In this document: positions 1 through 64,000 of the stretch, in pieces
How the letters are laid out: each line of letters starts with the position of its first letter
Numbering within the stretch: position 1 is the stretch's first letter
IMG/VR virus record: IMGVR_UViG_3300029305_003918
Reading direction: 5' to 3' (one strand)
DNA: 64,000 bases
Source: a virus
Position numbers and translations under genes: made by a program
Notes under the pieces: generated by a model
Told to the model about the DNA's origin: nothing
Seen by the model: the letters and a program-made list of their open reading frames with translations, nothing else
Databases searched by the model: none

Positions 1-467
1 TCGCACCACTTGCGGTAAGTGGGCATCGGGGCGACCACATCACGAGCCATTGCCAGCGTGTCCCAAATTTCAACGCCCTTCGGGAAGAAGTAGCGATACT
101 TGGAGCAGGTTTCGTAACGCTGGGTCATCGTGCAGGAGCGATAGTCGAATCGGGCATTGTGGGCGATAACTGCCTTGATGTTGTACTTTTCGCAACAGTC
201 GCGGAACGCCTTGCGGATTTCGTACCACGTTGCAACCTTGATTTCGCCGCGTTCAATCTGTTCAAGATACTGCGGAATCTTGTGGGCGTAGTATGCGGAC
301 TGCATGAGTTCGGGACGGTCAAAGAAAATGTCGCGGTTGATGAAATTGAAGTTTTCGTAGGTGTTGCCGTGCTGGTCAATTACAGACCATGCGGTATTGT
401 AGTTGATGGGGCAATCCAGACCGTTGGCAGTTTCAGTATCCATCAGAATGTAGAAGTGGCGATTCAT
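1..467 (-). CDS. DnaQ-like DEDDh 3'-5' exonuclease, N-terminal part (the C-terminus runs off the left edge of the window)
   Basis: Minus-strand ATG at ~467, 9 nt after the conserved SD AAAGAGGTAA. The translation MNRHFYILMDTETANGLD... contains an Exo I motif (DTE) and an Exo II motif (AHNARFDY). The gene is not in the ORF track because it is truncated by the window edge. Confidence 0.65.
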   Translation of the reverse strand, partial: MNRHFYILMDTETANGLDCPINYNTAWSVIDQHGNTYENFNFINRDIFFDRPELMQSAYYAHKIPQYLEQIERGEIKVATWYEIRKAFRDCCEKYNIKAVIAHNARFDYRSCTMTQRYETCSKYRYFFPKGVEIWDTLAMARDVVAPMPTYRKWC

Positions 468-511
468 TTTGCATTACCTCTTTCTTGTTCTATTGCCTTT
501 CGACATTATCT

Positions 512-540
512 ATTATAGCAGATGTTGGGCTGTTTGTCAA
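512..540 (-). promoter_or_regulatory. Consensus sigma-70/sigma-A promoter for the exonuclease gene
   Basis: On the minus strand: TTGACA, then 17 bp, then TATAAT. An UP-like A-tract (AAAAAAAGTTTCAAAAAGG) lies upstream. Confidence 0.7.
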
Positions 541-570
541 TACCTTTTTGAAACTTTTTTTCGGGAAGAT

Positions 571-594
571 GGGGCAGGGTTTTACCCCTGCCCC
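571..594 (-). terminator. Intrinsic terminator hairpin after the 601-954 gene
   Basis: The palindrome GGGGCAGGG-TTTT-ACCCCTGCCCC lies directly 3' of the stop on the minus strand. Confidence 0.5.
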
Positions 595-600
595 GCAAGG

Positions 601-954
601 TCACTTCACCAGAGTGAAGTAAGCCTTGCGCTTCTCTTCCAGTCGCTGAACCTTGCCAGCTTCCACCAGCTGGCGAACCAGCGAAGCGACCTTCTGATTG
701 GAGAGCTGGGACAGCTCTTCATCAGCCTGCATCAGTTCAGACACAGTCACAGGCTGGGCGCAGGAAGCCAGCACTTCCAGCACATGGGACTTCACGCCCT
801 CATTCGCCTGCTGGGTCTTGGTGGGCTTCTTCTCCGCAGAGTTACGCTTGACCTGCTGGTCACGCAGAGCAGACAGCTTCTCACGCACTTCGGCAGACAG
901 AGCTTCGCAGTTCAGAGCAACTTCCAGAGCCTTCACATAAGTCATCTTTTCCAT
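601..954 (-). CDS. Hypothetical small protein (117 aa). It is a paralogue of the gene at 4142-4510 and has a possible winged-helix C-terminus.
   Basis: Track ORF with a consensus promoter plus SD upstream and a hairpin terminator downstream. Shares the motif SNQKVASLVRQLVE.GK..R.EEKRKAYF with the 4142-4510 product. Confidence 0.6.
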   Translation of the reverse strand: MEKMTYVKALEVALNCEALSAEVREKLSALRDQQVKRNSAEKKPTKTQQANEGVKSHVLEVLASCAQPVTVSELMQADEELSQLSNQKVASLVRQLVEAGKVQRLEEKRKAYFTLVK

Positions 955-1035
955 GATTCATTACCTCTTTCTTTCTTGTCGATTGGTGTTAGTGACTGTC
1001 GAGTGGGGCTGGCGCCTTGCCCTTTCGACATCCTT

Positions 1036-1064
1036 ATTGTACCACACCTTGCGGTGTTTGTCAA
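1036..1064 (-). promoter_or_regulatory. Promoter for the 601-954 gene
   Basis: TTGACA-N17-TACAAT with a TGG extended -10. The shared UP element and GTCGAAAGGG initial transcribed sequence are present. Confidence 0.65.
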
Positions 1065-1156
1065 GGGGTTTTTGAAACTTTTTTTTTGAGTTTTTATCCT
1101 GTGCGCTTCAGCGCCGAAGGGTTCCTCTTGCAGTTCCTTGCCCTCTTGACACTATC

Positions 1157-1185
1157 AGTATATCACATCTTGGCGGCTTTGTCAA
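1157..1185 (-). promoter_or_regulatory. Tandem promoter copy with no ORF of its own
   Basis: TTGACA-N17-TATACT with the UP element. Only ~60 nt separate it from the next promoter copy. Confidence 0.5.
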
Positions 1186-1266
1186 GGGTTTTTCAAAACT
1201 TTTTTTGAAGAAGTTTTGTCGACCAGCTTCACTCGGCATCACCTCAGTGCCCTCCTGACATTATCT

Positions 1267-1295
1267 ATTATACAGTATCAGACCCCAAATGTCTA
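1267..1295 (-). promoter_or_regulatory. Degenerate third tandem promoter copy
   Basis: TAGACA-N17-TATAAT. The same flanking CGACATTATCTATTATA context as the promoter at 512-540. Confidence 0.35.
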
Positions 1296-1344
1296 TTGAC
1301 AGATTGCACAAAGTTTCGGGAAAAAGTTTGTGCAGTTTGCCTAT

Positions 1345-1373
1345 TGACAAATTGCTCGAAAAATGGTATAATG
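1345..1373 (+). promoter_or_regulatory. Plus-strand consensus promoter convergent on (antisense to) the AbrB-like gene
   Basis: TTGACA-N17-TATAAT on the plus strand. It is preceded by a direct repeat of CTATTGACAnATTGC and an 8-bp inverted repeat TGCACAAA/TTTGTGCA. Confidence 0.55.
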
Positions 1374-1420
1374 GAAGGATACGCGGGAAAACCGGCGCCC
1401 ACGCTCGTGGGCGCGCGGGC

Positions 1421-1449
1421 GAAAAAAGAGTGACCTTGCGGTCACTCTT
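1421..1449 (-). terminator. Intrinsic terminator after the AbrB-like gene
   Basis: 9-bp stem AGAGTGACC/GGTCACTCT followed on the minus strand by TTTTTT. A second GC hairpin lies at 1394-1414. Confidence 0.6.
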
Positions 1450-1714
1450 CACAGCGGATGGGGTCATCGAGGTGGTTCACCATTTCGCAGATCAGTTCCT
1501 GCCGCTTTGCGGTGCTCAGGCTTTCCCACTCAGACTGCAGGCGGTCAAAGCTCAGATGCTCTTCATGGTAGGGCTTCATCACAAGCCCGTATTCCTTGTC
1601 CAGATACATCTCAAGGGGATCGCCCTCTTTGATGTTCAGGTTCCTGCGGATTTCCTTGGGGATAACAATGCGACCCAGTTCATCGACTCTTCTTACAATA
1701 CCAGTTGCTCTCAT
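1442..1714 (-). CDS. AbrB/SpoVT-family (swapped-hairpin) DNA-binding regulator, ~90 aa
   Basis: N-terminus MRATGIVRRVDELGRIVIPKEIRRNLNIKEGDPLEMY closely resembles AbrB/MazE N-domains. The start was chosen by SD spacing; the track's longer N-terminal extension overlaps the promoter. Confidence 0.65.
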   Translation of the reverse strand: MRATGIVRRVDELGRIVIPKEIRRNLNIKEGDPLEMYLDKEYGLVMKPYHEEHLSFDRLQSEWESLSTAKRQELICEMVNHLDDPIRCEE

Positions 1715-1744
1715 GTTCATTACCTCTTTCCTTTTGATGTACTT

Positions 1745-1773
1745 ATTATACCACATGTGAGAGGGGTTGTCAA
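1745..1773 (-). promoter_or_regulatory. Promoter for the AbrB-like gene
   Basis: TTGACA-N17(..TGG)-TATAAT. The -35 hexamer sits at the centre of the palindrome GGGGTTGTCAACCCC. Confidence 0.65.
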
Positions 1774-1781
1774 CCCCTTTC

Positions 1782-2255
1782 TCACAAATTTTTGCTTTCA
1801 GTCACAAAGTATTTTGCATCATAGCTCTGTAACAGTTTCTTAACATTCAGACTGTCCTGCTGAGTGGGACAATAGAAGTTAAACAAGAAATACTTTTCGA
1901 TGTTCACATAGTTGTAAGTGAATCCATAGTATTTGCAATCTTCAATCATCTGTTCTGCTTGTTCGGCAGGAATGGTGACTTCGACTTTCCAGAGTTTGTC
2001 TTTTCTTGCCTTTTCTTCAAAATACTTGACCACATACACACCCACAAGGTTACAGCCTGCGACAATCAGCGCCTTGGTGGCAAGAGGCAAATCGCACATC
2101 ATGTAGACAGTGACCACAGTGTAGAGTCCGAAGGCAACAGCGTTAACAATCGCGGCGACCCCTTTTCCGCATTTGATGGTTGCAATGCTCTTGACGGTCT
2201 GAATGATAACATTGGCGATGTTCAGCAGGATGAAGGTGAGAAGCAGAGTGTTCAT
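1782..2255 (-). CDS. Hypothetical membrane protein (157 aa; N-terminal transmembrane helices)
   Basis: Track ORF with hydrophobic N-terminal segments, an SD, and a consensus promoter at 2288-2316. Confidence 0.55.
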   Translation of the reverse strand: MNTLLLTFILLNIANVIIQTVKSIATIKCGKGVAAIVNAVAFGLYTVVTVYMMCDLPLATKALIVAGCNLVGVYVVKYFEEKARKDKLWKVEVTIPAEQAEQMIEDCKYYGFTYNYVNIEKYFLFNFYCPTQQDSLNVKKLLQSYDAKYFVTESKNL

Positions 2256-2287
2256 TGTGTTACTTCCTTTCGTCTTTCGTTGTACTT

Positions 2288-2316
2288 ATTATACCATAGG
2301 TTCGGCAGGTTGTCAA
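2288..2316 (-). promoter_or_regulatory. Promoter for the 1782-2255 gene
   Basis: TTGACA-N17(..TGG)-TATAAT plus the UP element. Confidence 0.65.
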
Positions 2317-2340
2317 TACCTTTTTGAAAATTTTTTTCTT

Positions 2341-2372
2341 GCAAAGGGCTGTCACACAGGACAGCCCTTTGC
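2341..2372 (-). terminator. Hairpin, possibly a terminator, after the 2352-2666 gene
   Basis: 12-bp stem GCAAAGGGCTGT/ACAGCCCTTTGC overlapping the stop codon. No clean U-tract follows; it abuts the next UP element. Confidence 0.35.
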
Positions 2373-2666
2373 ATACTTCTGATTCTTCTTGATTTTCTGT
2401 GCCATCCAGTTCGGCATGTGCAAGCCTGCGGACTTGTAAATCATGCCAGCCTGTTCAAGAGTGGGAATGTAAGCAGTCACCATGGTTTCGCTTTCCGGCA
2501 TCTTGACAATCAGCACACCAGTTTCGGACAGGCACTGCCGAGTGCCCTTGTCTCTGCGGAAACCTTCGCACACAATCTTGTCACCGAAGCCAATCTTCTG
2601 TGCAATGTACACACAGCGGTCAATGCGGTCTACCATAGCGTGTTTGGTCATTTCGATCTTCATCAT
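2352..2666 (-). CDS. Hypothetical protein (104 aa)
   Basis: Track ORF. Promoter at 2708-2736. A 12-bp-stem hairpin overlaps the stop codon. Confidence 0.55.
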   Translation of the reverse strand: MMKIEMTKHAMVDRIDRCVYIAQKIGFGDKIVCEGFRRDKGTRQCLSETGVLIVKMPESETMVTAYIPTLEQAGMIYKSAGLHMPNWMAQKIKKNQKYAKGCPV

Positions 2667-2836
2667 TTTTGTTTACCTTCCTTTCTGTTGTCCCTTTCGA
2701 CATTATTAGTATAGCACACTTTGGGCTGTTTGTCAACAGCTTTTTTCTGATTTTCCAGATTTTTTTTCATGGCATTCATTGCCGCCACTCTCATAGCGGT
2801 CTGACTTGCAACAATAGCACCGATCATGATACCCAT
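2663..2836 (-). CDS. Small hydrophobic protein (57 aa), uncertain
   Basis: SD AAGGAGTGA then ATG at ~2836. Its TGA stop overlaps the downstream gene's ATG (ATGA overlap). Its coding sequence runs across the promoter of the next gene. Confidence 0.35.
   Translation of the reverse strand: MGIMIGAIVASQTAMRVAAMNAMKKNLENQKKAVDKQPKVCYTNNVERDNRKEGKQK
2708..2736 (-). promoter_or_regulatory. Promoter for the 2352-2666 gene
   Basis: TTGACA-N17-TATACT. The spacer shares AACAGCCCAA with the promoters at 512 and 5092. Confidence 0.6.
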
Positions 2837-2865
2837 GTTTATCACTCCTTCATTTGATACATTTA

Positions 2866-2894
2866 TTATACCACAGGGGAAAGGCTTTGTCAAG
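2866..2894 (-). promoter_or_regulatory. Promoter for the 2663-2836 and 2352-2666 genes
   Basis: TTGACA-N17(..TGG)-TATAAT. The -35 is flanked by the inverted repeat GGGAAAGGC/GCCTTTTCCC. Confidence 0.6.
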
Positions 2895-3228
2895 CCTTTT
2901 CCCAAATTTCTTTTGCCATCTGATAGCGTCCGCTGTTGTCGCCATGTGCAGTGATGTAATCATGCCCAATGTGGCGACTTGCAATTTCAAATTCTTTCAA
3001 GCCGCCATCCCACAGGCACACCAGCAACTGAAGTAGATGCACAGGCAGGAACAGGAGCAGATACACAGGCCAGCTAATCTTGCAATCGCGGCGATAGTCG
3101 GGGTTGCCATCTGCAGAATAGGCACCAGCTTCGGTCAGAGAGTAGGAGCAGAGGGGACGAAGCCACTTGGCCGCAGGATTGTACTTGCCGATGTAGGTCC
3201 AGTCATTCAGAGAAATCTTCTTAGTCAT
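2890..3228 (-). CDS. Hypothetical protein (112 aa) with a hydrophobic central segment
   Basis: In-frame ATG at 3228 after an SD. The track's 199-aa version extends across the promoter and is rejected. The TGA stop is embedded in the -35 TTGACA of the next promoter. Confidence 0.55.
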   Translation of the reverse strand: MTKKISLNDWTYIGKYNPAAKWLRPLCSYSLTEAGAYSADGNPDYRRDCKISWPVYLLLFLPVHLLQLLVCLWDGGLKEFEIASRHIGHDYITAHGDNSGRYQMAKEIWEKA

Positions 3229-3265
3229 TGTAGTTACTTCCTTTCTTGTTCCTTTTGATGTACTT

Positions 3266-3294
3266 ATTATACCATGCTCAGAGGGATTTGTCAA
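3266..3294 (-). promoter_or_regulatory. Promoter for the 2890-3228 gene
   Basis: TTGACA-N17(..TGG)-TATAAT. A perfect 10-bp inverted repeat GCTCAGAGGG/CCCTCTGAGC brackets the -35. Confidence 0.65.
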
Positions 3295-3313
3295 CCCCTC
3301 TGAGCAACTTTTT

Positions 3314-3565
3314 TTAGGCATCTGCCCAGCTGATGTGCAGGCTGGATTCACACCAACGAACCTTGTAACCTGCTTCAACCATAGTGTTGTATACCTTGGA
3401 CTGGATGCGAGGGTCGGCACCGCTGAGACCATTGCTGTAATACATGGAGGTGTTGCCCTTGCTGGCATAGATCTGAATGGTGTCTTCAATCTTCTGCAGG
3501 TGCTTGTCAGCTTCGGCGGTCAGGTAGTTGGTGGTCATGGTCTTAGCTTCTTTGGCAGTCATCAT
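3314..3565 (-). CDS. Hypothetical protein (83 aa)
   Basis: Track ORF with promoter at 3616-3644 and an SD. Confidence 0.5.
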   Translation of the reverse strand: MMTAKEAKTMTTNYLTAEADKHLQKIEDTIQIYASKGNTSMYYSNGLSGADPRIQSKVYNTMVEAGYKVRWCESSLHISWADA

Positions 3566-3615
3566 AGTAGTAACTTCCTTTCTGTTGGGACTCTGTGTTC
3601 CCTTTCGATGGTTTA

Positions 3616-3644
3616 ATTATAGCAGATTCGGGATGATTTGTCAA
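3616..3644 (-). promoter_or_regulatory. Promoter for the 3314-3565 gene
   Basis: TTGACA-N17-TATAAT plus the UP element. Confidence 0.65.
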
Positions 3645-3743
3645 TACCTTTTTTGCAAGTTTTTCAAATTATTTTTTGCTGGCTGGTGCTCCTCGCGGAA
3701 ATTCGGCGAGTGGGCAAGCGCAGCGCCCGCCCACGCGCCGGCG

Positions 3744-3783
3744 AATAAAAAAAGAGTGGGGCTCAGGCTCTGAGCACCCACTC
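3744..3783 (-). terminator. Intrinsic terminator after the 3763-4020 gene
   Basis: Stem GAGTGGGGCTCAG/CTGAGCACCCACTC followed on the minus strand by TTTTTTTATT. Confidence 0.6.
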
Positions 3784-4020
3784 GGGGAGGTTCTCCCACA
3801 GTCGGGAGAGGTGGCAGGTGACCACCGTGGAGCGTTCCCACTCCACATCACCGCCATCCCAGAAGAAGCGGTAGTGGTCGATGGTGACCATGTCACCGTG
3901 GAAGGTGACCTTGACGGTCTCGTGAGAGGCCAGCCAAGAGCCCTTGCCAGTGAACAGGCAGTTGGACTGGGCTTCGAAACCGTAGTTGGCGATCAGGGTG
4001 GCAGCGATGGTGTTCTTCAT
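3763..4020 (-). CDS. Hypothetical protein (85 aa)
   Basis: ATG at 4020 after SD GAGGAGG. The start is trimmed from the track ORF, whose N-terminus overlaps the promoter. A terminator hairpin overlaps the stop. Confidence 0.5.
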   Translation of the reverse strand: MKNTIAATLIANYGFEAQSNCLFTGKGSWLASHETVKVTFHGDMVTIDHYRFFWDGGDVEWERSTVVTCHLSRLWENLPEWVLRA

Positions 4021-4065
4021 GGGGATCCTCCTCGTTGTTCGGGCTCTTGCCCTTTCGTTGATACT

Positions 4066-4094
4066 ATTATAGCACAGGATAGGCAGGTTGTCAA
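4066..4094 (-). promoter_or_regulatory. Promoter for the 3763-4020 gene
   Basis: TTGACA-N17-TATAAT. Directly abutted upstream by a 13-bp-stem hairpin. Confidence 0.65.
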
Positions 4095-4104
4095 GGGGTT
4101 TTTT

Positions 4105-4137
4105 CGGGGTGGTGAAAGTTTTTTTCACCACCCCGCG
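4105..4137 (-). terminator. Hairpin, possibly a terminator, after the 4142-4510 gene
   Basis: 13-bp stem CGGGGTGGTGAAA/TTTCACCACCCCG. The A-tract that follows doubles as the next UP element. Confidence 0.35.
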
Positions 4138-4141
4138 AGGG

Positions 4142-4510
4142 TCAGGCAAGGCGGAAATACGCCTTGCGCTTCTCCTCGATTCGGGTCAGCTTGCCCTCTT
4201 CCACAAGCTGACGGACAAGGCTTGCAACCTTCTGATTGCTCAGCTCGCCCAGCTCGGGAGCAAGGGTCTGAATCTCGCTTACGGTCTTGGCTTCCTGACC
4301 CTCAAGGGCAGTCAGGATAACCTGCTTGATGCCAACGTTGGCTTCCTGAACCTTGGTCGGCTTCTTCTCACCGCTGTTACGCTTCTCCTGCTGAGTACGC
4401 AGGGCAATCAGCTTTTCCGCGATCTCGGTGGGCAGGTTGCCGTTCTCAATGGCGTAGGTCAGGGCGGTCACGTAGGTCAGCTTCTCATTCTTCACATTGA
4501 TAGTAGTCAT
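4142..4510 (-). CDS. Hypothetical protein (122 aa), paralogue of the 601-954 product
   Basis: ATG at 4510 after AAAGAGGTAA. The C-terminal 60 aa are nearly identical in pattern to the 601-954 product. Confidence 0.6.
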   Translation of the reverse strand: MTTINVKNEKLTYVTALTYAIENGNLPTEIAEKLIALRTQQEKRNSGEKKPTKVQEANVGIKQVILTALEGQEAKTVSEIQTLAPELGELSNQKVASLVRQLVEEGKLTRIEEKRKAYFRLA

Positions 4511-4581
4511 AGCGATTACCTCTTTCTTTCCGCGCTCTTGGCGCTGTCGTTTTGTTTTGTTCCTTCCCTTGGAACATCTTA

Positions 4582-4610
4582 AGTATACCACAGGTCGGTC
4601 GGTTTGTCAA
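4582..4610 (-). promoter_or_regulatory. Promoter for the 4142-4510 gene
   Basis: TTGACA-N17(..TGG)-TATACT plus the UP element. Confidence 0.6.
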
Positions 4611-4661
4611 GCCCTTTTTGAAACTTTTTTCAAGTTTTTTTTCGGGGCTTGGGGAAGGGTA

Positions 4662-5066
4662 TCAGCCCTTCCCCTTGTCCTTGGGGGGTCGGTGGGCGGT
4701 CAGCGTAACCGAATAGGAAACGCCGTTCAGCACAAAGTCCACTTGACGCTCGGGGTTGACAACCTCGCAGTTGTCAAAGTCCTTCAATGCGTCGTGCAGG
4801 CAGTCCACCAATAGTCGCTTGTCCTCGTTGGGCTTGCGTTCTCGGGTTCGGGTCTTGCCTGCAGGGTCAACCACCTTGTGAGCCTTGGGTCGGTTCGCCT
4901 TGCGTGCTTCCTTCTCTTGCTCGGGTGGCAAGTCCCATGGGGTAGGGTTGCCCTTGTCGATCTGCTTGTCCCACCATGCCATTTCGGCTTCTTCCAGTGA
5001 GCAACCAGTCTTATCGACCATGGCGTCCAACCACTCAGGGGTAGGATACTGAAGTTCCTTAGCCAT
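4662..5066 (-). CDS. Hypothetical protein (134 aa)
   Basis: ATG at 5066 after SD AAAGGAGG. Promoter at 5092-5120. Confidence 0.5.
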   Translation of the reverse strand: MAKELQYPTPEWLDAMVDKTGCSLEEAEMAWWDKQIDKGNPTPWDLPPEQEKEARKANRPKAHKVVDPAGKTRTRERKPNEDKRLLVDCLHDALKDFDNCEVVNPERQVDFVLNGVSYSVTLTAHRPPKDKGKG

Positions 5067-5091
5067 GTTCTTGACCTCCTTTACATTAACT

Positions 5092-5120
5092 ATTATACAG
5101 CATCTTGGGCTGTTTGTCAA
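5092..5120 (-). promoter_or_regulatory. Promoter for the 4662-5066 gene
   Basis: TTGACA-N17-TATAAT. The -35 lies inside the 10-bp inverted repeat TTGTCAAGGG...CCCTTGACAA. Confidence 0.65.
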
Positions 5121-5151
5121 GGGGTTTTTACGCCCTTGACAAACTTTTTTT

Positions 5152-5721
5152 TCAATCGTTCAGATAGAAGTCAACCCACTTTTCAGCCTGTTCCAGATCA
5201 AACTCAACTTGATAGAAACGATCATTTTTCTGGAAAGTGTTCGGATGCTTGCGGATGTACTTGGAACGCAGGAAACTTTCCAAACCTTCTGCGTCAACTT
5301 CTCCGCAATCCCAAACTTTAGTAACTTCGATCGTTTTGATACCATACTTGCGATAGTAGCGCAGGTGTTCGCTCATGCGTTCTTCAATGGTTCGGGTGGT
5401 CGTGCCGACCTTTGACCAAACCAGATTGCCCTCTTCATTAAGCAGCCGCAGGAGATACACAAGCTGATTGCCCTCTACCTTGTCGCAGGAGTAAACCACG
5501 TTTGCGGTCGGCTTAAAGAAAGACTTTACCTTGTCAACAACGCCCTTGACAAACCGATCAACGATGAAATAGGCATCCTTGACAAAAGTCCAAACCGCAC
5601 GAACAACTTCATTTTCTTCCCACAGAGCAAGCATCTTTTTGAAGTTGTTGTTGCGTCCAGAAGTGGAAGTGCAAGCGCACATGCGGTCGTAGTAGAGATC
5701 CATCAGTTCCAGTGCATTCAT
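5152..5721 (-). CDS. Hypothetical protein (189 aa)
   Basis: ATG at 5721 after SD AAGGTGG. Promoter at 5779-5807. A faint GIY-YIG-like pattern is present but not claimed. Confidence 0.5.
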   Translation of the reverse strand: MNALELMDLYYDRMCACTSTSGRNNNFKKMLALWEENEVVRAVWTFVKDAYFIVDRFVKGVVDKVKSFFKPTANVVYSCDKVEGNQLVYLLRLLNEEGNLVWSKVGTTTRTIEERMSEHLRYYRKYGIKTIEVTKVWDCGEVDAEGLESFLRSKYIRKHPNTFQKNDRFYQVEFDLEQAEKWVDFYLND

Positions 5722-5778
5722 TGTGATTACCACCTTTGTCATTTTGTCTTGTCGGTGTTTCCCTCACCAACTGAGACT

Positions 5779-5807
5779 ATTATAGCATAGGTGGGCAGGA
5801 ATGTCAA
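5779..5807 (-). promoter_or_regulatory. Promoter for the 5152-5721 gene
   Basis: TTGACA-N17-TATAAT. Confidence 0.6.
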
Positions 5808-5842
5808 TAGGTTTTTGAAAAAAACTTTTTTTTCTTTTTCTG

Positions 5843-5871
5843 CAAAAAGGTATTGACATTTGATCCCTCTT
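5843..5871 (+). promoter_or_regulatory. Plus-strand consensus promoter that drives no identifiable ORF
   Basis: TTGACA-N17-TATAAT on the plus strand. It is back-to-back with the promoter at 5779-5807 and is transcribed into the 5878-6290 non-coding region. Confidence 0.6.
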
Positions 5872-5877
5872 GTAGTA

Positions 5878-6290
5878 TAATACTATCAGAGGTTGAGGGA
5901 AGCACAACCACTACGGGCACTGAGGATTCGCGATTACTCGGTGGCAAAACTCTCGCAGGTATCAAGAGCTTCCAGATCGCGGCGAACGGGTAGTGTCAGC
6001 TCGGTTAGCACGCTACGCAAGTAGAAGAGACGTTCAAATCGTCCCCCTAGCCTACGCGATCACTCCACCCCATACATCCACGGCGGTGAAATTCCGCCCG
6101 CGCAAGCGAAGACGAGAGTGGCTCTGTTTTGGGATGGGGCTTGTTTTTGTATGTTTATGCATTGTCGATGAATAATTATGCATGGCCTATGCGTGCGGGA
6201 ATACGGCTGGTGCACAGACTTGGCGCCCGTGCACCAGCCGGCCAGAGGGAAAAGAAATGCAGGATGTGTGGAGTCATCCTGCATTTCATT
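5878..6290 (+). ncRNA. Candidate structured non-coding RNA (~400 nt) driven by the plus-strand promoter at 5843-5871
   Basis: No ORF with an SD is present. Two GNRA-type tetraloop hairpins occur (CTAC-GCAA-GTAG near 6003-6014 and CGC-GCAA-GCG near 6089-6098). A T-loop-like GACG-TTCAAAT-CGTC lies at 6019-6033. Further stems are at 6072-6088 and 6197-6228. The region ends at the bidirectional hairpin at 6255-6286. Confidence 0.3.
6255..6286 (-). terminator. Intrinsic terminator after the nucleotidase and membrane-protein operon
   Basis: 12-bp stem AAATGCAGGATG/CATCCTGCATTT followed on the minus strand by CTTTTCCCTCT. Confidence 0.55.
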
Positions 6291-6292
6291 TA

Positions 6293-6532
6293 TCACTTGC
6301 TCTTACTGGAAACATTGGTCTTGAAGATAACCTGCAATGCATTGGTAGCCCAGAAGAACTGCCAGTAGTTCAGGTCAGGCAGGTTGAAGTCCAGCTTTAC
6401 TGCATTGTATCCCATCTGCACAACCCATGGCCCAGCGAAGATGACCAGCGCCAGCACAATCAGCGCCGCAATCACAGTCGCGCATCCAGAGTTATCACTA
6501 TTATAACTATTATAACTGAATCCCATAGTCAT
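6293..6532 (-). CDS. Small membrane protein (79 aa)
   Basis: Track ORF with a hydrophobic core and SD AAGAAAGAGAGG. Likely co-transcribed with the 6562-6999 gene. A strong terminator follows it. Confidence 0.5.
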   Translation of the reverse strand: MTMGFSYNSYNSDNSGCATVIAALIVLALVIFAGPWVVQMGYNAVKLDFNLPDLNYWQFFWATNALQVIFKTNVSSKSK

Positions 6533-6561
6533 TTACCTCTCTTTCTTGTTGCTCTCTGCAC

Positions 6562-6999
6562 TCAGCGAGTGAGTGCAGAGAGAGTGGCGAAGATAGTTTC
6601 GGGAGTGAACGCCTTGCCCTGTTCCCATGCGTTGCGGTTGCGCTCTTCATCATCGAAGAGAATGCCGCTCTTGCAGGTGTCCCACTTGTTCTGCCCATAG
6701 GGAACGATCTCCACCACATCCCAATGAACAGAAGGCAGATGCTTGGCGAGCCATGCGAGCTTGGCGGCTCGGACTGCTTCATCATAGGCAAGAGTGCTTT
6801 CCTTGCTACACCAGCTGATGATGCAGAGTTCGTGTCCCTGTGCCTGTGCCCTGTTGAGCATCCTTGCCAGCGTTGCCATGTGGTGCATGGGCTTTGCCAT
6901 TGCGTAGGGTGCAGGGTCGTAAGCTCGGAGCATCTGAAGCCATCCATCAACCGCATACAGGTCAGCAATCGTACCATCCATATCGAACCAGATCTTCAT
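6562..6999 (-). CDS. HAD-superfamily 5'(3')-deoxyribonucleotidase-like protein (NT5C family)
   Basis: N-terminus MKIWFDMDGTIADLY matches HAD motif I (DxDGT). A downstream DD motif is present. Size is ~145 aa. Confidence 0.6.
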   Translation of the reverse strand: MKIWFDMDGTIADLYAVDGWLQMLRAYDPAPYAMAKPMHHMATLARMLNRAQAQGHELCIISWCSKESTLAYDEAVRAAKLAWLAKHLPSVHWDVVEIVPYGQNKWDTCKSGILFDDEERNRNAWEQGKAFTPETIFATLSALTR

Positions 7000-7046
7000 T
7001 CTCATTACCTCTTTCTGTGTTTTGTCTTGTCCCTTTCGACACTATT

Positions 7047-7075
7047 AGTATAGCACGTCTTAGGGTATTTGTCAA
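7047..7075 (-). promoter_or_regulatory. Promoter for the nucleotidase and small membrane protein operon
   Basis: TTGACA-N17-TATACT plus the UP element and the GTCGAAAGGG initial transcribed sequence. Confidence 0.6.
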
Positions 7076-7190
7076 GCCTTTTCCGCAAACTTTTTTATCT
7101 TTTTTTTCGAGGGGGAAGATCGCTCTTCCCTCCTCTGTGCATAGACTTGCTTTTCTTTCCTCTTGACGAGCTTCTTAAACCTTGCGCTGT

Positions 7191-7499
7191 TCATCCTCTT
7201 GCCCTCCTCATGGCTTCGAGCTTCTGCTGGATGCGGTCGAACTTCGCCAACAGTTTGGCATAGCGGCGATCCTGCCAACCCCAGTACATCTGTGCAACAG
7301 CATCCCAGAATGCGCGGGTACTGTAATAGCACTCATGTTCCACCTTGAAAGTGGCAGGTACAGGCTTCTTTTTTTCTGCTTCCAGAAGCCTTGCCATCAC
7401 TCTGTTTGCACCTTTGCGAGTGCGGAACAGACCTACTCTGTGTGCGGCGGTGCGAGTGCGAGTACTTTCTACCTTCGAATACTTCATGAGGATAAACAT
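7191..7499 (-). CDS. Hypothetical basic protein (102 aa)
   Basis: ATG at 7499 after SD GAAAGGAG. Promoter at 7538-7566. Confidence 0.5.
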   Translation of the reverse strand: MFILMKYSKVESTRTRTAAHRVGLFRTRKGANRVMARLLEAEKKKPVPATFKVEHECYYSTRAFWDAVAQMYWGWQDRRYAKLLAKFDRIQQKLEAMRRARG

Positions 7500-7537
7500 T
7501 GCTTTGATCTCCTTTCGTTGTTCCCTTGACACTACCT

Positions 7538-7566
7538 ATTATAGCAGGTTTCAGGATGTTTGTCAA
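7538..7566 (-). promoter_or_regulatory. Promoter for the 7191-7499 gene
   Basis: TTGACA-N17-TATAAT. Confidence 0.6.
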
Positions 7567-7647
7567 TAGGTTTATACAGATTATTTTTGTTAATTATTTG
7601 TTGTGTCTCTTGTTTGTTGGCTAGCTAGGCCCGTGCTCGGTGACCTC

Positions 7648-7926
7648 TTAGATGTCGTAAGAGGTACAACCGAACATGAAGCCCACACCATCAAGCACCA
7701 CTTCATGGTAGAAGTCACCAGTGCCCAGCTCGTCGATGATGTCCTGCACCTGCTCAACCAGCTCAGGCATGGTATAGTCACGGAACTGCTCACACCAGTC
7801 ATCATCGAAGCCGATGAAGTCGATGAAATCCACACAGATTTCAGTGTCGGATTCGCGACGGATTTCAACATCGCCAGCCTGTTCGAGGGTTTCCAGCATG
7901 GTCATCAGCATTTCAGCAGTCATCAT
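7648..7926 (-). CDS. Hypothetical acidic protein (92 aa)
   Basis: Track ORF. Promoter at 7978-8006. SD GAAAGGAAG. Confidence 0.5.
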   Translation of the reverse strand: MMTAEMLMTMLETLEQAGDVEIRRESDTEICVDFIDFIGFDDDWCEQFRDYTMPELVEQVQDIIDELGTGDFYHEVVLDGVGFMFGCTSYDI

Positions 7927-7977
7927 TGTAGTTACTTCCTTTCTTTCAGCTGGGCTCTTGTCCCTTGCTGTGATTAT

Positions 7978-8006
7978 AGTATACTACAACTGACCGCGTT
8001 TGTCAA
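7978..8006 (-). promoter_or_regulatory. Promoter for the 7648-7926 gene (the right-most unit of the array)
   Basis: TTGACA-N17-TATACT plus the UP element. Confidence 0.6.
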
Positions 8007-8282
8007 TAGGTTTTTACAATTTTTTTTATTAAGTTTTAGGATAACACTTAACATGATGCATTCAATGCATTCGCGACGCTTTTGTTGCATGACAGGTTTA
8101 TTGCGCAAACTCGGGGCGTGCCGACCATGCACGCCCCGACGAGCGTTCCAGATGCTGGCAGTACTCTTGTATTTTTTTCTGGTATGTAAATCCATTCAAC
8201 ATTCACCCTCCGGGCACCCTTTCGGGAAAAAAATTATTTTGAAAGAGAAAAGGGGTTATACCTGGTCACAATTCCCACTAAA

Positions 8283-9059
8283 TCAAATTTGAAATCTGGA
8301 AGACGGAGATATATCATCAAAAGTGAGATTGGAAAGTTTAACGGTATAGGGAATTCTAATTAAAGGGATCCCTTGCTCTTTACAGTATACGTTCTTGCGC
8401 TCATCCCGCTCTTTTTGAATTTGTAATTTTTCTTCTCCGCCCCATGCTTCAACAGCCTTAAAATGCTGCTCTCCATCATATTCAATTAAATAAGATAACT
8501 GTCTATTTGAATCAAAAACCGCAAAATCAAACTTTAAACCTGTAGACAGCTCTTCAATGGAATATTGCTCTTCAAATATTACATCAAGATCTTGCAGCAT
8601 TGTCCGCACGTATAGTTCACCAGCAGATACTTGAGAACAGCCACACGATACAGTATATTTATATCCATCTCTATCGCTACCGCGCTTATATCCAGTTAAA
8701 TGGTCTTTTCGCACTGAAACCACATTGCCGCAATCACATTGACATTTAACATAAGAAGTATATCTTCCACCCGCGGTTTTATAAGGTAAATCATATTCAA
8801 TCACTGTTAATTTACCAAACCTATCTCCCATTTTTAAGGCTTGATGACCTCTACCACCTGAAATTTCTCCTGCGGCGATTCTGCAATCAACACAACCCTT
8901 TTCAACATCTTCTTTCCGCAAAATAGCTTCCTTGCCGCATTGATTGCATTTACATAGCAGTGGTGTCGAATGACTCTTCCAAGGTGTCTCTTCTTTAGAA
9001 GGACGCCGAATAACAGTTAATGTCTTAAAAGTTTGACCAATCATTTCTTGCCATTTCAT
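8283..9059 (-). CDS. Zinc-ribbon-rich protein with a C-terminal Vsr/DUF559-like (PD-(D/E)xK) endonuclease domain; possible homing endonuclease
   Basis: Several CxxC pairs. The C-terminal segment LKFDFAVFD...LIEYDGEQH...IPLIRIPY is paralogous to the 13919-14275 product. The start was chosen at a TAATG overlap with the upstream gene. Confidence 0.45.
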   Translation of the reverse strand: MKWQEMIGQTFKTLTVIRRPSKEETPWKSHSTPLLCKCNQCGKEAILRKEDVEKGCVDCRIAAGEISGGRGHQALKMGDRFGKLTVIEYDLPYKTAGGRYTSYVKCQCDCGNVVSVRKDHLTGYKRGSDRDGYKYTVSCGCSQVSAGELYVRTMLQDLDVIFEEQYSIEELSTGLKFDFAVFDSNRQLSYLIEYDGEQHFKAVEAWGGEEKLQIQKERDERKNVYCKEQGIPLIRIPYTVKLSNLTFDDISPSSRFQI

Positions 9060-9457
9060 TATAGATGACATTCTCCTCTCATATAACAATCCATGTGACA
9101 TTGACCACTCTCTGCTTCACAGGGCAGTAAACTTTTCAACACTTCTTCCACATGTCGGCTTTCCGCAAATTTCTGTAGTTCCACCCATCCATGGCGAAGC
9201 AATACTTGCTTCGCCACATAGTGGTTTTTTTCTCTTTCCCAATGCGCGCACTCTTCTTCTGTAGGATAGTCGCTCCAATCTAATTTTTCATCTGGGACTC
9301 TTTTGTACTGGCCAGTATTTACCTCTTTAAACATACTCGCTAGTACTTTATGTTTACGCTTAAAGGGATTTTCTAGTCCCATCGTCGGTGCAACCTCTCG
9401 CATAAATTTTTCTTCTGCGCGCAGAATCGTGCTACCGACGGAGTTAAGGATGAACAT
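9059..9457 (-). CDS. Hypothetical Cys/His-containing protein (132 aa)
   Basis: Track ORF in the leftward operon driven by the promoter at 9821-9849. Confidence 0.4.
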   Translation of the reverse strand: MFILNSVGSTILRAEEKFMREVAPTMGLENPFKRKHKVLASMFKEVNTGQYKRVPDEKLDWSDYPTEEECAHWEREKNHYVAKQVLLRHGWVELQKFAESRHVEEVLKSLLPCEAESGQCHMDCYMRGECHL

Positions 9458-9798
9458 CAGTGTACCCCATCCAAGTGACGAGCAATGCTGTCATCACCTT
9501 CATAAGTAATAAAATTCTCAATTGGTCCGCCGTATCGCTCACCTACAGAATAGCGGTACCAAGAATTTGGACTCACAAATACAGTAATGCTCTCCATCTT
9601 GCCACTCTGGTCACCCAACACAAACCAGAATACATCATCGTGTACAAATGCATATTCATCGATATAGCTCAATGCGTACCCCTTATCCACGATGTAATAA
9701 CTTGTGCCTTTGGTTGCTCCAATTGCAACAAACAATAGACCGACCGCAATTGCCACAATTAAAATCAGACTAATGATCTTCTGTACCATTGAAGTCAT
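9457..9798 (-). CDS. Membrane-anchored hypothetical protein (~113 aa)
   Basis: SD AAAGGAG then ATG at ~9798. The track's longer start falls inside the -10 element. A transmembrane helix is present near the N-terminus. Confidence 0.45.
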   Translation of the reverse strand: MTSMVQKIISLILIVAIAVGLLFVAIGATKGTSYYIVDKGYALSYIDEYAFVHDDVFWFVLGDQSGKMESITVFVSPNSWYRYSVGERYGGPIENFITYEGDDSIARHLDGVH

Positions 9799-9820
9799 CT
9801 CCTTTATCATTTCTATATAC

Positions 9821-9849
9821 ATTATATCAAATTTTTTTTAAATTTTCAA
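9821..9849 (-). promoter_or_regulatory. Leftward promoter for the 9798-8283 operon
   Basis: On the minus strand: TTGAAA-N17-TATAAT. It is divergent from the rightward promoter ~20 bp away. Confidence 0.5.
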
Positions 9850-9867
9850 ATGGGCGATCTTTTTTAC

Positions 9868-9896
9868 TTGACTCATGAAAATTTTTGTGGTATAAT
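9868..9896 (+). promoter_or_regulatory. Rightward promoter at the start of the late or structural module
   Basis: TTGACT-N17-TATAAT, followed by SD GAAGGAGG. Confidence 0.55.
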
Positions 9897-9913
9897 AGAG
9901 GCATAGAAGGAGG

Positions 9914-10984
9914 TTGATTATTATAATCAAGCTAGATTATACGATTGAATCTCCTCAAGAGCGAAATGAATTGGTGAAATAGATTTTAACAGAGACTCCC
10001 GACCCAAGCGAGCAATATCTGGAAATCCTTGCTGATTATTTGGTTCTTTGTATGGAGAAACAAGAGAAGAAGGAGCGAAAGATTCTCACCGACAACCGTA
10101 TGGCGACTGTCAATAAACGAGAAACATCTTTCGAGGGTCTTGTTGGCCAGTTGGAGAATGGCGAAGATGGTATATATAATTTAGTAACGAACGATAAGAA
10201 TGTAATATTTTAGCCGAAAGTAACAATTACGAAAAAAGATTTAGAAGAAATTGAGCCATTACGTCAGTTGCGCGACAGCATAGCATATTGGGAAAAGCTG
10301 TCTAAAACTGCGACTGGGCGAGCAGCCTATATTATCAAATCAACTATTATCGAATTGCGGAAGGATCAATATCTTATTAAAAACGCCTACCGCCAACCAA
10401 TTGTTGCGCGAAATATTACAAGAAATATCGGACACTATATTAAACTCCCATGGGATGAATGGGTAGATGAAAATGGAGAAATCCAGTATGAAGGTGTGTC
10501 CTTTATCAATCCCGTTGTTATTAGCACTATTTTATGCAATTATTCTAAACTAAAAGAAGGATGCTATGGCAGGTTCGAGGGTGATACCTGGTATATGATG
10601 GAAGACTTTGATAGATTAGTAGATAATTCACTTGCCGGCTATCCTTTATACCGTCGTATTGTAGAATATAAAATTGACGGGCAATCTAATGTTGATATCA
10701 AGGAAATGATTGAAAAGGAATTCGGCTTCACTCATTCGCTCGAATATATTTCTTCGTTATGGCGTAATAAAATTCCAAAGCTCATTGCCTCTTATTATAC
10801 AGATGAATGGCTGACCTGGTATTATACTGAAAAAGAATATGGGAAGTGGAAGAAATGTACTAGGTGTGGGCAAATTAAGTTAGCCCATTCAAGATTTTTT
10901 TCCATAAACAAAGGTTCAAGAGATGGATGGTATTCTTTGTGTAAGTGTTGCCGGAATGCCAAGAACAAGAAGGCAAAGGAGTAA
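9914..10984 (+). CDS. Hypothetical protein (~355 aa) with a C-terminal zinc ribbon; contains 2 in-frame TAG codons; the start codon is uncertain
   Basis: The frame of track ORF 10268-10984 continues upstream through TAGs at ~9980 and ~10211 with no TAA or TGA. It begins right after the SD GAAGGAGG with a TTG/ATT/ATA candidate start. The first in-frame ATG is at 10052. The protein ends in CTRCGQ...CKCCRN. Confidence 0.4.
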
Positions 10985-10989
10985 TGTGA

Positions 10990-12162
10990 ATGGCAGACTT
11001 AAATAAAACTTATTATTGTAAGGTCTGCGGTCGAACGATGGATACTGATCAATTTTACACATCTAATCGGTTGGATAGATACCCCGACGATGGTAAATTA
11101 CCTGAATGTAAGAAATGCATCACTCGACATGTAGACAATTGGAATCCGAAAACTTATTTATGGATTTTGGAAGAGATCAATGTTCCTTATATTGAAGAGG
11201 AATGGAATACTCTACTTGAACGTTATGGCAAGGACCGCACCAAGGTTACTGGTATGACCATCTTGGGTCGTTACCTTTCCAAAATGAAATTGAATCAATA
11301 CAAAAATTATTCATGGGAAGATACTGAAAAGATTAAGGCTGAAATGGATGCGCGGAAGCGAGACGTTATGGCTCGACAAGGCTATACTGGAGAAGAGATT
11401 GAGGAAGCTCTCGCCGCAAACAGGACACCTGAAAGACCCGCTGAACTAGAAGCAACACGAGAGGAGCCTGCTCCGATTGATGCCTTTGAGCCAGTGGGAT
11501 TCGAAGATGATCTAACTGAAGAAGATAAAACTTACTTGGCGATTAAGTGGGGCAAGACCTACAAACCGTATGAATGGGTTCAGTTAGAGAAGTATTATCA
11601 AGAGATGATGCAATCGTTCGATATTCAGACTCCATCTCATGAAGACTATTTAAAGCTTATTTGTAAAACTTCAATCAAGGCTCATCAACTGATTGACTTG
11701 GGCGACATCGAAGGTTTCCAAAAGATGTCTAAGGTTTATGACGCTTTGATGAAATCCGCTAAATTTACTGCGGTTCAGAATAAGGCTGAGGCTGGCGAGT
11801 TTGTTAACTCAATTTCTGAACTGGTTTTATTATGTGAAAAAGAAGAGGGATTTATTCCTCGTTTCTATACCGACAAGCCGAAGGATAGAGTTGATGAAAC
11901 TCTTGCGGACTTGCGTGGCTACACTAACACTCTTGTTACTGAAGAGATGAATCTTGGTAATCTTATCGAATCTGCGGTTAAGGCATTGCAGCGCGAAGCC
12001 GAACGCGAAGAAGATGAAGATATTGATGATGAAGATGAAATTATGGATATGGATTCTCTTGATGAATTGAAAGATGATGACTTTGCCGAACACTATGAAT
12101 TCTTAGAACAAGAGGCTGAAGATGATGCCTTAACGATGATGGAAATGTTAAAGGAGGAATAA
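10990..12162 (+). CDS. Hypothetical protein (390 aa) with an N-terminal zinc ribbon and an acidic C-terminus; possibly the terminase small subunit by position
   Basis: Intact track ORF with SD AAGGAG. Immediately upstream of the large terminase gene. Has a CxxC...CxxC motif and a D/E-rich tail. Confidence 0.3.
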   Translation: MADLNKTYYCKVCGRTMDTDQFYTSNRLDRYPDDGKLPECKKCITRHVDNWNPKTYLWILEEINVPYIEEEWNTLLERYGKDRTKVTGMTILGRYLSKMKLNQYKNYSWEDTEKIKAEMDARKRDVMARQGYTGEEIEEALAANRTPERPAELEATREEPAPIDAFEPVGFEDDLTEEDKTYLAIKWGKTYKPYEWVQLEKYYQEMMQSFDIQTPSHEDYLKLICKTSIKAHQLIDLGDIEGFQKMSKVYDALMKSAKFTAVQNKAEAGEFVNSISELVLLCEKEEGFIPRFYTDKPKDRVDETLADLRGYTNTLVTEEMNLGNLIESAVKALQREAEREEDEDIDDEDEIMDMDSLDELKDDDFAEHYEFLEQEAEDDALTMMEMLKEE

Positions 12163-12163
12163 T

Positions 12164-13906
12164 ATGGCTTTACAAGACTTATTAAACCTCTCAAACGACC
12201 GATAGAAAATTGGTTTATCTGAAGAGCGTGTGCGGGCCGTTATTCCGGTCGCACGTTAGTATATTGCCTATTGGCGCGAATACCCTGACATGTTTGTTGA
12301 CTTCATGGCAGGTAAATGGCAGCCAAATCCTCCAAAGGAAACGCTTAACTTATTCTTTTATCAACGAGTATTTTTGCGGGCCGCTATGCGTTACAAATAC
12401 GTGTATGCGGTCTTTCCGCGTGCTTATTCAAAATCATTCCTTGCGGTTTTGATTTTGATGACTCGTGCAGTACTATATGCGGGATCTAAACTATTTGTTA
12501 CTTCTGGTGGTAAGGAACAGGCTTCTGGTATTTTGAAAGAAAAAGTCCAGGAAATCTGTACTCTTGTGCCGGGCTTCGCAAAAGAGATTGACTGGGGCCG
12601 TGGTAAAACATTAGAAGGTAAAGACTATTGTAAATATATTTTCCGAAGTGGTTCTTATATTGATAACTTGGGTGCTAGCGAAAAATCAAGAGGTAAGCGC
12701 CGACATGGCGGACTTGTTGAGGAGTGCGTTGGCGTAGATGGAACTATCCTAAACGAAGTTATTATTCCAGTTATGAACGTTTCTCGCAGATTGCCGGATG
12801 GTACTTCTGATGATCAAGAGGTTCTGAATAAAAGTCAGATCTTTGTTACAACTGCGGGCTGGAAGAATACTTTCGCTTATGATAAGTTGATTCAAATGCT
12901 TGTTGGACAGATTACGCAACCGGAGAAGTTTTGTATTATGGGTGGTACTTGGAGAATTCCTGTTCTTATGAAATTACTTGATAAGAACTTTGTGCGCGAC
13001 TTGAAATTGGACGGTACATTTAATGAGTCCTCTTTTGACCGTGAGTATGAATCTAAATGGTCTGGCACTATTGAAGATGCGTTCTTCCGTGCTGAGCAAT
13101 TTGATCGTAATAGAATCTTAAAGCAGCCTGAATACGAGTATTCTGGTAGATCTATGAAGTCTGCGTATTATGTACTTGCGGTTGACGTAGGTCGTAAAGG
13201 TTGCGATACTGTAGTTTGTGTATTTAAGGTAACACCACAGACTGCGGGTGTATCATTAAAGACTTTGGTAAATATTTATACTTTACATGATGAACACTTT
13301 GAAGATCAAGCTATTGCATTGAAGAAGTTGTTCTATAAATACAAGGCTCGTCGTATTGTTATCGACGGTAATGGTCTTGGTATTGGTCTTGTTGACTATA
13401 TGGTAAAAACTCAAATTGATCCGGATACTAATGAAACTTATCCTGACTTTGGTGTTGAGAACGATGAAGAAAATTATTATAAGAAGTTCCGCACTGATGC
13501 CTGTGAGTTTGATGCTATGTATATTATTAAGGCCAATGCACCTATTAACACTGAAGCTCACGCGAATGCGCAAACTCAGTTATCTTCTGGTAAAGTAAAG
13601 ATGCTGATTGATGAACGTGTGGCAAAAGTTAAGTTAATGGGAACTAAGCGTGGACAAGATATGAAACCTGAAGAGAGGGCGGAATATCTTAAACCGTTTA
13701 CTCTAACTTCCATATTGAAGGAAGAGATGATGAATCTTCGTGAAGAAAACGAAGGTGTTAACATCATTTTAAAGCAAGCTAATAAGTCAATTAAGAAAGA
13801 TAAGTTCTCTGCTTTTGAATATGGCTTGTACTATATTAAACAAGAGGAAGATAGTAAAAAGCGTAAACGCAAAGGCAGAATTTCTGAAATGATGTTTATG
13901 AACTAA
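12164..13906 (+). CDS. terL: Terminase large subunit (~580 aa; 2 in-frame TAG codons)
   Basis: ATG at 12164 after SD AAGGAGG. Reads through TAGs at ~12203 and ~12257 into track ORF 12290-13906. The C-terminal RNaseH-like nuclease motifs (AVDVGRKG...IVIDGNGLGIG) are typical of the large terminase. Confidence 0.65.
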
Positions 13907-13918
13907 GGGAGGTCCATT

Positions 13919-14275
13919 ATGAGAGCGTCTCGTGGAGAAATCAAGATTCAAGAGATTCTGGAAGAGGCGGGATTGCGGTTCACAATGGAACAATCATTTG
14001 AGGGTTTAAATAGCCCGAATGGTCGTCCTTTGCGGTTTGACTTTTGTGTATTTGACGATGATGGAAATATTGATTTCCTTATTGAATATCAAGGTAAACA
14101 ACATTATGAACCATCAAGTAAATTTGGTGGAACAAAAGGTTTTTATCAACAGTAGTTCAATGATAACAAGAAACGTCGTTTTTGTGCATTAAAGGAAATC
14201 CCATTAGTTGAAATTCCGTATACAGAAGAGAATCTTATTACTTATGATTATATTATGACAAAGGCTGGCTATTAA
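13919..14275 (+). CDS. Free-standing Vsr/DUF559-like (PD-(D/E)xK) endonuclease, a likely homing endonuclease (118 aa; 1 TAG)
   Basis: The segment RFDFCVFDDDGNIDFLIEYQGKQHY...IPLVEIPY continues through the TAG at ~14153 to a TAA at 14273. Inserted between the terminase and portal genes. Paralogous to the C-terminal domain of the 8283-9059 product. Confidence 0.5.
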
Positions 14276-14288
14276 GGAGGTGTGACGG

Positions 14289-15896
14289 TTGCGAAGAAGA
14301 TAGGATGAAATCCGTGCTAAAGGTTTTGCATTAACTCCGCCTCGCAGGGATATTGATTATATTGATCCGGAAAATAATGAGCCACTTGATTTTAGCAAGA
14401 TTCGTATTGGTCTACAAACCCTTGATGATGCTATTTTAGATTTGGGTGCTTTAAAAAAGACCAATCGTACATATGGTGACAAGAATGCGGTTTTACGCGC
14501 ATTAGCTACTAAGGATTATAACACCTTGCGTGAAATATCAAATTACTTCTATGAGGTAAGTGGTATCTATGAACGTCTATGCAAATATTTTGCATTTTTG
14601 TATAGATATGACTGGTATGTTGTTCCATATGTTGAAGATGATTCTATCAAGGAAGAAAAAATTCTAAGTGAGTTTTCTAAGGTTCTTAATTATTTAGATA
14701 ACTCAAATATTAAATACATGTGCGGCAATGTAGCCCTTTAGGTTATTAAGAATGGTTGCTACTATGGTTATATTGTAGATACCACTAATGGCATGACCTT
14801 GCAGGAATTGCCAGTTGCTTATTGTCGCAGTCGTTATATGGTTGGCGATTCGCCGGCCGTTGAGTTCAATATGAAGTTCTTTGATGATAAGTTCCCAACT
14901 ATTGAACAGCGACTTAGAATTTTAAAGATGTTCCCAGAAGAGTTTGCCAAAGGTTATGTTTTATACAAGAAAGGCAAACTTAAAGATGAATCTGGCTCTC
15001 AAGCTGGGTGGTATTTACTTGATCCCGCTTGTGCGATTAAATTAAATCTGAATGGTAGTGACTATCCAATTCTTGCAAATGCGATTCCCGCGATTTTGGA
15101 TTTGGATGCAGCGCAGGATTTAGACCGTCGCAAGACCATGCAGAAATTGTTGAAAATTGTAATTCAGAAACTTCCTCTTGATAAGAATGGTGATTTGATT
15201 TTTGACGTTGATGAAGCAAAAGATATTCACAACAATGCGGTTCAGATGTTGAAGCGTGCGGTTGGTGTAGACGTTATGACTACATTTGCGGATACCTCTG
15301 TTGCGGACTTGGCGGATAAAAATACTACAACCTCTACCGATGATTTGGAAAAGGTTGAAAGAACTTTGTATAACCAATTTGGTGTTTCTTAGAACTTGTT
15401 TAATACAGATGGTAATATTGCTCTTGAAAAGTCTATCTTAAATGATGAGGCTTCAATGCGCAATTTGATTCTACAGTTTGGTAATATGTTAAACAAGATC
15501 GTTCGTCACAAGTTCCCCGGTAAGAAGAAGTATAACTTTAGAGTGTATATGTTGGAGACGACAGTCTACAACTACATCGAGCTTGCGAAGATGTATAAGG
15601 AACAAGTGCAGATTGGTTACTCCAAGATGCTACCGCAGATTGCGATGGGTCATTCTCAAAGTGCTATTATTGCTACTGCACACTTTGAAAATGAAGTATT
15701 GCACTTGTATGAAATTATGATCCCACCGATTATGAGTTCTACAATGAATGGTGAGGACATCTTAGGATAGAAGGCTTAGAAGAAAGCTCAAAGTTCTTAG
15801 ACAGGTTCTTCCTCTGAAAATAAAGGCGGTCGTCCTGAAAAACCAGATGGACAGAAATCTGAAAAAACTATTTAGAATAAGGAATCTGCTAATTAA
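14289..15896 (+). CDS. Portal protein candidate (~535 aa; about 7 in-frame TAGs; TTG start)
   Basis: Track ORFs 14442-14741, 14793-15392 and 15396-15770 share one frame and are joined only by TAG codons. The frame continues to a TAA at 15894. The assignment is by size and position after the terminase. The start TTG lies 8 nt after AAGGAGG, and its coordinate may be off by 1. Confidence 0.5.
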
Positions 15897-15911
15897 GGAG
15901 GAAGTTAAATA

Positions 15912-17321
15912 ATGCATATTAGTGTTCCAGTTGAAGCTACTGTTGAATTGCTTAACTTCACTCCTGTTAACCCTTTAATCTCTAAGTGTCAGATTAAAGT
16001 GTGTTATGTGGGAGAAGATCCCAATAGAAACCACAGTGTAATTACCAAGGCTGTTGCCACTGATATGGCGAAGTCATTGCCAGGTTGCCCTATTGTTGGT
16101 TTTTTTAATGAGGCTACTGGTGATTTTGAAGAGCATAATCGTATGATTGATGTTTCAAATGGTAAGTTTGATATTATTGATACCACTCGACCATATGGTT
16201 TCGTTGATTTGGGAGCAAAAGTCTGGTTCCAGAAATTCTTAGATGATGGTGTTGAGCATGAGTACCTTATGACTGAAGGTTATATTTGGGATGATGTGTA
16301 CCCAGAGGCTAAGCGTATCATTGAGAAGGGGAATAATCAGTCCATGGAACTTCATAATAAACTTACAAAAGGGAAGTGGACAACAGACGATAATGGAATG
16401 CCTAAGTTTTTCATTATCAATGAAGCAATTATCCAAAAATTGTGTATTCTTGGAGAGAACGTCGAACCTTGCTTTGAGGGAGCGGGTATCGCTTCGCAGT
16501 TCTCTATTGATGGAGAGTTCAAGGAACAATTGTTCTCCATGATTAAAGAATTACAAACAGCTTTACAAGAAGGAGGAAAAACTCAAATGAATGAGGATAT
16601 TAAGACCCCTATGACTGAGGAGGAGCAGAATATCGAGAATTCAGCCGAAGAGACTGAGTTCAAGAAGAAGCCCGACGAGGAAGAGGAAAAGAAAGAAGAG
16701 AAAAAGCCTCCATTCCCTCCAAAGAAGGACGAAGATGATTCAGAGGATAAGAAGGAATCTGAAGAGTCTGAGGAGGATGAAGACGAAGACGAGGACAAGA
16801 AGAAGAAGGGTAAGAAGAAGTTCGCCAAGTCCGATGATGAAGAAGAGGACGAGGATGACAAGAAGTGCCCGAAGTGCGGAAAACCTGCGTCTGAATGCTC
16901 TTGCAATAAAGAAAAGAAGTATAATCTTGAAGAGATTCCAGAATATGTTGAGCTCGCCAAGAATTATGCTGCTCTCGAAGTAAAGTGTGCTTCTCTTGAG
17001 AAGGAAATCGCTCCACTTCGTGAGTTTAAGGCCACTGCTGATCGTAAGGAAAAGCAGGCTATGATTGATGGCTTCTATATGTTGACTGAAACTGACAAGG
17101 CTGATGTTGTTGCTAATATTGACAACTATTCCTTGGATGATATTGAAGCCAAGCTTTCTATTATTTGTGTTCGTAACAAGGTTAATTTCAGCCTTGATAA
17201 CGATAAACAAGAACCCGAAAAACAGGATCCAATGGTTTATTCCCTTGGTGACAACGACGATGGCAATGACAATGCACCAGCCTGGATTAAGGCCGTGCGT
17301 GAGACTGCCAAAACTATGTAA
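15912..17321 (+). CDS. Head protein (469 aa) with an N-terminal globular domain, a long acidic/lysine low-complexity linker and a coiled-coil C-terminus; a possible prohead protease or scaffold fusion
   Basis: Intact ORF with no TAG. The linker reads EEEKKEEKKPPFPP...EDEDEDEDKKKKGKKK and is followed by a coiled coil. Confidence 0.3.
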   Translation: MHISVPVEATVELLNFTPVNPLISKCQIKVCYVGEDPNRNHSVITKAVATDMAKSLPGCPIVGFFNEATGDFEEHNRMIDVSNGKFDIIDTTRPYGFVDLGAKVWFQKFLDDGVEHEYLMTEGYIWDDVYPEAKRIIEKGNNQSMELHNKLTKGKWTTDDNGMPKFFIINEAIIQKLCILGENVEPCFEGAGIASQFSIDGEFKEQLFSMIKELQTALQEGGKTQMNEDIKTPMTEEEQNIENSAEETEFKKKPDEEEEKKEEKKPPFPPKKDEDDSEDKKESEESEEDEDEDEDKKKKGKKKFAKSDDEEEDEDDKKCPKCGKPASECSCNKEKKYNLEEIPEYVELAKNYAALEVKCASLEKEIAPLREFKATADRKEKQAMIDGFYMLTETDKADVVANIDNYSLDDIEAKLSIICVRNKVNFSLDNDKQEPEKQDPMVYSLGDNDDGNDNAPAWIKAVRETAKTM

Positions 17322-17347
17322 TTAGATATCAAAGGAGGAGCTAAAAA

Positions 17348-18052
17348 ATGGCTTTTAAAAGATTATCTCCTGAAGCTAAGTATGTAACTTATGGCTTCGG
17401 TCAGGTTGAGCCTAACCATCTCTCCGCACAGCGCACTGGTGAAATTTATGCTCAGTTGCCTGCTCATAAGGATATCAAGATCCTAGAGAATGGTCAGTTT
17501 GCTAAGTACAACTATGTAAATGGTACTGTTGATTTTGAAGGTAAGGGCGAATGGATGCTTATCTTCAATGAAGTTAAGGTCTATGCTCCATGGGAGACCG
17601 ACCAGGACTTCGCTATGATCGCTCGTGACTACAATGGTTATGTTTATAGCCCAGTTGGCGCTAAGGGCGATGTTGACAACCAGATGAAGACTATCGGTGC
17701 TGAGACCGATGTTTATGCTGCTGGTTATACTGATGAGGGTGCTGCTGATGACTTTGGTCGTATGCATTTGAAGATTGGTCAGTCCTATGAGATTGAGAAT
17801 CTAAATCAGCCTCAGCTACTTTCTGATGTTCAGGGTATGATGACTCCTCGTCTATTCAAGACTCATGAGGGCGACATCTTTACTACTAACTGTGTTGCAG
17901 AGGAAACTCTTGCTCTTGGTGACATTCTTGCTCCTAATGCAAAGGGCTACTTGGCTAAGACCGAGGCTGAGTCCGGCATGTTGTGGCAGGTTGTTAAGGT
18001 ATACAATTTAGGCGATATGCAGAAGGCCGTTAAGGTCATGCGTATTCAGTAA
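17348..18052 (+). CDS. Head protein (234 aa); a scaffold or decoration candidate
   Basis: Intact ORF with no TAG. Lies between the portal or protease region and the putative capsid gene. Confidence 0.3.
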   Translation: MAFKRLSPEAKYVTYGFGQVEPNHLSAQRTGEIYAQLPAHKDIKILENGQFAKYNYVNGTVDFEGKGEWMLIFNEVKVYAPWETDQDFAMIARDYNGYVYSPVGAKGDVDNQMKTIGAETDVYAAGYTDEGAADDFGRMHLKIGQSYEIENLNQPQLLSDVQGMMTPRLFKTHEGDIFTTNCVAEETLALGDILAPNAKGYLAKTEAESGMLWQVVKVYNLGDMQKAVKVMRIQ

Positions 18053-18075
18053 TTCGGAAAGGAGAGAAACTAGCT

Positions 18076-19122
18076 ATGTTAGAAAGAAATGAACTTTTGA
18101 AGCTTATGAAGGCTACTGCTAAAGCTGATCGCTCCGCTCCGGTTGCTTACAGCTTTAACGGCGAGAATTTGACTTATGATGCTCTTAATGAGACTCTTCG
18201 CCGTGAACTCAACGAGTATGCTGGCACTTTCGCTCAGTATCGTGAGAATAAGAATTTGATTTTTGCTCTAATTGAGCAGACTATGGATGAAGTACTTCCT
18301 AAGAAGGTTATGGAAAACTATGGTCAGTTTGCTGAGATCAAGACCATTGGTCAGGGCGATAAGGCTATCTTCCATCGTCACCATGATCGTCAGCGTGCTA
18401 AGCAGTTTATTACCAAGGTCGGACTTGCAGGTATCTACGAAGTCTTTAAGCTTGGTAAGGATACTGCTATCGAAATGCAGACCAGCGCTATTGGTGGCGC
18501 AGCTCAGATCGGTCTTGAGGAGTTCCTTGATGGTCGTGCTGATTTTGCTGAAGTTACCAAGATCGTTATGGACGGCATGGACGAGCTTATTTACTGGGAG
18601 ATCGGTCAGGCTCTTAAGACTGGTTTGAATCAGCTTCCAACCATGAATAAGGTTGAGGCTTCTGCTTTCGACGAGAAGGCATTCGATCGTCTTATTTCTA
18701 TTGCTGCAGCTTATGGTACTCCTACCATCTACTGCACTGAGGAGTTTGCTAGCACCATTCGTCCTGAGAATGCTAATATGTGGTCTGACAACATGAAGGA
18801 TGTTATCTGGAATAATGGTCGCTTTGCTTCTTATAAGAATCATCCTGTTGTTATTCTTCCACAAGGTTTCACTGATGCTACTCATACCGAGAAGGTTATT
18901 GATCCTTCCCATTGCTACATCCTACCTGGTTCTGTAAAGCCAGCTAAGGTTGTTATGGAAGGTGCTACCATTGTTGACGAGTATGTTAACAAGGATCGTA
19001 GCCGTGAAATCCAGGTTTACAAGAAGGTTGGCGTTGGCGTCGTTATGACTCCTGACATTTGCGTTTATGTAAACAACTCCTTGGATACCAAGGTTTATGA
19101 TGGTGACAAGGTTTCTGGTTAA
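18076..19122 (+). CDS. Major capsid protein candidate (348 aa)
   Basis: Size and position fit. No TAG. Strong SD. Followed by a strong intrinsic terminator, as expected of a highly expressed gene. Confidence 0.45.
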   Translation: MLERNELLKLMKATAKADRSAPVAYSFNGENLTYDALNETLRRELNEYAGTFAQYRENKNLIFALIEQTMDEVLPKKVMENYGQFAEIKTIGQGDKAIFHRHHDRQRAKQFITKVGLAGIYEVFKLGKDTAIEMQTSAIGGAAQIGLEEFLDGRADFAEVTKIVMDGMDELIYWEIGQALKTGLNQLPTMNKVEASAFDEKAFDRLISIAAAYGTPTIYCTEEFASTIRPENANMWSDNMKDVIWNNGRFASYKNHPVVILPQGFTDATHTEKVIDPSHCYILPGSVKPAKVVMEGATIVDEYVNKDRSREIQVYKKVGVGVVMTPDICVYVNNSLDTKVYDGDKVSG

Positions 19123-19137
19123 TTAAATAAATATATC

Positions 19138-19166
19138 GGGGAGGGATCACTCCCTCCCCATTTTTG
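19138..19166 (+). terminator. Intrinsic terminator after the putative major capsid gene
   Basis: GGGGAGGGA-TCAC-TCCCTCCCC followed by ATTTTT. Confidence 0.6.
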
Positions 19167-19186
19167 AGTAAAAGGAGTTTTAAAAT

Positions 19187-19777
19187 ATGAGTGATAAGAA
19201 AGTTTCTGTAAAGAATAGAAGTAGTTCTATGGTTGTATACAGTGTGCCGGAAATGGGTGTTCGTCGCGAGTTTGCTCCCAACGAAGTAAAAACCATTTCT
19301 ATGGACGAACTAAATGCTCTGTCTTATTTGCCCGGCGGCATGAATCTAATTCGCAAGCATCTATTTGTTCAGGATGAGTCCGCTCTACAAGAAATGTCTG
19401 TAAAAGTTGAGCCTGAATATTATTTGGATGAAAAGGGTGTTATTGATCTACTTGAAAAAGGTTCTATTGATGCATTCTTAGATTGTTTGGATTTTGCTCC
19501 CGAAGGCGTGCTTGATTTAATTAAGAAGCACGCTGTGGCACTTCCAGTAAATGATAATCGTAAGCGTGAAGCTATCAAAGAAAAGATGGGCTTCGACGTA
19601 ACCGCAGCGATTAAGCATTTGGAAGAAGCTCGCAAGGCAGAGGAAGAAGAGTCTGGCGTGAAAGCCGAAGCAATTACTCCTGTGCGTCGTGTGAAGACTG
19701 AGGAAGCACAGCCTGCTACTGGCCGTCGTACCGCAGTCCCGCAGTATAAGGTAGTCACTCCAAAGCAGGAGGCGTAA
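19187..19777 (+). CDS. Hypothetical head-tail joining or head-completion protein (196 aa)
   Basis: Intact ORF with SD AAAAGGAG. Confidence 0.35.
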   Translation: MSDKKVSVKNRSSSMVVYSVPEMGVRREFAPNEVKTISMDELNALSYLPGGMNLIRKHLFVQDESALQEMSVKVEPEYYLDEKGVIDLLEKGSIDAFLDCLDFAPEGVLDLIKKHAVALPVNDNRKREAIKEKMGFDVTAAIKHLEEARKAEEEESGVKAEAITPVRRVKTEEAQPATGRRTAVPQYKVVTPKQEA

Positions 19778-19780
19778 TCA

Positions 19781-20419
19781 ATGGCAACATCCTTTGAAAC
19801 TATCTATAATAGATTCTTCGGCAAGATTACAGATGATATGTATCTTGAGTTGACCTATGAAGATACTTTGCGTGATGTAAAACAGTTTCTATTGGATGCC
19901 ATCCCATTTTTTGAATTTCCTCGTTTTCAATTGTATAACTACGACGAAGAGCTGGAACAGTATAATGTCGATCTAACGATTGAAGAAATTCATATTTTAG
20001 CTCTTTTGATGAAAACTGCTTGGCTTGAGCGATAGATCAATTCTATTGAGAATACTCGAATGAAGTATTCTGGTTCAGACTTCAAAATGACTTCTCAAGC
20101 CAATCATTTATCTAAACTATTACAATTAAAATCAGAGAATGTGCGTGAGTCAACTCACGCACAACGTTTATATAAACGTCGTAGAAATACCAGTGATGGT
20201 AGAATTGAATCTAATTGGAGTATCTTCAGACAAAGTGTATTTGATGGAGGTGCTACCACTTCCACAACAGTGGGTACTGGTACTGGTTCTAATGTAAATG
20301 GCAATATTAATTGCGATTGCGATGATCCAGACTGGATCCCAATCACTAGTGATAAAACTTCTAACACAGAAGATTGTAACTGTGATGATATGTGGGGATG
20401 GGAGGCAATTGGAAAATGA
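19781..20419 (+). CDS. Hypothetical protein (212 aa; 1 TAG) with a Cys/Asp-rich C-terminus
   Basis: Track ORFs 19781-20035 and 20060-20419 are in the same frame and joined through the TAG at 20033. The protein ends NCDCDDPDW...CNCDDMWGW. Confidence 0.45.
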
Positions 20420-20706
20420 TTTTTTCTAATGAAACTCTCAATAAAGATTTAAGACGTTTAATAAACCAAGTTTGGAAATTGCTACCAATGCGAGAAAATA
20501 ATGAGGATTGGCAAAAGCAATTAGGCTCTGTTTTGAATGAATTGTATGGTCTATAGGCAATGTTTGGCGATCAATTGAATCTTTTAATTCTTTTATCGAA
20601 ATTAGAAGGTTTGCCGCAGACCACAGATTTTATGACATATAGAGTAGCTGTATTTAGTTCTATTTCTTTATTAACTGAATTAGCTAACTCTTTATTGGAT
20701 GGATAA
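20416..20706 (+). CDS. Hypothetical protein (96 aa; 1 TAG)
   Basis: Its ATG overlaps the upstream TGA as ATGA. It reads through the TAG at ~20557 to a TAA at 20704. Confidence 0.4.
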
Positions 20707-21643
20707 TTTAGATAGAATGCGAATTCGTGCGATTTACGCGAATAATGATCGCCAGCGTGAGCGCATGATTCGAGATAAAGAACGCTCTTTTCATCGTGCA
20801 CTTTTGTATTCTTATCAATCTGGTTGGATTAGAAAAGATGCAGAAGATGCTGAATGGTGTAGGGCATTAATCAATCCGGATAAAGTGAAATTTGACTATG
20901 ATGAAAAAATTGTATCGGTCGATTGGAAACATGACTTTAAGCCGGGTGATACTTTTGAATGGCCAAAGGATTCTCATATCCATTGGATTATTCTTAAACA
21001 AGAGTTAACGGAGTTAGCCTACTTTAGGGGCAATATTAGACGATGCCAAGAGATTGAAGTAGAAGATCCAGACACTGGAGATAAATTAACAATCTATGGC
21101 TCAATTAGAGGACCAGTTGAAACTAAAATTAATACAATTCAAAAGGCTGGTATTGTTGCAGATGTGCCGAATATGTCATTAGTTTTTTATGTACCAAATA
21201 CAGAAAAAAATCGACAATTATTTGAGCGCTACTGTAGATTTTCATTTGCGGGACGCACTTGGATGGTGCAAGCTCCTGATGCTATTAGTACACCAGGAGT
21301 ATTGGAAGTGACTGCAGAAGAAGATTATGATTGTCATCATGATGAATTGCTTGTAGAGGTTGTTGATCCCAATAAAGAGGTTGAGGCACCATTGGCGCCG
21401 CAAATTTCTGGAGAAACATTTATTAAACCTTTGCAAAGTGTATCTTATACCTCTAATCTTATTGATCCCGATTGCTATTGGTATATTACGTTAGCTTCTG
21501 ATAATAAAGAGGTTGCTGATGTATTAACTTGGAGCACAGATAAAAATGTGTTAACTGTTCAATGGACCGCGATGGTTAGTGGACAATTTGAAATTCATTA
21601 TGGACCTCTTGTAAAAACAGTTGTTGTTGAATCGCTGTTTTAA
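20699..21643 (+). CDS. Hypothetical protein (314 aa)
   Basis: Intact track ORF that overlaps the upstream stop. Confidence 0.45.
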   Translation: MDNLDRMRIRAIYANNDRQRERMIRDKERSFHRALLYSYQSGWIRKDAEDAEWCRALINPDKVKFDYDEKIVSVDWKHDFKPGDTFEWPKDSHIHWIILKQELTELAYFRGNIRRCQEIEVEDPDTGDKLTIYGSIRGPVETKINTIQKAGIVADVPNMSLVFYVPNTEKNRQLFERYCRFSFAGRTWMVQAPDAISTPGVLEVTAEEDYDCHHDELLVEVVDPNKEVEAPLAPQISGETFIKPLQSVSYTSNLIDPDCYWYITLASDNKEVADVLTWSTDKNVLTVQWTAMVSGQFEIHYGPLVKTVVVESLF

Positions 21644-21658
21644 GAGGGAGGGGTATGC

Positions 21659-22405
21659 ATGTTGCAGTTAATGGCTGGAACCGATATCCCAATTCCAGAA
21701 TTAGGTACAAGTTTACATTAGCCAACTATTAGAGAAATTTCTTTCTTAGGCGAAGAATAGTATTTTTCATCGTTACAAATACTATGCTTCAATAAATAGA
21801 TAATCATAGCTGCAAACCCATAGGGCAGTTCTGCTCTATAGGCTATGAATAATTTTTAGATATTTATGACGTTGGTAACAGACCCAGAAATGAAAAACGT
21901 AAATGAAAAACGAAATGCAATGATTTCAATGTTTGTATTACTTTTTCCTGGGTATACCGCTCAATTTCTTCCTCATAGCATCTATTTTAATAATGCTGAA
22001 ACTTAGCACCACTTTGTTTTAGATGAAAATAATTTTGATGCTTTTTAGGCTGTATTAACAAATATGGCTGGTATGAATAATACTGCGGGTGGATAGAATT
22101 CTAATTTCAACCCTGCTAATGAGCGAGCCGCTCAAATTGCGGCCAAGCTAATGAAAGGTCGTTAGAGAGCAGCCCAGCTACGAGGAGAAGGGGAAGGAAG
22201 CGTGTTAGCTCGTTATGTATCTATTCTTACTATTGGATTAAATTCAATGAGTCTAGATAAGTGTTTAGATCTAACTGTTTATTAGCTATATGATTTAATT
22301 GAACGATATGGCTTATGGATTAGTTGGGATTTAGACATACGGTCTCGCTTGGCCGGAGGTAAACCCGATGGCAAGCCCAATGATTGGATGAAAAATATCC
22401 ATTAA
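21659..22405 (+). CDS. Hypothetical protein (~248 aa) carrying about 14 in-frame TAG codons
   Basis: SD GAGGGAGGGG then ATG at 21659. A single frame runs to a TAA at 22403 with 14 TAGs and no TAA or TGA. It is invisible to the ORF track. With TAG read as Q the translation is protein-like (for example NPQGSSALQAMNNFQIF and VYQLYDLIERYGLW). Confidence 0.5.
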
Positions 22406-22430
22406 TTGAATTTTAAGGAGGAAAAAACCT

Positions 22431-23363
22431 ATGAAATTTGGTGTACGCGAAATTTGTGACGTTGTGCTAAAGAAGAAGGCCGGCGGTTATTTCGGTAAGC
22501 TTTATTTGGATAAGAACATGCCTGTTCTTTATTTCGATACCTTGAAGACTTCCAGTCTTGAAGGTACTGCTACTACTGTTTATGCTCAGGGTGGTAAAGG
22601 TAATCCTCGCTTGGTAGCTTGGGAAGGCGACCGCGTTGTAACCTTTACTATGGAAGATGCTTTGATTTCTCCTGAGAGCTTCTCCATTCTTTCTGGTGCT
22701 GGTTTCATGGATGCTTCTGATGATGAGAAGATTTATGTTCATGCTACCGAACAGTTGGAAGTTGTTAATGATGGTGGCGCTCTAAAGGTTAAGCTTGAGA
22801 AGAAGCCTTCTAATCAGGGTGAAATGTATATCATGCTCATGACTGAGGACGGCTCTATTGATGCTTCTAAGCTACCTATGCAGATTGCTTCTACTGATAT
22901 TGGTGCAGAAATGGTTATTCAGGATGTTCTTGATAACTGGGCTACCGCTTACAATCAGGATGCTCGTCATATTGAATTGAAGCTACCCACTCAGAACGCT
23001 CCTACTGTTGCAGAAGGCGACATTCTTTATGTTGACTACTACATCGAAGCTGCTAAGGGCGTAAAGCAGATTGATATTGAAGCTGGTAAGTTCGGTGGTT
23101 CTTACTATCTTGAAGCTTCTACCTTGTTCCGTGATCAGGCAACTGGTGATGACTTCCCTGCAGAGTTCATTATTCCAAACTGCAAGGTTCAGTCTAACTT
23201 CACCTTCACCATGGCTCCTACCGGTGATCCTTCCACCTTCACCTTTACCATGGATGCTTTCCCGGATTATACCAAGTTTGACAAGACCAAGAAGGTTATT
23301 GCTGCTCTTCAGATCGTTGAAGATGCTGGTATCTTCGGTCAGTTGGATGAAGCACAAGAATAA
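22431..23363 (+). CDS. Major tail (tube) protein candidate (310 aa)
   Basis: Intact ORF with strong SD TAAGGAGG and a strong terminator downstream. Positioned upstream of the chaperone-like and tape measure genes. Confidence 0.4.
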   Translation: MKFGVREICDVVLKKKAGGYFGKLYLDKNMPVLYFDTLKTSSLEGTATTVYAQGGKGNPRLVAWEGDRVVTFTMEDALISPESFSILSGAGFMDASDDEKIYVHATEQLEVVNDGGALKVKLEKKPSNQGEMYIMLMTEDGSIDASKLPMQIASTDIGAEMVIQDVLDNWATAYNQDARHIELKLPTQNAPTVAEGDILYVDYYIEAAKGVKQIDIEAGKFGGSYYLEASTLFRDQATGDDFPAEFIIPNCKVQSNFTFTMAPTGDPSTFTFTMDAFPDYTKFDKTKKVIAALQIVEDAGIFGQLDEAQE

Positions 23364-23383
23364 TTTAATACTATGACAATATA

Positions 23384-23421
23384 GGGAGATACTAACTTCG
23401 GTTAGTATCTCCCTTTTTTTT
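23384..23421 (+). terminator. Intrinsic terminator after the putative major tail gene
   Basis: GGGAGATACTAAC-TTCG-GTTAGTATCTCCC followed by TTTTTTTT. Confidence 0.65.
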
Positions 23422-23445
23422 ATTTGCGAAAAAGGAGAATGATAT

Positions 23446-23979
23446 ATGAAAGTCGGACAAAATTTTTTCCCAAAATCCAGTTTTTTATCTGTAGATAAAG
23501 ATTTATCGATCATTATTAATAAAATTCTAAACAATGATAGATTATGTAAACTGCTTTATTATACTGAAAAAGATTGTTTAAAAGCAGAAAATTTAACCAT
23601 GGCACAAAAATTGTCTATGATCAATAAGCAAATTAAAATTGTGCCTTGGATTTTTATTGATAAAGAATGTCCTAATTATATTATTGTATCTATGACTGAT
23701 TTTATGCCAAATGACACTAATCCTGAATTTAGAGATTGTGCAATTGAAATTAAAGTTTTATGTCATCCAGATCACTGGAATCTTGGTGATTTTGCTTTAC
23801 GTCCTTATAAAATTATGGGCGAAATTGATGCTATGTTAAATGGTCAAAAGCTAACTGGAATTGGAGAAGTTACATTAAGAATTTGTTCTGGTTTAAATAT
23901 GAATAGTGAATTATGCGGATTGTCTGCAACTTATGATGCCGTACATGGAGTAGAAGATCAAATTAAGCCTTTGTCTTAA
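23446..23979 (+). CDS. Hypothetical tail protein (177 aa)
   Basis: Intact ORF with SD AAAAGGAG. Confidence 0.35.
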   Translation: MKVGQNFFPKSSFLSVDKDLSIIINKILNNDRLCKLLYYTEKDCLKAENLTMAQKLSMINKQIKIVPWIFIDKECPNYIIVSMTDFMPNDTNPEFRDCAIEIKVLCHPDHWNLGDFALRPYKIMGEIDAMLNGQKLTGIGEVTLRICSGLNMNSELCGLSATYDAVHGVEDQIKPLS

Positions 23980-23992
23980 GGAGTAATTGACT

Positions 23993-25270
23993 ATGGGAAA
24001 ATATAGTTTTATAACAGAAGCAGCCCAAAAAGCGGCAGATGATATTATTGATATTTTATCAAAAGCTTCTGACGCTTTAGTAGATGAAAATAATATACAA
24101 GGATAGGTATTACGCGAAAAAGCTAAATTATTTGTAGATGCTTATCAGGTATTAGATGCAGCTGTGAGTGAATATAATGCTATAGCTTCTAAATATATGA
24201 CACAATTAACAGAAACTTAGAAGCGCACTGGTATAGCAAAAATCCGTATTAATACAATTAGAGCATATTAGTCTGGTGAGTTATCTTTGGATGATTCTGG
24301 CAGAGAAGCTATGGAACAATTATTAAATATAAAAAAAGAAGCAGAAGCACAGCGACAAAAGTTACGTGTATTAGAAGGCAAACAAAGAACAATTGATAAA
24401 CTATTATTAACTGCTGAATAGGCACGTAATGAGTTTCAAAATGCACTATTAGATTTAGTGAATAGACGTATTGAATATTTGTATGTTGTTAAAGGTAAAA
24501 AAGGCACTGTGGATATTCGTTTATTGGGTAATGCAAAAGAATTTAGTGAAAAATATTTATATACAGACTTTGCTTCTTTGAGTCATGGTGGTCGTGCAAC
24601 CGCTCGTGTTAAAACTATTAAAGATTCAGATGGCAAACATTTTACTTTAATAGATAAAGCTTTAGAAACTATTGGGACTCAATTAACCGCATTTTATGAT
24701 GAGTTATCTCGTAGAATGGAAATTGCGCAAGATAAAGGCACTAATCTTTTAATGTGGAAAATTGGCGGAGAATGGAATAAAGTAGAAATCAGCTCTTTAG
24801 GTGATTTAGCAGAAACTTATGCAAATATTTTAGTAACTTTTAGCACAAGGCTTATGAATAATCCCAATTTAAAAAATCCAGTTGACATTATGCCAGATTT
24901 TTTAAAACCTAATCATGGCAATTGGGATGAGCGCATTGATGATTTTGTACGAGGATGGTTACATCAAGTAGATAATGCTCCAGGTTTCTTATCAGAAGAT
25001 ATTGAAGGCGGAGTAGATATTAATGGTAAAACTATTTATTATGGCGTAAAGAGTAATGGCGCATCCGCGGCGGGTATGGAAACTGTATATAAATTTGCAT
25101 TACGTATCAAAGATTTTGAAGCCAAAATGGATTTAGAAGAAAAGTAGTATTGGGCTCGACAATTTTCAGCAACAATAATAGGACCTAAACGAAATTAGAT
25201 TGTATAGCTTATTGAATCTGAATTAGCAGATTTAGAAAGTATATTAGATTAGATTGGACGAACGCGATGA
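23993..25270 (+). CDS. Hypothetical protein (~425 aa; at least 8 TAGs)
   Basis: ATG at 23993. The frame of track ORF 24458-25147 extends both upstream and downstream through TAGs to a TGA at 25268. Confidence 0.45.
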
Positions 25271-25276
25271 TTTAAC

Positions 25277-25305
25277 TTGACAAACAAAAAATTTTCTGGT
25301 ATAAT
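25277..25305 (+). promoter_or_regulatory. Internal consensus promoter upstream of the chaperone-like and tape-measure genes
   Basis: TTGACA-N17(..TGG)-TATAAT on the plus strand, immediately after the TGA stop of the preceding gene. Confidence 0.5.
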
Positions 25306-25338
25306 ATATACATAAAATGAGAAAAAGGAGAGATTAGC

Positions 25339-25863
25339 ATGGCTAAAGTTTCTTTGAAAGCGGTCACCCCTATTAAGAAGGTTGATCCACAGACTATTAA
25401 GATTGGTGAACAGGAAGTTGAAGTCATTCAGTATCTTCCTGTAAATGATAAGCTTGCTCTTGTTGAGCGAGTATTGAATTTGACTATTGACGATACTGGA
25501 TTTTTGAATCCTGTTCGTTTAGAAGTTTATGCAATTCTTGAAATTGTAAAAACTTATACAAATATTTCTATTACTGATAAGATGATAGAAAATGCTCCGA
25601 ATACTTATGATCTATTAATGATTAATGAAGTTCTTGATCATGTTATTGCTGCAATTCCCGAAGATGAATATGATGCTATTTTTGATGCGATTGAAGATTG
25701 TGCGGAGCATACTGTTAAGTATTTGAATTCTTTTGTTGGAATGATGAAAACTGTAACTAATGATTATGATGCTACTAAATTGAATGTTGAAGAGATTATG
25801 AAAACACTTGATCAACCTGATAAGATTGGATTAGTGAAGGATATTCTTGATAAGATTGGTTAA
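25339..25863 (+). CDS. Acidic protein (174 aa); a tail assembly chaperone candidate
   Basis: Intact ORF immediately upstream of the tape measure gene, with an acidic composition. A terminator follows it. Confidence 0.35.
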   Translation: MAKVSLKAVTPIKKVDPQTIKIGEQEVEVIQYLPVNDKLALVERVLNLTIDDTGFLNPVRLEVYAILEIVKTYTNISITDKMIENAPNTYDLLMINEVLDHVIAAIPEDEYDAIFDAIEDCAEHTVKYLNSFVGMMKTVTNDYDATKLNVEEIMKTLDQPDKIGLVKDILDKIG

Positions 25864-25897
25864 TTTATTTAAATAAACTTTGATAGAGATTAGGAGA

Positions 25898-25931
25898 AAA
25901 GCCTGACACAATATTTGTGTCAGGCTTTTTT
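25898..25931 (+). terminator. Intrinsic terminator before the tape measure gene
   Basis: AAAGCCTGACACA...TGTGTCAGGCTTT followed by TTTTT. Confidence 0.6.
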
Positions 25932-25952
25932 GAGAGAAAGGAGATTGTGTAA

Positions 25953-28900
25953 ATGGCTGGAAACAGATAGTTTACATTACAATTTAATGCTGACACCTCT
26001 TAGGCTAAAAAAGCTTTAAGTGAATTACAAAAAAGCTTAAATAAAGTGTCAACTGTGGATTTGGAAGTAGCAATTTCAGATTCAGCACTTAAAAAAGCTT
26101 CTGAAGCTGCGCAAGATTTAAAAAAGCATTTACAAGAGGCTACTAATGTAAATACTGGTGAATTAAATCTTAACACATTTGTTAATAGTTTAAATAAAGC
26201 TGGCACATCTGTTACTCAATTAGGCAATGCTTTATTAGATGCAGGACAAACTGGTCAAGCAGCTTTTTCACAATTGGCTTCTGTTATTGCCAGTGCAGAA
26301 GTACCAATTAAGCGCATGAATAGCACATTAGCTGCATGGGGACAGACTTTAAAAAATACAGTAAAATGGGAATTATCTTCTACAATGGTACATGGTTTAG
26401 AAAGTGCATTATCTGGAGCTGTGTCCTATGTAAAAGATTTAAATAGTTCTTTAACAAATATTCGTATTGTTACTGGACAAAGTGCAGAAGATATGTCTCG
26501 ATTTGCTGTATAGGCTAATCGCGCGGCGAGAGAATTATCTACAACCACTAAAGCATATGCTGATGCATCTTTGATTTATTTTCAATAGGGCGATAGTGCA
26601 GAATAGGTAGCTAAAAAAGCAGCAATTACAATTAAGGCAGCTAATTCAAGTTTTAATACTTCTGCACAAGAAATGTCAGAATATTTAACTGCAGTATGGA
26701 ACTCTTATCAAGTCGGTGCTGATGAACTTGAACGATATGTAGATATTATGGCAGCCCTTGGTGCAAAAACCGCCACTAGCTTAGAAGAAATTGCAACTTC
26801 TATGCAAAAAGTAGCTGCAACTTCTAATACAGTTGGTGTATCAATGGAGCAAGTTTCTTCCATTATTGCTACAGTTAGTTCTGTTACTCGTGAATCCGCA
26901 GAATCTATTGGTACTGCATTTAAAACAATTTTTGCTCGTATTGGTGATTTGAAACTTGGAGAGACATTAGAAGACGGGGTAAATCTTGGACAAGTATCTT
27001 CTCAATTAGAAAAAGTTGGTGTATCTATTTTAGATGCTAACGGCGAATTGAGAGATATGGGAACAATTATTGAAGATTTAATGGCCAAATGGGGAGAAAT
27101 GGGACGAGCAGAGCAAACTGCTATAGCACAAGTGATTGCCGGTAAACGACAATATACTCAATGGATGGCCTTAATGGAAAATTCTTCTATGTATAAGTCC
27201 AATATGTCTATTGCAACAAATGCGGAAGGTTCTTTACAAGAAATGGCAGATATTGCAGCAGAATCTTGGGAGGCAGCATCCAGAAGAGTTCAAGCAGCCT
27301 GGGAAAAAATTTTTAGTAGTTTAATTAATGATAAAGCTTTGGTCGGAGTGACTAATGCAATTGAAAAAATTGTAACTACTCTTGGCGGCTTAATTGATGG
27401 TATGGGCGGTGTCGCTGGTATTATCGGAACTGTTGGTGGTGCATTAACTCAAGCTTTTAGTGATGATATTGCAAACGGTATTACAAAAATTACTACAAAA
27501 ATTAAAGACGCATTTACTGGAATGAATGAACAAACTAGATTTTTACAAAATTCAGCGCAGATGCGTCAAGAGTTACAAAAAATTTAGAAAGATAGTTCAG
27601 TATTAGATCCATCACAAGATATGCAAATTAATGCAGCTTTAAAAGTTTCTGAGAAAAAAGATCAATTATTAGTTGCATCAAAAAATATGTCAGAAGGACA
27701 AATTGCGCAAGCTAAAGCAGTAATTTCAGCTTATCAAGAACAAATTGCTGCATTAAATGAGTTAATGCAATTAGAGCAAAAACGTCAGACTAACATGAAA
27801 AAAGAAAAATCTTCATTAGTAGATGAAGTAGTAAGTCAAGAAGCTAAAGCTAGAGCTCATAAATAGAATAAGGATTATGCTTATTTAAATGCGCGAGAAA
27901 AGAAAAAATTTACAGAAGAAGCAAATAAAAAATTTTTAGTGGATGCGGCTGATATTAAAGTTAAGTTTACAACAGATGCTACTTCCACTAAAGAACTTGA
28001 AAAAACCGTATCTTAGCTTGCACAAGAGCTTGGTTCTAGTTTTACTAAATTAGGTTTTAAGGATTTAGAAAATTTAACATTTGATTAGGCGGTTTCTTCT
28101 GCTTAGACATTGGTTACAGCTTTTGGAGATGTTAAAAATATGGGAAAACAAATTGAACAAACTTTTGGAACAATTGAAGCACCAGAATTATTTGCATCTA
28201 ATCGTAGTGATGCTGAAATTCTAAAAGATCTATTGCAATATGCTAAAGAATTAGAACGAATTGGACAAGAAACAGGTAGTAAATTAATTAATGGTCAAGT
28301 TGCGAAAATTAAAGGCAACGCTGGATCATTAGAAGAAGCTTTTGCTGGGGATAAAACAAAAGCAGAAATTGAACAATTATTTAATTTAATTTCTGAAGGT
28401 ATGTCTAAGGCTGAAGCGAAATTATCTAAAAATGTACCAAAAATTAAAGCGATTATTTTAAATATGGTACCACCAGAATTAAAAAGCCGTTTTGAAGAGT
28501 TATTCCAAGAATGGGAAAAAGGTGGATCTAAATTAGATAAACTGGGTAAAGATGCAGAAGAAGCTGGCGAAAAGATGGAACAAGCTTTTGCTCAAGCCGC
28601 ACAAAAAACATCTAAAAATTTAAATGCAGTTTTAGATATTGCAGGAAGTCTTGAATCAATTTATGGTTTAATTAATTCTTTTAAGGGTTTAGTTGACACA
28701 TTAAAAGATCCTGAAGTGTCTGGCTGGGAAAAATTCGATGCAATTTTAGGATTTGTTATTACAACTGTAATGACTCTTGTTTCTATCAGTCAAGGCTTAA
28801 TCGGCGTAATGTCACTATTGCCTGCTGCTGGAGCTGCTGGCGCGGCAGGAACGGCTGCGGTTGGAGCAGGCGCGGCTGGTGCAACACATGCAGTCACAGG

Positions 28901-31900
28901 TTTTGGTGTTGCATTAAATACTGCAATTTGGCCATTAACTTTAATTGTAGGAGCATTGGCTTTAGTTGTAGGTGCATTCGTTGCTTTTAGAAAAGAAGTC
29001 GAAAAGCCTATGAGTGTAGATGAAAATTTGCAAAATTTAAAATCTTAGGTTGAAGAGTTAAGCACAGCAATTACCAATACTAAAAATAAAATATCTTCTT
29101 TAGAAGATGATTTTGATTCTTATACAAGTGTTAGAGAAGCATTAGATAATTGCACTGAAGGAACTTCAGCATGGTATCAAGCATTAAGTAATGTTTAGTC
29201 TGCGACTTTAGAATTATTAAGTGCATATCCTTTATTGGGGAAGATATTAAAAGATCCAATAAAATATTTTGGAGATAATTTTGATTTAAGTTCTTTATAT
29301 GATGATAATGGCTTGATTAATATGGATCTATTGGTCTCTAGAGCCTTAGAAGTTGAACAACGTAATTTAGGTATGCAGTATGCTTGGTCAGCGTTAGGAG
29401 AATCATCCATGCGTCAATTGGAAATTGCGCAAGAAAGACGTGCTGAAATGGCGGGAGCTTCAGGAAATGTTTTAACTAATACTGAAACAAAAACTACTAA
29501 GCATTCTATGTTATTTGGAGCTATTAAGTGGGAAACTACTTCAGAAATAATTCCTGAAATTTTACAAGAAGCTTTTCCGGGATTAGAGGCACTTGGATCA
29601 CGAGAAAGTTCTTTGCCATATATATTAGGTTGGGCAAATCCATATGGTACCGCTTTTAAGCCTGAATATGCTACAACTTTTACTAGTCCATCGGGAGAAA
29701 CTAGACATAATTTAACTCCTGAGGATGCACAAGAGGTTGGTTATGACACAACACAAGGCTGGTCTGTTGAAAATTATGAAGCGATTCAATGGTTATTAAA
29801 CAGCGCAGATGGCGACAAGTTTTTTAAGACTCTTAGTGGCGATGATTATGAATATGATCAAAGAGCGTTAATTAATACTGTTGTTACTGAAGCTTTAACT
29901 TGGGCAAGTACACAATATGATAAAACATATAAAAATGCCGGAGAAGCAGTTTTAGATTATTTAAACAATGGACATTTACCTTACGCATTAGAGCAATAGC
30001 TTCATTTATGGATGGATCCATCTGCTCAATATGGCAGTGTTTTTGATCCAAACGCTTTTGTAGGAGCTTTAACAGATACAGGTGTTTTAACTGTAAATAC
30101 AGATACTGTGTTTGCACAAGGGGCAGCTAAAGCAAGGGCTGATGCTCTTTGGTAGCCTGCACAATATGGCATTTTAGCTAATTATTTATTAAATGACAAT
30201 AATAAAACTGCTAAATATGATGCAGATACAATGAAATGGCTATAGACTGCTCTCCCATATAAATTAGAAGAAATTTTAGTAAATTCTTTACCTGAGAATT
30301 GGGTGCCTGATGCAGAAGCACAAGATTGGGCTCAAATGGGTGGTTATTTATTATCATATCGAGATTATCTCGCAACCAATAGCGATTATGATATTAGTCA
30401 ATATGATTGGACAACAGACAAATTAATGGATAATTATGATAAAGAGTCTGGTATGATTACAATTAAATCTTTGTCAGAAGACGTCGAAGATTTATTAATT
30501 CCTATTACGTCATTATTATCTATGCCTACTCTTACTGATATTATGAATAATCCAGAGTAGTATATAAGTCCTTTAATTTCTAGTTACGCAACTGCAGATC
30601 CTGTATTATAGAAATTATATTTATCAAAAGGTAATATGGATGTCCTTACAGGAGAAGAGTTAGCATATTACCAAACCGAAGAAGGGCAAGCTGTGTTTGC
30701 ACAGCATTAGAGTGCATTGGCAGATATTTATGGCGGTGACATTTTAGGCATTTTTTCAGAAGGTAATTTGGCAACTTTATTGGAAGATTCTACTGCATGG
30801 GTTTCAGAATGGGGCGAATTTGGCAATTAGTTAACTAGAAGATAGCAAAAAATGTTATCAGAACTTAGTGGTTACGAATAGCAATTAATTAAAGATTGGG
30901 CTAATGGGGATATAAATAAAATTTTAAGCCTTTTTACAAAAGGTGGAACTTTAGATTTATCACAAGTTGATGGATTAAACAATTATCATTAGACACAATC
31001 ATCTCGTTCAACCGATAATTTATTAAATTTTAAAAATGCTATTCCTGCATTGTCTGAAATTTTAGCAACAATTCAAGAGGGTGGATTGATCTCACAAGAA
31101 GAGTTAGATTTATTAGAATAGTATGGTATTTTAACTCAAGATCAATTTGCAAAAATTGGTGAAGAATGGCAATATATCGCAAATTCACAAGACAATGCAT
31201 TGTCTAAATCAATTTTATTTTCAAATACATTATATGAAATTTTAAATAAATTCGCAAATACAGAAGATGCTTTAATTGATTTTGATAATTTAACGTCAGA
31301 AGATCGCAAATTATTATCTCTGCTTTTAGGGTTAGATGATATTACCAAAGATACAGCAGGCAAAACTGCTTTGGATAAGTGGTTAGAATCATCTACTGAT
31401 ACAGAAAAATAGGATGTTAATAGTCGAATTGGAACTTTATGGGCTAGTCGAGATACCTTATAGGTTACATCAGAAGATTTAAATAGTTGGTACGCAACAG
31501 TTACTTCATTTACAGATTTAATTAATGCAGGTTTTACGAAAGATGGTAAAGCAGATTTTTCTACCATCCCAGCTTGGGCAAGAGATTCAATTTTATCTAA
31601 TATCGCTAGTGCGAATGGTTATGACTTAGAAGAATTAAAATTATATAATTCTAATGCAGCAATTACAACATAGCAAGCTTATGAAGATGCAGTAATTAAA
31701 TCAAATCGAGCCAAAGGATTTAATTCTTTAATTGGTATGTTGTCAGATTTTACTGCATTAAATCAAGATATGGCAGATTCCACTATTACTGAAGCAAATT
31801 TGGAAAAATTTAAAGCTTTAGCTGATATTTTAACTTTAATTTTTGGGACAGAAGTAACTACAGATTGGCTATAGAATGCAGATAATTGGAAATTGGTTTC

Positions 31901-34900
31901 TGCATTATTTGATAGTGATGGAACTGGTGGTTCTGAGGCTTTAGCTGCTGTAGAAACGGCATTATACAAAGATGTTGAAGGGTATACAAATAGAAATTGG
32001 TCTCAAGAGGGTATTTATATTGATGCAGCTTTTAAGCAAGACCCGGAGCAAATTGCTAAAGTATTAGGTATAGATCCTGCAACGGCTTATATTTTATCCT
32101 AGGCAAATTTAGCAGAAGGATATTTTGATGTTGGTCGTAATGCATGGGCAGAAAACAAAAACACTTTGGCGATGGGACTGGGACTTTCTTTAAAAGACGG
32201 AAAATATGCTTTACCAACTGATACCACTTTAATGAAAAATTGGGGTATTCAAGCAGGATATTTAACCGAAGATGAAGAAGGTAATCTTAGTTTAACGCAA
32301 TAGGGTGCAGCAATTGCTAAAGATGTAGATGGATTTTATGCAGCCATTATTACCGCGGTAAATAATGGAGCTAAGACTTTTGATATTGCTAATGGTAAGT
32401 TTTCTCAGAGAGTTAAATCTGCTTATGAAGAAATGATTAGTGATAACTACATTTTTGATACTGCCGAAGATCAAGAGACTGCGGCAAATATTTTGGCCAA
32501 TGCCGAAGCTTCTGCTGGACAAATTGGTATTGATCGAATGAAAGCAATGTTAAAAGCAGTTCCGGTAGAAAGATTAGATGAATTTTCCAATGCTCTTTCT
32601 GGTGTTGATTGGGGAGATCCTGCTTCTGTACAAGCTTTTGAAGATCGATTAAAGGCTGCAGGATTTACTTTAGAGGGACCTCTGCAAACTGCGATTAATG
32701 CAGTTGCAACTGCGGCTCAAGCCGCAGCGGAAGCACTTATGTCTTTGGCAGGTGCAGCAAATATTTATAAAACTCGTACAGATATTGCTGATAAAGTCCG
32801 AGAAGGTGAAGCATTAACAGCAGAAGAATATGCAGAAGTTATTGCTGCATATGCAGAATAGGAAAAAACTAAAGCTAAAGCAAACGGAGAAGAGATTTCT
32901 GATGCAGAAGCTTATAAAAGGGCTGAGATTAGAGCTAGAGGTGAATTTGAAGCCAATCGTTGGGGAGAATATGAATTAAGTGATAGCGTTAATCCTGAAA
33001 CTTGGGCAGCGAACTTGGAATCTGTTGCTATGGCAGGTTTTGATACAATTTTAAAATCAATTGAAGTTGCTACGACAAATAAAGAAGGAGAAACTCGTGA
33101 TTTTACAGATGATAAATATACCGATCAAGAAGCTGCGATTGCGGGCCTTATTGCAGGTAACACAGAAAAATTTTCTCCTTATGGTATAGAATTTTCTGAA
33201 GCAGAGCAAAAGGCGTTATTAAGATTATCTTCTGCAACTACTGATCAAGATAAAGCATCGGCGATGGCAGACTTAACTGCTCTTGGATGGGATCCATAGA
33301 AATGGTTAGATGTACTTTCAGCATTTGATCAAATTATTGGAGGGGTAAAAGAAGAGACACAAGAAGCTAAAGATGATGCTACAACTGGTACTGGAGAGGA
33401 TAATTTTGAAGCTTCCCTTGATGATTTGGCAACTAAAGCTGGTTTTGGTAGTGTTGAAGAATTAAAAGAATATACAGAATATCTAAAAGAATTAGGCGAA
33501 ATTAATGGAGAAACAGAAGAAGATAATATCAAATTGGCAGCTTCATATGCAAGAGTTCAAAAGGGTTTAAAATCTGTTTAGTCCAATTTAAAAACATATT
33601 CTAAAACATTAAAAGAGGCATAGAAGGGCACTGTTGAACATAAAAAAGCTCTTGATGACATGAAAGAAATGTATGGTGATGTTCTCGATTTGGATGATAA
33701 GGGAATTGAAGCATTAACAGAAGACTTTATGTTACAAGATGACGTATTAAAAGATTTGTAGGATGCTGCCGATGGTGTCGATGGAGCTTACGATAGATTG
33801 CAAGAAAAAGCTTCTAAGCATATTTTAGATCAATTAACAGGTAATGCTGATATTTCATCTATGACGGATGAGCTTGAAGCCTTATCAACAGCAGTTAATG
33901 GTTTACCAGAAGGTAAAGCTCTTAATTGGAGTGAATTGTTAGGAGAAGGCGAAATGGGTCAAGTGGTTGCGAATAACTTAACTTCATTGGCTGGTTTTGT
34001 CTCTGGTTTAGCCTCTAATGCGAATGAAGCAGCAAGTATTATGCAAGCTTTGGCTGCGGCATTGGGAATGGATATGCAGGTTGAAACTAAAGAATTTCCA
34101 GTGGAACAAACAGAGTGGTCTGCAAAAGCAGGTAGTTATATCGCCCATGGTGAAAATGGTCAAGACTTTTATATTCCTTTAAGTGTTCATGCCAATCCTG
34201 TTGATGGTATGGTTAAAGGTTTTGCTATTAAAACTATCACTAACAAAGGCACCTATGGTGGAGGTATCACCGGTGGTGGCGGCGGAGGTGGAGGTGGCGG
34301 AGGTGGCGGAAAGCCAAAGAAGCTTGATAAAAAGAAGCCAGAAGATCATAAACAGCGCTATTTCCAAGTAGATAATGCATTAGAGCGTATGGCGGATGCA
34401 TTAGAAAAAGTAGATAAAGTTAAAAAGCGTGTTTATGGAGAATCTTATTTAAAAAATTTAGAAGCAGAAATTTCTTTAATTGAACAAGAAATTGGCTTAT
34501 AGGAAGAATATGTCAGATAGGCTCAAGAGTGGTTAGCAGTTGATAAATAGAGAGTTGCTTCTCTTGGTGCTACTTTTGATGGCGAAGGGAATATTTCTAA
34601 TTATGATGCTTTAATGGATTCTATTTTAGCTAAATACAATGCATTTATTGATAAATACAACGCTGCTGATGCTTCTGCTCAAGAAAATATGGAAGAAGAA
34701 AAAGAGCAAATGGACGAATGGTTTGAAGAAGCCTTGGAATGGATTGATCAATATCAAGAAACTTTAAACCTTATTGGTGACAAACAAAATGAAATTCTTG
34801 AATTGCAGAATCAAATTTCTGAAAAGACTCTTGAAAAGATTCAATATAAAGTCGAATACAAAGTTGAAATTAATGAAGCTGAAAAAGATTATCTTGATTA

Positions 34901-37328
34901 TATTAATGATAAATATGATGAAGTTCTTGAAAAACAAGATCTTCTTATGGATAATTATATTCGTCAAGGACAAATCGCAGAATAGAATTTAAGTTATCTT
35001 GCCACAGCTCGTCAAGAACTTGAAGCTGCATTCGCGGCGGGAGATCTTAATCAAGCTGATTACGTTGCAGGTCTACAGGATATTCAATCTCAAATTCTTG
35101 ATAATCTTGAGGCAATTCAAGAAGCTAAAAAAGCAATTGAAGAACTTTATGGTAAGACTCTTGAACTTGCTAGTGAAGAACTTGACAAGCATACTGCAAA
35201 AATTGATGCTGCTTCTGAAGCTATGGGCTCTTATATGTCTATTCTTCAGCTTATGGGTAAAGGACAAACATTTGAAGATTTGTTATTCTTCTATGAAAAG
35301 CAATATGATTATAATATGGCTTCTCTTGAATCTCAAATGTCCTATCTTAATGTACTTAAAGAAGAAGAGCAATATTATCTTGCGCGCATGAACTCTGCGG
35401 AAGGATTAACTGAAACAGAACGAATTCAATATGAGGCATTGCAAGAGACAATGAATGAAGTACAAGCAAATATTCTATCTAAGACTGAAGAAACTCTTCA
35501 AGCCTTAAAAGATATGTACGATACTACAATCGAAGATATTATGAAAGATCTTGAAGAATCAATGGTTGGTGTGGGTAATGATCTTGCTTGGCTCACTGAG
35601 GAATATGGTTTCTACATGGAAGAAATGGAGCAATATGTTTCTTCTCAGCGTGAACTATATGAAATTAGTAAGTTAAATCGTAATATCCAACAGTCAATCA
35701 ACGACACAACTTCTAGTGTACATAAAAAGCAATTAAAAGCATTACAAGATGAAATTAATGCTCAAAGTGAATTAAAAGAATTAAGCGAATATGAAATTGA
35801 AATGATGAATCTTAAATATGAACTTCTTCTTAAGTAGATTGCTCTTGAAGAGGCTCAAAACGCTAAGAGTACTGTACGCTTAACTCGTGATAGCGAAGGC
35901 AACATGGTATATCAATATACCGCTGATGAAGATGCTATTAATCAAGCCCAGCAAGAATATGAAGATGTACTTCAGCAAATGGCTGATACCAATTGGGAAT
36001 ACGAACAAGATATTTATAATCAAACTTTACAATTACGCCAAGACACGCTTGAAGCTATTAAAGAAATTGCTATGGATGAAACTTTAACAGAAGAACAAAA
36101 ACAACAAAGAATCAATGAGATTTTAGATCATTATTATGAACGCTCTCGTTATTTACAAGAGCAATATAATATTGTTAGTGAAAATACAATGACAACCAAT
36201 GAATTAATTGCTGATCATTATGGTATTGCAGTTGAAGAAATTACAGATAGAACAAAAGGTACTGTTGCTGAAATTATTGGTGAAATGATTAATGATACTG
36301 ATAATTATCGAGATGAAATGGAAACCGCTTATGATCGTATTAAACAGGCCATGTCAGATTATGCAACTAAAATTGCAGAAGTAACTATATTAACAAATAC
36401 TAGTTATGGTAGTATGGTCGAATCTGTAAATACTTATGATAAAGTAACAGAAGATGCAAAAAATGAAACTGTAAAAATGACAGATTCACTGCGTCAAGAG
36501 GTAAGTCAAATTCATACTACTACAACAGCTTGGGATAATTATATTTCTAAATTAAATAGTGTTATTGGTACTTATGAATCAATGTATTTAGAAATTTAGA
36601 AAGTTATTTAGGCCTAGGCAAAATTGGCCGGCGCGAGTGTTGGCAGTACTACAACAACTACCACTAAAACTACTACAACTACGACCAAAAAAGATACCAC
36701 CACCACTAAAAACAATGATAAAACTGGAGATACAGGTGGTAAAACTGGCGGCACTGGTGGAACCGGTACACAAGATAAATCTTCTGGATTAAATATTGGT
36801 GCCGTTCTAGGCGCAGTTGTTGGTGGAGTTGTTGGTGGAGGCGTAGGTTCTAAAGTTGGTGGCACAGTTGGTGCGATCATTGGATCTGGTGTCACTAGCG
36901 TAGCAGGAGCTATTGTTGGCAATAAGCTTGGTGATCTAATTAAAGATAAAACTGGCAAGAAATATGCCACTGGTGGCCTCGCTGATTATACTGGCCCCGC
37001 TTGGGTTGATGGCACTAAGAGTAGACCGGAATTAGTATTAAATCAAAATGATACACAAAAATTGCTTGATACAGTTAAAGTAGTAAATAAACTTGATCAA
37101 GCCACATTAACTATGATGGATGAATATATTAATTTGGCAACCGCAGCTTCAAGAGCTAATATGTATAATTTACATGCAGAAACTACCCAAACCACCAAGG
37201 AAACTGAATTGCAACAACAAGTTCATATTACCGCAGAATTCCCGAACGTACAAGATAGTAATGAAATCCAAGATGCTTTTGATAATCTTATTAATCGCGC
37301 GGCTCAGTACATTGGTTCAAAACGCTAA
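25953..37328 (+). CDS. Tail tape measure protein of ~3790 aa, with about 40 in-frame TAG codons
   Basis: SD GAAAGGAG then ATG at 25953. Fifteen consecutive track ORFs (26046 through 37328) all lie in frame 0 and are joined only by TAG codons. All gaps were inspected and contain no TAA or TGA. The N-terminal ~500 aa match the phage tape-measure (TP901-type) domain (GETLEDGVNLGQ...ILDANGELRDMGTIIEDLMAKWGEM...AEQTAIAQVIAGKRQ). The protein has a hydrophobic Gly/Ala-rich transmembrane-like block, coiled coils, a poly-Gly run and a poly-Thr run. Confidence 0.8.
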
Positions 37329-37335
37329 TAAATAT

Positions 37336-37366
37336 AAGGGGTCTCTTCGGAGACCCCTTCTTTTTG
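37336..37366 (+). terminator. Intrinsic terminator after the tape measure gene
   Basis: AAGGGGTCTC-TTCG-GAGACCCCTT followed by CTTTTT. Confidence 0.6.
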
Positions 37367-37448
37367 GTTGGTCTATTTCGGCTAATATATCACACGATTT
37401 TTCTATAAAAAGATAGAAGTGTTTTGAGTAAAAGGAGATGAAACATGG

Positions 37449-40400
37449 ATGGCAGAATAGAAAAATGGTAATTTGCAAAACGATTTATTTGATGCGATTT
37501 ATACAATTGTAACTGGAGTCGTATCAAAGCAAAATTTTGATATTACCAAAGAGTGTAAAATCATTGAGGTTTATCTTGATGATAAAGGTGCTCGCACTGG
37601 TGTCTATAAAGTAAAAAGCCAAGACGCAGTTTTTGATGCTTATGCTAAATAGGGAGAAGTATATAGTGCAGGTCAGCAAGTTTATGTACAAATCCCAAAT
37701 GGTGATTTTAATCTTCAAAAATTTATTATTGGTTTAAAAATTAATACTGAAGATGAATAGAGCATATATAATCTCAAACTTCCTTTTGATGATTTTGTGG
37801 GATTATATAATTTATCATATAATACGCCAATGTAGGAAGTTGGTTATTGGGCTAATTGTCCTTATCATGGAGAAGAACAAACGCTTATTATGGATGTTGC
37901 GAATGAAACATTCCCAATATCCGAAGATCATGTATGGCATTGGGAAAACATTGAAAAACGTCCTATTTGTGCCACAAAATTGGGTTTAGAAGTTGATGTT
38001 ACTACACTTCTACATACTTTTAGACCTCAATCTGGTGAATATGGATTACGTATTTGTGTAAGAGGTCAAGGCACTGAAGATAAAACTTCTGGTGCTATTG
38101 AAACTTTAACACAAGAATATTACTTTACTAACAATAATATGTACGGTAATCCATATGCTTATACTTTAGCCTCAACACAACAAATCGTTGTGGACATCTC
38201 TAAATTTACCAATTCTATTGATAGTATTGACGTATGGTTTTGGCAAGATCATAAATTTATTGATGAATATGGTAATCCAATCCCTTGGGGATCTCAAGAC
38301 ATAGAAACTATTAAAGAAGATTTTATGGCTTAGATTAAAGCCGTAGAAGATGATACAAGTCTTTCAGAAGAAGAAAAAAAGATTCGTATTAACGAAATCT
38401 ATGTTTAGTTTGGAGAAGCCACTGGTCGAAGTGCAGAGTTAAAAAATATTATTTTTAATAATTTACATTGTTTGCTTGGACTTTCTGTTGAGGAAATGCA
38501 AGAGGAAACAATTACATTATATACATATGATGTAGTTACATATGGCGCAGACCCTGAGAATGAGGCAGTGCGTAAACCTGATCGTACTCTTTATGCCGCA
38601 TGGGTTCATAAAGTAGATAACACTCTTGAACTAATTGATACATATTCAAGATTAGAAGAATTAGAAGCAAAAACATATTGGTATAGATATGATCCTGAAT
38701 GGGCGCCAGAGCATCCCGAGTATAATTCAGAAATTCCATCTCATCGTTTCGGTGGTAATTATTGGCGCCCTATTGGAACAGATGCTGATGTAGAATATGA
38801 TGAAAATACTCCAATTAATTTTGTTGTTACTCCCGATATAAATAAAGCAAAAGAGCGCTACAAGGTTGTAATTCATTTTAATAATACATATACTACAAGT
38901 AATGTATTTATTTTTTAGAATTATAACACAACGATTGAGAGCGATATTGCCAATTTGGCGCGCAATGATAAAGTTGTATTACGTTGTGCGTTATTGAAAC
39001 CATCTGGCTATGACGTATATGATTCTCGTGGAAACTTGGTTGGTTCCTGTTCAGAAAAATTACCTACTGGTAAAGGTTATTTCTTTACAACTACAACAGG
39101 TAAAATGGAACTTTTAACTGATACTCATAGATTAGCGCCAAGAGAATCTGAAACTCTTGTTCCCGATGACACTGTTGGTAATTTCTTTGTATATAATGAA
39201 AATAATAATGTATTAGCTAATGATGATAATATTTTATTCTCAGATGTGCAATACTATATTGAACCTTGGATCAAAGTTGAAGAGGATCGTAGAAATCTTG
39301 CTTCAGATTACGTATATGCAGACAAAGATGCCGCTTATGTTCGTTTAAGCGAGTACACTGATCGAGATGGTAATAAACCGAATTTTAATATTACTTGGCA
39401 ATTCCCAGAAAGTTTTACTATGATTAGAGCATGGGGAATGCTTGATGATAACGCACGAGATATTGCATATTGGAATCATCGTTCAGATCATTTATTTGAA
39501 TTAGATAAAAAAGCAACTCGCTATTTTTATATTGATGCTATTCATAATGTGCGATATAATGACAATGAAATTAGTGCTACAATTGATATTGATGGTATGG
39601 GTTCTTTTTCTATTAAGAAAGAACTAATTTTTGGACGAGCAGGAGCTTTTGGTTGTGAATATACTCCTGTTATTACCATTAGTGAACCTGCTGGCAATTA
39701 TTATGTTGATACCGCAAGTGAATTTGAAATCTACTGTTTAGTATATGATCGTAAAGGTCAATTATTACCATTGGATGAAAGAGCAAAGTGCGAATTCACT
39801 TGGAAATATTATGGTACTGCATATAAACCAAAAGATGATAGAGACCATCTAAATTATAAAGATTTTATTGGCAATGTTATCCGTGGCCGCATTACACAAC
39901 CTTATCCTTTTGTTGTTGAGGTTACGGTATCTGGTGCGGCAGAATATGATATTACAGTCCGAAAAGGTATTTTAGTAAGTAACAGTGCTCAATATATGCA
40001 AACGCATGATATTGTGTGTCCAGATCGTGTAGAATTTAGATCTGACGGTCAAGCACCAATTTATGCATCAAATGTATTTGAAGTACAAAAAATTATTACT
40101 GGATCTGATACTTCTGAAGAAACCGGCGAAACATATGATTATATGAATGAATTGATTTATCCAACATGGTAGATCAATCAAACAAAAGTATTACGCTTAA
40201 TTGAAAAAGAGGCTGAATATCCAGTATTTACTTTACCAAATGGAACTTCTGTAAGTAAAGCAAATCAAACTTCTTATGCGTTAGGTTTTTCCGCGCAACA
40301 ATTAAATACTCATGTAGCAGATCCTTCGGCTTATGCACAACAATGGACAGAAGATTTATTAACAGATGAGTATTTTACTTATATATATTTTATGGATGGT

Positions 40401-43400
40401 ACCACAACAGTCGCGCAGGGTATCGCATTTGCGCAGAACCTTTATCCTTCTTCTCTTGTTAATGAGTGGGATGGTTAGAGTCTATCTCTTGATTATGAGA
40501 ACAGTGCGATTATTGCAAAAATGATTGCAGCAGGCACAAAAGATCAGCGCAATCGTTTTACCGGTGTTATGATGGGTGACTGGCATGAAAAAGGCGATGA
40601 ATCATTAGATACTCCTGGCCTATACGGATTCAATGCAGGACAACAGTCTTTTGGATTTAAAACTGATGGCACTGGTTTTATTGGTCCATCTGGTGAAGGA
40701 CGTATCCATTTTGATGGACGAAACGCTTTAATTAGTAATTCAACTTAGACTTGTTATATTAATTTAAATCCTCGTCGTTTATTGGATTATCTGACAGAAG
40801 ATGAAAATGGTGGTTATGTAATTAGTAATCAAGCATGGGATGCTATTGGTAATCAAAGTATTTCACAATTTTTCTTATATACATAGACACCAAGACGTAT
40901 TTCAACATTTTGCGATGAATTGGCGGATAAAACATTAAGTTGGATGCAAGATTGGAGTCATCATGAAGAACTACTATGGGTAGATGAATTTATGAATGAT
41001 GAAGATCATGATTATTTCTTAGTAGACCCAAATTATGGCGTAGTTACAACTGGTGGTATTTTTGCTAGATATGGTCGTATCGGTAAAGATTATCCATGGG
41101 TTATTAGTGACTATGGCTTGACATAGAAGAATATTTTTGGTAGAATATTTTTAGGAAATCCAGAAAAGAACTTGTCAAATGGTTCTTTTATTCCAAATCC
41201 TACATATACTTTAAATGGAGAAGAAGTTACTTCTTATACCAAAGAATATAAAGATGGAACCACTGAAGTTTTACCTGTTCCAGAGAATTTCTTTACTGCA
41301 TCTTTTGCAAATGAAGATAATGTTATTTAGACAGGTATTAGATCTGATGGTTATCTATACACCAAATATGCAACCATTGGTAATTGGTATATTAATGATT
41401 ATGAAATTTATGCAACCGATAGAAATTTTGGTGGAGGCCAAGCTCAAGGTTATCGTAAATTTTATGATGATTTTACTGATGAAAATGGAATGCCTTCTGG
41501 TTTTAGAGATCAAGGAGATGGCGAGCATAATGGTGACTGGATTAACTTAAATGGTCATGATTCATTTATTGCCTTTATGAAAGGTAAAATGATTATTAGT
41601 GGCCGATATGGTTGGATGGGTTTATCTACTGAAGATGAAGGTATTGAGTTAATTGCTGAACCAACATATTATAATATGTTAATCAATTTTACTACAGGTG
41701 ATATTGGTTTTGGTTTAGAAAAAGCAACAGGAGAAGATCCATTCCCAATTCCAAAAAGCTTTATCAGTGGCAATAATGGTAGTGCTTATTTCTCTAAAGG
41801 TCAAGTTCAAATTGATGGAGAAACTGCTTCTATTTATTGTGGTATTTCGACTGAAAGTCAGGGTGTTTTTACTGATCTTTCGGAAGATATTGCAGTAACA
41901 GAAGAGTTGGTTGAAGGTAATTTATATCTTGCAGCAATTCATTTACAAGGTTTGACTTATAAAGAAGATACAAATACTAATTTCATTATGCCACGTGCAT
42001 ATGAAATGGGTGAAGAATATAAACGAACCACTGAATTTACAAAAGGTAGTAAAGATGATAATTATGCCGCAGAAGGAACAATTATTCCTTTTGATTTAAG
42101 TGGTTTCCCAGATTTTTCTCAAGATGACTCAGATATTGTAACTCCTCCAGACAGTGATGGTTTGGTTTGGTTAACTAATTTTACTGGTACATTCCACACT
42201 TCAGTAGAATTAACAGATGCGCAATCAGATGAAACTTTACAGCTTGGTGGAGCGGGTTTATTTGCTGTGTATCATGATGCTAAAGGTATGGGATTTAATG
42301 TCTATCTTGGTTCTGGCGGAGAATCTATTGGCAGCAATGTTACAATTGTTCCTCGTGGAGCCGATTTAGGTTATCTTTATTAGTGGAATATTTATGGTGA
42401 ATCTGCTAGATTTACTAAAAATCTTGATGTTGATGGCTCCATTTATGGAGGAGTAATTTTTATGCTTGATGATAATAATGAATCAAGAACACCTACTCCT
42501 TCATTGGTTGCAACTCAAGCTTGGGTAAATAGAATTCTTTGTGAAGAAGTTTATCCAAAAATTGTTGCTGCTAACAACTTAGCTGCTGCGGCAATGAATA
42601 AAGCAATTGAAGCTTTAAAGAAAGCTAAAAATGCTTTAGCTAAGGCTGTTGGTCAAGCAAATTTACGTGTTGACCCTGCTGGAGGAGATGGCTCTGCGAT
42701 TATTTCCATTGAATTATAGAGTATTTATGGAAAAATGTTGCAGGAGAGTTTTAACGGCAATGGTAATACTCCTGGCGCAACTGTCGGTGAAGGTACCGCT
42801 CTTGCTTTAGCGGAGCATGGACACGTATTAAATTATGAAATTTCAGAAGGTAAATTAAAAGCTTCCGTATAGATTGGTACAGTTGGTGCTGATACTTCTA
42901 TGGGAGAAGATGCTGGACAACCCATTTTTGAAGATGGGGCTTGGACTATGGGTACAAGCAGTGGAAAATTAACTGGCTCTTTGACAATCGCAGGAAAATA
43001 GGTTGACTTAACAGATGAGCCTGAAATTTTTGGTGAGGGCGGTTTTACAATGAGTGCAGAGGGCGGATCTATTGTTTATTCTTTAACTATCGCGGGGGCA
43101 ACAGTATCCGATTCTTTTAATATTGCCGCCACGAAATATCATATGGACCAAATCGCGGCGGCATATAAAGCTGGTTATAGTGCGGGTTTTGCTCAATGTG
43201 AAGCAGACACTCAATATACTGCTTCTTCATATACTCAAGAGTCACATAGTTATACGGCAGCAAGCCATTATTATAAAGCTTCTTCACATAGCAAAAATGC
43301 AGATGGAACTTGTAATTATACAGCTTCATCACATTCATATACCCCAGCCTCTCATTCATATTCGCCATCAAGTTATACTGCTAGTACATTCTTTCCTGCT

Positions 43401-43442
43401 TAGGAATCAACTCCCTCTTCAGGATGGGAATCTTACTATTAA
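37449..43442 (+). CDS. Giant distal-tail or tail-associated protein (~1997 aa; more than 20 TAGs), probably a Dit/Tal-like baseplate hub
   Basis: ATG at 37449 after SD AAAGGAG. Track ORFs 37890, 38472, 38955, 40521, 40920, 41490, 42462 and 43050 are all in frame 0 and joined by TAGs only. No internal SD+ATG was seen at the junctions. The C-terminus carries SHSYT-like repeats. Confidence 0.6.
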
Positions 43443-43467
43443 TCATATATAAAGGAGAAAAAGGATT

Positions 43468-43854
43468 ATGACACTTAATTATACTCAAATTGATACTCTT
43501 ATGCGAGGTCTTGAAGAACTTCAAGATTCTAAAGTTCCTTTTAAGCTTGGTATGATTATTGCAAAGAATCTTACTGCGCTTAAGAAAGAAGAAGAGTTTT
43601 ATATTGACCAAGAGCGCAAGTTTGCTCTTGAATATTTGAAGTTTGATGCTGAAAAGCAAGAATTTGTTCAGAATGCTCCTGGCGTTTTTGCTATTCAAGA
43701 AGGCAAGGAAGAAGAATGTCGTAAAGCTCGTCAAGATCTAAATGATTTTACTGCAGATCTTGAGCTTCGTAAGATTCCTCTTGCACTTATTGAAAATATG
43801 GAATTTACCCCCAAACAATTACTTGCTTTGGAAATGCTTATTGAGGAGGAGTAA
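43468..43854 (+). CDS. Hypothetical protein (128 aa)
   Basis: Intact ORF with SD AAAGGAG. Confidence 0.45.
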   Translation: MTLNYTQIDTLMRGLEELQDSKVPFKLGMIIAKNLTALKKEEEFYIDQERKFALEYLKFDAEKQEFVQNAPGVFAIQEGKEEECRKARQDLNDFTADLELRKIPLALIENMEFTPKQLLALEMLIEEE

Positions 43855-43856
43855 GA

Positions 43857-46800
43857 ATGGCCGCAATTAACCGCTTATATCCACCAAATATAGCGGGCAC
43901 CATTCCCTCATTTTATACTACGAACACGGGGACCTCATTAGAGGTCCCTTTTTCTATGAATGTTACAGTAAGTAACGCCGCAGTTAAGGGAATGCGACTT
44001 CGCTTAAAAACAACATCTACAGATATTGTTATTGCAAATCTTTTCTCTCAAAAATATGGAGATGACGCCCAAAATCGTTCTGTAATTTATGACTTGACAG
44101 AGGACATTGTGGCAAAACTTGTTGTAGGTAATTTTTATAAAGTTCAATTAGCATATGTTGATCAAGCAGGTAATGATGGATATTATTCTACTGTTGCTAT
44201 TGTAAAATATACATCAAAGCCAATCGTAGAAATTGCTGGTTTAAATATGCAATCAATTACTGCAATTTCACACACATCTTTTATTGGCACTTATCAGAAT
44301 GAGGATGAATCAGAAAAAGTATATCAATATCGTTTTATTTTTTCTAATAGTGAAGGTGCAGAATTACAAAATACTGGATGGTTAATTCATAATACTCAAA
44401 CTGATACCGATTTAGATGCTTCTTCAGATGAATGTATTTTAACATTTAATTTAACAGAAGGCGAAATTTATCGAGTATAGTACAGCATTATTACTAATAA
44501 TGGATTAGTAGTAAATACTGTTAATTATGAAATTACCCAAACCACAGTCACTATTAGTACATTAAATGTATATTTAGCTACAGAGGTAGATAATGAAAAT
44601 GCTCGTGTAATTCTACATATTTATCCTGAATCAAAATATTTAATAGAAAATAAAATAGAAGAATATCCTCTAATTGGTAATTTTGTTATTTGTAGACAAG
44701 ACTTTTAGAGCGAAAATCGACTTTGGGAAACGATTGCAGAACTTCCTATTAATATGGCATTATCAAAAACTCGTAGTTATCAGTATATTGATTATGCTAT
44801 TGAATCTGGTGCAAAGTATATGTATTCTTTGCAAAAAGTAAATTCACGCAATATTTATTCTAAGAGAGTATCTACTGCTAATTTAACAATTCCAGTATTT
44901 GAAGATGCTTTTCTGTATGATGGTGACAAACAATTGCGTATTCGTTTTAATCCAAAAATTTCTTCTTTTAAGTCAGTTTTATCTGAAACTAAAAAAACTA
45001 CGCTTGGTAGACAATATCCTTTTATTTTACGAAATGGTATTTTAAATTATAAAGAGTTTCCAATTAATGGTTTAATTTCATATCATATGGATAATGATCA
45101 ATTATTTATGAAAAAAACTGATCTTGATAAAAGTTGGATTCTTACTGGCGATGACCTTGAATGGTTTGGAACTAAAGAAGATAAGACTCTTATCCGCAGT
45201 GCATTCATTGAACCTGGTACTGCCCTTACAGACGAAAATTTCACTTATGAGCGGAAATTTAAGTTAGCCGTTTTAGAATGGCTAAATAATGGTAAGATTA
45301 AATTATTTAAATCTCCACAAGAAGGTAGTTATATTGTTCGATTAACCAACGTTAGTCTGACTCCTAATGATACCATAAGTAGAATGTTACATAGCTTTTC
45401 TTGTACTGCATCAGAGGTAGATAAATTTAATATTAGTACACTTGCGAATTATTCTTTATTAAATGCTCAAGACGAAATCGTTCATATTGATATGAAAAAA
45501 ACAATTTCTTTAAGCGATCTTGCAAGAGTAATGAAAAATTCAAAAGAATTTTCTGAATATGATTTAACAGAAGGTGCTGGATGTCGCAAGATTGAATTTA
45601 TTTATGATTTAGATCCTACAAATACAATAAATAAAGCAAGCACATATGGTATGAGCTTTGAGTGGGGAGAATATAATTTTGCCATTAATAAAACTGGCAC
45701 TTATGAATTAGAACTAGATACTTATTCAACCGCGCCATTACGATATATTAATCCTCCAGATATTTTAAGTTTGGTAAAAGGATATTTAATTTTAACAGTT
45801 GAAAATATAGACGAAGATAATCTTGAAGCCATTCAAGATATTCATGCTCAGACTTATGTAGGATATGGATTATATGGTCTAACTGAAAAACAAGAACTAT
45901 ATACTTATGATATTGATGAATATAAGTTAGAGGCAGATGGTTCATACGCCTTAGATCCTATTACAAAAGAAAAAATTTATGAAACTAAATCTGGTGTTTT
46001 TAGTCGAAATCTATTTGAAGGCTGGAATGGCTTAAAAGCAACTATTCCAAGTATTGTATATATTCAATATCGCTCAATTCCAATTTACGAATGTGGCGTA
46101 AAGAAATTATCTTATGTTTGGAATAATGATTTAAATTATGGTAATTGGCCTGCAGCATTACAATATGGTAATAGTATTTTATTGCGTAAAAGTGATAATA
46201 CTTATTGGAGATATATTCCAAATCCTGCACATGGTATTGTGGATCCTACAACAGGACAATATCCAGCTGTTACAGACGCGGATTTTGAAGAGATTGAATA
46301 TGGTACTTATGTACTGTTTGGTTCAACAGCTTTTGATGCAGAAGCATTATTTACAGATAATAATGAGGATAATGGTTTAGCTCATTATTTCTATAATTTA
46401 CCATTGAATGTTCATGGAGATTTAGATTTAAGAGTTCAATCTGGTATTTAGGTATATGTTTATTGCAAAGCTGAAACTAGAACTTATACATTAGAAGAAC
46501 AATATGGTGATAAAGATAATTTAACAAAGCTTGAGTTACGAGCTTATGAAGATTATTTGGCAGCTCGCTTTAATTTTACTGTAATAGCAGACCCAGAAAA
46601 CATTAATAAACCATTGGGTGATATTGAGAATTATAATTTCTTCTATATATTTAATAATCGACAAATGATTGAAATTAATGCAATTCAAGTGGAAAACTAT
46701 TATCAAGGTGGATATAGAATTTATGTTTAGGCTTATCCACAAATTATTTCTGAGAATGATGTTGAAACATTGCGGTTAAATTGGCTTGTTAATCGTGACC

Positions 46801-46865
46801 GTTTGAATAATTATTTACGACAAGTCCTTGAAGAGGAAGAAAAAGAAGTGGAGGTAGTTAGATAA
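43857..46865 (+). CDS. Large tail or baseplate protein (~1002 aa; about 6 TAGs)
   Basis: Track ORFs 43857-44480 and 44754-46451 are in one frame joined by TAGs. The frame ends at a TAA at 46863 that overlaps the next ATG. Confidence 0.55.
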
Positions 46866-49564
46866 TGTTTATTGGTACTTCTCAAGCTTCTTTAGATAAT
46901 GTCTTTTTAAAGCAGTTAGATAATTATACTCAACGTGAAGTATTTGCTAAATTAATTTCATTAGACTGGGATGAACGAGCCATCGCAGAAATTACCGGTA
47001 ATATTGTATCTGGCAATATTTCTGTGGATGGCTCTTCAGCCACCCGCCGCACTTGCAGCCTCAATATTACAACAGATAATACCAATTCAGAATTAAATGA
47101 AATTTATTGGGGATTACATACTAAATTTGCGGTTTTAATTGGATTACGAAACTACATTGATACAATTCATGATGAAATTATTTGGTTTCAACAGGGAGTA
47201 TTTATTATTACTTCTTTCTCTTAGACCTCCAATACATCTGGATTATCAATTTCTATTTAGGGAAAAGATAAAATGTGCATGTTAGATGGTTCAATTGGAG
47301 GAAGTTTATTTGCCGATCACAGCTTTAGTGATATTGAAATTATTAATGGTGATGGCACCACTTACCGCAAAGAAATTGCTATCAAAGAAATTGTCAGAGA
47401 CGCCGTACACACTTATGCTCTTGAATCTTACGAAAATATTATAATTGCAGATTTAGATGATTGCGCAGTAGAATTATTAGATTATAAAGTAGCTGATAAA
47501 GGCTTATTTATTTATGATATTTCTACATCATCTGATTTTAAGTTTTATACTAGTCAAATGGTATTTGAAGGATCTGCTTTGGCTAATGATTTTATTCAAG
47601 CTGCACCCAAAAAAGAAGGCGCTACAGAAGATGATCCTGATTACTATATTCCTTATGAGCCATTTGAACTAAATGGAATTTATTATCGTATTATTAAATT
47701 TGTAGAATATGGTGATACTGCAGGATATCGTGAAACAGAACTTACTTATCCAGGTGAATTAATTGTAAATGCTGGTAGTCCAGTCACACAAGCTCTTGAT
47801 GCTATTGTAAATATGCTTGGTGAATTTGAATATTTCTATGATATTTGGGGTAGATTTGTTTTTCAAAGAAAGCGTATTTATCATAATATTGCTTGGCATG
47901 GTGCAATTACAAATGAAGGTGAAAGTACTTATTATGATAGTTTAAATAGTACTTAGACTCAATATGAATTTATTAATGGTTTTTTGATTAACTCATTTGC
48001 AAATAAGCCTTTATTAAGTAATATTCGTAATGATTTTGTTGTATGGGGCACAACTTCAACTGATGCACCAATACATTTACGTTATGCTATTGATAATAAA
48101 CCGCAAGAATATTTCTGTTTATTTAATGGTATCACTTATTATACAGAAGATAATTGGCGTTTTGGCGAAATTGGGAAAAAGATTTATTTTGAGCCAGGTC
48201 GCAATAACGGTCTTAATTGTCATGATGTTATTGTTAATGAAGAGAATTTCTTATCTGCAATGACAGAAACTCTTGGCACAACTGAGTTGAATGGTTATTA
48301 TTCTTTTCATTGGGTATATGTCGACAATGGAGATGGAACTTATTCTAATAAATGGCAATATTTCTTGGCTGATGGTCGTAGCCGATATTCTGATTATTTT
48401 GGTATTACTATCCCAGAAAAGCCTGAATATATTAATCAAACAGTTATAGTTACTGTGAATTTAGATGCTTTACAGTGGGATACTAATAATTTTTAGATTG
48501 TGGACTGGCGAGAAATTTTATACCGTATGGCCTATGATAATTCAAGAGCTTCTGCATATATAGAACAATTAACGTTAGCCATGAATAAAGGATATTATCC
48601 ATATAAAACAGGTGCTAAATTAAATGTTCCCGCAAAATGTTATTATTATGATGCTGATGAAAAATCTTGGAAACATCCAGTTTTAGAAATGACAGACAAA
48701 AACACTGGAAAGTCTATTGAATATTTACAAGAAAAAGGCTCAATGATTTTTGGAATTCCGGCTGCTGATGGTAGCGATGCTGATTTATTTATGAGTAGTA
48801 CTCATATTGAATTAATTGATAAATGGCAAAATACTTGGAATACTGGTTATGATTATTGTTATGCTGATATGTTAGCCTTTTGGCGATTGGTATATGATAA
48901 TCGTTCAATTAGTGAAATTGAAAAAGATAATTCTTTAACTGATTCAGAAAAAGAAGATCGTATTAAACGACATAATGAGTGGTTTGAGAATAAATATTGG
49001 CATCCCGATATTATTTACTGTTAGGCTGAACTTGATAGTGAAGGACATAATTTACCACATACTTTATATTTTAAAGATCCAGGTAAATTGTTGTTTTGGA
49101 TTGATTTTATTGGCGAGGGTAGCGAATTAGAGAAATACCGTATGGATAAAATCGGTAGACGGCCGAAAGTTGTTAATGATAACGATGTAAAAGCGATATT
49201 TTTTAGAGATACTCCTGAAATATTGTTTATTGATCCTACAGACACTCAACCAACTGAATCTACATTGAATTATGTAAAATTAAATTTGGTGGGTGGATTA
49301 CTTAATTATTTTACTTTAAGTGGCTAGGGAAAAAGTGCTAAAGAAGTTTTAGATAATATGGTATATCAATATACTTATTATCAAGAAACTATTACTTTAA
49401 ATTCTTTGCCAGTTTATTATTTTGAACCAAATGTGCGCATATCTGTTTCAGATGATATAACTGGAATTCGAGGAGAATATTTTGTAAAATCTTTTAGTTA
49501 TTCTTTCTCTCATGATGGAACTATGAATATCACTGCTACGAAAGCAGAAGATAGAATCTTCTAA
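46865..49564 (+). CDS. Large tail or baseplate protein (~899 aa; about 6 TAGs)
   Basis: Track ORFs 46865, 47273, 47984, 48500, 49088 and 49358 are all in one frame joined by TAGs. The frame ends at a TAA at 49562. Confidence 0.55.
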
Positions 49565-49575
49565 GGAGGGATATT

Positions 49576-49965
49576 ATGGCAACAAAAACAAAACAAATGC
49601 GATATGTTAAAGATGGAGATAGTCGTAATTATCCTGCCAATTTAACTGCAGAAATGTTAATTAGTGGTTCTATGTTTGATAGTTCCATTCGTATTTCAGC
49701 TTTAACTATCTCTGGAGGAGTATTTGGAATTAAATTTTATTTAAATGACACTCCTACTCCATTAAGCACGCGCGTGAATGGTCTATATAAAGAAGATACT
49801 CGAGGCAAGTGGTCTTTTGATACCACTAATGTAATGCAAGTACCTATTTATAGCTTACGCTTTGATGCTAACTCAATTTAGAATTTTCTAAATGCAAACC
49901 GCATTTTAGATAATGACGATCCTCTTTATCTATTCATTGATTATACTTATGATACAGCTGCATAA
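49576..49965 (+). CDS. Hypothetical protein (129 aa; 1 TAG)
   Basis: SD AAGGAGGG then ATG. Reads through the TAG at 49879 to a TAA at 49963. Confidence 0.4.
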
Positions 49966-50055
49966 ATGGGTTGTATTAGATAATTGAATTAGTCATAATT
50001 TGATAGAAAAAAGAGCGTAGCTCAACATTTTATTTATAATAAAGAAGGGGGTAAA

Positions 50056-51273
50056 TTGCTTATGGCAACTAATAGTCCCGTACTCTTTAAATTTGGTACG
50101 CGAGCAGAATATAATGCTTTAGCTTCTAAACAAAGTAATGCATTATACTTCTTAACAGATACCGGAGAATTGCTTCGAGGAGAAAAAAATTTAGCTCAAG
50201 CTAATTTTTATGAAGGCGTACGCCTTCAAGAAAATGGCGTGTTTACTGAGTCTAAGGAAGAAGCAATTGCAAGAGTTACTGCTGGTGCCACACTCATTAA
50301 AAATGATGTATGTGTAATTAAGGAATTACTTTTTGGTGATTCTTATAGTCATACAGCTTATGTTTATGACGGCATTCACTGGAAAGCCATGGATGGCAAT
50401 TATAACGCTGAAAACGTTTATTTTGACCAGAATTTAACATTTACTACTGACGTAGGATATGTTGAGATTGGTGCTTCTGGTTCTGAGGTTGTACAAACAC
50501 AAGGCAAAAATGTTAAAGAAGTTTTTGAAATGTTGTTCTCTCAACCAGAAAATCCTGATGTTACTCAGCCAGGTTTAAGTATCGCCGCAGCACAAAACAA
50601 AGCCTATGAAGTTGGCAGTACTGTGACCCCAAGCTATACTTTGACTTTTAATCCAGGCTCTTATGAATATGGTCCTAGTCCAACTGGTGTCACTGCAACT
50701 TATTCTGTCACTGATACCATTGGCAATACTGCTCAGACAGCAACTACTGGTACATTCCCAGCTTTGACTGTAACTGATGATACTGCTTATTACATTAATG
50801 CTACTGCAGAATATACTCAAGGTGACATTCCTGTTAATAATTTGGGTAATGCAGTTGCAGGCTATCGCATTAAAGAAGGAACTGCAACAGCTAAGAGCGG
50901 TAAGCTTTATGGCTATCGTCAATTTTTCTATGGTGCAATGACTGCAGGTACAGCCTTAAATTCTGCCAATATTAGAAAATTAACAAATAGTAATGCAGCA
51001 GTTTCCGCAAAAACATTGCCTCAATATGAGGCAAGTTCAGTGGCGAATGCCGCGAAGGTAGTTGTTGCAATTCCTGCGACAAGCTCTATTGGTGTTAAGA
51101 AAGTTACTATGCCTGTCAGTCAGAACGCAGATATTACTTCTGAGTTCAAACTTCAAGAGGATTACGTACAAGTTGAAGGCAAGAGCGGTTACCAGGCAGT
51201 AGACTATAAAGTTTGGGTATATGAGCCAGCAGCTCTCGATCCAACTGAAAACTACGTAATTACTTTAGGATAA
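50056..51273 (+). CDS. Tail fibre or receptor-binding-like protein (405 aa), TAG-free
   Basis: Intact ORF with SD AGAAGGGGG and a T/A/G/S-rich composition. Confidence 0.4.
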   Translation: MLMATNSPVLFKFGTRAEYNALASKQSNALYFLTDTGELLRGEKNLAQANFYEGVRLQENGVFTESKEEAIARVTAGATLIKNDVCVIKELLFGDSYSHTAYVYDGIHWKAMDGNYNAENVYFDQNLTFTTDVGYVEIGASGSEVVQTQGKNVKEVFEMLFSQPENPDVTQPGLSIAAAQNKAYEVGSTVTPSYTLTFNPGSYEYGPSPTGVTATYSVTDTIGNTAQTATTGTFPALTVTDDTAYYINATAEYTQGDIPVNNLGNAVAGYRIKEGTATAKSGKLYGYRQFFYGAMTAGTALNSANIRKLTNSNAAVSAKTLPQYEASSVANAAKVVVAIPATSSIGVKKVTMPVSQNADITSEFKLQEDYVQVEGKSGYQAVDYKVWVYEPAALDPTENYVITLG

Positions 51274-51287
51274 GGAGGAGAAAAGAA

Positions 51288-52643
51288 ATGGCTGTAATTA
51301 AAAAAGACGGCGGATTTATGCCTCTTCCGATTAATATCAAGCGTGGTAACCCTATTCCATTAGATTCCACTTCTATTTGGTATGATTATGACGCTCTTGT
51401 AACATATGCAAGCACAAGCACAGTTGCTTATGTTGGTCAAATTGTTACTTATGTTAATGAAACAGATAACACCTCTACGGTATATGTAATTTCCGATACT
51501 GCTGGCACTTTACTTGAAGTTGGTTCTGGAGCAGGTGGAGACGCAGTTAATGTAGACGAAAATACTATTGTTCTTGATGATCAGGGTCTTTTGACTTTAC
51601 GAGATTTTGGATCTAAGTATTATCGTTATGTTGCTGCTCATGAAGATGAGTCTGGGGCAGAAGTTCCTGCCGCTTACGTGCTTCAAGAAGTTAATGATGA
51701 GTACCCTTGGAAAGCAGGATTAATTCCTCAGGTTACTCTTGATGAAGATGGTACAACTTTCGTTTTAGGTTGGTATGAACCAAATCCAACTACTGTAGAT
51801 GGACTTCAAACCGCAATTACTGCATTGCAAACTGAGGTCGCAGGTGTTAAATCCAATCTAACCAATAATTATTATACTAAGGAAGAGGCTCAAGCGGAAT
51901 TCGCTGGAGCAACTCATTATCGCGGTTCTGTTGAAACAGAAGATGATCTTCCAGAAACAGCAGAATCTGGCGATATTTATATCGTAAAAGAAACTTCAAC
52001 AGAATATATCTACGATGGACAAAAATGGGAAGAGTTGGGTAGCCCAGTTGATCTTTCTAGTTTTGAAACTCGTATAGGAACACTTGAGACAGATGTTTCT
52101 GGTTTAAAAACAACTGTTGGGACATTAAATACATCTATTGCCAATTTAGAGTCTCGTACTGGCACATTAGAAAGTTCTGTTAAAATTGCACAAACTAATA
52201 TTGGTACGTTACGTACTGATGTAGATGGTTTAGCCTCAATTATCGGAACTGCTTCCGGTACTGATGCAGAAGGCAATCCAATTATTGCCTCAGGCATTCT
52301 TGGCTCCTTAGAAAATCTACAAAATCAAATTGGCGGATTAGATTATATTAATGGTGTTCGTATTAATGGTACAGATGTTCCTGAGTCTGACGGTAAAGCT
52401 TTACTTTATGATTTTACTAAGAGTCAAGGCTTAGCTGGTTTAGTGCCTGTTCCATCAGCTGGTGTTGTTGCCGATACAGATAATATGTATGTATTAACTG
52501 CTCAAGGCAATTGGGCTCAACCGATGGATAGTCGCATTGGAAATCTTACTTTTGATGGAGTTACTTATACTACTGTTACCGAGTATGTCGATGCTCGTTC
52601 TTCTAGCATGACTATGACTTGGTCTGCAATTTCTGATAATTAA
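51288..52643 (+). CDS. Tail fibre-like protein (451 aa) with short coiled-coil repeats, TAG-free
   Basis: Carries the repeats TLETDVSGLKTTVGTLNTSIANLESRTGTLESSV, which are typical of a fibre shaft. Confidence 0.45.
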   Translation: MAVIKKDGGFMPLPINIKRGNPIPLDSTSIWYDYDALVTYASTSTVAYVGQIVTYVNETDNTSTVYVISDTAGTLLEVGSGAGGDAVNVDENTIVLDDQGLLTLRDFGSKYYRYVAAHEDESGAEVPAAYVLQEVNDEYPWKAGLIPQVTLDEDGTTFVLGWYEPNPTTVDGLQTAITALQTEVAGVKSNLTNNYYTKEEAQAEFAGATHYRGSVETEDDLPETAESGDIYIVKETSTEYIYDGQKWEELGSPVDLSSFETRIGTLETDVSGLKTTVGTLNTSIANLESRTGTLESSVKIAQTNIGTLRTDVDGLASIIGTASGTDAEGNPIIASGILGSLENLQNQIGGLDYINGVRINGTDVPESDGKALLYDFTKSQGLAGLVPVPSAGVVADTDNMYVLTAQGNWAQPMDSRIGNLTFDGVTYTTVTEYVDARSSSMTMTWSAISDN

Positions 52644-52662
52644 AAATAGGAGGGACTAACTT

Positions 52663-54309
52663 ATGGCGATTAATGCAACAGATAACAAACTTCGCTTTTT
52701 AAGTGGTTTATCTACTAATCTAAGTAAGGTTGACATTACTAATGGTAATGTGTATGTTACGACCGATGAGCATATTATGTATGCTGACTTGGGTGGCAAG
52801 AGACTTCGTTTAAGTGATATTGTTATGGTAAATACCACTGCGGATTTGCCTACTTATCCACCTGAGGAGCGTAAGACTGCTCTTTACTATGTCCGCAAGG
52901 ATAACATTTTGTGTTGCTATAATACAACTGAAAACAATTCTCAATGGGTACAAATTAATGCTGCTCCTGTTCTTGAGAATATTATTGCCAGCAGCGAAAC
53001 TGTATATTCAGAAGTAACTGATGGCGAGAAGGCTAAGGCTAAGCTTTCTTTGTATGACAAGAATGGCACAGATGTAACCGATGGATTTAGCTTAATTATT
53101 GCAAGTGGTAATACCGCGACTACCAATGTTAATGCTGATAGCAATGGTATTGTCATCACTTCTGCAGATACTATTACCAGCAATAGCTTGGGCGCAAGCG
53201 TTGCAAGTAATGTGGCTACTATCACCTTGGGTGAAATCAAGAGTGGTTATAATGCAGATGGTACTGCAAAAACTGCAAGCACTACCAACCATACCTTAAA
53301 GTTAAATAATGGTGGCGGTGTTGCGATTACTGCAACTGGCACAAATCAAATTAATTTGAATGTTGCCCCTCAGAGCATTACCAATGCTTTTGATAATAAT
53401 GGTGCCTTTAAGACTACTATTCAGCTTGCTGATGGTGAGGAAGTTGCTAGCACCGGTATCACTCCGATTATTAAGTATGGTTATGGCGCAGCAAAGGCGA
53501 CTGCTCAGTTTGTAAATGGTACTGCAACTCTTGCTGATCTTTACACTAAGACTGAAGTTGATGCTGCAATTACCGCACAGCTAAAGACTGCGAATGCAAT
53601 GACATTTATTGGCGCGGTTGGCGGAACTACCAATCTTCCAGTTGCTAATTCTGGTGTTGCAGTTGGTGATACTTACATTGTAAGTACCGCTGGCGATATC
53701 AAGAATACTTCTGGTGCTTTGGTACAAGCTGGCGCCAAGGTCGGTGATTTGTTCATTGCAACTGGTACTGAGACCGACGGTAAGATTACTGCTGCTCTTG
53801 AGTGGAAGTACGTACCTGCAGGCAATGATGATTTGTATCAGTATACAGCTGCTGTTTCTGATTCTGAATTCACTCTTGTTCAGAGCTTTGCAAGTGAAGA
53901 GTCTAATGTTGGTTCTATTGCAGTTGGTAGTGGCTTAACTGGCAGCGCTAGTGGTACTACTTTAACTATTGCTCACCCAACTAAGACCGTACAGGCAAAG
54001 ACCAGTACTGCAAATCTTACTACTGCTGGTACCACTCAAACCTTCGCTGCGATTAGTGGCGTAACTTATGATGAGTATGGCCATGTAACTGCTATCACCA
54101 CTGGTACTTATTCTGTAGCCAATCACACTCTTAGCAGTATTGCTTATTCTGCATCCGCTGCAAGCAATACCGCGACTGTTAAGACTGTCGTGGCTCAGCA
54201 GTCTGGTGAGGAAGTAGAAGGCTCCTTCTCCGTTAAGAGTAATAACTTAACTGTAACCGCTTCTGGTTCTGCAGTTACTATTGATCTTGTCTGGGGAGAA
54301 TTCGCCTAA
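52663..54309 (+). CDS. Tail fibre-like protein (548 aa), TAG-free
   Basis: Intact ORF. T/S/A/G/N-rich beta-type composition. A terminator follows it. Confidence 0.4.
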   Translation: MAINATDNKLRFLSGLSTNLSKVDITNGNVYVTTDEHIMYADLGGKRLRLSDIVMVNTTADLPTYPPEERKTALYYVRKDNILCCYNTTENNSQWVQINAAPVLENIIASSETVYSEVTDGEKAKAKLSLYDKNGTDVTDGFSLIIASGNTATTNVNADSNGIVITSADTITSNSLGASVASNVATITLGEIKSGYNADGTAKTASTTNHTLKLNNGGGVAITATGTNQINLNVAPQSITNAFDNNGAFKTTIQLADGEEVASTGITPIIKYGYGAAKATAQFVNGTATLADLYTKTEVDAAITAQLKTANAMTFIGAVGGTTNLPVANSGVAVGDTYIVSTAGDIKNTSGALVQAGAKVGDLFIATGTETDGKITAALEWKYVPAGNDDLYQYTAAVSDSEFTLVQSFASEESNVGSIAVGSGLTGSASGTTLTIAHPTKTVQAKTSTANLTTAGTTQTFAAISGVTYDEYGHVTAITTGTYSVANHTLSSIAYSASAASNTATVKTVVAQQSGEEVEGSFSVKSNNLTVTASGSAVTIDLVWGEFA

Positions 54310-54328
54310 TTTATAAATTTTACTACAC

Positions 54329-54372
54329 AGGGCAAAGTGACACTGCACTTTGCCCTTTTTATTTTTTGAGAG
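54329..54372 (+). terminator. Intrinsic terminator after the 52663-54309 fibre-like gene
   Basis: GGGCAAAGTG...CACTTTGCCC followed by TTTTTATTTTTT. Confidence 0.6.
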
Positions 54373-54390
54373 GAAGGAGAAAATCGTTTT

Positions 54391-57300
54391 ATGAATGTAT
54401 CTGAAAGAATCTCTACTGATGCTTTTAGTCCTTATCATGGTACAGAAGAAATGGTTAATGCCGCGATTAAAAGAAACGGCGCCGTTTATTTTGCTTATGA
54501 TAATAGAAAAATCTTCTTCGATGTAAATGGTAACCGTTATCAAATGAGCGGAAATGGTATCCTTTTCGTTTATGGTGACACTCCACCCGAAGAGCTTGTT
54601 TTAGATCCTGAAACAGCACTATATCCATTTCCTCGTGAGAATATTTTAGAAGATCACTATCTTGTTGGTAGTATTATTATTAATTCTGATAATACGTTCT
54701 ATAAGATTGTGCAGATGGATGATGTTCTTGCTTATTGCGAAAAGCTTCTCATTGCCGGTGGCGGTGGTGGTGGAATCGGCGATGGAGATGGAGATGAAAT
54801 CTTCGATTCCAGCATTTTGCTTTCTATTGATTTTCCTAAATATCATCCATATGGAACAAAGTTAATTGGTAAAGGTAAAGTTACTGATGCCCGCGGAGGT
54901 CAATCTGGTACTTTTACTTTGCAAATTTATAATAACGTTGGAGAATATAAAGAAGGTATTGCTCCTCGTTTTACAAAGAGTTTTACCGTTGATGTTGGAG
55001 ATTGGTTTGATATTGAGCTAAATGCCGATGATGTGGTTGCTGGTGATCAGAACTATTTCCTTTTCCAAGTAGAAGTAGATCTCCGCTATAGCTCTCCAGT
55101 AACTCGTCAAGTTACTTGTGTTGATGTTCACTATGAGCCAACAAATCAATGGAATCCAATTGCACTCTTAAAACCAGAAGAACAAGATGTGCAATATTAT
55201 TATAAAGTTTATGCCGGACAAGGATCTAAGCTTCCTGACGACTGGAGTATTAATGTTGTTTATACGCTCACTGATGGATTAAGCGGACTTAGCTATGAAG
55301 TAAGCGATGTTGTTACTTCTCAAAGTGGCGCCTTTAAATTAAATGATTTATTGTCTAACGTAGATCAAGGTGGTCATACATTAGATGTTCACGCGACAAT
55401 GATGATCGGCACGAGTGAAGTTGTTGTTGGTGATTATCATTACGGTATTGGTGTATTTAGAAATATCACTTCTGGTGAAAAAGCTGTACCAATTATTTGG
55501 TCTCCATATAATAAGACAGAAGAGGAAAATTATACAATTATTAAGATTCCTTATAATGTATATGATCCAACTCGTAATGATGGTAAAGCGTATGTTGAAT
55601 ATTACATCAATGGTGAAGAACAAATTGGTGTTACTGTAACTTATTCTGAAACCGAATGGCAACCATGGACTATCGCTACTTATAATGTAAATGAAATGAA
55701 CTCTTTCATTTTACAGTGCGGTTTAACTTATAAAGAATTCCAAGTGTTCATTGTTCCAAATTATAAGATGGACCTTGACGCTACAAAAGGTGCAGTTTTA
55801 TATTTGAATGCTCTTGGACGTTCTAATCTAGAAACCCCAAATAAACGTCAACAATGGCCAAACAAAGCAGAAACTCAAGATGATACTATTGGTCTTGGAG
55901 AAATTAAATTTAATAATTTTAACTGGGCTAATAATGGTTGGATTGAGGATGAATCTGAAGGTACTTGTTTAAGAGTTAGCAATGGTGCTTCTGTTGAAAT
56001 TCCTTTAGCAGCGATGTCTACTGTCAAAGCGGCTTCTCGTACTTATGAATTTGATTTTAAAGTTCGTAATGCTGTTGATTACTCTCGCTTAATTATTGAA
56101 AAAGCAGTACAAAAGATTGATGCTAATGGCAACCCAATGTTCGACGAAGATGGAACTCCAGAAACTGAACAGGTAAAAACTGTATCTAGTGGCGAAGGAG
56201 CATTTTTAACATATTTTAATCCTAGCAACTATCGTGGTTTTATGCTTGGTACTCAAGAGGCTTTCTTCAGTCTTTCTAAAACTAAAGTTGTTAATGCTCG
56301 TTATACCGATGATGAAAGAGTAAAAATTTCTATCGTAGTAGATGCAGCTGGTAAATTTACTCAGATTTATAATACAGAAACTGGTGCTCCAACTTCAAAT
56401 ACTATTCCATTAATTTATTTATATGTTAATGGTGTTTTGACCAATATTATGAAATTTACTTCTAATGATGACTTTAGCGCTTCCGTTGATAAGATTGTTA
56501 TTAACTCTGATTATTGTGATGTTGATATTTTTAATATTCGTGTTTACACAAATGCATTAAATTATTCTGCGATTACTCAAAACTGGATTGGTGATGCTCC
56601 AACTCTTGATGAGAGACATAATCGTTATAATCGCAATGGTTCTATTGTTGAAAGTAATAAAATTGATTATGCTAAAGTGCGTCAAGCAGATATTATCCCA
56701 ACAATGGTTATTACAACTTATAAAAATTCTGATGTAGGTGCTACGGCTGACAATAAACTTCCTTACGCAAAAGGAAACAAGAAAGCTGTTGGTATTCGTT
56801 TCTGGAATCCAGCTAAACCAAGTCAAGGCTTCCATTGTCAGAATGTTGAATTGGACGTGCAAGGAACTTCTTCTCAGGGTTATCCACGTCGTAATTATAA
56901 GTTAAAGACCCAAGAAAAAGTTTCTGGTATTACAAGTTGGGACAAACCTTTCCGCTTTGAAACTTGGGATGGCGACGAAAACAAGAAAGATTACTGGTAT
57001 CAAGATCATAATGACGAAAGTAAAATGATTTCTAAAATTGATATTGGTAATGGTATCGCCGCGAAGACTTTCTGTTTAAAAGCTGACTATATGGAAAGTT
57101 CAAGTACACATAATACGCAATTTGCCAATTTGATCCAGACTATTGCAAATCAAACTGGCAGTGACAAGAGTGCAGACTTGAGACATCCATTAAAGAAATA
57201 TTTTGGTCAAACCAAAGATTATAGAACCACTGTTTTCGGATTCCCAATTTTGGTATTCTGGGAAGACATTGATGGTAATATTGAGTATGTTGGTAAGTAC

Positions 57301-60300
57301 AATTTTAATCTTGATAAGGGTGCTACCAATACATTTGGCTTTGACTTTGGATGGGATTTAGACCCAACAAAACGTGTATATAATCCATATTCCGTAGAAA
57401 AGATTCATACCTCTTGGCAGAAGGTCGATGAATTAAGCGATGATGAAGAGCTAAGAGAAGAAACTACGCCTCGTAAGAGTACTTTTGGCGAGTTAGCCGA
57501 ATGTTGGGAATTCTGCCAGAACCAGTCTGGTCTTGGTAAATTCCAAAGCGATGATGTGAATGGTTTCTACGAATTAATTCCTAACACTGAAGAAAATGCT
57601 GGTCGTCTACAAATTTATAATCATTTCGAGCCTCGTTATACTTATGAAGACTGGGATATCGGAGATGTTTATAAAGATAATGAGATTGGTGTAGCAAATC
57701 AGTATATTAAAGATCATACCAAGAATTTTAAGGTAATGTGGGATTGGGTACATAGCACAGATACCACAAAGTTCACTGGTAGTGCATTAGATGCGACCAA
57801 ATATTATTTAACCTTATCTTCTCAATATGAGCATGGTGTTACTTATTATACTCTTGGCGCAGATCAGACTTATACAAAAGCAAATATTACTCCTACCATT
57901 CAAGCTGCTTATCAGACTTTGAATGAAACAGATAATGCAAATAGCGTAATTGTTAATAATCTTAAGACATTTACTGATTTCTTAGTAGCTGTAAATGGCA
58001 CTCTGACTGAAGAAGATAAAGCTAATGGTATGACTCATGATTATGAGAAATACGTTGGACCTTATACTTTTGTAAAACATGAAGATGGATTATTCTATTA
58101 CGAAATGCCTGAAGGTAGTGACCAAGAGGCAGTTGCAAATTGTGGATTAGAGATTAGTGAAAACTATGCTCGTGATGAATTTACTATTGAAGTAAATTTG
58201 GTCTGGGAAGGTTTTAGCGCAGATCTTTATGAGAAATTTGATACTGACTCTATCCGCTATAGAAAAGCTAAGTTCAGAAATGAATTTACTGAGCACTTTG
58301 ATCTTGATTATTGTGCAATCTATTTCATTATGACTGAATTGCTTTTGTGCTATGACTCTCGTCAAAAGAATATGATGATTGCAACATGGGGTCCAACTGC
58401 TAAGTCTAATGCTAACGGTGATTTTATTTGGTTCCCAATTTTCTACGATATTGATACTCAGTTAGGTGTAAACAATTCCGGACATGTTTCTTGGGACTAC
58501 AACACTGATGCAACATTAGTATCTGAAGATCCTGATATTTATGACGACACAGGTCATGCATTTAAAGATGCTTCCATCTTCTCTGGTGCTGGTTCAGTTT
58601 TATGGATCAACTTCGCTGGATTAATGATGGACAAAATTTTAGCAATTTATCGCGGCTTACGCAATGAAGGTGCGATTGAACTCGATACACTTAATGAACA
58701 TTATAATACCAATGGTTCTGACAAGTGGAGCGAAATTATGAAGAACATTGACGCTGATTATAAATATATCTCTCCTGCAACTACAGGATATACCGATCAA
58801 GAAGGAACTATTTCTCAAACTGAAGGTTATTTCTACTGCTTGCAAGGTGATAGAACTTTAAATCGTCAAGCATTCTTCCGCAATCGTTTGAATTATCTTG
58901 ACTCTCAGTGGTTAGGTGGTTCTTATAATCCTGAATTTATTAAGAAGCAAATTAAATTGCGTTATAATGCAAACGACCTTGCTCGTACTTCTGATGATAC
59001 TAAAGATGAAGAAGGTAACTTAGTAGAAGGTTTGCAGGCAAGTGCATCATTCAATCTACATGGATACTTATCTCAGTATCTATCTGTAGTATATGATGAA
59101 ACTGCTACCACGCCTAAGCCTTATGTTGCCGGTCAAGACGATCCTGTTCTTATTGACCCACCATCTTCTATTAAAAACCGCTTAGACGATGGCGTTCCAT
59201 TGTCTCAACAGTTGGCTTATATTCGCGGTCCAGAATATATCGCGGATCTTGGCAACTTAAGTGACAAGTACCTTAATGAAATTGACTATTCTCAAGCAAT
59301 TCGTTTGCGTACTTTCACACTTGGTTCTTTGATAGATGGCTATCGCAATGATGGTATCACAGATAAATTTATTGATGCTTTGGCTATCACTGCTACAAGT
59401 CCAAAAGGACTTTTGACATATATGGACCTATCTAATTTAACTAAGTTGGCTGGTTCTCTTCAATTAACTGGTGCTGAAAAAATTAATACTTTTATGGCAA
59501 CAGGTACACAATTAAGTTCTGTCGAGTTTACTGAAGGTAACTTGTTAAAGACCTTGTACTTGCCAGAAACAATTACCTCCTTTGTTTTGAAACAACCTCT
59601 TGAATTAAGGGGTATTGTAGAAACAGCTCCAACCATTGATAATACTCCAACTGGTTTATATATTAAGAATTTAACAGATAAATATACCACTACTCCTAAT
59701 GCTAATACAACTTGTAATATTGAGACATTTGTATTAGACAGAAGTAAAATGGGTATTGATTCTTATCGTTTGTTAGATTACTTATATAAAGTAAAAGAAG
59801 CTAAACACAATGGCATTATTACTGATGGAAATACCACACCTATTTTAAAGTGTGACTTTACCGATGTGGAATGGTCTCCATATAAATTAGTTGAAATTGG
59901 TACATCTTTCGATCGTGCAACAAAGTATTATGAATTAAAAAATCAAACCACTTACGAAGTATACCATGATCCTAACGGAGCTACTGGTTATTATGAGGAA
60001 GGCTGGATCAATAAACTTAATGATGGTGTAATTTATACTTTTGATGATGCTTTTGATACAAACGTCATTAAAAATCTTGATATTGTAACAGCTTTCTTAG
60101 ATATGTATGAGGATAAAACCGCAACTGTGGAAACTGATACTTATCGTTACCGCTCTTTCTTAACTTATAATGAACTTTTACCAAATACTAAAATTCTTCC
60201 AGGCTTAACTGGTCGTATGCACGTGAACAATCAGGAAGAGGGAGATGCATTAGACGAATATACTTTGTGGAAACGTTATAATGCACTTTATCCAGATCTT

Positions 60301-61704
60301 GAAATTACTGGTGACAAAGTAAATCCTGCTTATTCTGTTCATTTTGTTGAATATAATGCAGAAGGTGTTCAAAAGACACTTGGATGGTTAAAGTATCCTT
60401 ATGGATATGCTGAGTCCCCAGTAGTTTACGAAGGAGAAGAACCTTCTAGATTGCATTATGACTTTGTTGGTTGGGCAATTGAAGATGGCACATTTGATTT
60501 TAGAGCGGCACATTCCGTAATTACCGATAATGATAAAGTTACACTTTATGCAACTAATGAATTAAATACTCACGTCTTATCTGCTATTGATGGTGGACGC
60601 GTAACTGTTGTTGCAGTATATAAAGTGCATGGTTATACTATGAGCTTTTATAATTATGATGGCTCTTTGTTTGAAGAAATTGAAACTCCTGCTGGTAAGC
60701 CAATTATTACTCCTACTAGAATTCCTCAAAGAGATAGCACCTCTTTGGCTTTGACTTCTTGTTATAAATTTATTGGTTGGCATACTTCTCTTACTTCTTC
60801 TACTGACACCACCGATTTAAATCGTATTTTAGCAGGTAGCGACATGAACTTCTATGCGGTTTACATGGAAAGTAGTGTTTATGACAATATAATTGATCAG
60901 CAGTATTTAAATATTACTTATAAAACAGACGCCGTTCTTGGCAATTATGCTATTGTTGGTCTTGATCCTACTTATGGCATTGGTGGAAAAGTTTGTTTCC
61001 CAATTACCGTATTTGATGAACAAGGTGTCGAATGGCCGATCTTAGAAATTGCTGCAGGTACTTCTGCAACAGGCTCTGTATCTAATGGTATGTGTCAAAA
61101 TACTGATCTGTACGCTGTGTTCTTCTTAGGTTGTCAAGAAAATGCAGAGAATTTAAGTAAGATTTATAAATTTAATGATTTTGCATTTGATAAAGCAACC
61201 AGCTTAGTTCATGTTGATTTCCCTGACTCACTAACTACTATTGGAACTTTCTGCTTCAGAAATTGTACTAATTTAGTGGTTGACAATACTAACAATGTTA
61301 GCTATTTTGGCAATAGTGCATTTGCAAATGCATGCCGAAATAAGGATTGTGTTGTTCTTACTGTTCCTTATAATGAGTACAGTCTTGGAGACACTAACAA
61401 TGATGGTATTGAAGATTTTGGTGCTGCTTATGGTAATAAGACATTCCAAAACTGTGGTTGGTCTATTATTAATTTTGGCACCGCTCAAAGACCAATTAAT
61501 GCAAACGCTTTAACTTGGTTGTCAACAAATGCCATGTTTGGTGCAAGCTCTCAAGAATATTTATCTTTAAGTAGTTTTGTTGTTACTTACGATAATAACA
61601 GTACTTCATATGATGAAATTCTTTCCTATGTAGATGATTGGATTACTAACTATGATCTTCATATTACAGCTAATCCAAATCTTGTCCAAATTATGCAAGC
61701 TTAA
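54391..61704 (+). CDS. Giant tail fibre or host-recognition protein (2437 aa) with BspA-type leucine-rich repeats at its C-terminus, TAG-free
   Basis: A single intact 7.3-kb ORF with SD GAGGAAGGAG. The C-terminal ~250 aa show BspA-like LRR (LRR_5) periodicity (...TSLVHVDFPDSLTTIGTFCFRNCTNLVV...VSYFGNSAFANAC...). Confidence 0.5.
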   Translation: MNVSERISTDAFSPYHGTEEMVNAAIKRNGAVYFAYDNRKIFFDVNGNRYQMSGNGILFVYGDTPPEELVLDPETALYPFPRENILEDHYLVGSIIINSDNTFYKIVQMDDVLAYCEKLLIAGGGGGGIGDGDGDEIFDSSILLSIDFPKYHPYGTKLIGKGKVTDARGGQSGTFTLQIYNNVGEYKEGIAPRFTKSFTVDVGDWFDIELNADDVVAGDQNYFLFQVEVDLRYSSPVTRQVTCVDVHYEPTNQWNPIALLKPEEQDVQYYYKVYAGQGSKLPDDWSINVVYTLTDGLSGLSYEVSDVVTSQSGAFKLNDLLSNVDQGGHTLDVHATMMIGTSEVVVGDYHYGIGVFRNITSGEKAVPIIWSPYNKTEEENYTIIKIPYNVYDPTRNDGKAYVEYYINGEEQIGVTVTYSETEWQPWTIATYNVNEMNSFILQCGLTYKEFQVFIVPNYKMDLDATKGAVLYLNALGRSNLETPNKRQQWPNKAETQDDTIGLGEIKFNNFNWANNGWIEDESEGTCLRVSNGASVEIPLAAMSTVKAASRTYEFDFKVRNAVDYSRLIIEKAVQKIDANGNPMFDEDGTPETEQVKTVSSGEGAFLTYFNPSNYRGFMLGTQEAFFSLSKTKVVNARYTDDERVKISIVVDAAGKFTQIYNTETGAPTSNTIPLIYLYVNGVLTNIMKFTSNDDFSASVDKIVINSDYCDVDIFNIRVYTNALNYSAITQNWIGDAPTLDERHNRYNRNGSIVESNKIDYAKVRQADIIPTMVITTYKNSDVGATADNKLPYAKGNKKAVGIRFWNPAKPSQGFHCQNVELDVQGTSSQGYPRRNYKLKTQEKVSGITSWDKPFRFETWDGDENKKDYWYQDHNDESKMISKIDIGNGIAAKTFCLKADYMESSSTHNTQFANLIQTIANQTGSDKSADLRHPLKKYFGQTKDYRTTVFGFPILVFWEDIDGNIEYVGKYNFNLDKGATNTFGFDFGWDLDPTKRVYNPYSVEKIHTSWQKVDELSDDEELREETTPRKSTFGELAECWEFCQNQSGLGKFQSDDVNGFYELIPNTEENAGRLQIYNHFEPRYTYEDWDIGDVYKDNEIGVANQYIKDHTKNFKVMWDWVHSTDTTKFTGSALDATKYYLTLSSQYEHGVTYYTLGADQTYTKANITPTIQAAYQTLNETDNANSVIVNNLKTFTDFLVAVNGTLTEEDKANGMTHDYEKYVGPYTFVKHEDGLFYYEMPEGSDQEAVANCGLEISENYARDEFTIEVNLVWEGFSADLYEKFDTDSIRYRKAKFRNEFTEHFDLDYCAIYFIMTELLLCYDSRQKNMMIATWGPTAKSNANGDFIWFPIFYDIDTQLGVNNSGHVSWDYNTDATLVSEDPDIYDDTGHAFKDASIFSGAGSVLWINFAGLMMDKILAIYRGLRNEGAIELDTLNEHYNTNGSDKWSEIMKNIDADYKYISPATTGYTDQEGTISQTEGYFYCLQGDRTLNRQAFFRNRLNYLDSQWLGGSYNPEFIKKQIKLRYNANDLARTSDDTKDEEGNLVEGLQASASFNLHGYLSQYLSVVYDETATTPKPYVAGQDDPVLIDPPSSIKNRLDDGVPLSQQLAYIRGPEYIADLGNLSDKYLNEIDYSQAIRLRTFTLGSLIDGYRNDGITDKFIDALAITATSPKGLLTYMDLSNLTKLAGSLQLTGAEKINTFMATGTQLSSVEFTEGNLLKTLYLPETITSFVLKQPLELRGIVETAPTIDNTPTGLYIKNLTDKYTTTPNANTTCNIETFVLDRSKMGIDSYRLLDYLYKVKEAKHNGIITDGNTTPILKCDFTDVEWSPYKLVEIGTSFDRATKYYELKNQTTYEVYHDPNGATGYYEEGWINKLNDGVIYTFDDAFDTNVIKNLDIVTAFLDMYEDKTATVETDTYRYRSFLTYNELLPNTKILPGLTGRMHVNNQEEGDALDEYTLWKRYNALYPDLEITGDKVNPAYSVHFVEYNAEGVQKTLGWLKYPYGYAESPVVYEGEEPSRLHYDFVGWAIEDGTFDFRAAHSVITDNDKVTLYATNELNTHVLSAIDGGRVTVVAVYKVHGYTMSFYNYDGSLFEEIETPAGKPIITPTRIPQRDSTSLALTSCYKFIGWHTSLTSSTDTTDLNRILAGSDMNFYAVYMESSVYDNIIDQQYLNITYKTDAVLGNYAIVGLDPTYGIGGKVCFPITVFDEQGVEWPILEIAAGTSATGSVSNGMCQNTDLYAVFFLGCQENAENLSKIYKFNDFAFDKATSLVHVDFPDSLTTIGTFCFRNCTNLVVDNTNNVSYFGNSAFANACRNKDCVVLTVPYNEYSLGDTNNDGIEDFGAAYGNKTFQNCGWSIINFGTAQRPINANALTWLSTNAMFGASSQEYLSLSSFVVTYDNNSTSYDEILSYVDDWITNYDLHITANPNLVQIMQA

Positions 61705-61722
61705 TAAAAGGAGAATAGGGAT

Positions 61723-61944
61723 ATGAAAAAAACAGTTTTATATCGTTATTTAGGTACGAATGGGGTGCTCGACACCCCCATTCACCTTGAAGACGTTTAC
61801 CATGTCCGTTTATTGAGATTAATTGCTGATTCAGGTAAAACTCTCACCAATGGAGTACTTACAAAAAAAGTTGTCACTATTCCAGAGGATGAGTTGGATC
61901 AGTGGACTGAAATTGGATGGACAGATTCTAGTAAAAAGTCTTGA
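61723..61944 (+). CDS. Hypothetical small protein (73 aa)
   Basis: Intact ORF with SD AAAAGGAG. A terminator follows it. Confidence 0.4.
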   Translation: MKKTVLYRYLGTNGVLDTPIHLEDVYHVRLLRLIADSGKTLTNGVLTKKVVTIPEDELDQWTEIGWTDSSKKS

Positions 61945-61968
61945 TAATTTTTAATATAATCTAGAATG

Positions 61969-62004
61969 TGGGAGAACTTTCAAATAAAGTTCTCCCATTA
62001 TTTT
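61969..62004 (+). terminator. Intrinsic terminator after the 61723-61944 gene
   Basis: GGGAGAACTTT-CAAATA-AAGTTCTCCC followed by ATTATTTT. Confidence 0.5.
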
Positions 62005-62019
62005 AGGAGGATAACAACT

Positions 62020-62487
62020 ATGGCCGCAATTATGTATTTTGATAGACTTGACAAATTAAATCCTGCAAGAGGTTTTGCTTCAGGAACTGATTTGGTTGAT
62101 ATTGAATTTCATGTATCTAAAAATAAGAATCCGAGAATTCTTGATCAAGTCTTTTTAATTATGACAGATGATAAGGGGATGCGGGATGTAGTTGAGTTGG
62201 AATTTAAGCAGCCAGCCGCAGATACAGCTTACAACATTTACAGAGTGTCTTTGCGGCAACCGGTCCGTTTAATTTCTGGAAAAACGACTCTTCAGCTTAT
62301 GACTTTGGCTCCAGGGACATCAGATTATCGGTTGTCTTCTGAGTTTACTATTGATTTAAAAGCGACTAATTTTGAAATTACTCGTTAGATTTATTTAACT
62401 CAGGCTCTTGGTGCTCAAGTTCAAAGCTATTACACTGAAATTGTTGAATTATTCCAACAATTGGTTAAAATTGAGAAAGGGGAATAA
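62020..62487 (+). CDS. Hypothetical protein (~155 aa; 1 TAG)
   Basis: SD TTAGGAGG then ATG at 62020. The track ORF 61966-62388 frame reads through the TAG at 62386 to a TAA at 62485. Confidence 0.4.
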
Positions 62488-62492
62488 TCTTA

Positions 62493-64000
62493 ATGAAAGT
62501 AGTAATTACTAAGAAATTCAAGGAAGAATATAAGAAACTCTTTGATGATTTACAGATTGATGTAGCTCAATATGGTGTTTCTCTTCAAGAGGGTGAATTA
62601 GCTACTTATTTTAACGCCTTACAGGTTGCAAGAGAGCATGGTAAGAACTTAAGTAATAAGTTTTATCGTCTCCCATTAGAGGAGCCACCTTTTGAAGTTG
62701 ACATGGATGCCCGTACAATTACCGTACCCAACGAATTCAAAAATGTTGGTGTTGGTGTTAAGGGCGATACCAATGCTGAAATTATTTTCTTTAAAGTCCC
62801 TCGTTGGTTTGATGCAATGGACTTAAATGAAACTCTATGCGTGGTACAGTGGTACAATGCAAATAACAAGAAGGTAAAGCAGGGCAACTCTCCTGTTATT
62901 TTAACTGACGTTTATTCAGAGGAAGTTGTAATTAACGCTGAGACTGGTGAGACCGAGTCTCATGACTTTGTTCTTCTTGGTTGGGTTATTACTAATGAGA
63001 TGACTGAGCAGAGCGGCTCTATCGAATTTGCTCTTCGTTTCTACGCTCTTGACTATGGTACCGATCCTGCAACAATCACTTATAGTGTTGCTACTCAGAA
63101 GAGCTCTTGCGCAATTAAGGGTACTCTTGATCTTGATGTGGTTGGTGCCGAATTAGATACTGACTTGGAGAACTTGATTCGTACTCGTCCAGTATACTCT
63201 GGTGTAATTAACTCTCTTGATGGTGCTGCACCTACTATTGTTCTTGATTTGGATAATACCGTTGAATATGAACTTAGTACTGATGTTGAGGGTTATGAAG
63301 ATTATGCCGAATTAAAGGATGAAGATGGTAATCTATTGTACCCAGATGGTATTCTTCGTTTAGCTGTTAAAGGCGAATCTCCAAACAAGGATCAGGGCGG
63401 TGAAGTTGTATATCGCTGGTATCGTGGTAAAGAACAACTTTATGACGTTCTTGAGAATGTTGTAGAAGAAGATGAGGAATATGTAGTTACCACTGCTGGT
63501 ACTTATTTCGCACAAATTGGTAATAAGACTGCAGCTTCCGGTACTCGTTGGATTAACACTAAGACCGCAACAATTCCTGCTGCCGCAGAATTGAAGCATG
63601 GTGATATTAGTAAGTTCCCAATTAAAATGTATTCCTTGGGTGAGACTCCATCCGCAGAAGAAGGACAAACTACTTATACCAATAAGTTAATCTTTGATGT
63701 CACTGGCTACAATAAGCCTGCAGATGTGAAGTATACTTGGACTCTTGACGATGTAGAAGTAACTGATGGCGTAGACGGAAATACTTATATTCCTCCAAAG
63801 GATACAGAAGGTATTGTTTCTTGCCATGCAATTAATTATCGCAACAATACAAAGTCTGAGCCATTGGCAGTTGGCACCCCTTGCGTTTTGCGCGCTTGGC
63901 CAGATAAGCCAACTGAAGTTAAGTTGACTTATAATGATTCTAAGATTACTGCAGAGCCTATTTTCCCATTAGATAGTAAATCTGCAATCCATCCAGAAGA
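62493..64000 (+). CDS. Large structural or Ig-like protein, partial (at least 502 aa; continues past the right edge of the window)
   Basis: ATG at 62493 after SD GAAAGGGG. The open frame runs to the end of the window with no stop, and it is absent from the track because it is truncated. Confidence 0.5.
   Translation, partial: MKVVITKKFKEEYKKLFDDLQIDVAQYGVSLQEGELATYFNALQVAREHGKNLSNKFYRLPLEEPPFEVDMDARTITVPNEFKNVGVGVKGDTNAEIIFFKVPRWFDAMDLNETLCVVQWYNANNKKVKQGNSPVILTDVYSEEVVINAETGETESHDFVLLGWVITNEMTEQSGSIEFALRFYALDYGTDPATITYSVATQKSSCAIKGTLDLDVVGAELDTDLENLIRTRPVYSGVINSLDGAAPTIVLDLDNTVEYELSTDVEGYEDYAELKDEDGNLLYPDGILRLAVKGESPNKDQGGEVVYRWYRGKEQLYDVLENVVEEDEEYVVTTAGTYFAQIGNKTAASGTRWINTKTATIPAAAELKHGDISKFPIKMYSLGETPSAEEGQTTYTNKLIFDVTGYNKPADVKYTWTLDDVEVTDGVDGNTYIPPKDTEGIVSCHAINYRNNTKSEPLAVGTPCVLRAWPDKPTEVKLTYNDSKITAEPIFPLDSKSAIHPE

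What the first reader, a model, noticed from the sequence alone, without database searches (positions are those of the whole stretch)
5843..6290. Consensus plus-strand promoter firing into ~400 nt of ORF-free, hairpin-rich sequence: candidate structured ncRNA
A perfect TTGACA-N17-TATAAT promoter sits on the strand opposite to the whole array, back-to-back with the promoter at 5779-5807, and drives a region with no SD-preceded ORF. The region contains two GNRA (GCAA) tetraloop hairpins, a T-loop-like GACG-TTCAAAT-CGTC, and stems at 6072-6088 and 6197-6228. It ends at a strong bidirectional hairpin at 6255-6286.

Candidate roles include a regulatory sRNA, an antisense RNA to the neighbouring operon, a ribozyme, or an RNA component of an anti-defence system.
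Basis: partly seen in the sequence, partly recalled or inferred. Interest (0 to 1): 0.6.

Follow-up and report, generated by a model that had tools for sequence, protein, structure and literature searches.

The report
Modular phage small RNA with tRNA-like domain
The promoter is real and drives a roughly 260-base structured non-coding RNA of a gut phage that carries a tRNA look-alike domain, in the manner of bacterial Y RNAs; its function is unknown and it matches no curated RNA family.

Summary
**Observation.** It is confirmed. A perfect TTGACA-N17-TATAAT promoter (5853-5881, + strand) sits back-to-back with its inverted duplicate and faces about 260 nt that hold no conserved ORF.

**Related phages.** Syntenic loci from related gut phages, found through the neighbouring NT5C-like gene, carry the same RNA in at least five structural variants.
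- Shared parts: the promoter; a 5'-terminal hairpin whose purine loop forms a pseudoknot; a P3/P2 domain; and a long-range closing helix followed by a U-tract.
- These helices show compensatory changes: 96% of cells are paired, 7 pairs change on both sides, and slid controls give 30-51%.
- Between the window and its nearest relative, none of 10 substitutions breaks a pair, and 4 of them form two compensatory pairs.

**The swappable middle module.**
- In the window it is a degenerate tRNA-like cloverleaf attached by its acceptor stem.
- In some relatives it is attached by its anticodon stem, the YrlA topology (Rfam hit below threshold).
- One relative has both modules, one has none, and one phage lacks the RNA gene altogether.

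**The 3' third.** Positions 6150-6290 form a separate conserved block: an operator-like palindrome, a covarying GC hairpin and a bidirectional terminator.

**Verdict.** This is a real accessory structured sRNA gene, not a member of any Rfam family. It is most plausibly a stable tRNA-mimic scaffold or decoy. That function is inferred and untested, and no transcript has been shown.

The parts
5853..5881 (+). Sigma-70/sigma-A consensus promoter (-35 at 5853-5858, -10 at 5876-5881). It is an inverted duplicate of the T5orf172-gene promoter at 5807-5779.
   Evidence: 12/12 match, inverted repeat I1 (70 nt); conserved in all homologues.
5888..6149 (+). Proposed sRNA transcript. The start is inferred 7 nt after the -10 element and the end is inferred at the U-tract.
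   Evidence: Position of promoter and terminator; conserved in L191, L194, L196, L205, L328 and L329. No transcript data.
5891..5909 (+). P1, the 5'-terminal hairpin: GGUUG (5891-5895) pairs with CAACC (5905-5909), with the purine loop AGGGAAGCA between.
   Evidence: helix 1: 100% paired, 2 pairs changed on both sides (GGUUG/CAACC versus AGGUG/CACCU).
5898..5973 (+). Pseudoknot: loop bases GGAAGC (5898-5903) pair with GCUUCC (5968-5973).
   Evidence: helices 2-4. Variants are GGAAGC/GCUUCC, GGAAAC/GUUUCC (L205) and GGAACA/UGUUCC (L196).
5911..5958 (+). P3 (CU.CGGG at 5911-5917 with CUCG.AG at 5952-5958) encloses the P2 hairpin (CACUGAG 5918-5924 with CUCGGUG 5937-5943). The P2 apical loop holds the palindrome UCGCGA.
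   Evidence: helices 5-6. P3 variants: CGGG/CUCG, CGAG/CUCG, CAGG/CCUG. P2 variants: CACUGAG/CUCGGUG, CACGAAG/CUUCGUG, CACCG/CGGUG, CAAGAG/CUCUUG.
5944..5966 (+). Conserved, apparently unpaired motifs GGCAA (5944-5948) and CAGGUAUCAAG (5956-5966). They are candidate protein- or RNA-contact sites.
   Evidence: Invariant or nearly invariant columns in A1; no partner assigned.
5975..6061 (+). tRNA-like module attached by its acceptor side.
- Helix 5975-5983 with 6050-6061.
- GGG 5988-5990 with CCC 6044-6046.
- UA 5991-5992.
- D-arm 5993-6011, with GG in the loop.
- G 6012.
- Short anticodon-like arm CUAC-GCAA-GUAG, 6013-6024.
- AAGA 6025-6028.
- T-arm GACG-UUCAAAU-CGUC, 6029-6043.
   Evidence: Read from the sequence plus the MFE fold. 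Two compensatory pairs against L191 (5977/6059 and 5979/6057). The homologous module in L329 matches Rfam tRNA over the full model at 23.5 bits. The window copy itself has no Rfam or ARAGORN hit.
6063..6149 (+). 3' domain.
- Closing helix CUCCACCCC (6063-6071) with GGGAUGGGG (6131-6139).
- Inner stems CCAC/GUGG (6078-6081 with 6118-6121), GGCGG-UGAAAUU-CCGCC (6082-6098) and CGC-GCAA-GCG (6099-6108).
- U-rich tail 6140-6149, read as an intrinsic terminator.
   Evidence: The closing helix and U-tract are present in every variant. Substitutions at 6064 and 6068 in L191 repair the helix. Terminator-like site.
6141..6182 (.). Two 21-nt tandem repeats ending in TTATGCA. The stretch 6169-6182 (TGAATAATTATGCA) is 1 mismatch from the palindrome TGCATAATTATGCA. 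This looks like an operator and is not part of the sRNA.
   Evidence: D2. The palindrome occurs 4 times in L003 and 3 copies remain in the RNA-less L327.
6204..6240 (.). Conserved GC hairpin: CGGCUGGUGCAC pairs with GUGCACCAGCCG.
   Evidence: I5. One search shows compensatory variants in L196, L205, L327 and L133, with a G.U pair on the + strand in L194 and L205.
6254..6287 (.). Bidirectional terminator hairpin. It ends the minus-strand NT5C/membrane-protein operon and would stop any + strand read-through.
   Evidence: 13 pairs, T-run on the minus strand; conserved in all relatives.

Best explanation
**What it is.** Positions 5853-6149 are an accessory small-RNA gene of a large gut phage, about 170 kb, of a Bacillota host. 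By its terminase the phage is related to Geobacillus E3, Enterococcus EF1/H1, phAss-1 and SPbeta-like phages.

**Expression (inferred).** The host sigma-A RNA polymerase would transcribe it from a consensus early promoter.

**Fold (shown by covariation).** The roughly 260-nt RNA has three parts:
1. A conserved 5' core. It is a hairpin that starts about 3 nt from the 5' end, with a purine loop that forms an H-type pseudoknot with GCUUCC about 70 nt downstream. A P3/P2 domain lies between, and two conserved single-stranded motifs are present.
2. A swappable middle module. Here it is a degenerate tRNA-like cloverleaf with a T-loop and a D-loop, so it could form a tRNA elbow. It has no anticodon loop and no free CCA end.
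3. A 3' domain closed by a long-range GC helix and a U-tract that acts as terminator.

**Mechanism (inferred).** The 5' hairpin and the 3' helix make the RNA stable. The conserved core binds one partner. The tRNA-like module presents a tRNA elbow or core mimic to a tRNA-recognising host or phage factor. The RNA would then act as a tether or decoy, as the bacterial Y RNAs YrlA and Yrn1 do.

**Status of each step.** The conserved structure and the modularity are shown. Transcription, stability and the protein partner are inferred. I put about 0.8 on 'real structured ncRNA gene' and about 0.3 on the tRNA-mimic scaffold or decoy mechanism.
For: - **Promoter:** 12/12 consensus match.
- **Synteny:** the element sits between the same neighbouring genes in 6 or more related contigs.
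- **Core structure:** 96.3% of cells are paired. Seven pairs change on both sides, and 2 of 500 shuffles reach that number. The covariation score is 0.300, against 0.036-0.089 for structures slid by 1-3 columns.
- **Window versus L191:** 10 substitutions, none disrupts a pair, 4 form two compensatory pairs and 2 repair a helix. A random-substitution simulation gives P = 4e-4 with transitions only and 2.5e-5 with any substitution.
- **Strand:** G.U pairs fall on the + strand only (P2, P3 and the closing helix).
- **tRNA likeness:**
  - The window has a T-loop UUCAAAU, a D-loop with GG and a U8-A9 equivalent.
  - The homologous module in L329 matches the Rfam tRNA model end to end (23.5 bits, E 0.014).
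  - The type B relatives match the Rfam YrlA model end to end with T-arm, capped acceptor and D-arm in that order (23.3 and 21.2 bits).
  - In the type B domain all 5 substitutions fall in loops.
- **Precedent for both topologies:** both attachment topologies occur in bacterial Y RNAs, YrlA versus Yrn1 (PMC4201824).
- **Optional cassette:** the RNA gene is absent from the closely related L327, as expected of an accessory gene.
Against: - No transcript data exist.
- The window RNA is not more stable than shuffles (z = +0.83).
- Rfam and ARAGORN find nothing in the window copy. Its tRNA-like module is degenerate, with a 3-bp acceptor core and a 4-bp T stem.
- One variant (L196) has no T-loop module, so tRNA mimicry cannot be the universal function of the family.
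- No Rsr/TROVE protein was found among the 28 window ORFs scanned against Pfam.
- The Y-RNA motif GNCGAA(N)G is absent.
- The homologue set is small and closely related, about 7 distinct sequences. The structure was partly derived from these same sequences.
Confidence: 0.4

Rival explanations
1. **Antisense or type I antitoxin-like regulator.** The + strand RNA, especially if it reads through to 6287, overlaps the 3' end and terminators of the convergent minus-strand operon. That operon encodes the NT5C-like protein and a 79-aa single-TM protein. The RNA would control the operon's stability or termination, as SR4/bsrG and SR6/yonT do in SPbeta.
For: - The arrangement is convergent with a shared bidirectional terminator.
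- The adjacent gene is a small membrane protein.
- The phage is SPbeta-related.
- The GC hairpin shows G.U pairs on the + strand.
- Analogous blocks have their own + strand promoter at window 1344-1372 and in L326.
Against: - The conserved, covarying part of the RNA (5888-6149) overlaps no minus-strand gene.
- The possible overlap is limited to terminators.
- L327 keeps the membrane-protein gene without the sRNA gene.
- The analogous blocks elsewhere flank an AbrB-like gene and a soluble acidic protein, not toxins.
Confidence: 0.15
2. **Processing cassette.** The tRNA-like module is a cleavage signal for RNase P or RNase Z. Cleavage would release the 5' core, about 85 nt, as the active base-pairing or protein-binding sRNA.
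For: - In related phages the same promoter and leader drives true tRNA genes (L074, L082, L099, L130, L145).
- The L329 module has a 9-bp acceptor stem and is nearly a tRNA.
- M. smegmatis YrlA is cut by RNase P (PMC4201824).
Against: - The window module has only a 3-bp acceptor core interrupted by an internal loop, which makes it a poor RNase P substrate by the 7-bp rule cited in PMC4201824.
- Type B modules are attached by the anticodon stem and have capped acceptors.
- Type C has no tRNA-like module.
Confidence: 0.15
3. **Decaying tRNA cassette or transcriptional insulator.** The unit would be a former promoter-leader-tRNA cassette whose RNA product has no function. If anything is selected, it is convergent transcription that shields the T5orf172 gene from read-through.
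For: - 'Empty' promoter units exist in the array, for example window 1185 to 1064.
- Module content is highly variable and the gene can be absent.
- The window tRNA-like module is degenerate.
Against: - Compensatory substitutions and the absence of disruptive ones between close relatives, together with covariation in the four core helices, indicate selection on RNA structure, not just on transcription.
Confidence: 0.15
4. **True Ro60/Rsr-dependent Y RNA.** The Rsr partner would be encoded elsewhere in the phage, outside the window, or by the host.
For: - The tRNA-like domain appears in both Y-RNA topologies, with a sub-threshold YrlA hit.
- Phage Ro60 homologues and putative phage Y RNAs have been described (PMC4201824, PMC12135203, PMC12282133).
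Against: - There is no GNCGAA(N)G motif.
- The second stem of the Rfam YrlA model is deleted in the alignment.
- Scores are far below the gathering threshold.
- No TROVE protein was found among the 28 window ORFs scanned against Pfam.
Confidence: 0.1
5. **Small protein-coding gene.** One candidate frame starts M-R-E-A at the TTG/GTG inside P1. Another is the frame that gives the peptide ...LAGIKSF.
For: - The start motif (G/T)TG AGG GAA GCA is shared.
- GCAGGTATCAAGAGC reads as AGIKS in the window and in L007 copy 1, with synonymous-looking changes.
Against: - P2 length differs by 4 and 8 nt between variants, so the frames are not kept.
- No canonical start lies upstream of the LAGIKS frame.
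- The middle module is swapped wholesale.
- The substitutions follow base-pairing, not codons.
- The 14-mer match to protein C-termini in other phages comes from an unrelated family and is chance.
Confidence: 0.03

Closest known systems
Bacterial and phage Y RNAs: YrlA (Rfam RF02553) and D. radiodurans Yrn1
   Same: - It is a modular ncRNA with a conserved stem or core plus a tRNA-like domain (T-arm, D-arm, U8/A14-type core). The domain lacks a functional anticodon and a free CCA end.
- Both attachment topologies are seen, anticodon-side as in YrlA and acceptor-side as in Yrn1.
- The L329 module has a 5-bp, 6-nt anticodon arm, as described for Yrn1 (PMC4201824).
- YrlA RNAs are also known from phages.
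   Different: - There is no adjacent Rsr/Ro60 gene.
- The GNCGAA(N)G motif is absent.
- The Rfam score is 21-23 bits against a gathering score of 69, and that only in relatives; the window has no hit.
- It has an additional pseudoknotted 5' core.
- The host is a Bacillota gut bacterium.
tRNA genes and pseudo-tRNAs of phages
   Same: - It has a cloverleaf-like fold, a T-loop UUCAAAU and a D-loop with GG.
- The same promoter-leader cassette drives true tRNAs in related phages.
   Different: - A GNRA tetraloop on a 4-bp stem replaces the anticodon arm.
- The acceptor is embedded in a longer helix.
- ARAGORN and the Rfam tRNA model find nothing in the window.
5'-terminal stabiliser elements of Bacillus and phage mRNAs (SP82 polypurine stabiliser, STAB-SD, 5' hairpins). 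This comparison is from my own knowledge and was not checked in papers here.
   Same: - A hairpin lies within about 3 nt of the inferred 5' end and presents an SD-like purine run (GAGGGAAG).
- It recurs at many early promoters.
   Different: - Here the purine loop is also paired in a pseudoknot.
- The element precedes tRNAs and ncRNAs as well as mRNAs.
- Its function is untested.
Type I toxin-antitoxin antisense RNAs of SPbeta (SR4/bsrG, SR6/yonT). This comparison is from my own knowledge.
   Same: - The sRNA is convergent and faces a small membrane-protein gene across a shared terminator in an SPbeta-related phage.
   Different: - The conserved RNA body does not overlap the mRNA.
- A relative keeps the protein gene without the sRNA.

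Membership tests
YrlA / bacterial Y RNA | Encoded next to a Ro60/Rsr (TROVE-domain) gene | tested here: not met
   The flanking genes are T5orf172, a 79-aa membrane protein and an NT5C-like protein. No TROVE hit among the 28 window ORFs scanned against Pfam. The rest of the roughly 170-kb phage and the host could not be examined.
YrlA / bacterial Y RNA | GNCGAA(N0-1)G motif in the 5' strand of the terminal stem (PMC4201824) | tested here: not met
   The aligned position reads CAUCCCAUAC in type B. The P2 loops hold UCGCGA, GUCGAC or AUCGAU, which do not fit the motif and lie in a hairpin loop.
YrlA / bacterial Y RNA | tRNA-like domain in the order T-arm, capped acceptor-like stem, D-arm | tested here: inconclusive
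   Met in the relatives L194, L205, L328 and L329. The window copy has the opposite, Yrn1-like order: D-arm, short anticodon arm, T-arm.
YrlA / bacterial Y RNA | Rfam RF02553 gathering score (69 bits) | tested here: not met
   23.3 bits in L205 and 21.2 bits in L329; no hit in the window at E <= 10.
tRNA | Detected by ARAGORN or by Rfam RF00005 at 29 bits or more; 7-nt anticodon loop; 7-bp acceptor stem with a free 3' end | tested here: not met
   ARAGORN finds 0 genes. The window has no RF00005 hit. The L329 module scores 23.5 bits, below 29, and has a 6-nt loop. The window has a GCAA tetraloop and an embedded acceptor.
tmRNA | tRNA-like domain formed by the 5' and 3' ends with CCA, plus a tag ORF | tested here: not met
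   ARAGORN finds no tmRNA; no Rfam tmRNA hit.
Any curated Rfam family (riboswitch, ribozyme, known sRNA) | Score at or above the family's gathering threshold | tested here: not met
   0 hits in 64 kb at gathering thresholds. Only chance-level hits in 5700-6400.
Type I toxin-antitoxin antisense RNA | Extended complementarity to the toxin mRNA, and the toxin is not viable without the antitoxin | tested here: not met
   The RNA body (5888-6149) overlaps no minus-strand gene. L327 keeps the 71-aa membrane-protein gene but lacks the sRNA gene. Toxicity was not testable.
Independent transcription unit (sigma-70 promoter plus intrinsic terminator) | Consensus -35/-10 with a 17-nt spacer; a GC-rich helix followed by a U-tract | tested here: met
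   The closing helix and U-tract are conserved in all variants. Activity in vivo was not testable.

The most novel reading that the evidence does not exclude
A previously undescribed class of modular phage sRNAs. A conserved pseudoknotted scaffold would carry interchangeable tRNA-mimic modules, attached by the acceptor side, by the anticodon side, by both, or absent. It would be a Ro60-independent counterpart of Y RNAs. The phage would use it early in infection to tether or decoy a tRNA-recognising host factor, for example a tRNA-targeting defence nuclease, RNase P, or a tRNA-modifying or quality-control enzyme.
Probability: 0.25. Interest if true: 0.8.

Novelty: new variant of a known kind. 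Interest (0 to 1): 0.55.

Why it matters
tRNA mimicry by non-coding RNAs is known in bacteria mainly from Y RNAs bound to Ro60, and the partner of their tRNA-like domain is still unknown.

This RNA family swaps tRNA-like modules of both topologies on a different conserved scaffold, with no Ro60 gene in sight. That would give a second, independent handle on what tRNA-elbow mimics are for. It could also expose a phage strategy against tRNA-centred host processes or defences.

The widespread promoter-proximal GAGGGAA leader seen in passing may be a general feature of early transcription in Bacillota gut phages.

If the RNA proves to be a decaying tRNA cassette, it is only a curiosity.

Tried and rejected
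- **Rfam.** The gathering scan of the whole window and E-value scans of 5700-6400 and 5960-6065 gave nothing meaningful.
- **ARAGORN.** No gene in the window or in 9 loci.
- **Phage database DNA searches.** BLAST of the region and of window 1-20000 found no match.
- **Exact-protein look-ups.** The two flanking proteins are not on record.
- **Searches of IMG/VR viral contigs.**
  - T5orf172 relatives: none.
  - Exact T-arm pattern: none.
  - GCAGGNATCAARAGCTNCNAGA: only the L007 contig.
  - CAGNNGNTGAGGGAAGCA: 51 hits, all chance except L007.
They included a family of acidic proteins ending RWAxLAGIK that is unrelated to this RNA.
- **Coding hypothesis.** The M-R-E-A start and the LAGIKS frame were rejected because the frames are not conserved.
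- **Covariance model of the 5' core (R1).** It found no further strong members in about 930 kb of held loci.
- **Target search.** The complement of the conserved GGUAUCAAG motif is not enriched in the window.
- **Folding energy.** It does not separate the RNA proper from shuffles.
- **Obligatory type I TA pair.** Considered and set aside because of L327.
Full report
**1. The observation**

The + strand promoter is exactly as described. TTGACA is at 5853-5858, the spacer is 17 nt, and TATAAT is at 5876-5881, a 12/12 match. It lies back-to-back with a 12/12 minus-strand promoter at 5807-5779. The two promoters and the first 25 nt or so of their transcripts form a 70-nt inverted repeat (I1), so the + strand promoter is an inverted duplicate of its neighbour.

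The window's first 9 kb or so is a minus-strand array of small genes. It holds about 15 near-consensus promoters. Its GC content is 48-50% over 1-8000, against 29-42% for the rest of the window.

Between 5882 and 6292 there are only mechanical ORFs.

Folding energy does not set the RNA apart. The z-score is +0.83 for 5888-6150. The z of -2.5 for 5888-6295 is due to the 3' GC hairpin and terminator. Rfam at gathering and at permissive thresholds, and ARAGORN, find nothing.

**2. Relatives**

- The window is not in the phage database, in IMG/VR or in the exact-protein index.
- The neighbouring NT5C-like protein (6562-7005, minus strand) has thousands of homologues.
- The contigs that encode the closest of these (73-91% identity) were fetched. 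Most show the same synteny: NT5C-like gene, a 71-79-aa membrane-protein gene, a gap of 490-600 nt, then a 168-200-aa gene.
- In L191/L192, L194/L195, L196/L198, L205/L206, L328 and L329 the gap carries the same promoter and RNA on the strand opposite to the array.
- The IMG/VR contig behind L007 has two shorter paralogues.
- L327, a close relative, lacks the promoter and the RNA altogether. It keeps the downstream block of operator-like palindromes, GC hairpin and terminator. The RNA gene is therefore an optional cassette.
- By terminase similarity the phage belongs with Geobacillus E3, Enterococcus EF1/H1, phAss-1 and SPbeta-like phages. This points to a Bacillota host and fits the sigma-A consensus promoters.

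**3. Anatomy and covariation**

The 5' 90 nt or so align across seven distinct sequences (A1). The proposed structure has four elements:
- **P1:** 5891-5895 pairs with 5905-5909.
- **Pseudoknot:** the P1 loop bases GGAAGC (5898-5903) pair with GCUUCC (5968-5973).
- **P3:** 5911-5917 pairs with 5952-5958.
- **P2:** 5918-5924 pairs with 5937-5943.

This structure has 96.3% of cells paired. Seven pairs change on both sides, and 2 of 500 shuffles reach that number. The covariation score is 0.300. Sliding the partners by 1-3 columns drops pairing to 30-51% and the score to 0.036-0.089.

Examples of the changes:

| Helix | Variants seen |
|---|---|
| P1 | GGUUG/CAACC; AGGUG/CACCU |
| Pseudoknot | GGAAGC/GCUUCC; GGAAAC/GUUUCC; GGAACA/UGUUCC |
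| P3 | CGGG/CUCG; CGAG/CUCG; CAGG/CCUG |
| P2 | CACUGAG/CUCGGUG; CACGAAG/CUUCGUG; CACCG/CGGUG; CAAGAG/CUCUUG |

G.U pairs fall on the + strand, which identifies the + strand as the functional one. P2 length varies by 4 and 8 nt, which excludes a conserved reading frame.

All variants end with the helix CCCCAU(C/U)CC / GGGAUGGGG followed by a U-run. In the window this is 6063-6071 with 6131-6139, then the U-run at 6140-6149. I read this as the terminator.

Between the window and L191 there are 10 substitutions in 5886-6140:
- None breaks a proposed pair.
- 5977/6059 and 5979/6057 are two compensatory pairs in the helix that carries the tRNA-like module.
- 6064 and 6068 repair the closing helix.
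- The remaining four fall in loops or other unpaired positions.

A random-substitution simulation gives P = 4e-4 with transitions only and 2.5e-5 with any substitution.

**4. The middle module**

In the window and L191 the module reads as follows:

| Element | Sequence | Coordinates |
|---|---|---|
| Acceptor core, 5' side | GGG | 5988-5990 |
| U8-A9 equivalent | UA | 5991-5992 |
| D-arm | GUGU-CAGCUCGGUUA-GCAC | 5993-6011 |
| G26 equivalent | G | 6012 |
| Anticodon-like arm | CUAC-GCAA-GUAG | 6013-6024 |
| Variable region | AAGA | 6025-6028 |
| T-arm | GACG-UUCAAAU-CGUC | 6029-6043 |
| Acceptor core, 3' side | CCC | 6044-6046 |

It is mounted on the helix 5975-5983 / 6050-6061. This is a tRNA cloverleaf attached through its acceptor side, with a tetraloop in place of the anticodon loop.

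The other variants differ:
- **L329.** The homologous module matches the Rfam tRNA model end to end (23.5 bits, E 0.014, gathering 29). It has a 5-bp, 6-nt anticodon arm.
- **L194, L205, L328, and a second module in L329.** The tRNA-like domain has the permuted order CUGCA-AGC-[T-arm GUGGG-UUCGAGU-CCCAC]-[capped acceptor CCC...GGG]-UA-[D-arm GGC-AAGUUGGUUAA-GCC]-G-UGCAG. It is attached through the anticodon-like stem. Equivalents of U8/A14, G15/C48, G18-G19 and G26 are present. The Rfam YrlA model aligns to it end to end at 23.3 and 21.2 bits (gathering 69), with the model's second stem deleted. Among four copies, all five substitutions lie in loops and the acceptor cap is replaced in L205.
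- **L196.** It carries an unrelated module with no T-loop.

The family is therefore a conserved scaffold with swappable modules. Most, but not all, of these modules are tRNA mimics, in two topologies.

**5. The 3' third of the finding (6150-6290)**

This is a separate conserved block:
- Two 21-nt repeats end in TTATGCA. The stretch 6169-6182 is one mismatch from the palindrome TGCATAATTATGCA, which recurs 4 times in L003 and 3 times in L327.
- A GC hairpin at 6204-6240 has compensatory variants.
- The bidirectional terminator is at 6254-6287.

The block survives without the sRNA gene in L327. Analogous blocks elsewhere have their own + strand promoter (window 1344-1372 and L326). It may be a tandem terminator or insulator of the array, or a short antisense unit of its own.

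**6. Mechanism**

Shown:
- Selection on a specific + strand RNA fold.
- Modular architecture.
- An independent promoter and terminator.
- Optional presence of the gene.

Inferred:
- Early transcription by host RNA polymerase.
- Stability conferred by the 5'-terminal hairpin and the 3' helix.
- A protein-binding scaffold or decoy role in which the tRNA-like module engages a tRNA-recognising factor, as proposed for Y RNAs (PMC4201824; bioRxiv 10.1101/312249).

Rivals:
- An antisense or type I-antitoxin-like role through 3' overlap.
- A tRNA-like processing signal that releases the 5' core.
- A decaying tRNA cassette or insulator.
- A genuine Rsr-dependent Y RNA.
- A small ORF.

Each is scored in the rival list.

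**7. Comparison with known families**

The RNA works like, and partly looks like, bacterial Y RNAs. It fails their membership tests:
- No adjacent Rsr gene.
- No GNCGAA(N)G motif.
- Sub-threshold Rfam score.

It is not a tRNA, not a tmRNA and not any curated Rfam family.

I class it as a new variant of a known kind, a tRNA-mimic ncRNA. Interest is moderate to good. The structural case is solid for a small, closely related set. The function is open.

Noticed in passing
window 5886-5902 (+) and 5774-5758 (-); loci L074-L190: A promoter-proximal leader, TATAAT-N10-G-NTG-AGGGAA(A/G)C, forms a hairpin that presents a GAGGGAA loop a few nt from the inferred 5' end. Of 123 hits, 53 have a correctly spaced TTGAC -35. 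These precede protein genes, true tRNA genes (L074, L082, L099, L130, L145) and short non-coding units in gut and rumen contigs. It may be a general 5' stabiliser or a recognition element of early phage transcripts.
   Followed up: partly
window 1-9100, minus strand: An array of about 15 near-consensus promoters with A-tract upstream regions. Each drives one small gene, and most share a different leader, aTaGTGTCGAAAGGGACAAG. GC content is 48-50% over 1-8000 against 29-42% in the rest of the window.
   Followed up: partly
window 1157-1185 (-) to 1036-1064 (-): An 'empty' promoter unit. A near-consensus promoter is followed by only about 65 nt of non-coding sequence before the next promoter.
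   Followed up: no
window 1344-1450 (+); L326 gap 3960-4317: A second + strand consensus promoter (1344-1372) faces against the array. It fires straight into a GC hairpin plus terminator block, convergent with an AbrB/SpoVT-like gene (1442-1756, minus strand). L326 has the same design. This resembles the 6183-6290 block and may be a recurrent short antisense or insulator unit.
   Followed up: partly
window 6141-6182; L003 1430, 2464, 5563, 5584; L327 gap: The operator-like palindrome TGCATAATTATGCA. The window has a copy with 1 mismatch inside two 21-nt tandem repeats. L003 has 4 perfect copies and L327 has 3 copies, always in intergenic positions near terminators. It is a likely binding site of an unidentified phage regulator.
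   Followed up: partly
window 5928-5933 and the P2 loops of L194, L196, L205, L328 and L329: The P2 apical loops hold CG-centred 6-nt palindromes (UCGCGA, GUCGAC, AUCGAU). They differ by paired end changes. This could be a mini-stem, a kissing-dimer site or a dimeric-protein site.
   Followed up: no
window 6204-6240; L194 and L205: The GC hairpin covaries. In two relatives it has a G.U pair on the + strand, which would be C.A on the minus strand. This hints that it acts in a + strand RNA, although it also sits where a second terminator of the minus-strand operon would be.
   Followed up: partly
L007 5229-4960 (-) and 6973-6720 (-): There are two short paralogues of the sRNA in one contig, about 1.7 kb apart and about 110 nt and 90 nt long. 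Both share the 5' leader and a GCAA-loop terminator followed by UUUGUUUCGGGAUG. Similar short units occur in L075 and L141.
   Followed up: partly
L219, L226, L250, L266 and others (IMG/VR): The 14-mer CTCGCAGGTATCAA also encodes the C-terminal ...RWAxLAGIK of long acidic proteins in unrelated viral contigs. I judged this a chance match.
   Followed up: yes
window 5152-5742 (-): The gene divergent from the sRNA encodes a T5orf172-domain protein (Pfam E 8.4e-06). Relatives carry proteins of differing length (168-200 aa) at this position, and none was found in IMG/VR, so the slot may be variable.
   Followed up: no

What the first reader, a model, noticed from the sequence alone, without database searches (positions are those of the whole stretch)
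9914..64000. Amber (TAG) stop codon reassigned to a sense codon throughout the late or structural module
More than 100 in-frame TAG codons interrupt what are otherwise single long reading frames.

- The tape measure gene (25953-37328) consists of 15 track ORFs, all in frame 0, joined solely by TAG. It has about 40 TAGs and no TAA or TGA across 11.4 kb.
- The next gene (37449-43442) has more than 20 TAGs across 6 kb.
- The portal, terminase, the 21659-22405 gene and others show the same pattern.
- Every gene ends in TAA or TGA, never TAG.
- Translations across the TAGs remain protein-like.

This is the signature of TAG reassignment. Glutamine (genetic code 15) is the usual target in recoded phages, but the amino acid cannot be determined from the sequence alone. 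Standard-code gene callers would fragment this genome badly, as the supplied track does.
Basis: seen in the sequence. Interest (0 to 1): 0.9.

Follow-up and report, generated by a model that had tools for sequence, protein, structure and literature searches.

The report
Phage late genes read TAG as glutamine
This is the structural-gene region of a large gut phage related to SPbeta that uses the stop codon TAG as a glutamine codon; the feature is real, but it is a new member of a phage group already reported to do this.

Summary
If only TAA and TGA count as stops, the + strand from about 9.9 kb to 64 kb resolves into 29 tightly packed genes (97.6% coding). Fourteen of them carry 105 in-frame TAGs and no in-frame TAA or TGA. 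The tape-measure gene (25953-37328, 3,791 codons) has 42 TAGs.

TAG means glutamine here.
- In relatives that use the standard code, the conserved TAG columns carry CAA or CAG.
- A likelihood test picks Gln over every other residue, and its control classified 200 of 200 test sets correctly.
- Between strains 93-97% identical in DNA, 14 of 18 TAG replacements are TAG<->CAG/CAA.

The phage is SPbeta-like. Its closest named relative is Phage Phass-1, a published code-15 phage with three amber-suppressor tRNAs (major capsid protein 52% identical). This is therefore a new member of a known kind.

- The gene after the tape measure has 18 TAGs, not more than 20.
- "Never ends in TAG" follows automatically from the gene-calling rule.
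- Recoding is patchy: 15 of 29 genes have no TAG, including a 12-kb tail-fibre block (P about 3e-9).

No suppressor tRNA lies in the window or in the roughly 26 kb of flanking DNA I could read. Relatives carry one.

The parts
9821..9896 (.). Pair of back-to-back promoter-like sites: TTGAAA-17-TATAAT on the - strand (9849-9821) and TTGACT-17-TATAAT on the + strand (9868-9896). Both have a TG-extended -10. They lie at the boundary between the TAG-free left arm and the recoded right arm.
   Evidence: each matches 11 of 12 consensus positions; sequence.
1..9822 (-). Left arm of small minus-strand genes with no in-frame TAG, including a homing-endonuclease-like gene at 8283-9101. GC is about 48-50% up to about 8 kb. 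Gln is encoded almost only by CAG. Stops are TGA or TAA, never TAG.
9914..10984 (+). Sigma-factor-like gene (phrog_5767), the first gene of the rightward operon, with 2 in-frame TAGs (9980, 10211). The start lies upstream of ATG 10052. TTG 9914 sits behind GAAGGAGG, and the exact start codon is uncertain.
   Evidence: the PHROG score rises from 155.7 to 172.6 bits, and the match extends 21 more profile positions, when the upstream extension is included.
10990..12162 (+). YonG_N-like protein (PF27269, phrog_3314), 0 TAG.
12164..13906 (+). Terminase large subunit, 2 TAGs. It is 43.5% identical to the Phass-1 TerL region.
13919..14275 (+). Small homing-endonuclease-like gene between terminase and portal, 1 TAG.
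   Evidence: phrog_9084, E 4e-27.
14289..15896 (+). Portal protein, 7 TAGs. It starts at TTG 14289 behind AAGGAGG, with a TAG at codon 5. The public gene call from ATG 14718 is truncated.
   Evidence: phrog_2739, E 3.5e-79, matches from residue 64.
15912..19122 (+). Head genes: a YonD_N-like gene (15912-17321), gene 17348-18052, and the YonB-like major capsid gene (18076-19122). All have 0 TAG. The last two use CAG almost exclusively for Gln.
19187..21643 (+). Four small head-tail genes: 19187-19777 (0 TAG), 19781-20419 (1), 20416-20706 (1) and 20699-21643 (0).
21659..22405 (+). YomV-like gene (PF27211, phrog_4051) with 11 TAGs in 248 codons, which is 69% of its Gln-family codons. This was the main test case for the amino acid encoded by TAG.
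22431..25863 (+). YomU-like tail tube (22431-23363, 0 TAG), YomW-like gene (23446-23979, 0), gene 23993-25270 (8 TAGs) and YomO-like gene (25339-25863, 0).
25953..37328 (+). Tape-measure protein of 3,791 aa with 42 TAGs and no TAA or TGA. The PhageMin_Tail domain lies at residues 190-397 and spans three TAGs.
37449..49965 (+). Distal tail and baseplate-type genes: 37449-43442 (1,997 aa, 18 TAGs), 43857-46865 (4), 46865-49564 (6) and 49576-49965 (1).
50062..61704 (+). TAG-free tail-fibre or host-recognition block of four genes, including a 2,437-aa protein with a BspA-type LRR_5 repeat. It has 123 CAA/CAG codons and no TAG.
   Evidence: (P about 3e-9).
61723..64000 (+). Three further genes: 61723-61944 (0 TAG), 62020-62487 (1) and 62493 onward (0 TAG; runs off the window, 589 aa in L089).

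Best explanation
The window is the late (virion) arm, plus part of a TAG-free left arm (probably early genes), of a roughly 168-174 kb SPbeta-like siphophage from gut or animal metagenomes. Its host is probably a Clostridia bacterium.

In the late arm TAG is a glutamine codon (genetic code 15). It makes up about 15% of Gln-family codons, and only TAA and TGA terminate.

**Shown:** the TAGs lie inside single conserved proteins and occupy glutamine positions.

**Inferred:**
- Decoding is done by a phage-encoded amber-suppressor tRNA (anticodon CUA) located elsewhere in the genome, as in Phass-1 and in four relatives of this clade.
- That tRNA is charged with Gln by host enzymes and must outcompete release factor 1 almost completely. 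Reading 42 TAGs in one protein needs about 98% or better read-through per codon to give 43% full-length product.
- The left arm avoids TAG altogether, and the first rightward gene is a sigma-like regulator that itself contains TAGs behind a consensus host-type promoter. Suppression therefore probably also acts as a timing gate for late gene expression.
For: **Frames**
- 105 in-frame TAG and no in-frame TAA or TGA in 29 genes at 97.6% coding density. The chance of a TAA/TGA-free frame the length of the tape-measure gene is about 1e-136.
- Family profiles run across TAGs.

**Amino acid, from evidence that is not circular**
- In 11 homologues of the YomV-like gene that have no TAG, the codons at the query's TAG columns 21, 67, 130, 169 and 209 are CAA or CAG in 11/11, 11/11, 11/11, 10/11 and 11/11.
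- Over all genes, window TAG columns align to Gln in 30.5% of cells, against a background of 3.5% (8.75-fold). This is the same profile as the window's own CAA/CAG columns, which align to Gln in 39.7%.
- Column-weighted likelihood favours Gln by 17 log units over Glu and 21 over Lys or Ser. The control classified 200 of 200 same-size sets of ordinary columns correctly.
- In strains 93-97% identical in DNA, 14 of 18 TAG replacements are TAG<->CAG/CAA, and 6 of those need two base changes.

**Contiguity**
- Standard-code relatives have a single ORF of at least 6.8-7.1 kb at the tape-measure position. It aligns to residues 1-555, with Q,Q,Q,Q,E at the first five TAGs.

**Relatives and the suppressor tRNA**
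- Phass-1 is the closest GenBank record. It has three CUA-anticodon tRNAs (PMC10607447).
- CUA-anticodon tRNAs also occur on the contigs of four recoded relatives that share the YomV-like gene: the contigs of L011, L015, L020 and L069.

**TAG is avoided as a stop**
- None of 31 genes in L092 and none of 32 in L105 ends in TAG in the TAG-free left arm, and this result does not follow from the gene-calling rule.
Against: - No tRNA of any kind lies in the window or in the roughly 26 kb of flanking DNA I could read. About 80 kb of the genome was out of reach, so the decoding agent for this phage is inferred, not seen.
- No release-factor or aminoacyl-tRNA synthetase family appears among the precomputed Pfam hits for the flanking genes.
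- Ser is mildly over-represented at TAG columns (1.8-fold). This comes from a few variable columns and is far behind Gln in likelihood.
- There is no protein-level evidence for this phage.
Confidence: 0.9

Rival explanations
1. TAG is a sense codon but encodes another amino acid: Ser, Leu (code 16), Tyr, Trp, Glu, Lys or pyrrolysine.
For: - The suppressor tRNA family found in relatives has a long variable arm, a feature typical of Ser, Leu and Tyr tRNAs. Its isotype could not be assigned by similarity.
- Ser is 1.8-fold enriched at TAG columns.
- ARAGORN labels CUA-anticodon tRNAs as Pyl by default.
Against: - Gln wins the likelihood test by at least 17 log units.
- The mean Gln fraction at TAG columns is 0.31, against 0.37 at true Gln columns and 0.05 or less at Ser, Glu, Lys, Tyr, Leu and Trp columns.
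- Strain-level swaps go to CAG or CAA in 14 of 18 cases. None goes to TCG, TTG, TGG, TAC or TAT.
Confidence: 0.04
2. The host, not the phage, supplies TAG decoding, either through a host suppressor tRNA or because the host lineage itself reads TAG as a sense codon. The phage genome then carries no suppressor.
For: - No tRNA was found in the roughly 90 kb examined.
- Babkin et al. report recoded relatives in which no Sup-CTA gene was detected (PMC10607447).
Against: - From my own knowledge, no bacterial lineage with TAG=Gln is known.
- Recoded relatives of this clade carry CUA-anticodon tRNAs.
- The left arm avoids TAG both as a sense codon and as a stop. That fits a change of decoding during infection better than a permanently recoded host.
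Confidence: 0.05
3. The TAGs are real stops. The region would then be a decayed prophage, a set of separate small genes, or genes expressed by rare read-through, or the TAGs would be assembly errors.
For: A standard-code gene caller does report many short ORFs here. The JGI calls on L090 end at TAG.
Against: - Only one of the three stop codons ever interrupts the frames.
- Homologues are contiguous.
- Independent assemblies are identical.
- TAG positions are conserved as TAG or as Gln codons across strains.
- At 90% read-through per codon, only 1.2% of the tape-measure protein would be full length.
Confidence: 0.01

Closest known systems
Phage Phass-1 and the proposed Phassvirus group (Babkin et al. 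2023, PMC10607447; GenBank OQ749652; NCBI taxon 'Caudoviricetes code 15 clade')
   Same: - Large gut siphophage with TAG inside TerL, portal, tape-measure and tail genes, read as Gln.
- Very long tape-measure protein (3,149 aa there, 3,791 aa here).
- The head and tail genes have homologues in Phass-1 (major capsid protein 52%, TerL 43.5%, portal 41% identical).
- The probable host is in Clostridia.
   Different: - Only 30-52% protein identity, and no DNA-level match.
- Larger genome (about 168-174 kb against 136 kb).
- The tail-fibre block has no Phass-1 homologue.
- Phass-1's 36 tRNAs, including 3 Sup-CTA, have been seen. None has yet been seen for this phage.
Other phages with TAG recoded to Gln: crAss-like, Lak, Garnet, Amethyst and related clades (Borges et al., bioRxiv 10.1101/2021.08.26.457843; Peters et al. 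2022, PMC9523058)
   Same: - Recoding is concentrated in structural and late genes.
- Part of the genome is compatible with the standard code.
- Suppressor tRNAs are the proposed agent, and recoding has been proposed as a timing switch for late genes.
   Different: - The phage lineage is unrelated (SPbeta-like virion genes).
- For crAss-like phages Gln at TAG has been shown by metaproteomics. Here it is inferred from alignments.
Bacillus phage SPbeta and SPbeta-like phages (standard code), and Enterococcus phages EF1, EF5, H1 and VRE9
   Same: - Virion gene families YonG, YonD, YonB, YomV, YomU, YomW and YomO, in the same order on the related contigs.
- Major capsid protein 26-37% identical.
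- Giant tape-measure protein.
   Different: - Babkin et al. found no recoding in Enterococcus phage EF1.
- Eleven more distant relatives in IMG/VR also use the standard code.

Membership tests
Genetic code 15 phage (TAG = Gln) | In-frame TAG, but never TAA or TGA, inside conserved essential genes | tested here: met
   105 TAG and 0 TAA or TGA in 29 genes. Family profiles span TAGs.
Genetic code 15 phage (TAG = Gln) | TAG positions correspond to Gln in homologues that use the standard code | tested here: met
   using the codons of relatives rather than database translations. The database translations already had Q written at TAG.
Genetic code 15 phage (TAG = Gln) | TAG is not used as a terminator | tested here: met
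   - Late genes: 25 TAA and 3 TGA stops, though this follows from the calling rule.
- Left-arm genes, which have no internal TAG: 0 of 31 in L092 and 0 of 32 in L105 end in TAG.
Genetic code 15 phage (TAG = Gln) | Phage-encoded suppressor tRNA with anticodon CUA | tested here: inconclusive
   - None in the window, in 7.7 kb to the right, or in 18 kb to the left. The outer 10 kb of the left side comes from a closely related strain (protein 96% identical).
- About 80 kb of the genome could not be fetched.
- Present in Phass-1 and on the contigs of four relatives.
Genetic code 15 phage (TAG = Gln) | Gln observed at TAG in the protein | not testable with these tools
   Needs proteomics.
Late-gene recoding architecture (Borges et al.) | Recoded structural genes next to a block compatible with the standard code | tested here: met
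   105 TAGs in the right arm, against 1-2 in about 5,700 codons of the left arm. No lysis gene lies in the window.
Phassvirus genus (Babkin et al.) | Genome nucleotide identity in the range reported within the genus (80-86%) | tested here: not met
   No megablast match in the phage collection. Proteins are 30-52% identical. This is the same broad clade but not the genus.
SPbeta-like virion module | Presence and order of the YonG, YonD, YonB, YomV, YomU, YomW and YomO families | tested here: met
   Precomputed Pfam hits on identical contigs.

The most novel reading that the evidence does not exclude
Recoding in this lineage may be a wired-in two-step gate rather than only a codon-usage quirk.
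- A sigma-like regulator behind a consensus host-type promoter carries TAGs. Late transcription would then itself depend on amber suppression.
- The suppressor would be the unusual long-variable-arm CUA tRNA family that I found almost only in this clade (24 hits in IMG/VR).
- The receptor-binding cassette is kept free of TAG, so it stays exchangeable with standard-code phages.

None of this is excluded by my data. None of it is shown, and the tRNA has not been seen in this phage.
Probability: 0.2. Interest if true: 0.6.

Novelty: new member of a known kind. Interest (0 to 1): 0.35.

Why it matters
**Practical consequences**
- Standard-code annotation breaks these 29 genes into 133 pieces and hides a 3,791-aa tape-measure protein.
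- The damage reaches reference resources. The terminase here matches two separate half-length PHROG families of unknown function. The Phass-1 GenBank record is annotated as fragments. The recoding-aware public gene call still truncates the portal and the first gene.
- Database proteins from recoded contigs already carry Q at TAG. Using them to infer the amino acid is circular.

**Biological consequences**
- The window adds a well-sampled lineage to the SPbeta-like code-15 clade. In that clade, recoded and standard-code relatives sit side by side: among the homologues of the YomV-like gene that I fetched, 77 had in-frame TAGs and 11 had none. That makes it a useful system for studying how recoding arises.
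- The phenomenon itself is not new.

Tried and rejected
- **Reading Q at TAG columns from database homologues.** Rejected as circular. The closest hits are themselves recoded and were translated with TAG = Q. I redid the test on codons.
- **DNA search against GenBank phages.** No match.
- **Rfam and ARAGORN on the window.** Nothing found.
- **Walking the genome to find the suppressor tRNA:**
  - A concatenated two-protein query that included a low-complexity protein returned nothing and cost one search.
  - Two scans of the metagenome contigs and one scan of the viral contigs with flanking proteins found nothing.
  - The last protein search unlocked only a representative 96% identical to the query. 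It gave 10 kb more of a sister strain, with no tRNA.
- **NrdD of Phass-1 as an anchor.** It reached only near-identical Phassvirus contigs.
- **Assigning the long-arm suppressor tRNA to an isotype by similarity of its 5' half.** Inconclusive.
- **Early-TAG enrichment.** Four genes have a TAG within the first 14 codons. I did not run a formal test; by my rough estimate this is about twice the expected number and not significant.
- **A 3' context effect.** A follows TAG in 44% of cases, against 30% after CAA or CAG. This is marginal (p = 0.02).


Full report
**1. Observation**

The window has 37.7% GC. Treating TAG as a sense codon lengthens the top open frames from 7,335/1,743/1,650 nt to 11,376/7,335/6,015/3,021/2,733 nt. 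Freeing TGA or TAA instead does nothing comparable.

I placed 29 + strand genes between 10052 and 64000, using start codons, Shine-Dalgarno sites and the gene calls on identical public contigs. They cover 97.6% of that span. They hold 104 in-frame TAGs and no in-frame TAA or TGA, and they end in TAA (25) or TGA (3). The last gene runs off the window. One more TAG (9980) joins when the first gene is extended upstream, so the total is 105 TAGs in 14 genes.

Per-gene counts:

| Gene | In-frame TAGs |
|---|---|
| Tape measure, 25953-37328 | 42 |
| 21659-22405 | 11 |
| 23993-25270 | 8 |
| Portal | 7 |
| 46865-49564 | 6 |
| 43857-46865 | 4 |
| Terminase | 2 |
| Sigma-like gene | 2 |
| Five small genes | 1 each |

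TAA or TGA occupy 7.9% of codons in the two other frames of these genes. A 3,791-codon frame without either has a probability of about 1e-136.

Contigs from ENA, JGI and Logan assemblies are 99.9-100% identical to the window, so the TAGs are not assembly errors.

**2. The joined frames are single proteins**

- The gene with 11 TAGs matches phrog_4051 over 2-247 of 247 profile positions and Pfam YomV_2nd.
- The portal matches phrog_2739 over 446 profile positions.
- The tape-measure protein has a full PhageMin_Tail domain at residues 190-397, across three TAGs.
- Eleven more distant relatives have no TAG in the YomV homologue. Their loci gain almost nothing when TAG is freed (median ratio 1.05, against 2.39 for recoded relatives). 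Four of these relatives have one uninterrupted standard-code ORF of 5.6-7.1 kb (three of them at least 6.8 kb) at the tape-measure position, cut off only by the end of the fetched locus.
- That ORF aligns to residues 1-555 of the window protein at 43.5% identity.

**3. Which amino acid**

A warning first. The 120 database homologues of the YomV-like protein show Q at the TAG columns, but the closest of them are themselves recoded and had been translated with TAG = Q. The look-up tool reports that they do not translate to the query under the standard code, and their DNA shows TAG at the same sites. That evidence is circular, so I worked from codons instead.

- **(a) Conserved columns.** In the 11 TAG-free homologues, the conserved columns 21, 67, 130, 169 and 209 hold CAA or CAG in 11/11, 11/11, 11/11, 10/11 and 11/11.
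- **(b) All genes.** Across all genes shared with 84 distant loci, 1,548 cells opposite a window TAG are 30.5% Gln, against a 3.5% background (8.75-fold). No other residue exceeds 1.8-fold. The window's own CAA/CAG columns give 39.7% Gln. In the reverse direction, the relatives' TAGs face window Gln in 34.6% of cells.
- **(c) Likelihood.** A column-weighted likelihood over 32 TAG columns ranks Gln first, by 17.4 log units over Glu and about 21 over Lys and Ser. The same test classifies 200 of 200 same-size sets of ordinary columns correctly.
- **(d) Strain-level swaps.** Between the window and strains 93-97% identical in DNA, 18 codon positions switch between TAG and something else. Fourteen of these are TAG<->CAG or TAG<->CAA, and six of those need two substitutions. 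None goes to Ser, Leu, Trp or Tyr codons one step away from TAG.

TAG is therefore glutamine (table 15).

**4. What the element is**

The virion genes carry Pfam families named after SPbeta prophage genes: YonG_N, YonD_N, YonB, YomV_2nd, YomU_Tube, YomW and YomO. Contigs carrying these proteins reach 168-174 kb.

The closest GenBank record is Phage Phass-1 (OQ749652). Its major capsid protein is 52% identical, TerL 43.5% and portal 41%. Enterococcus and Staphylococcus SPbeta-like phages follow at 26-37%.

Babkin et al. (PMC10607447) described Phass-1 as follows:
- 136 kb, with TAG in 41 ORFs and TAG read as Gln;
- three tRNA-Sup-CTA genes and no dedicated synthetase;
- a probable Clostridia host;
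- membership of a wider monophyletic group in which some genomes are recoded and others are not.

NCBI files Phass-1 under 'Caudoviricetes code 15 clade'.

My survey agrees with that picture. Of the homologues of the YomV-like gene that I fetched from IMG/VR, GTDB and the public assemblies, 77 have in-frame TAGs and 11 have none. Three of the hits are in MAGs labelled Lachnospiraceae or Erysipelotrichia.

The window phage is not a Phassvirus, because there is no DNA-level similarity. It belongs to the same broad clade.

**5. How TAG is decoded**

*Shown.* ARAGORN finds no tRNA in any of the following:
- the window;
- 7.7 kb beyond its right end;
- 8 kb beyond its left end on a 99.9% identical contig;
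- a further 10 kb on a sister strain.

The tool does detect CUA-anticodon tRNAs. It finds all three in Phass-1, two of them next to nrdD and one in a 32-tRNA array.

*Seen in relatives.* A pattern taken from the longest Phass-1 suppressor is CTCTAAAA, then YTCTGARG inside a variable arm of about 20 nt, then GGTTCGAWTCC. It has only 24 matches in IMG/VR. Those matches include six Phassvirus contigs and the contigs of four recoded relatives of the window phage:

| Contig of | Contig length | YomV identity to the window |
|---|---|---|
| L011 | 168,960 bp | 61% |
| L015 | 149,432 bp | 55% |
| L020 | 193,102 bp | about 55% |
| L069 | 180,778 bp | about 47% |

On the L069 contig (locus L129) the match sits inside a 10-tRNA array; the other matches with an ARAGORN call also fold as cloverleaf tRNAs with anticodon CUA.

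*Inferred.* This phage carries such a tRNA in the roughly 80 kb I could not reach. Suppression must be nearly complete: at 90% read-through per codon only 1.2% of the tape-measure protein would be full length, and at 98% the figure is 43%.

**6. Distribution of TAG**

TAG is 14.8% of Gln-family codons overall, but its use is very uneven.
- It makes up 69% of Gln-family codons in the YomV-like gene.
- It is absent from the capsid, the tube and gene 17348-18052. These genes also use CAG rather than the CAA that dominates elsewhere, as expected for the most highly expressed proteins.
- It is absent from the four-gene block 50062-61704, which has 123 Gln codons (P about 3e-9). That block has no Phass-1 homologue. 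Its only GenBank phage relatives are unrelated phages, Faecalibacterium phage FP_Brigit and Bacteroides phages, at 25-35% identity. This is consistent with a swapped-in receptor-binding cassette, but it does not prove one.

Left of a pair of back-to-back consensus promoters at 9821-9896, the genome changes character:
- small minus-strand genes;
- GC of 45-50% against 31-42% in the late arm;
- Gln encoded almost only by CAG;
- stops mostly TGA;
- one or two in-frame TAGs in about 5,700 codons;
- no TAG stop among 31 genes in L092 or 32 in L105.

TAG is thus avoided as a terminator even where it is not used as a sense codon.

The first rightward gene is sigma-factor-like (phrog_5767) and contains two TAGs. 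This makes a suppression-dependent late switch plausible, as proposed in general terms by Borges et al.. That step is inference.

**7. Verdict**

The amino acid is now determined by comparative evidence. The phenomenon and the clade are already described, so this is a new member of a known kind and of moderate interest.

Still open:
- the location and identity of the suppressor tRNA in this genome;
- the reason for the TAG-free block;
- the two compositional domains.

Noticed in passing
window 1-8000, continuing about 18 kb further left in L092 and L105: The genome has two compositional domains. The left arm has GC of 45-50%, uses CAG for Gln (CAA is near zero) and ends genes mostly in TGA. 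The late arm has GC of 31-42% and prefers CAA and TAA. This could reflect host-like codon usage for early genes and dependence on phage tRNAs for late genes. It remains unexplained.
   Followed up: partly
window 50062-61704: A four-gene tail-fibre block, including a 2,437-aa LRR_5 protein, has 123 CAA/CAG codons and no TAG (P about 3e-9). It has no homologue in Phass-1. Its only GenBank phage relatives are Faecalibacterium and Bacteroides phages at 25-35% identity.
   Followed up: partly
window 9821-10984: Back-to-back near-consensus promoters (each 11 of 12, with TG-extended -10) are followed on the + strand by a sigma-factor-like gene containing TAGs at 9980 and 10211. The public gene call starts too late, at ATG 10052, which has no ribosome-binding site.
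   Followed up: partly
window 14289-15896: The portal gene starts at TTG 14289 behind AAGGAGG, with a TAG at codon 5. The recoding-aware public call from ATG 14718 loses 143 residues that match the portal profile.
   Followed up: yes
window 12164-13906: The terminase matches two separate half-length PHROG families of unknown function (phrog_15503 at the N terminus, phrog_24618 at the C terminus). This suggests, but I did not test, that these reference families were built from TAG-fragmented ORFs of recoded phages.
   Followed up: no
window 8283-9101 (-) and 13919-14275 (+): Two homing-endonuclease-like genes (phrog_9084 and phrog_559) share an FDF.VFD...IEY.G.QH motif. One of them is inserted between terminase and portal and carries a TAG.
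   Followed up: partly
L094 12442-12532; L129 1619-1707; L230, L240 and L244 (relatives, not the window): A family of amber-suppressor tRNAs (anticodon CUA) of 85-93 nt has a variable arm of about 20 nt holding a conserved YTCTGARG. There are only 24 IMG/VR matches, of which at least ten lie in the Phass-1 and SPbeta-like recoded clade. A long variable arm is typical of Ser, Leu and Tyr tRNAs, yet the codon is read as Gln. The isotype origin is unresolved.
   Followed up: partly
window 25953-37328: The tape-measure protein is 3,791 aa. At about 1.5 Å per residue that implies a tail of about 0.57 µm. It contains a run of 13 Gly and Thr-rich runs near its C terminus. SPbeta-like relatives also have giant tape-measure proteins (3,149 aa in Phass-1).
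   Followed up: no
L089 25132-27314 (7 kb right of the window): Two adjacent proteins of about 500 aa are made almost entirely of Tyr, His, Ser, Asn, Thr and Gly repeats (SGHY, TNHY and similar). Used as part of a query, they swamped the word-indexed protein search.
   Followed up: no
window, all 104 TAGs of the gene set: The base after TAG is A in 44% of cases and a purine in 76%. After CAA or CAG the figures are 30% A and 67% purine (chi-square p = 0.02). From my own knowledge, a 3' purine favours amber suppression in E. coli. The effect here is marginal.
   Followed up: partly

What the first reader, a model, noticed from the sequence alone, without database searches (positions are those of the whole stretch)
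15912..61704. Very uneven TAG density among late genes: a 14-TAG, 249-codon gene next to TAG-free capsid and fibre genes
The gene at 21659-22405 has about 14 TAGs in about 249 codons (~5.6%). The tape measure gene has roughly 1 per 90 codons. In contrast the head genes (15912-19777), the major tail gene (22431-23363), and the whole fibre block 50056-61704 (3843 codons, including a single 2437-aa ORF) have zero TAGs.

If TAG use were purely mutational drift the density should track AT content. Instead it looks gene-specific. This could reflect differential dependence on a suppressor (translational gating of particular late proteins) or recent horizontal acquisition of the TAG-free genes from standard-code phages.
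Basis: seen in the sequence. Interest (0 to 1): 0.7.

Follow-up and report, generated by a model that had tools for sequence, protein, structure and literature searches.

The report
Amber codons avoided in abundant virion genes
This phage reads the stop codon TAG as glutamine, keeps it out of its most heavily made virion genes (capsid, tail tube, fibres) and lets it pile up in weakly codon-optimised low-copy genes, which is ordinary codon-usage selection acting on a reassigned stop codon rather than imported genes or a bespoke switch.

Summary
With TAG read as sense, the 28 late genes carry 105 in-frame TAGs among 704 Gln-type codons, very unevenly (chi2 99.6, 27 df, p=3e-10). Gene 21659-22405 has 11 TAGs in 248 codons, not 14. 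Head genes, tail tube and the fibre block 50056-61704 have none (0/123 Gln codons in the fibres, P=2e-11). The other 18 genes are homogeneous (p=0.17).

TAG encodes Gln. It aligns with Q 7.6-fold over background and sits at invariant Q sites.

The pattern is inherited. In about 20 recoded relatives and in published phage Phass-1, the same families are TAG-free (YonB capsid, YomU tube, g17348, g19187). The 21659 family (YomV-like) is always the richest. Syntenic relatives keep fibre genes TAG-poor (5-8% against 21-33% upstream).

A codon-bias score that excludes Gln codons predicts TAG use (rho -0.68; GLM p=5e-15). The strongest terminator hairpins follow the capsid, tube and fibre genes.

Best reading: TAG is a costly Gln codon, removed where translational selection is strong. 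Recent import from standard-code phages is not supported. Deliberate gating is at most secondary. No suppressor tRNA was found in the window. This is a new member of a known kind, of moderate interest.

The parts
9914..15896 (+). Packaging and portal genes with ordinary TAG use: 9914-10984 (2 TAG), 10990-12162 (0), large terminase 12164-13906 (2), 13919-14275 (1), portal 14289-15896 (7 TAG in 23 Gln codons).
   Evidence: PHROG hits: portal phrog_2739 at 1e-79 and a terminase large-subunit hit. Counts. The portal family is TAG-enriched beyond its codon-bias expectation in relatives (z=4.1).
15912..19777 (+). TAG-free head genes: YonD_N-like acidic protein 15912-17321, 17348-18052, major capsid protein (YonB family) 18076-19122, and 19187-19777. 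Together 0 TAG in 43 Gln codons, with CAG far more common than CAA.
   Evidence: Counts. Pfam names. The Phass-1 orthologue is annotated as major capsid protein. In relatives TAG/Gln is 0.004 to 0.10.
19138..19159 (+). Strong terminator-like hairpin (9 pairs, 7 G-C, followed by a T run) 16 nt after the capsid gene stop.
21659..22405 (+). The TAG-richest gene: 248 codons, 11 in-frame TAG among 16 Gln codons. It belongs to the YomV_2nd family (PF27211, phrog_4051). Its Phass-1 orthologue is annotated 'tail-to-head joining protein'.
   Evidence: Full-length PHROG match across all the TAGs. 2922 homologues. TAG occupies invariant Gln sites. TAG/Gln is 0.475 across 16 recoded loci including the window and 6/13 in Phass-1. 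Its codon-bias score is second lowest in the window. The fold has no PDB match.
22431..23363 (+). TAG-free tail tube (major tail) gene of the YomU_Tube family: 0 TAG, 12 CAG, 1 CAA.
   Evidence: Precomputed Pfam PF27173 YomU_Tube; phrog_2729 virion structural protein. In relatives 2 TAG in 151 Gln codons.
23383..23414 (+). Strong terminator-like hairpin (14 pairs, followed by T8) 20 nt after the tube gene stop.
23987..25270 (+). TAG-rich gene of 427 codons (8 TAG in 21 Gln codons) with the lowest codon-bias score. It has an orthologue in only 1 of 40 related loci.
25953..37328 (+). Tape measure gene: 3791 codons, 42 TAG (1 per 90 codons; 19% of Gln codons).
   Evidence: Tape-measure PHROGs at 6e-46; counts.
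37449..49965 (+). Distal-tail and baseplate genes with ordinary TAG use: 37449-43442 (18), 43857-46865 (4), 46865-49564 (6), 49576-49965 (1). Gene 43468-43854 has 0.
   Evidence: Codon usage is indistinguishable from the tape measure gene (p=0.27).
50056..54309 (+). Three TAG-free fibre-like genes (405, 451 and 548 aa): 0 TAG in 45 Gln codons. This is a conserved gene set found in many phage lineages.
   Evidence: In 18 recoded loci, 50056-like genes have TAG/Gln 0.078 and the next gene 0.084, against 0.277 for the rest of the locus (Wilcoxon 1.5e-5 and 3e-5). Weak Pfam hit to a phage tail tip domain.
54329..54356 (+). Strong terminator-like hairpin (11 pairs, followed by a T run) 20 nt after the 52663-54309 stop and ahead of the giant gene.
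54391..61704 (+). Giant TAG-free gene: 2437 aa, with BspA-type leucine-rich repeats (LRR_5), 0 TAG in 78 Gln codons.
   Evidence: Orthologues in syntenic relatives have 4/72, 7/87 and 7/87 TAG per Gln codons. More distant ones have 5.7-41%. No tandem repeats.
62493..64000 (+). A further TAG-free late gene, partial in the window (589 aa in the full genome): 0 TAG in 12 Gln codons in the window part, AAG fraction 0.74.
9868..9896 (+). Near-consensus extended -10 sigma-70-type promoter at the head of the late gene block. A second, perfect one lies at 25277-25305 ahead of 25339 and the tape measure gene. Both positions are conserved in relatives.

Best explanation
The window holds the late (virion) gene block of a phage of about 168 kb related to SPbeta and Phass-1. 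In this phage TAG has been reassigned from stop to glutamine (genetic code 15).

TAG then behaves as the least favoured of three synonymous Gln codons. It must be read by a suppressor tRNA in competition with release factor 1. Every TAG therefore costs some yield and produces truncated protein, and the cost scales with how much of the protein is made.

AT-biased mutation turns CAG into TAG or CAA in weakly selected genes. Purifying selection removes TAG from genes under strong translational selection: the capsid, its partner head proteins, the tail tube, and to a lesser degree the fibre block. Low-copy genes with weak codon optimisation (tape measure, baseplate, and above all the YomV-like gene 21659-22405 and gene 23987-25270) drift to high TAG use.

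Shown here: the reassignment to Gln, the statistical unevenness, its conservation across relatives, and its correlation with codon bias at other amino acids.

Inferred: that codon bias stands for expression level, that suppression is incomplete, and that a phage tRNA(CUA) does the decoding. No such tRNA lies in the window.
For: - TAG means Gln. Residues opposite TAG in orthologue alignments are 25% Q against a 3.3% background. Invariant Q sites (HQP, VYQLYD) are written as TAG.
- TAG is never used as a stop. The 28 late genes end in TAA (26) or TGA (2), and the early ORFs also end in TGA or TAA.
- The unevenness is real and frame-specific.
- It is conserved by gene family in 14-20 recoded loci including the window. 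TAG/Gln is 0.004 (g17348), 0.013 (tube), 0.022 (capsid) and 0.054 (g19187), against 0.22-0.37 for most others and 0.475 for the 21659 family. The same holds in Phass-1, at 52% capsid identity.
- The fibre block stays TAG-poor in syntenic relatives: 5.6-8% for the giant gene against 21-33% in the adjacent baseplate genes, at 65/48/37% identity. The same is seen across 18 recoded loci.
- A codon-bias score trained on relatives, with Gln codons excluded, predicts TAG/Gln in the window. Spearman is -0.68 (p=6e-4), or -0.60 without the training families. The GLM likelihood-ratio chi2 is 61 (p=5e-15). The reverse test, with weights from the window applied to relatives, gives rho -0.72 (p=0.0015).
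- Fibre-block synonymous usage differs from the tape-measure and baseplate genes (chi2 324, 41 df, p=1e-45; internal control p=0.27). It shifts toward head-gene preferences at nearly every amino acid.
- TAG-free genes use CAG, the one-step mutational precursor of TAG, most heavily (capsid 11 CAG to 1 CAA). Opportunity is therefore highest exactly where TAG is absent.
- The three strongest terminator hairpins in the late block directly follow the capsid, tube and 52663 fibre genes.
- Sense TAGs prefer A at the next base and, in the window, avoid T. True stops are followed by T in 18 of 28 cases (p=0.0013). This fits competition with termination.
Against: - There is no expression or proteome data. 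Codon bias, terminator placement and virion copy number are proxies.
- Codon bias does not explain everything. Residual chi2 is 55 on 26 df (p=7e-4). The portal has 7 TAGs against 1.3 expected. The fibre block has 0 against 5.9 expected (Poisson about 0.003).
- In relatives the YomO-like family is TAG-poor despite weak bias (z=-6), and the portal and 19781 families are TAG-rich despite moderate bias.
- Fibres are not obviously high-copy proteins, and the giant gene lies downstream of a terminator.
- Shine-Dalgarno strength does not track TAG use.
- The suppressor tRNA was not found in the window or within 10 kb of either end of the same genome.
Confidence: 0.62

Rival explanations
1. Designed translational gating. 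TAG is concentrated by positive selection in particular low-copy proteins that start or join assemblies (portal, tape measure, YomV-like joining protein). Virion assembly then cannot begin until the suppressor is active, while bulk subunits are left suppressor-independent.
For: - The 21659 family has the highest TAG use in every recoded genome examined, including Phass-1. Its first TAG is at codon 21, so no useful product is made without suppression.
- The portal and 19781 families exceed their codon-bias expectation in relatives (z=4.1 and 3.4).
- TAGs lie slightly toward the 5' end of genes in relatives (mean 0.456 against 0.512, p=1.4e-5).
- The late block is preceded by near-consensus sigma-70-type promoters like those of the early genes, so control after transcription would be useful.
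- Borges et al. proposed this kind of regulation and found a tail tube family preferentially recoded in crAss-like phages.
Against: - After controlling for codon bias, the 21659 gene is only about 2 SD above expectation.
- The other TAG-rich gene (23987-25270) is a poorly conserved ORF, not a nucleator.
- The same promoters occur in standard-code relatives, so they are not tied to recoding.
- Lysis genes, the main targets in the published model, are not in the window.
- The 5' bias is not significant in the window itself (p=0.51).
Confidence: 0.22
2. Horizontal origin. The TAG-free genes, especially the fibre block, came recently from standard-code phages, or are kept TAG-poor by continual recombination with them, and have not had time to accumulate TAG.
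For: - Fibre genes diverge much faster than head genes. The giant gene is 31% identical in a relative whose capsid is 79% identical.
- The 50056-like family occurs in both standard-code and recoded phages. In other clades, cross-code pairs reach 75-81% identity.
- Fibre-block codon usage differs from its neighbours.
- The identical giant gene sits next to different downstream genes on another contig.
- The window's 0/123 is lower than the 5-8% seen in its relatives.
Against: - The block is syntenic and TAG-poor in relatives at 65%, 48% and 37% identity. At that divergence synonymous sites should be saturated and TAG use at equilibrium.
- The best standard-code match to the window's 50056 gene is only 43% identical. 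No close standard-code homologue of the giant gene turned up among 5.8 billion proteins. The three closest relatives checked (65%, 48%, 37%) lie in recoded genomes.
- The capsid and tube genes are core, vertically inherited genes, yet are the most TAG-free.
- The codon-usage shift is toward this phage's own head genes.
Confidence: 0.1
3. No biology. Per-gene TAG counts reflect only base composition, glutamine content and sampling noise.
For: - Several small TAG-free genes (20699, 23446, 25339, 43468, and the tube gene on its own) are individually compatible with chance.
- The orthologues of 20699 and 23446 do carry TAGs in relatives.
Against: - Global heterogeneity is p=3e-10. Monte Carlo gives P<1e-5 under both the Gln-normalised and the positional-composition models.
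- Off-frame TAGs are plentiful where in-frame ones are absent.
- The pattern repeats by gene family in independent genomes.
Confidence: 0.02

Closest known systems
Stop-codon-recoded (code 15, TAG to Gln) gut phages, as surveyed by Borges et al. (bioRxiv 10.1101/2021.08.26.457843) and Yutin et al. (PMC7886860)
   Same: - In-frame TAG is read as Gln in late structural genes, while the early genes are compatible with the standard code.
- The recoded genes have low GC.
- Standard-code and recoded members sit side by side in one family.
- Recoded-codon use is biased by gene family. [quoted passage not shown]
   Different: - Those papers stress enrichment (lysis genes, a tail tube family) and describe structural genes as recoded in general.
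- Here the clearest signal is depletion. The most abundant virion proteins, including the tail tube, are essentially TAG-free across the family.
- TAG use here tracks codon bias at other amino acids.
- Lysis genes and suppressor tRNAs lie outside this window.
Phage Phass-1 (OQ749652) and the proposed Phassvirus group (Babkin et al., PMC10607447); more distantly the Enterococcus EF1 group and SPbeta-like phages
   Same: - The capsid is 52% identical to that of Phass-1.
- The head-to-tube gene order matches in orthologous genes.
- There is a very long tape measure (3149 aa in Phass-1, 3791 aa here).
- TAG is read as Gln, and the likely host is in the Clostridia or Bacillota.
- The Phass-1 supplementary table marks the capsid gene, its neighbours and two tail fibre genes as lacking TAG, and the YomV-like 'tail-to-head joining protein' as carrying it.
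   Different: - This genome is larger (about 168 kb against 136 kb), and the tail module is placed differently relative to the packaging module.
- The Phass-1 paper lists which ORFs carry TAG. I found no analysis of the uneven density in the passages I read.
- Phass-1 carries two tRNA-Sup-CTA genes. None could be reached for this genome.
Classical translational-selection codon bias (mutation-selection-drift), with the strongest bias in phage capsid and other high-copy virion genes
   Same: A single axis of synonymous preference separates capsid and tube genes from tape-measure and baseplate genes at almost every amino acid. TAG falls at the disfavoured end of that axis.
   Different: The disfavoured codon is a reassigned stop. 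Its cost probably includes premature termination by release factor 1 as well as slow decoding. That link is inferred from the next-base context bias and is not measured.

Membership tests
Code 15 (TAG to Gln) recoded phage | Conserved genes are interrupted by in-frame TAG, and homology continues across the TAGs | tested here: met
   Portal, terminase, tape measure and the YomV-like gene match their families end to end only when TAG is read through. ORF content on the + strand rises from 15,446 to 21,950 aa.
Code 15 (TAG to Gln) recoded phage | TAG positions correspond to glutamine in homologues | tested here: met
   25% Q opposite TAG against a 3.3% background, a 7.6-fold enrichment, followed by K and E. 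Invariant Q sites are encoded by TAG.
Code 15 (TAG to Gln) recoded phage | TAG is not used to terminate genes | tested here: met
   The 28 late genes stop with TAA (26) or TGA (2). The roughly 25 early ORFs stop with TGA or TAA.
Code 15 (TAG to Gln) recoded phage | Phage-encoded amber suppressor tRNA (anticodon CUA) | tested here: inconclusive
It is present in relative Phass-1 in two copies and in other recoded lineages L051 and L055.
Code 15 (TAG to Gln) recoded phage | Early genes are readable in the standard code | tested here: met
   Positions 1-9822 hold small standard-code ORFs on the minus strand, each with a ribosome-binding site and its own promoter.
Phass-1-like / SPbeta-like siphophages | Homologous virion module (YonD, YonB capsid, YomV, YomU tube, YomW, YomO, very long tape measure) | tested here: met
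   Precomputed Pfam names on the identical genome. tblastn to Phass-1 at 52%, the EF1 group at 36% and SPbeta-like phages at 26-28%. Collinear orthologues in Phass-1. Tape-measure PHROGs.
Preferentially recoded late genes used as a lysis-timing gate (Borges et al. model) | Lysis genes are the families most biased toward the recoded codon | not tested
   No lysis genes were identified in the window. An endolysin-like gene lies downstream in a relative (L084) but was not analysed as a family.
Preferentially recoded late genes used as a lysis-timing gate (Borges et al. model) | Specific gene families use the recoded codon significantly more than the genome average | tested here: met
   The YomV-like family has TAG/Gln 0.475, a median 0.28 above the locus mean (Wilcoxon 3e-5). 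The portal family is 0.09 above (9.5e-5). After controlling for codon bias the excess is z=2.0 and z=4.1.
Translational-selection codon bias | Concordant synonymous preferences across amino acids separate presumed high-expression from low-expression genes | tested here: met
   Head and tube, fibre, and tape-measure blocks form an ordered series at F, K, E, Q, L, S, T, R, I and G codons. The score predicts TAG use.
Translational-selection codon bias | Bias correlates with measured expression or protein abundance | not testable with these tools
   No transcriptome or proteome is available for this uncultured phage. Only proxies exist: inferred virion role and terminator placement.

The most novel reading that the evidence does not exclude
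The split is functional, not just economical. Every bulk building block (scaffold-like protein, capsid, tube, fibres) can be translated in the host's standard code. Each assembly pathway has a low-copy initiator or joining part that cannot (portal for heads, tape measure for tails, the YomV-like head-tail joining protein with 11 TAGs). The code switch would then act as an assembly checkpoint: subunits accumulate from consensus host-type promoters, but no particle can nucleate or be joined until the suppressor tRNA is active.
Probability: 0.2. Interest if true: 0.7.

Novelty: new member of a known kind. Interest (0 to 1): 0.4.

Why it matters
The usual statement is that recoded phages write their late structural genes in the alternative code so that those genes cannot be expressed early. 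In this family, the proteins made in the largest amounts (capsid, tail tube, fibres) carry essentially no TAG. Any translational block can therefore act only through low-copy parts.

The link with codon bias suggests that reading TAG as Gln carries a measurable cost. That bears on how efficient natural amber suppression is during infection and on how a stop-codon reassignment spreads through a genome after it arises.

There is also a practical point. Gene callers and code-detection tools that rely on the capsid gene, or on a few hallmark genes, can misjudge the code of such phages, because those genes look the same under the standard code.

Tried and rejected
- Megablast of 24 kb against GenBank phages found nothing. 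A protein search was needed to reach Phass-1.
- GC3 alone is a poor predictor of TAG use (rho -0.32, p=0.11), and so is the CAG fraction (p=0.30). A multi-amino-acid bias score worked.
- Shine-Dalgarno strength as an independent expression proxy showed no relation (rho -0.19, p=0.39). Nearly all late genes have strong sites.
- Tandem repeats do not explain the TAG-free giant gene. None were found.
- The tube model was too poor (pLDDT 60) for a fold search. PDB sequence searches with the capsid, tube and g17348 proteins found nothing.
- The search for the suppressor tRNA, by walking 10 kb beyond each end of the window on the same or near-identical contigs, found none.
- A literature search for prior reports of recoded-codon depletion in capsid or highly expressed phage genes found none in the held library. 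This is not proof of absence.

Full report
**What the window is**

Positions 1-9822 have 49% GC and hold small standard-code genes on the minus strand. Nearly every one has its own near-consensus extended -10 sigma-70-type promoter. The pattern TTGACA-N17-TATAAT with at most one mismatch occurs 25 times in the window against 1.1 expected, and 19 of these lie in the first 8 kb.

From 9.9 kb to the end, a single + strand block at about 35% GC encodes virion proteins. This block makes sense only if TAG is read as a sense codon. With TAA and TGA as the only stops, the fragments fuse into a 3791-aa tape measure gene, a 1997-aa gene and others. The fused products match phage families end to end: portal at 1e-79, tape measure at 6e-46, phrog_4051 for the 248-aa gene.

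The phage is uncultured:
- Megablast finds nothing in GenBank phages.
- The capsid protein is 52% identical to that of the published code-15 phage Phass-1, 36% to the Enterococcus EF1 group and 26-28% to SPbeta-like phages.
- The same genome exists as a 167,964-bp ENA contig, with 2 mismatches in 19.6 kb.
- Precomputed Pfam labels on that contig name the genes after SPbeta virion proteins: YonD_N, YonB, YomV_2nd, YomU_Tube, YomW, YomO.

**TAG means glutamine**

I aligned the window's proteins with orthologues from 40 related loci. Residues opposite TAG codons are Q in 25% of cases, against a background of 3.3%. K and E come next.

In the 248-aa gene, Q positions conserved across the orthologue alignment (HQP, NFQIFM, VYQLYD), two of them invariant, are written as TAG in the window and in about half of the recoded relatives. 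Standard-code relatives write them as CAA or CAG.

No late or early gene ends in TAG.

**The observation**

Gene 21659-22405 has 11 in-frame TAGs in 248 codons, not about 14.

| Gene or block | Coordinates | In-frame TAG / Gln codons | Exact P |
|---|---|---|---|
| YomV-like gene | 21659-22405 | 11/16 | 6.9e-7 (excess) |
| Tape measure | 25953-37328 | 42/220 (1 per 90 codons) | 6.9e-3 (excess) |
| Four head genes | 15912-19777 | 0/43 | 5.9e-4 |
| Head genes plus tube | adds 22431-23363 | 0/56 | 5e-5 |
| Four fibre genes (3841 codons) | 50056-61704 | 0/123 | 2.3e-11 |
| Giant fibre gene alone | 54391-61704 | 0/78 | 6e-7 |

Across the 28 late genes there are 105 TAGs among 704 Gln-type codons. 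Homogeneity is rejected (chi2 99.6, 27 df, p=3e-10). Monte Carlo gives P<1e-5 both when normalised to Gln codons and under a model using each gene's own position-specific base composition.

Once these classes are set aside, the remaining 18 genes are homogeneous (p=0.17).

The absence is specific to the reading frame. The fibre block contains 107 off-frame TAG trinucleotides.

**The pattern is inherited, not accidental**

In 14-20 recoded loci including the window, TAG as a fraction of Gln codons depends on the gene family:

| Family | TAG/Gln |
|---|---|
| g17348 | 0.004 |
| Tube (YomU) | 0.013 |
| Capsid (YonB) | 0.022 |
| g19187 | 0.054 |
| YonD-like | 0.10 |
| Terminase, portal, connector genes | 0.22-0.37 |
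| YomV-like (the 21659 family) | 0.475 |

Genes that are TAG-free only in the window (20699, 23446) do carry TAGs in relatives. Those zeros are therefore chance.

Phass-1 gives an independent published check. Its authors' table marks the capsid gene, its three neighbours and two tail fibre genes as lacking TAG. My own counts give 0 TAG in the orthologues of YonD, g17348, capsid, g19187 and tube, and 6 of 13 Gln codons as TAG in the YomV orthologue.

For the fibre block:
- The conserved 50056-like gene and its downstream partner are about 3.5-fold depleted in 18 recoded loci from several lineages (0.078 and 0.084 against 0.277).
- Three syntenic relatives, whose giant gene is 65%, 48% and 37% identical to the window's, show 5.6-8% TAG in that gene against 21-33% in the adjacent baseplate genes.
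- More distant orthologues range up to 41%.
- The window's complete absence is therefore the extreme of a lineage-wide depletion.

**What predicts TAG use**

Synonymous codon usage in the fibre block differs strongly from the tape-measure and baseplate genes (chi2 324, 41 df, p=1e-45). Those genes do not differ among themselves (p=0.27).

The fibre block is shifted toward the head and tube genes at almost every amino acid. Values below are fibre block / tape-measure block / head genes:
- Lys AAG: 0.43 / 0.17 / 0.82
- Phe TTC: 0.41 / 0.14 / 0.58
- Leu TTA: 0.41 / 0.61 / 0.09

A bias score built from relatives (capsid, g17348 and tube against the rest, Gln codons excluded) predicts TAG/Gln in the window:
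- Spearman -0.68 (p=6e-4), or -0.60 when the training families are removed.
- Binomial GLM likelihood-ratio chi2 61 (p=5e-15).
- The model expects 7.1 TAGs in the YomV-like gene (11 observed) and 10.4 in gene 23987-25270 (8 observed). Both have the lowest bias scores.

The reverse design, with weights from the window applied to relatives, gives rho -0.72 (p=0.0015).

Other observations fit the same picture:
- The three strongest terminator-like hairpins in the late block sit directly after the capsid, tube and 52663 fibre genes. This placement is the one usually seen after heavily expressed structural genes (general knowledge; not tested here).
- TAG-free genes are the ones richest in CAG, the single-step precursor of TAG. 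TAG is thus absent where mutational opportunity is greatest.

**Mechanism proposed**

TAG is a third Gln codon, and the least favoured. Its decoding depends on a suppressor tRNA competing with release factor 1, so each TAG lowers yield and produces truncated chains. Selection removes it in proportion to how much protein is made. AT-biased mutation lets it accumulate elsewhere.

A small context signal supports the idea of competition with termination. The base after a sense TAG is A in 45% of window cases, against 30% after CAA or CAG. T is avoided there in the window. True stops are followed by T in 18 of 28 genes (pooled p=0.0013).

The suppressor itself was not seen. There is no tRNA in the window or within 10 kb beyond either end. 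Phass-1 carries two tRNA-Sup-CTA genes.

**Rivals**

Recent import of TAG-free genes from standard-code phages is disfavoured:
- The pattern is conserved in syntenic, strongly diverged relatives.
- The window's fibre genes have no close standard-code homologue. The best cross-code identity is 43%, and the three closest homologues of the giant gene whose contigs were checked (65%, 48% and 37% identity) lie in recoded genomes.
- The codon shift is in the direction of the phage's own head genes.

Some gene flow remains possible. In other clades 50056-like genes reach 81% identity across the code boundary, and the identical giant gene has different downstream neighbours on another contig.

Deliberate gating cannot be excluded as a secondary layer:
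- The portal and 19781 families carry more TAG than their bias predicts (z=4.1 and 3.4).
- The YomO-like family carries less (z=-6).
- The window's fibre block has fewer than predicted (0 against 5.9).
- TAGs lie slightly toward the 5' ends of genes in relatives.
- The near-consensus host-type promoters ahead of the late genes are conserved in standard-code relatives too, so they do not argue for gating specifically.

**Comparison with the literature**

Borges et al. already compared TAG with CAA/CAG per gene family in crAss-like phages. [quoted passage not shown]

The present case belongs to that kind. What it adds is the depletion side, the opposite behaviour of the tail tube, and the quantitative link with general codon bias. 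I found no paper in the held library that reports this.

**Verdict**

Its cause is most likely ordinary translational selection acting on a reassigned stop codon. Interest is moderate.

Noticed in passing
window 1-9900: The early region has 49% GC against about 35% for the late block. It holds about 20 small standard-code genes, almost each preceded by its own near-consensus extended -10 sigma-70-type promoter (TTGACAAAC...TGnTATAAT). The pattern has 25 matches in the window against 1.1 expected by chance, 19 of them in the first 8 kb.
   Followed up: partly
window 9868-9896 and 25277-25305 (also 41118-41146): The late block carries the same kind of consensus promoter at its start and, as a perfect 12/12 match with TG, just before the YomO-like gene and tape measure. 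Both positions are conserved in relatives, including standard-code ones.
   Followed up: partly
window 25953-37328: The tape measure protein is 3791 aa. At the usual 0.15 nm per residue (general knowledge, not tested) that implies a tail of roughly 570 nm, which is exceptionally long. Phass-1 has 3149 aa.
   Followed up: no
window 23987-25270: A 427-aa gene lies between the YomW-like and YomO-like genes. It has an orthologue in only 1 of 40 related loci, no PHROG match, 8 TAGs and the weakest codon bias in the block. It may be a lineage-specific insertion.
   Followed up: no
window 54391-61704; proteins P0015-P0021: The 2437-aa protein carries BspA-type leucine-rich repeats (Pfam LRR_5). Its more distant homologues of similar size carry CotH kinase-like and laminin-G-like domains instead, which suggests domain swapping in a giant host-interaction protein.
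   Followed up: no
late genes of the window and loci L001-L040: Sense TAG codons favour A at the following base and, in the window, avoid T. Genuine stop codons are followed by T in 18 of 28 genes. TAG positions are shifted toward the 5' part of genes in relatives (mean 0.456 against 0.512, p=1.4e-5) but not significantly in the window.
   Followed up: partly
L024-L027, L029-L032, L034-L037, L018, L021-L022: Within one capsid family (54-66% identity to the window) some genomes use the standard code, or show very few in-frame TAGs, while others are fully recoded. The code has therefore changed inside this family. Several of the standard-code ones are extremely CAA-biased (for example 83 CAA to 5 CAG).
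   Followed up: partly
L090 (JGI 3300018878, 46.5-kb contig) versus L089: A giant fibre gene identical to the window's is followed after about 3 kb by different genes on another contig, all TAG-free. This points to recent module exchange downstream of the fibre block.
   Followed up: no
orthologues of window 25339-25863 and 14289-15896 in L001-L040: Two families depart from the codon-bias rule in opposite directions. The YomO-like family is TAG-poor despite weak bias (13 observed, 42 expected). The portal family is TAG-rich despite moderate bias (132 observed, 97 expected).
   Followed up: partly
L051 7074-7148 and L055 4907-4979: Other recoded phage lineages that share the 50056-like fibre gene carry a tRNA with anticodon CUA inside large tRNA arrays just upstream of their fibre genes. 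In L051 it lies near tRNA-Gln(UUG).
   Followed up: no

Follow-up and report, generated by a model that had tools for sequence, protein, structure and literature searches.

The open reading frame at nucleotides 25953..37328 of the window (the whole 64,000-nucleotide stretch of viral DNA analysed, IMG/VR record IMGVR_UViG_3300029305_003918) is one real gene whose 3,791-residue product is a phage tail tape measure protein (TMP), and not several genes; all features described below lie on the + strand. The full-length product is predicted, and we regard as very likely the explanation as a whole, namely a single TMP, read with TAG as a sense codon and built of seven modules, which would serve as a ruler setting the length of the tail. 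The gene was identified by frame statistics, family models and colinearity with relatives, and its product, though large, is unremarkable within its clade, which is big and has been published in part.

Reading frame and decoding of TAG

The gene starts with ATG, preceded by the ribosome binding site AAAGGAG at 25937, and stops with TAA. Its single frame comprises 3,791 sense codons with 42 in-frame TAG and neither TAA nor TGA. In the remaining two frames of the same stretch TAA and TGA account for 7.6% of the codons, so about 289 of them would be predicted in frame; base composition gives about 224. With none observed against an expectation of roughly 220-290, log10 of the probability of finding zero is about -100 to -130. 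In-frame TAG was also found in further late genes of the + strand, with 7 in the portal gene, 11 in 21659-22405 and 18 in 37449-43442.

Comparison with the other TMPs of the clade found Gln to be the commonest residue opposite TAG (118), followed by Glu (96) and Lys (94); in the comparison with the proteins of Enterococcus phage VRE9_3, Gln was opposite TAG at 6 of 27 positions. The late genes of the phage read TAG as sense, most likely as Gln. TAG-to-Gln decoding with suppressor tRNAs is documented in the group of phage phAss-1, which itself carries three such tRNAs (PMC10607447). No suppressor tRNA was found within the 64-kb window, which counts against our explanation; one would have to be encoded in another part of the genome, as is the case in phAss-1. 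The complete genome probably measures about 171 kb.

If TAG were a true stop, the region would be a series of short genes or of pseudogene fragments, more than 20 in number; alternatively, partial read-through would give a ladder of truncated products. The frame does fall into more than 20 pieces under the standard code, public gene calls split it (P0001, 254 aa; P0004, 234 aa), and the lack of a suppressor tRNA in the window also favours this reading. We nevertheless consider it extremely improbable, since the probability of 11.4 kb without TAA or TGA is about 1e-100 or less, homology to single-ORF TMPs crosses TAG positions at both ends, relatives are Gln-rich at the TAG columns, conserved single-copy genes, terminase and portal among them, likewise require read-through of TAG, and the phAss-1 group provides a documented precedent (PMC10607447). 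Moreover, with 42 TAG codons inefficient decoding would leave almost no C-terminal domain, yet this domain is strongly conserved.

The original prediction of a single giant TMP with TAG as sense was supported by family models, by synteny with VRE9_3 and by colinearity of both ends with an uninterrupted 2,673-aa TMP. Division into several proteins at particular TAGs, which it had named as the competing outcome, was contradicted by standard-code relatives, in which unbroken ORFs of 2,755-3,386 aa encode TMPs that share the terminal modules, and also by Gln being the commonest residue at the TAG columns of the clade. Whether they use the standard code, recode TAG or recode TGA, the relatives all have full-length ORFs that finish with one shared C-terminal domain.

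Tape measure identity and relatives

An N-terminal domain of TP901 type had been proposed from the letters alone, with a Pfam HMM search suggested as a check. The search matched PF10145 (PhageMin_Tail) at aa 190-397 (E=1.5e-29), and NCBIfam TIGR01760 likewise matched, scoring 144.8 bits where 28.8 bits is the cut-off (E=3.2e-42); the TP901-type core was thus located at aa 152-498 (26406..27446). The PHROG TMP families 4211 and 34405 match the N-terminal and C-terminal thirds. No lysozyme or peptidase motif had been recognised by eye, and Pfam, PHROGs and NCBIfam returned none. Over aa 1-620, identity to the four IMG/VR relatives compared was 47-57%. The hydrophobic Gly/Ala-rich block was found where it had been placed, at aa 927-1016 (28731..29000), and consists of two membrane-helix-like segments (927-957 and 981-1016) flanking a AAGAAGAAGTAAVGAGAAGA loop, with 19-residue Kyte-Doolittle means reaching 2.43. 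Nearly all clade TMPs, short and long alike, have a comparable block, located in most cases ~820-1,240 aa from the N-terminus.

The architecture is shared across the clade: a conserved N module with the hydrophobic block is followed by a length-variable middle, a low-complexity hinge ~1,000 aa before the end, a long helical module, a variable slot and the conserved last ~120 aa. The TMPs of IMG/VR relatives are ~2,560-3,795 aa long under three genetic codes, and four TMPs reach ~4,370-4,960 aa (by coordinates). The protein had been called exceptionally long; the length of 3,791 aa stands, but not the exception, as the clade spans ~2,560 to ~4,960 aa, published TMPs have 3,149-3,209, 3,275 and 5,002 aa, and comparison with related phages found the window TMP ordinary within the clade range. 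Similarly, the internal segments described as unusual are present, but most of them belong to the clade-wide architecture or are a common trait of TMPs, 95.5% of which contain polyX tracts, dominated by polyA, G, S and T (PMC13585406). Length conservation inside the subclade is imperfect, which counts against our explanation: relatives at ~52-53% N-terminal identity have TMPs of 2,838, 2,883, 3,678 and at least 4,174 aa.

Phassvirus phAss-1 (OQ749652), BK046881_ctckW2 and BK025033_ct6IQ4 are TAG-recoded human-gut phages of ~136 kb with TMPs of 3,149-3,209 aa (Babkin et al. 2023, PMC10607447). The phAss-1 TMP, re-derived here as 3,150 aa with 110 TAG, is colinear with the window TMP at four places, namely the N-terminal core (33% identity), the region past the hydrophobic block, the C-terminal module and the last ~115 aa, and has its hydrophobic block in the same place. 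The window TMP is ~640 aa longer with 42 TAG versus 110, and phAss-1 lacks both its Gly13 hinge and its glycine zipper. The two differ in subclade, the window TMP being 53-65% identical to the relatives L004-L009 versus 32% to phAss-1.

The Enterococcus phages VRE9_1-4, H1, EF1 and EF5 (phrog_34405) have genomes of 134-142 kb and use the standard code. The structural module of VRE9_3 is syntenic with that of the window, and PHROGs 24618, 4088, 3853, 31155, 6123, 4051, 2729 and 30570 are common to both. In alignment, aa 1-502 of the window TMP correspond to VRE9_3 1-518, and aa 2786-3790 to VRE9_3 1640-2673. The Enterococcus-group TMP is uninterrupted at 2,673 aa, its middle being ~1,150 aa shorter; it lacks poly-Gly, and a hydrophobic block is absent at the threshold used, but it retains the C-terminal domain of the clade.

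Among the paradigm TMPs (lambda gpH, T5 pb2 and TP901-1), the core family TIGR01760 is the one that defines the N-terminal domain of the window TMP. They share with it hydrophobic segments in a largely helical protein, and a gpH-like TGG(F/Y)TG...H..E.V motif lies near its C-terminus. The window TMP differs in being 3-5 times longer, with a ~1,700-aa middle unconstrained in sequence and clade-specific hinge and C-terminal motifs.

Hinge, helical module and C-terminal domain

The hinge (aa 2744-2800, 34182..34352) is made up of a strand-like motif, GFAIKTITNKGTYGGG, a run of 13 glycines (aa 2774-2786, nt 34272-34310) and a basic stretch, KPKKLDKKKPEDHK; the poly-Gly run and the sequence after it had both been located correctly from the letters. 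Most clade members have a Gly/Ser/Arg/Lys low-complexity linker ~930-1,220 aa from the C-terminus, regardless of total length, and in VRE9_3 a Lys/Asp/Glu-rich stretch occupies this position. The start of the C-terminal module, KQRYFQVDNALERMADALEKVDKVKKRVYG (aa 2800-2829, 34350..34439), is conserved in most complete relatives and in VRE9_3. The clade consensus here is ERYH...L...KAKDRAYG, and the VRE9_3 equivalent is DRYYKLDHILSEIEKRYSELSDAKDAAYG (DRYY...AKDAAYG), ~1,010 aa from its C-terminus; the VRE9_3 alignment begins at aa 2786 of the window TMP.

Proline positions and composition delimit a proline-free stretch of 885 residues (aa 2797-3681, 34341..36995), rich in E, K, Q, L and A, which also spans the Thr/Lys tract and the glycine zipper described below. 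Its first ~770 aa are presumed to form a continuous helical, coiled-coil-like module, homologous to phrog_34405 1655-2412, VRE9_3 aa 1640-2224 and phAss-1 aa 1413-2839.

TMPs such as lambda gpH undergo proteolytic processing during tail assembly. The chain might likewise be processed at the Gly13/basic hinge, giving an N piece of ~2,770 residues and a C piece of ~1,000 residues whose roles differ, one perhaps serving as the ruler and the other as a tip or ejection module. Most clade members keep the hinge about equally far from the C-terminus, with conserved flanking motifs and freely varying composition, which is typical of an exposed linker, and an intein in the relative L071 is located exactly at the hinge junction. 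However, neither a protease site nor a protease was identified, the VRE9_3 hinge is rich in Lys, Asp and Glu and not in glycine, and low-complexity tracts are near-universal in TMPs, so a role in cleavage is unnecessary (PMC13585406). We consider such processing unlikely.

The variable slot, directly N-terminal of the conserved C-terminal domain, was found to hold both the poly-Thr/Lys tract and the glycine-zipper-like segment of the original prediction. The former is a Thr/Lys/Gly low-complexity linker (aa 3564-3606, 36642..36770), recognised by composition and by DNA tandem repeats of periods 15 and 21 at 36648-36760. The latter (aa 3607-3660, 36771..36932) is hydrophobic, with a Kyte-Doolittle mean of at least 1.6, and matches PF13488 (Gly-zipper_Omp) slightly below the cut-off of 25, with 23.3 bits (E=6e-5); its AF2 monomer confidence is low. 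The same Kyte-Doolittle threshold detected no hydrophobic segment near the C-terminus in the other clade TMPs scanned, the C-terminal sequences of the relatives compared show none either, and the zipper is specific to the lineage of the window TMP. In one relative the variable slot holds NlpC/P60.

The conserved C-terminal domain, KYATGGLADYTGPAW..SRPELVLNQNDT ... VHITAEFPNVQDSNEIQDAFDNLINRAAQY (aa 3661-3791, 36933..37325), was delimited by alignment, profile and AF2. Alignment A2 has 11 invariant columns among 16 clade members, and 83 homologous fragments were found in the protein database. A profile of the last 135 aa gave a weak match to lambda gpH 729-766 (PDB 8iyk_H, E=0.029), and the ~120-residue domain appears to resemble gpH in its TGG..TG...E.VL motif. 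AF2, run with a 78-sequence alignment, predicted short strands and two helices, one of 44 residues and one terminal, both with pLDDT of 80-87.

Variable middle, tail length and flanking genes

Homologue searches and composition place the core of the variable middle at roughly aa 1190-2280 (29520..32792). The middle is open, acidic, aromatic-rich and proline-containing, with 18 prolines in aa 1121-1540. No match to aa 1180-2130 was found in 5.8e9 protein clusters, and among 1.84e9 representatives aa 1083-1348 gave only an identical fragment and two marginal short matches. Against L004 and L007, the two relatives tested, the middle showed no consistent diagonal, and despite these unalignable middles their TMPs (3,766 and 3,795 aa) match the window TMP in length within 25 aa. 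Length variation among clade TMPs sits in the middle, while hinge and hydrophobic block roughly hold their distances from the ends. The middle is best described as a spacer of ~1,700 residues that is essentially unconstrained in sequence.

The great length had been taken to mean either an extremely long tail or other roles for much of the protein. A tblastn search using the N-terminal third of the window TMP as query found Psychrobacillus phage Perkons and the Lactococcus 949 group (Audreyjarvisvirus: phiL47, P1048 and 949), in which the TP901-type N-terminal core is homologous to that of the window TMP; their TMPs have 2,439 aa (Perkons), 3,275 aa (phiL47) and 3,277 aa (P1048), and measured tails of 949-group phages and Perkons are 480, 500 and 381 nm (PMC3888941, PMC13245101). 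They use the standard code, their homology to the window TMP is detectable at the N-terminal core only, and their C-termini are unlike the conserved AEFPNV...QY ending of the clade. The two calibration phages, both with homologous TMP cores, gave 0.156 nm/aa for Perkons (380.6 nm, PMC13245101) and 0.147 nm/aa for phiL47 (480 nm, PMC3888941), which by analogy predicts a tail of ~560-590 nm. As the full-length TMPs of both conform to ~0.15 nm per residue, the dilemma leans towards a very long tail. The prolines and the aromatic- and acid-rich composition of the middle may break helix continuity and may give less than 0.15 nm per residue.

Alternatively, only part of the protein could measure the tail, and the middle (~1,100-1,700 residues) could travel in the tail lumen as a cargo or effector that the host receives by injection, leaving the tail shorter than a rate of 0.15 nm per residue predicts. 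A precedent for non-ruler domains inside a TMP is gp96 of Thermus phages P23-45 and P74-26, a 5,002-aa TMP with membrane segments, in which the N-terminal ~1,200 residues (P23-45) contain an active virion RNA polymerase (PMC10770324, PMC10034513). Consistent with cargo, the middle is more aromatic, net acidic and proline-containing compared with the helical modules, it is unalignable even with relatives 56% identical at the N-terminus, and NlpC/P60 occurs inside the TMPs of clade members L084 and P0042. Several findings make this reading quite improbable. The middle has no Pfam, PHROG or NCBIfam domain, and the window TMP showed no sequence similarity to gp96 and has no DxDxD polymerase signature and no polymerase or metallopeptidase domain. 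A conserved enzyme should have relatives, but no homologue was found in either collection, and AF2 with a single sequence as input gave no confident fold (pLDDT 42.5). Both calibration phages obey the full-length rule, and even P23-45, fused enzyme included, is described with an extraordinarily long tail, that of P74-26 being nearly 1 um (PMC10770324, PMC10034513).

Under the preferred full-length ruler, the modules would run from the TP901-type core through a helical stretch with the two-helix hydrophobic block ~930-1,015 residues in, the ~1,700-residue spacer, the Gly13 hinge with its basic stretch, the ~770-residue proline-free helical module opening with the ERYH/KAKDRAYG-type motif, and the variable slot (Thr/Lys linker and glycine zipper), to the ~120-residue conserved C-terminal domain. 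By analogy with lambda gpH, T5 pb2 and TP901-1, the tail-tip complex would hold the C-terminus, and tube subunits would polymerise round the extended, mostly helical TMP up to its N-terminal end, where polymerisation would stop, so that protein length would set tail length. At infection the TMP would exit through the tip with its C-terminal end leading, and the hydrophobic segments and glycine zipper may aid membrane crossing and formation of a DNA conduit.

Upstream, 22431..23363 encodes a virion structural protein without TAG (phrog_2729, E=1.5e-61), by position the probable major tail (tube) protein; phrog_2729 occupies the same relative position in VRE9_3. Directly upstream of the TMP gene lies an acidic 174-aa protein (25339..25863) matching phrog_30570, also found upstream of the VRE9_3 TMP, which by position may be a tail assembly chaperone. 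A frameshift extension of this gene was looked for, and neither a slippery heptamer nor an overlapping open frame was found, which counts against our explanation. Between its stop (25863) and the TMP ribosome binding site, folding found a strong terminator-like hairpin at 25895..25931, with a 17-bp stem in which an A-run pairs with a U-run (-24.3 kcal/mol, z=-7.9, none of 200 shuffles equally stable). It is absent from the list of a consensus terminator scan, and could reduce transcription of the TMP gene relative to the abundant tail proteins. A second terminator-like hairpin (37336..37359), with a 10-bp stem containing 6 G-C pairs and then a T-run, lies 8 nt past the TMP stop codon. Downstream, the 1,997-aa product of 37449..43442 gave no PHROG match and presumably belongs to the distal tail or the tip; an ORF of 2,156 aa occupies the equivalent place in phAss-1.

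Reading frame and identity of the tape measure protein

The gene for the tape measure protein (TMP) is located on the + strand at 25953-37328, with an ATG start 7 bases past AAAGGAG and a TAA stop. Translated with TAG as sense (code 15), the frame contains 3,791 sense codons; TAG occurs 42 times among them, TAA and TGA never. TAA and TGA together account for 7.6% of the codons in its two alternative frames, a rate at which the TMP frame should have about 289 in-frame stops (base composition by itself predicts about 224); the log10 probability of finding neither codon is thus about -100 to -130. The standard code splits the frame into more than 20 ORFs. Further late genes of the + strand likewise need TAG read-through, with 2 TAG in the terminase gene, 7 in the portal gene, 11 in 21659-22405, 8 in 23987-25270 and 18 in 37449-43442.

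TAG most likely encodes Gln, judging from the residues found opposite it. In an alignment of five TMPs of the clade, Gln was the commonest (118), followed by Glu (96) and Lys (94), and comparison with the proteins of the standard-code Enterococcus phage VRE9_3 placed Gln at 6 of 27 aligned TAG positions. The window thus shows the code-15 trait of the clade: its conserved late genes contain TAG in frame, and the residue most often found opposite in relatives is Gln. In the group of phAss-1, a TAG-recoded Phassvirus, TAG is reassigned to Gln and three suppressor tRNAs are encoded (PMC10607447); ARAGORN found zero tRNAs within the 64-kb window, and hence no suppressor with anticodon CUA.

TAG is unevenly spread, being clustered in some late genes. 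It accounts for 69% of the Gln-type codons in 21659-22405, and is absent from the large ORFs at 50056-61704 and from the genes that probably encode the major capsid and tube proteins (17348-19122, 22431-23363). Gln is nearly always CAG in these probable major capsid/tube genes (CAA:CAG of 0:13, 1:11 and 1:12), and the Gln-type codons of the TMP gene are CAA 161, TAG 42 and CAG 17.

The TP901-type domain predicted by eye at the N-terminus was borne out by HMM searches, in which TIGR01760 (E=3.2e-42, 144.8 bits versus a cut-off of 28.8, aa 152-498) and PF10145 (E=1.5e-29, 103.7 bits versus 33.2, aa 190-397) both exceeded their curated cut-offs. Two PHROG families of TMPs with models of about 2,600-2,700 positions, phrog_4211 and phrog_34405, both matched the N-terminal 500 residues and, separately, the C-terminal third, where aa 2793-3587 aligned with positions 1655-2412 of phrog_34405 and aa 3510-3778 with positions 2438-2614 of phrog_4211. 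The gene order also fits a TMP, with phrog_2729 (virion structural protein) and phrog_30570 upstream and large ORFs downstream. Frame statistics, family models and homology across both ends together support the code-15 TMP reading of the original prediction, and the window TMP is a long new addition to a known TMP type.

The annotated genomes closest to the window are those of Enterococcus phages VRE9_1-4, H1, EF1 and EF5 (134-142 kb) and of the code-15 phage phAss-1. In VRE9_3 the TMP is one unbroken standard-code ORF of 2,673 aa, and the PHROG families of the window's upstream structural genes are also found upstream of it, with some rearrangement near the TMP. Window aa 1-502 correspond to VRE9_3 residues 1-518, and aa 2786-3790 to residues 1640-2673, the last of that protein. 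The phAss-1 TMP (3,150 aa, 110 TAG) is colinear with the window TMP at four places along the protein. The frame therefore represents one protein. A gene split at particular TAGs, which the original prediction had allowed for, or a ladder of read-through products is excluded for practical purposes by this colinearity with VRE9_3 and phAss-1, by the lack of TAA and TGA in the frame and by the dependence of other late genes on TAG.

A tail assembly chaperone pair of the G/GT type, made by programmed -1 frameshifting, is common upstream of TMP genes, though not universal, and so its absence does not exclude TMP membership; neither a slippery heptamer nor an overlapping open frame was found in or after 25339-25863. 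Enzyme domains were absent by Pfam, PHROG and NCBIfam models, in agreement with the lack of a lysozyme or peptidase motif noticed earlier by eye. A TMP with a fused enzyme, either an RNA polymerase like that of Thermus phage P23-45 or a cell-wall hydrolase, was ruled against by this result and by the lack of a DxDxD motif.

Two fragments identical to pieces of the window TMP are recorded publicly as separate proteins of 254 aa (on 22 contigs) and 234 aa (on 3 contigs), the longest contig being 171,532 bp and one source being JGI sample 3300020079. Evidently, the phage is present in public metagenomes and its TMP has been mis-called under the standard code. Since standard-code gene calling shreds the TMP into more than 20 "hypothetical proteins", held publicly as fragments, the giant protein is invisible to routine pipelines.

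Length within the clade

The window TMP is among the largest phage proteins, but giant TMPs are well precedented in the literature. Among recoded relatives, with which the original prediction suggested a comparison, the TMPs of Phassvirus have 3,149, 3,150 and 3,209 aa (PMC10607447), and those of Lactococcus phages phiL47 and P1048 have 3,275 and 3,277 aa; the TMP of P23-45 has 5,002 aa (PMC10770324), and the tail of its relative P74-26 is almost 1 um long (PMC10034513).

When the aligned N-terminal core was used to scan IMG/VR, 331 related loci emerged, the best 80 of which were retrieved. Sixty-one of these 80 contained complete ORFs of 2,755-3,795 aa, from standard-code members with 0 TAG up to recoded members with 111. 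The nearest relatives by N-terminal identity (63-65%, tblastn) include loci L004 (3,766 aa) and L007 (3,795 aa), and L008, at 54%, has 3,763 aa. Seven loci among the best 80 stay open for at least about 3,850 aa, and the frame of L012 was verified to continue for at least 4,174 aa. Where N- and C-terminal matches fell on one contig they were paired, a procedure that recovered six known ORF lengths within 1 aa; it gave TMP spans by contig coordinates of about 4,372 (L048), 4,516 (L028), 4,538 (L042) and 4,957 aa (L018); we infer that these four TMPs are continuous across the unfetched part. Their coordinate spans come near the 5,002-aa P23-45 record.

Seven apparently truncated TMPs (L041, L059, L069, L080, L081, L082 and L085) have 9-28 in-frame TGA each. 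When TGA was read as sense, five of the seven gave complete TMPs of 2,561-2,905 aa with the C-terminus of the clade, while L041 and L081 ran off their loci. The one TMP clade thus comprises three genetic codes: standard, TAG-recoded and TGA-recoded.

TMP length in the clade thus varies nearly two-fold, up to about 4,960 aa by coordinates. "Exceptionally long", as the protein was first described, is correct for phages in general but not within the clade, where lengths run continuously from about 2,560 to about 4,960 aa by coordinates, so that 3,791 aa falls in the upper part of the range and is not an outlier. Similarly, the internal segments called unusual are so for phages in general but not in the clade, and polyX tracts are present in 95.5% of TMPs (PMC13585406). 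Cultured members of the clade infect Enterococcus, and the metagenomic members include human-gut phages.

Conserved ends, hinge and variable middle

The hydrophobic block, the poly-Gly run, the poly-Thr/Lys tract and the glycine-zipper-like segment were all found in the translated protein where the original prediction had placed them. Fragments modelled with AF2 were mainly helical, with low confidence, and Kyte-Doolittle analysis located hydrophobic or membrane-like segments at aa 927-957, 981-1016 and 3613-3656. By sequence comparison, length variation in the clade is confined to a middle region that is flanked by two conserved end modules and that could not be aligned from the window TMP to those of close relatives. 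Even in relatives sharing 56% identity with the window TMP in aa 1-620 and 33-48% in the final ~1,000 aa, the stretch aa ~620-2790 can barely be aligned.

In nearly every member the N module consists of the TP901 core, then helical sequence, then a hydrophobic block, usually at a distance of 820-1,240 residues from the start of the protein; in the window this is the Gly/Ala block at aa 927-1016 (28731-29000, + strand).

Most members have a hinge, a low-complexity linker whose distance to the C-terminus is about 930-1,220 aa regardless of total length. Its composition is freely variable, being G13 in the window and L007, G8RRG4RRG6 in L025 and Gly/Ser-rich in others, while VRE9_3 has a Lys/Asp/Glu-rich stretch at this place. 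In the window, the run of 13 Gly is followed by the basic stretch KPKKLDKKKPEDHK, together occupying aa 2774-2800 (34272-34352, + strand). A strand-like motif precedes the hinge (GFAIKTITNKGTYGGG in the window, ALKVKSASKESGG and similar in other members). After the hinge comes the basic stretch and then a conserved motif, ERYH...L...KAKDRAYG, with the versions KQRYFQVDNALERMADALEKVDKVKKRVYG in the window and, by direct translation, DRYYKLDHILSEIEKRYSELSDAKDAAYG in VRE9_3; a strict regular expression for it gave no match in Psychrobacillus phage Perkons and the Lactococcus 949 group. The helical module of the window lacks proline throughout aa 2797-3681 (885 residues).

Processing of the chain at the hinge is an unlikely alternative, hinted at by the roughly fixed position of the hinge and its flanking motifs. 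Exactly at the hinge junction, the L071 TMP carries a mini-intein (aa ~2,050-2,190; Hint domain, PF07591, E=9e-22; CFIAGTL...VHN), right after the poly-Gly hinge and immediately ahead of the ERYH motif, a further hint of such putative processing.

A variable slot adjoins the C-terminal domain on its N-terminal side. In the window it holds a Thr/Lys/Gly tract (aa 3564-3606) and the glycine-zipper-like segment (aa 3607-3660), jointly at 36642-36932 on the + strand; for the zipper, PF13488 scored 23.3 bits versus a cut-off of 25. A peptidoglycan hydrolase fills this slot in relatives: an NlpC/P60 cell-wall hydrolase (PF00877, E=2e-23) lies about 130-225 aa before the C-terminus in L084, and NlpC/P60 is also in the corresponding slot of database fragment P0042. 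In L043 the slot is a (GS)n linker. For L004, Pfam did not confirm an Ig-like domain suspected by eye in the slot.

The last ~120 aa form a conserved C-terminal domain, TGG..TG...PE(L)VLN..DT ... ITAEFPNV..EI..AF.NL.N.A.QY, in which 11 columns are invariant when 16 diverse members are aligned. A profile of the last 135 aa weakly matched residues 729-766 of lambda gpH in the lambda tail structure (PDB 8iyk_H, E=0.029). The AF2 model of aa 3556-3791, built with 78 homologous fragments, had an overall pLDDT of 59.8 and was confident in two helices only: the C-terminal domain comprised short strands and two helices, one of 44 residues and one terminal, with pLDDT 80-87 in the helices, and the zipper was unstructured. 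Foldseek found no match to this model in PDB.

Between the two end modules, the middle is about 750 aa long in 2,765-aa proteins and about 1,750 aa in the window. In the window it stays open over thousands of codons and is acidic, aromatic residues being more frequent, and aa 1121-1540 include 18 prolines. A windowed diagonal comparison with L004 and L007 gave scattered offsets, and over most of aa ~1,100-2,500 its scores were on a par with those of a reversed-sequence control. A word-indexed search of 5.8e9 protein clusters found no homologue of aa 1180-2130, and exhaustive HMMER against 1.84e9 representatives with aa 1083-1348 recovered only the protein's own identical fragment and two marginal short hits. 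The single-sequence AF2 model of aa 1083-1348 (pLDDT 42.5) was of no use for fold search. Internal duplication was rejected as the source of length, as self-BLAST gave no off-diagonal hits and TRF only short low-complexity arrays.

The simplest reading of these comparisons is that the middle would serve as a spacer in which length matters and sequence hardly does, because L004, L007 and the window all have 3,766-3,795 aa despite unalignable middles. This length-keeping argument is weakened by relatives at about 52-53% N-terminal identity, which have 2,838, 2,883 and 3,678 aa and, in one case, 4,174 aa or more. A cargo in the middle, as in P23-45, is an unlikely alternative: a sequence without homologues says nothing either way and lends it no positive support, and the full-length relation of tail length to residues holds in both phages used for calibration below. 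An RNA-polymerase-type cargo was set aside, DxDxD being absent from the window TMP and its closest relatives. We regard as very improbable a more specific version, in which the middle (about aa 1,100-2,770) would be a fast-evolving, lineage-specific payload of the tail lumen, injected before the DNA (e.g. for anti-defence or host takeover), swapped among related phages at constant total length and freed at the Gly13 hinge.

The layout of the clade offers a natural experiment on tail-length evolution, and suggests how the tails of cultured relatives could be engineered to a chosen length: alter the middle and leave the ends and hinge. Current understanding is not overturned; what is added is a modular plan (the hinge stays at about the same distance to the C-terminus and the middle varies in length), a variable slot close to the C-terminal end, and, for one TMP clade, its range of sizes and its three genetic codes.

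Predicted tail and neighbouring sequence

Tail length was calibrated on two cultured long-tailed phages that tblastn had retrieved when queried with the N-terminal third of the window TMP; both conform to the rule of about 0.15 nm per residue. Perkons has a TMP of 2,439 aa and a tail of 380.6 +/- 16 nm (PMC13245101), giving 0.156 nm/aa, and phiL47 has 3,275 aa and 480 nm (PMC3888941), giving 0.147 nm/aa. Applied to 3,791 aa, these values predict a tail of 556-592 nm (about 0.57 um), or a shorter one should part of the middle, with its prolines, be non-helical. A member of this size is thereby added to a clade of more than 330 IMG/VR loci.

The mechanism we propose follows the TMP paradigm of lambda gpH, T5 pb2 and TP901-1. 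The tail-tip complex would hold the conserved C-terminal domain, and tube subunits, probably the phrog_2729 protein (22431-23363), would polymerise round the extended TMP up to its N-terminal end. At infection the TMP would leave tip-first, and the hydrophobic block, together with the glycine zipper in the window lineage, may aid membrane breach.

The TMP gene is flanked on both sides by terminator-like hairpins. The highly stable hairpin at 25895-25931 (-24.3 kcal/mol, z=-7.9) immediately precedes the ribosome-binding site, and that at 37336-37359, 8 nt past the stop, has a 10-bp G + C-rich stem and a T-run. An integrase or site-specific recombinase is annotated in the tail module upstream of the TMP in Perkons (5227-6237) and phiL47 (21082-22074), directly adjoining the TMP in the latter; none was recognised upstream of the window TMP. 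The G + C content of window 1-8000 is about 49%, versus about 35% in the remainder, and its AT skew is negative. The longest ORFs there are at most about 230 aa under the standard code and at most about 450 aa with any single stop codon read through, and no tRNA or Rfam family was found in it; this stretch may be flanking host sequence, DNA without coding function or a phage module of different organisation. Two giant ORFs are located downstream of the TMP gene: 37449-43442 (1,997 aa, 18 TAG), which has a C-terminal Ser/Tyr/His-rich repeat (SHSYT-like) and gave no hit in the PHROG search, and 54391-61704 (2,437 aa, 0 TAG), which matched phrog_14959 (E=6e-77).
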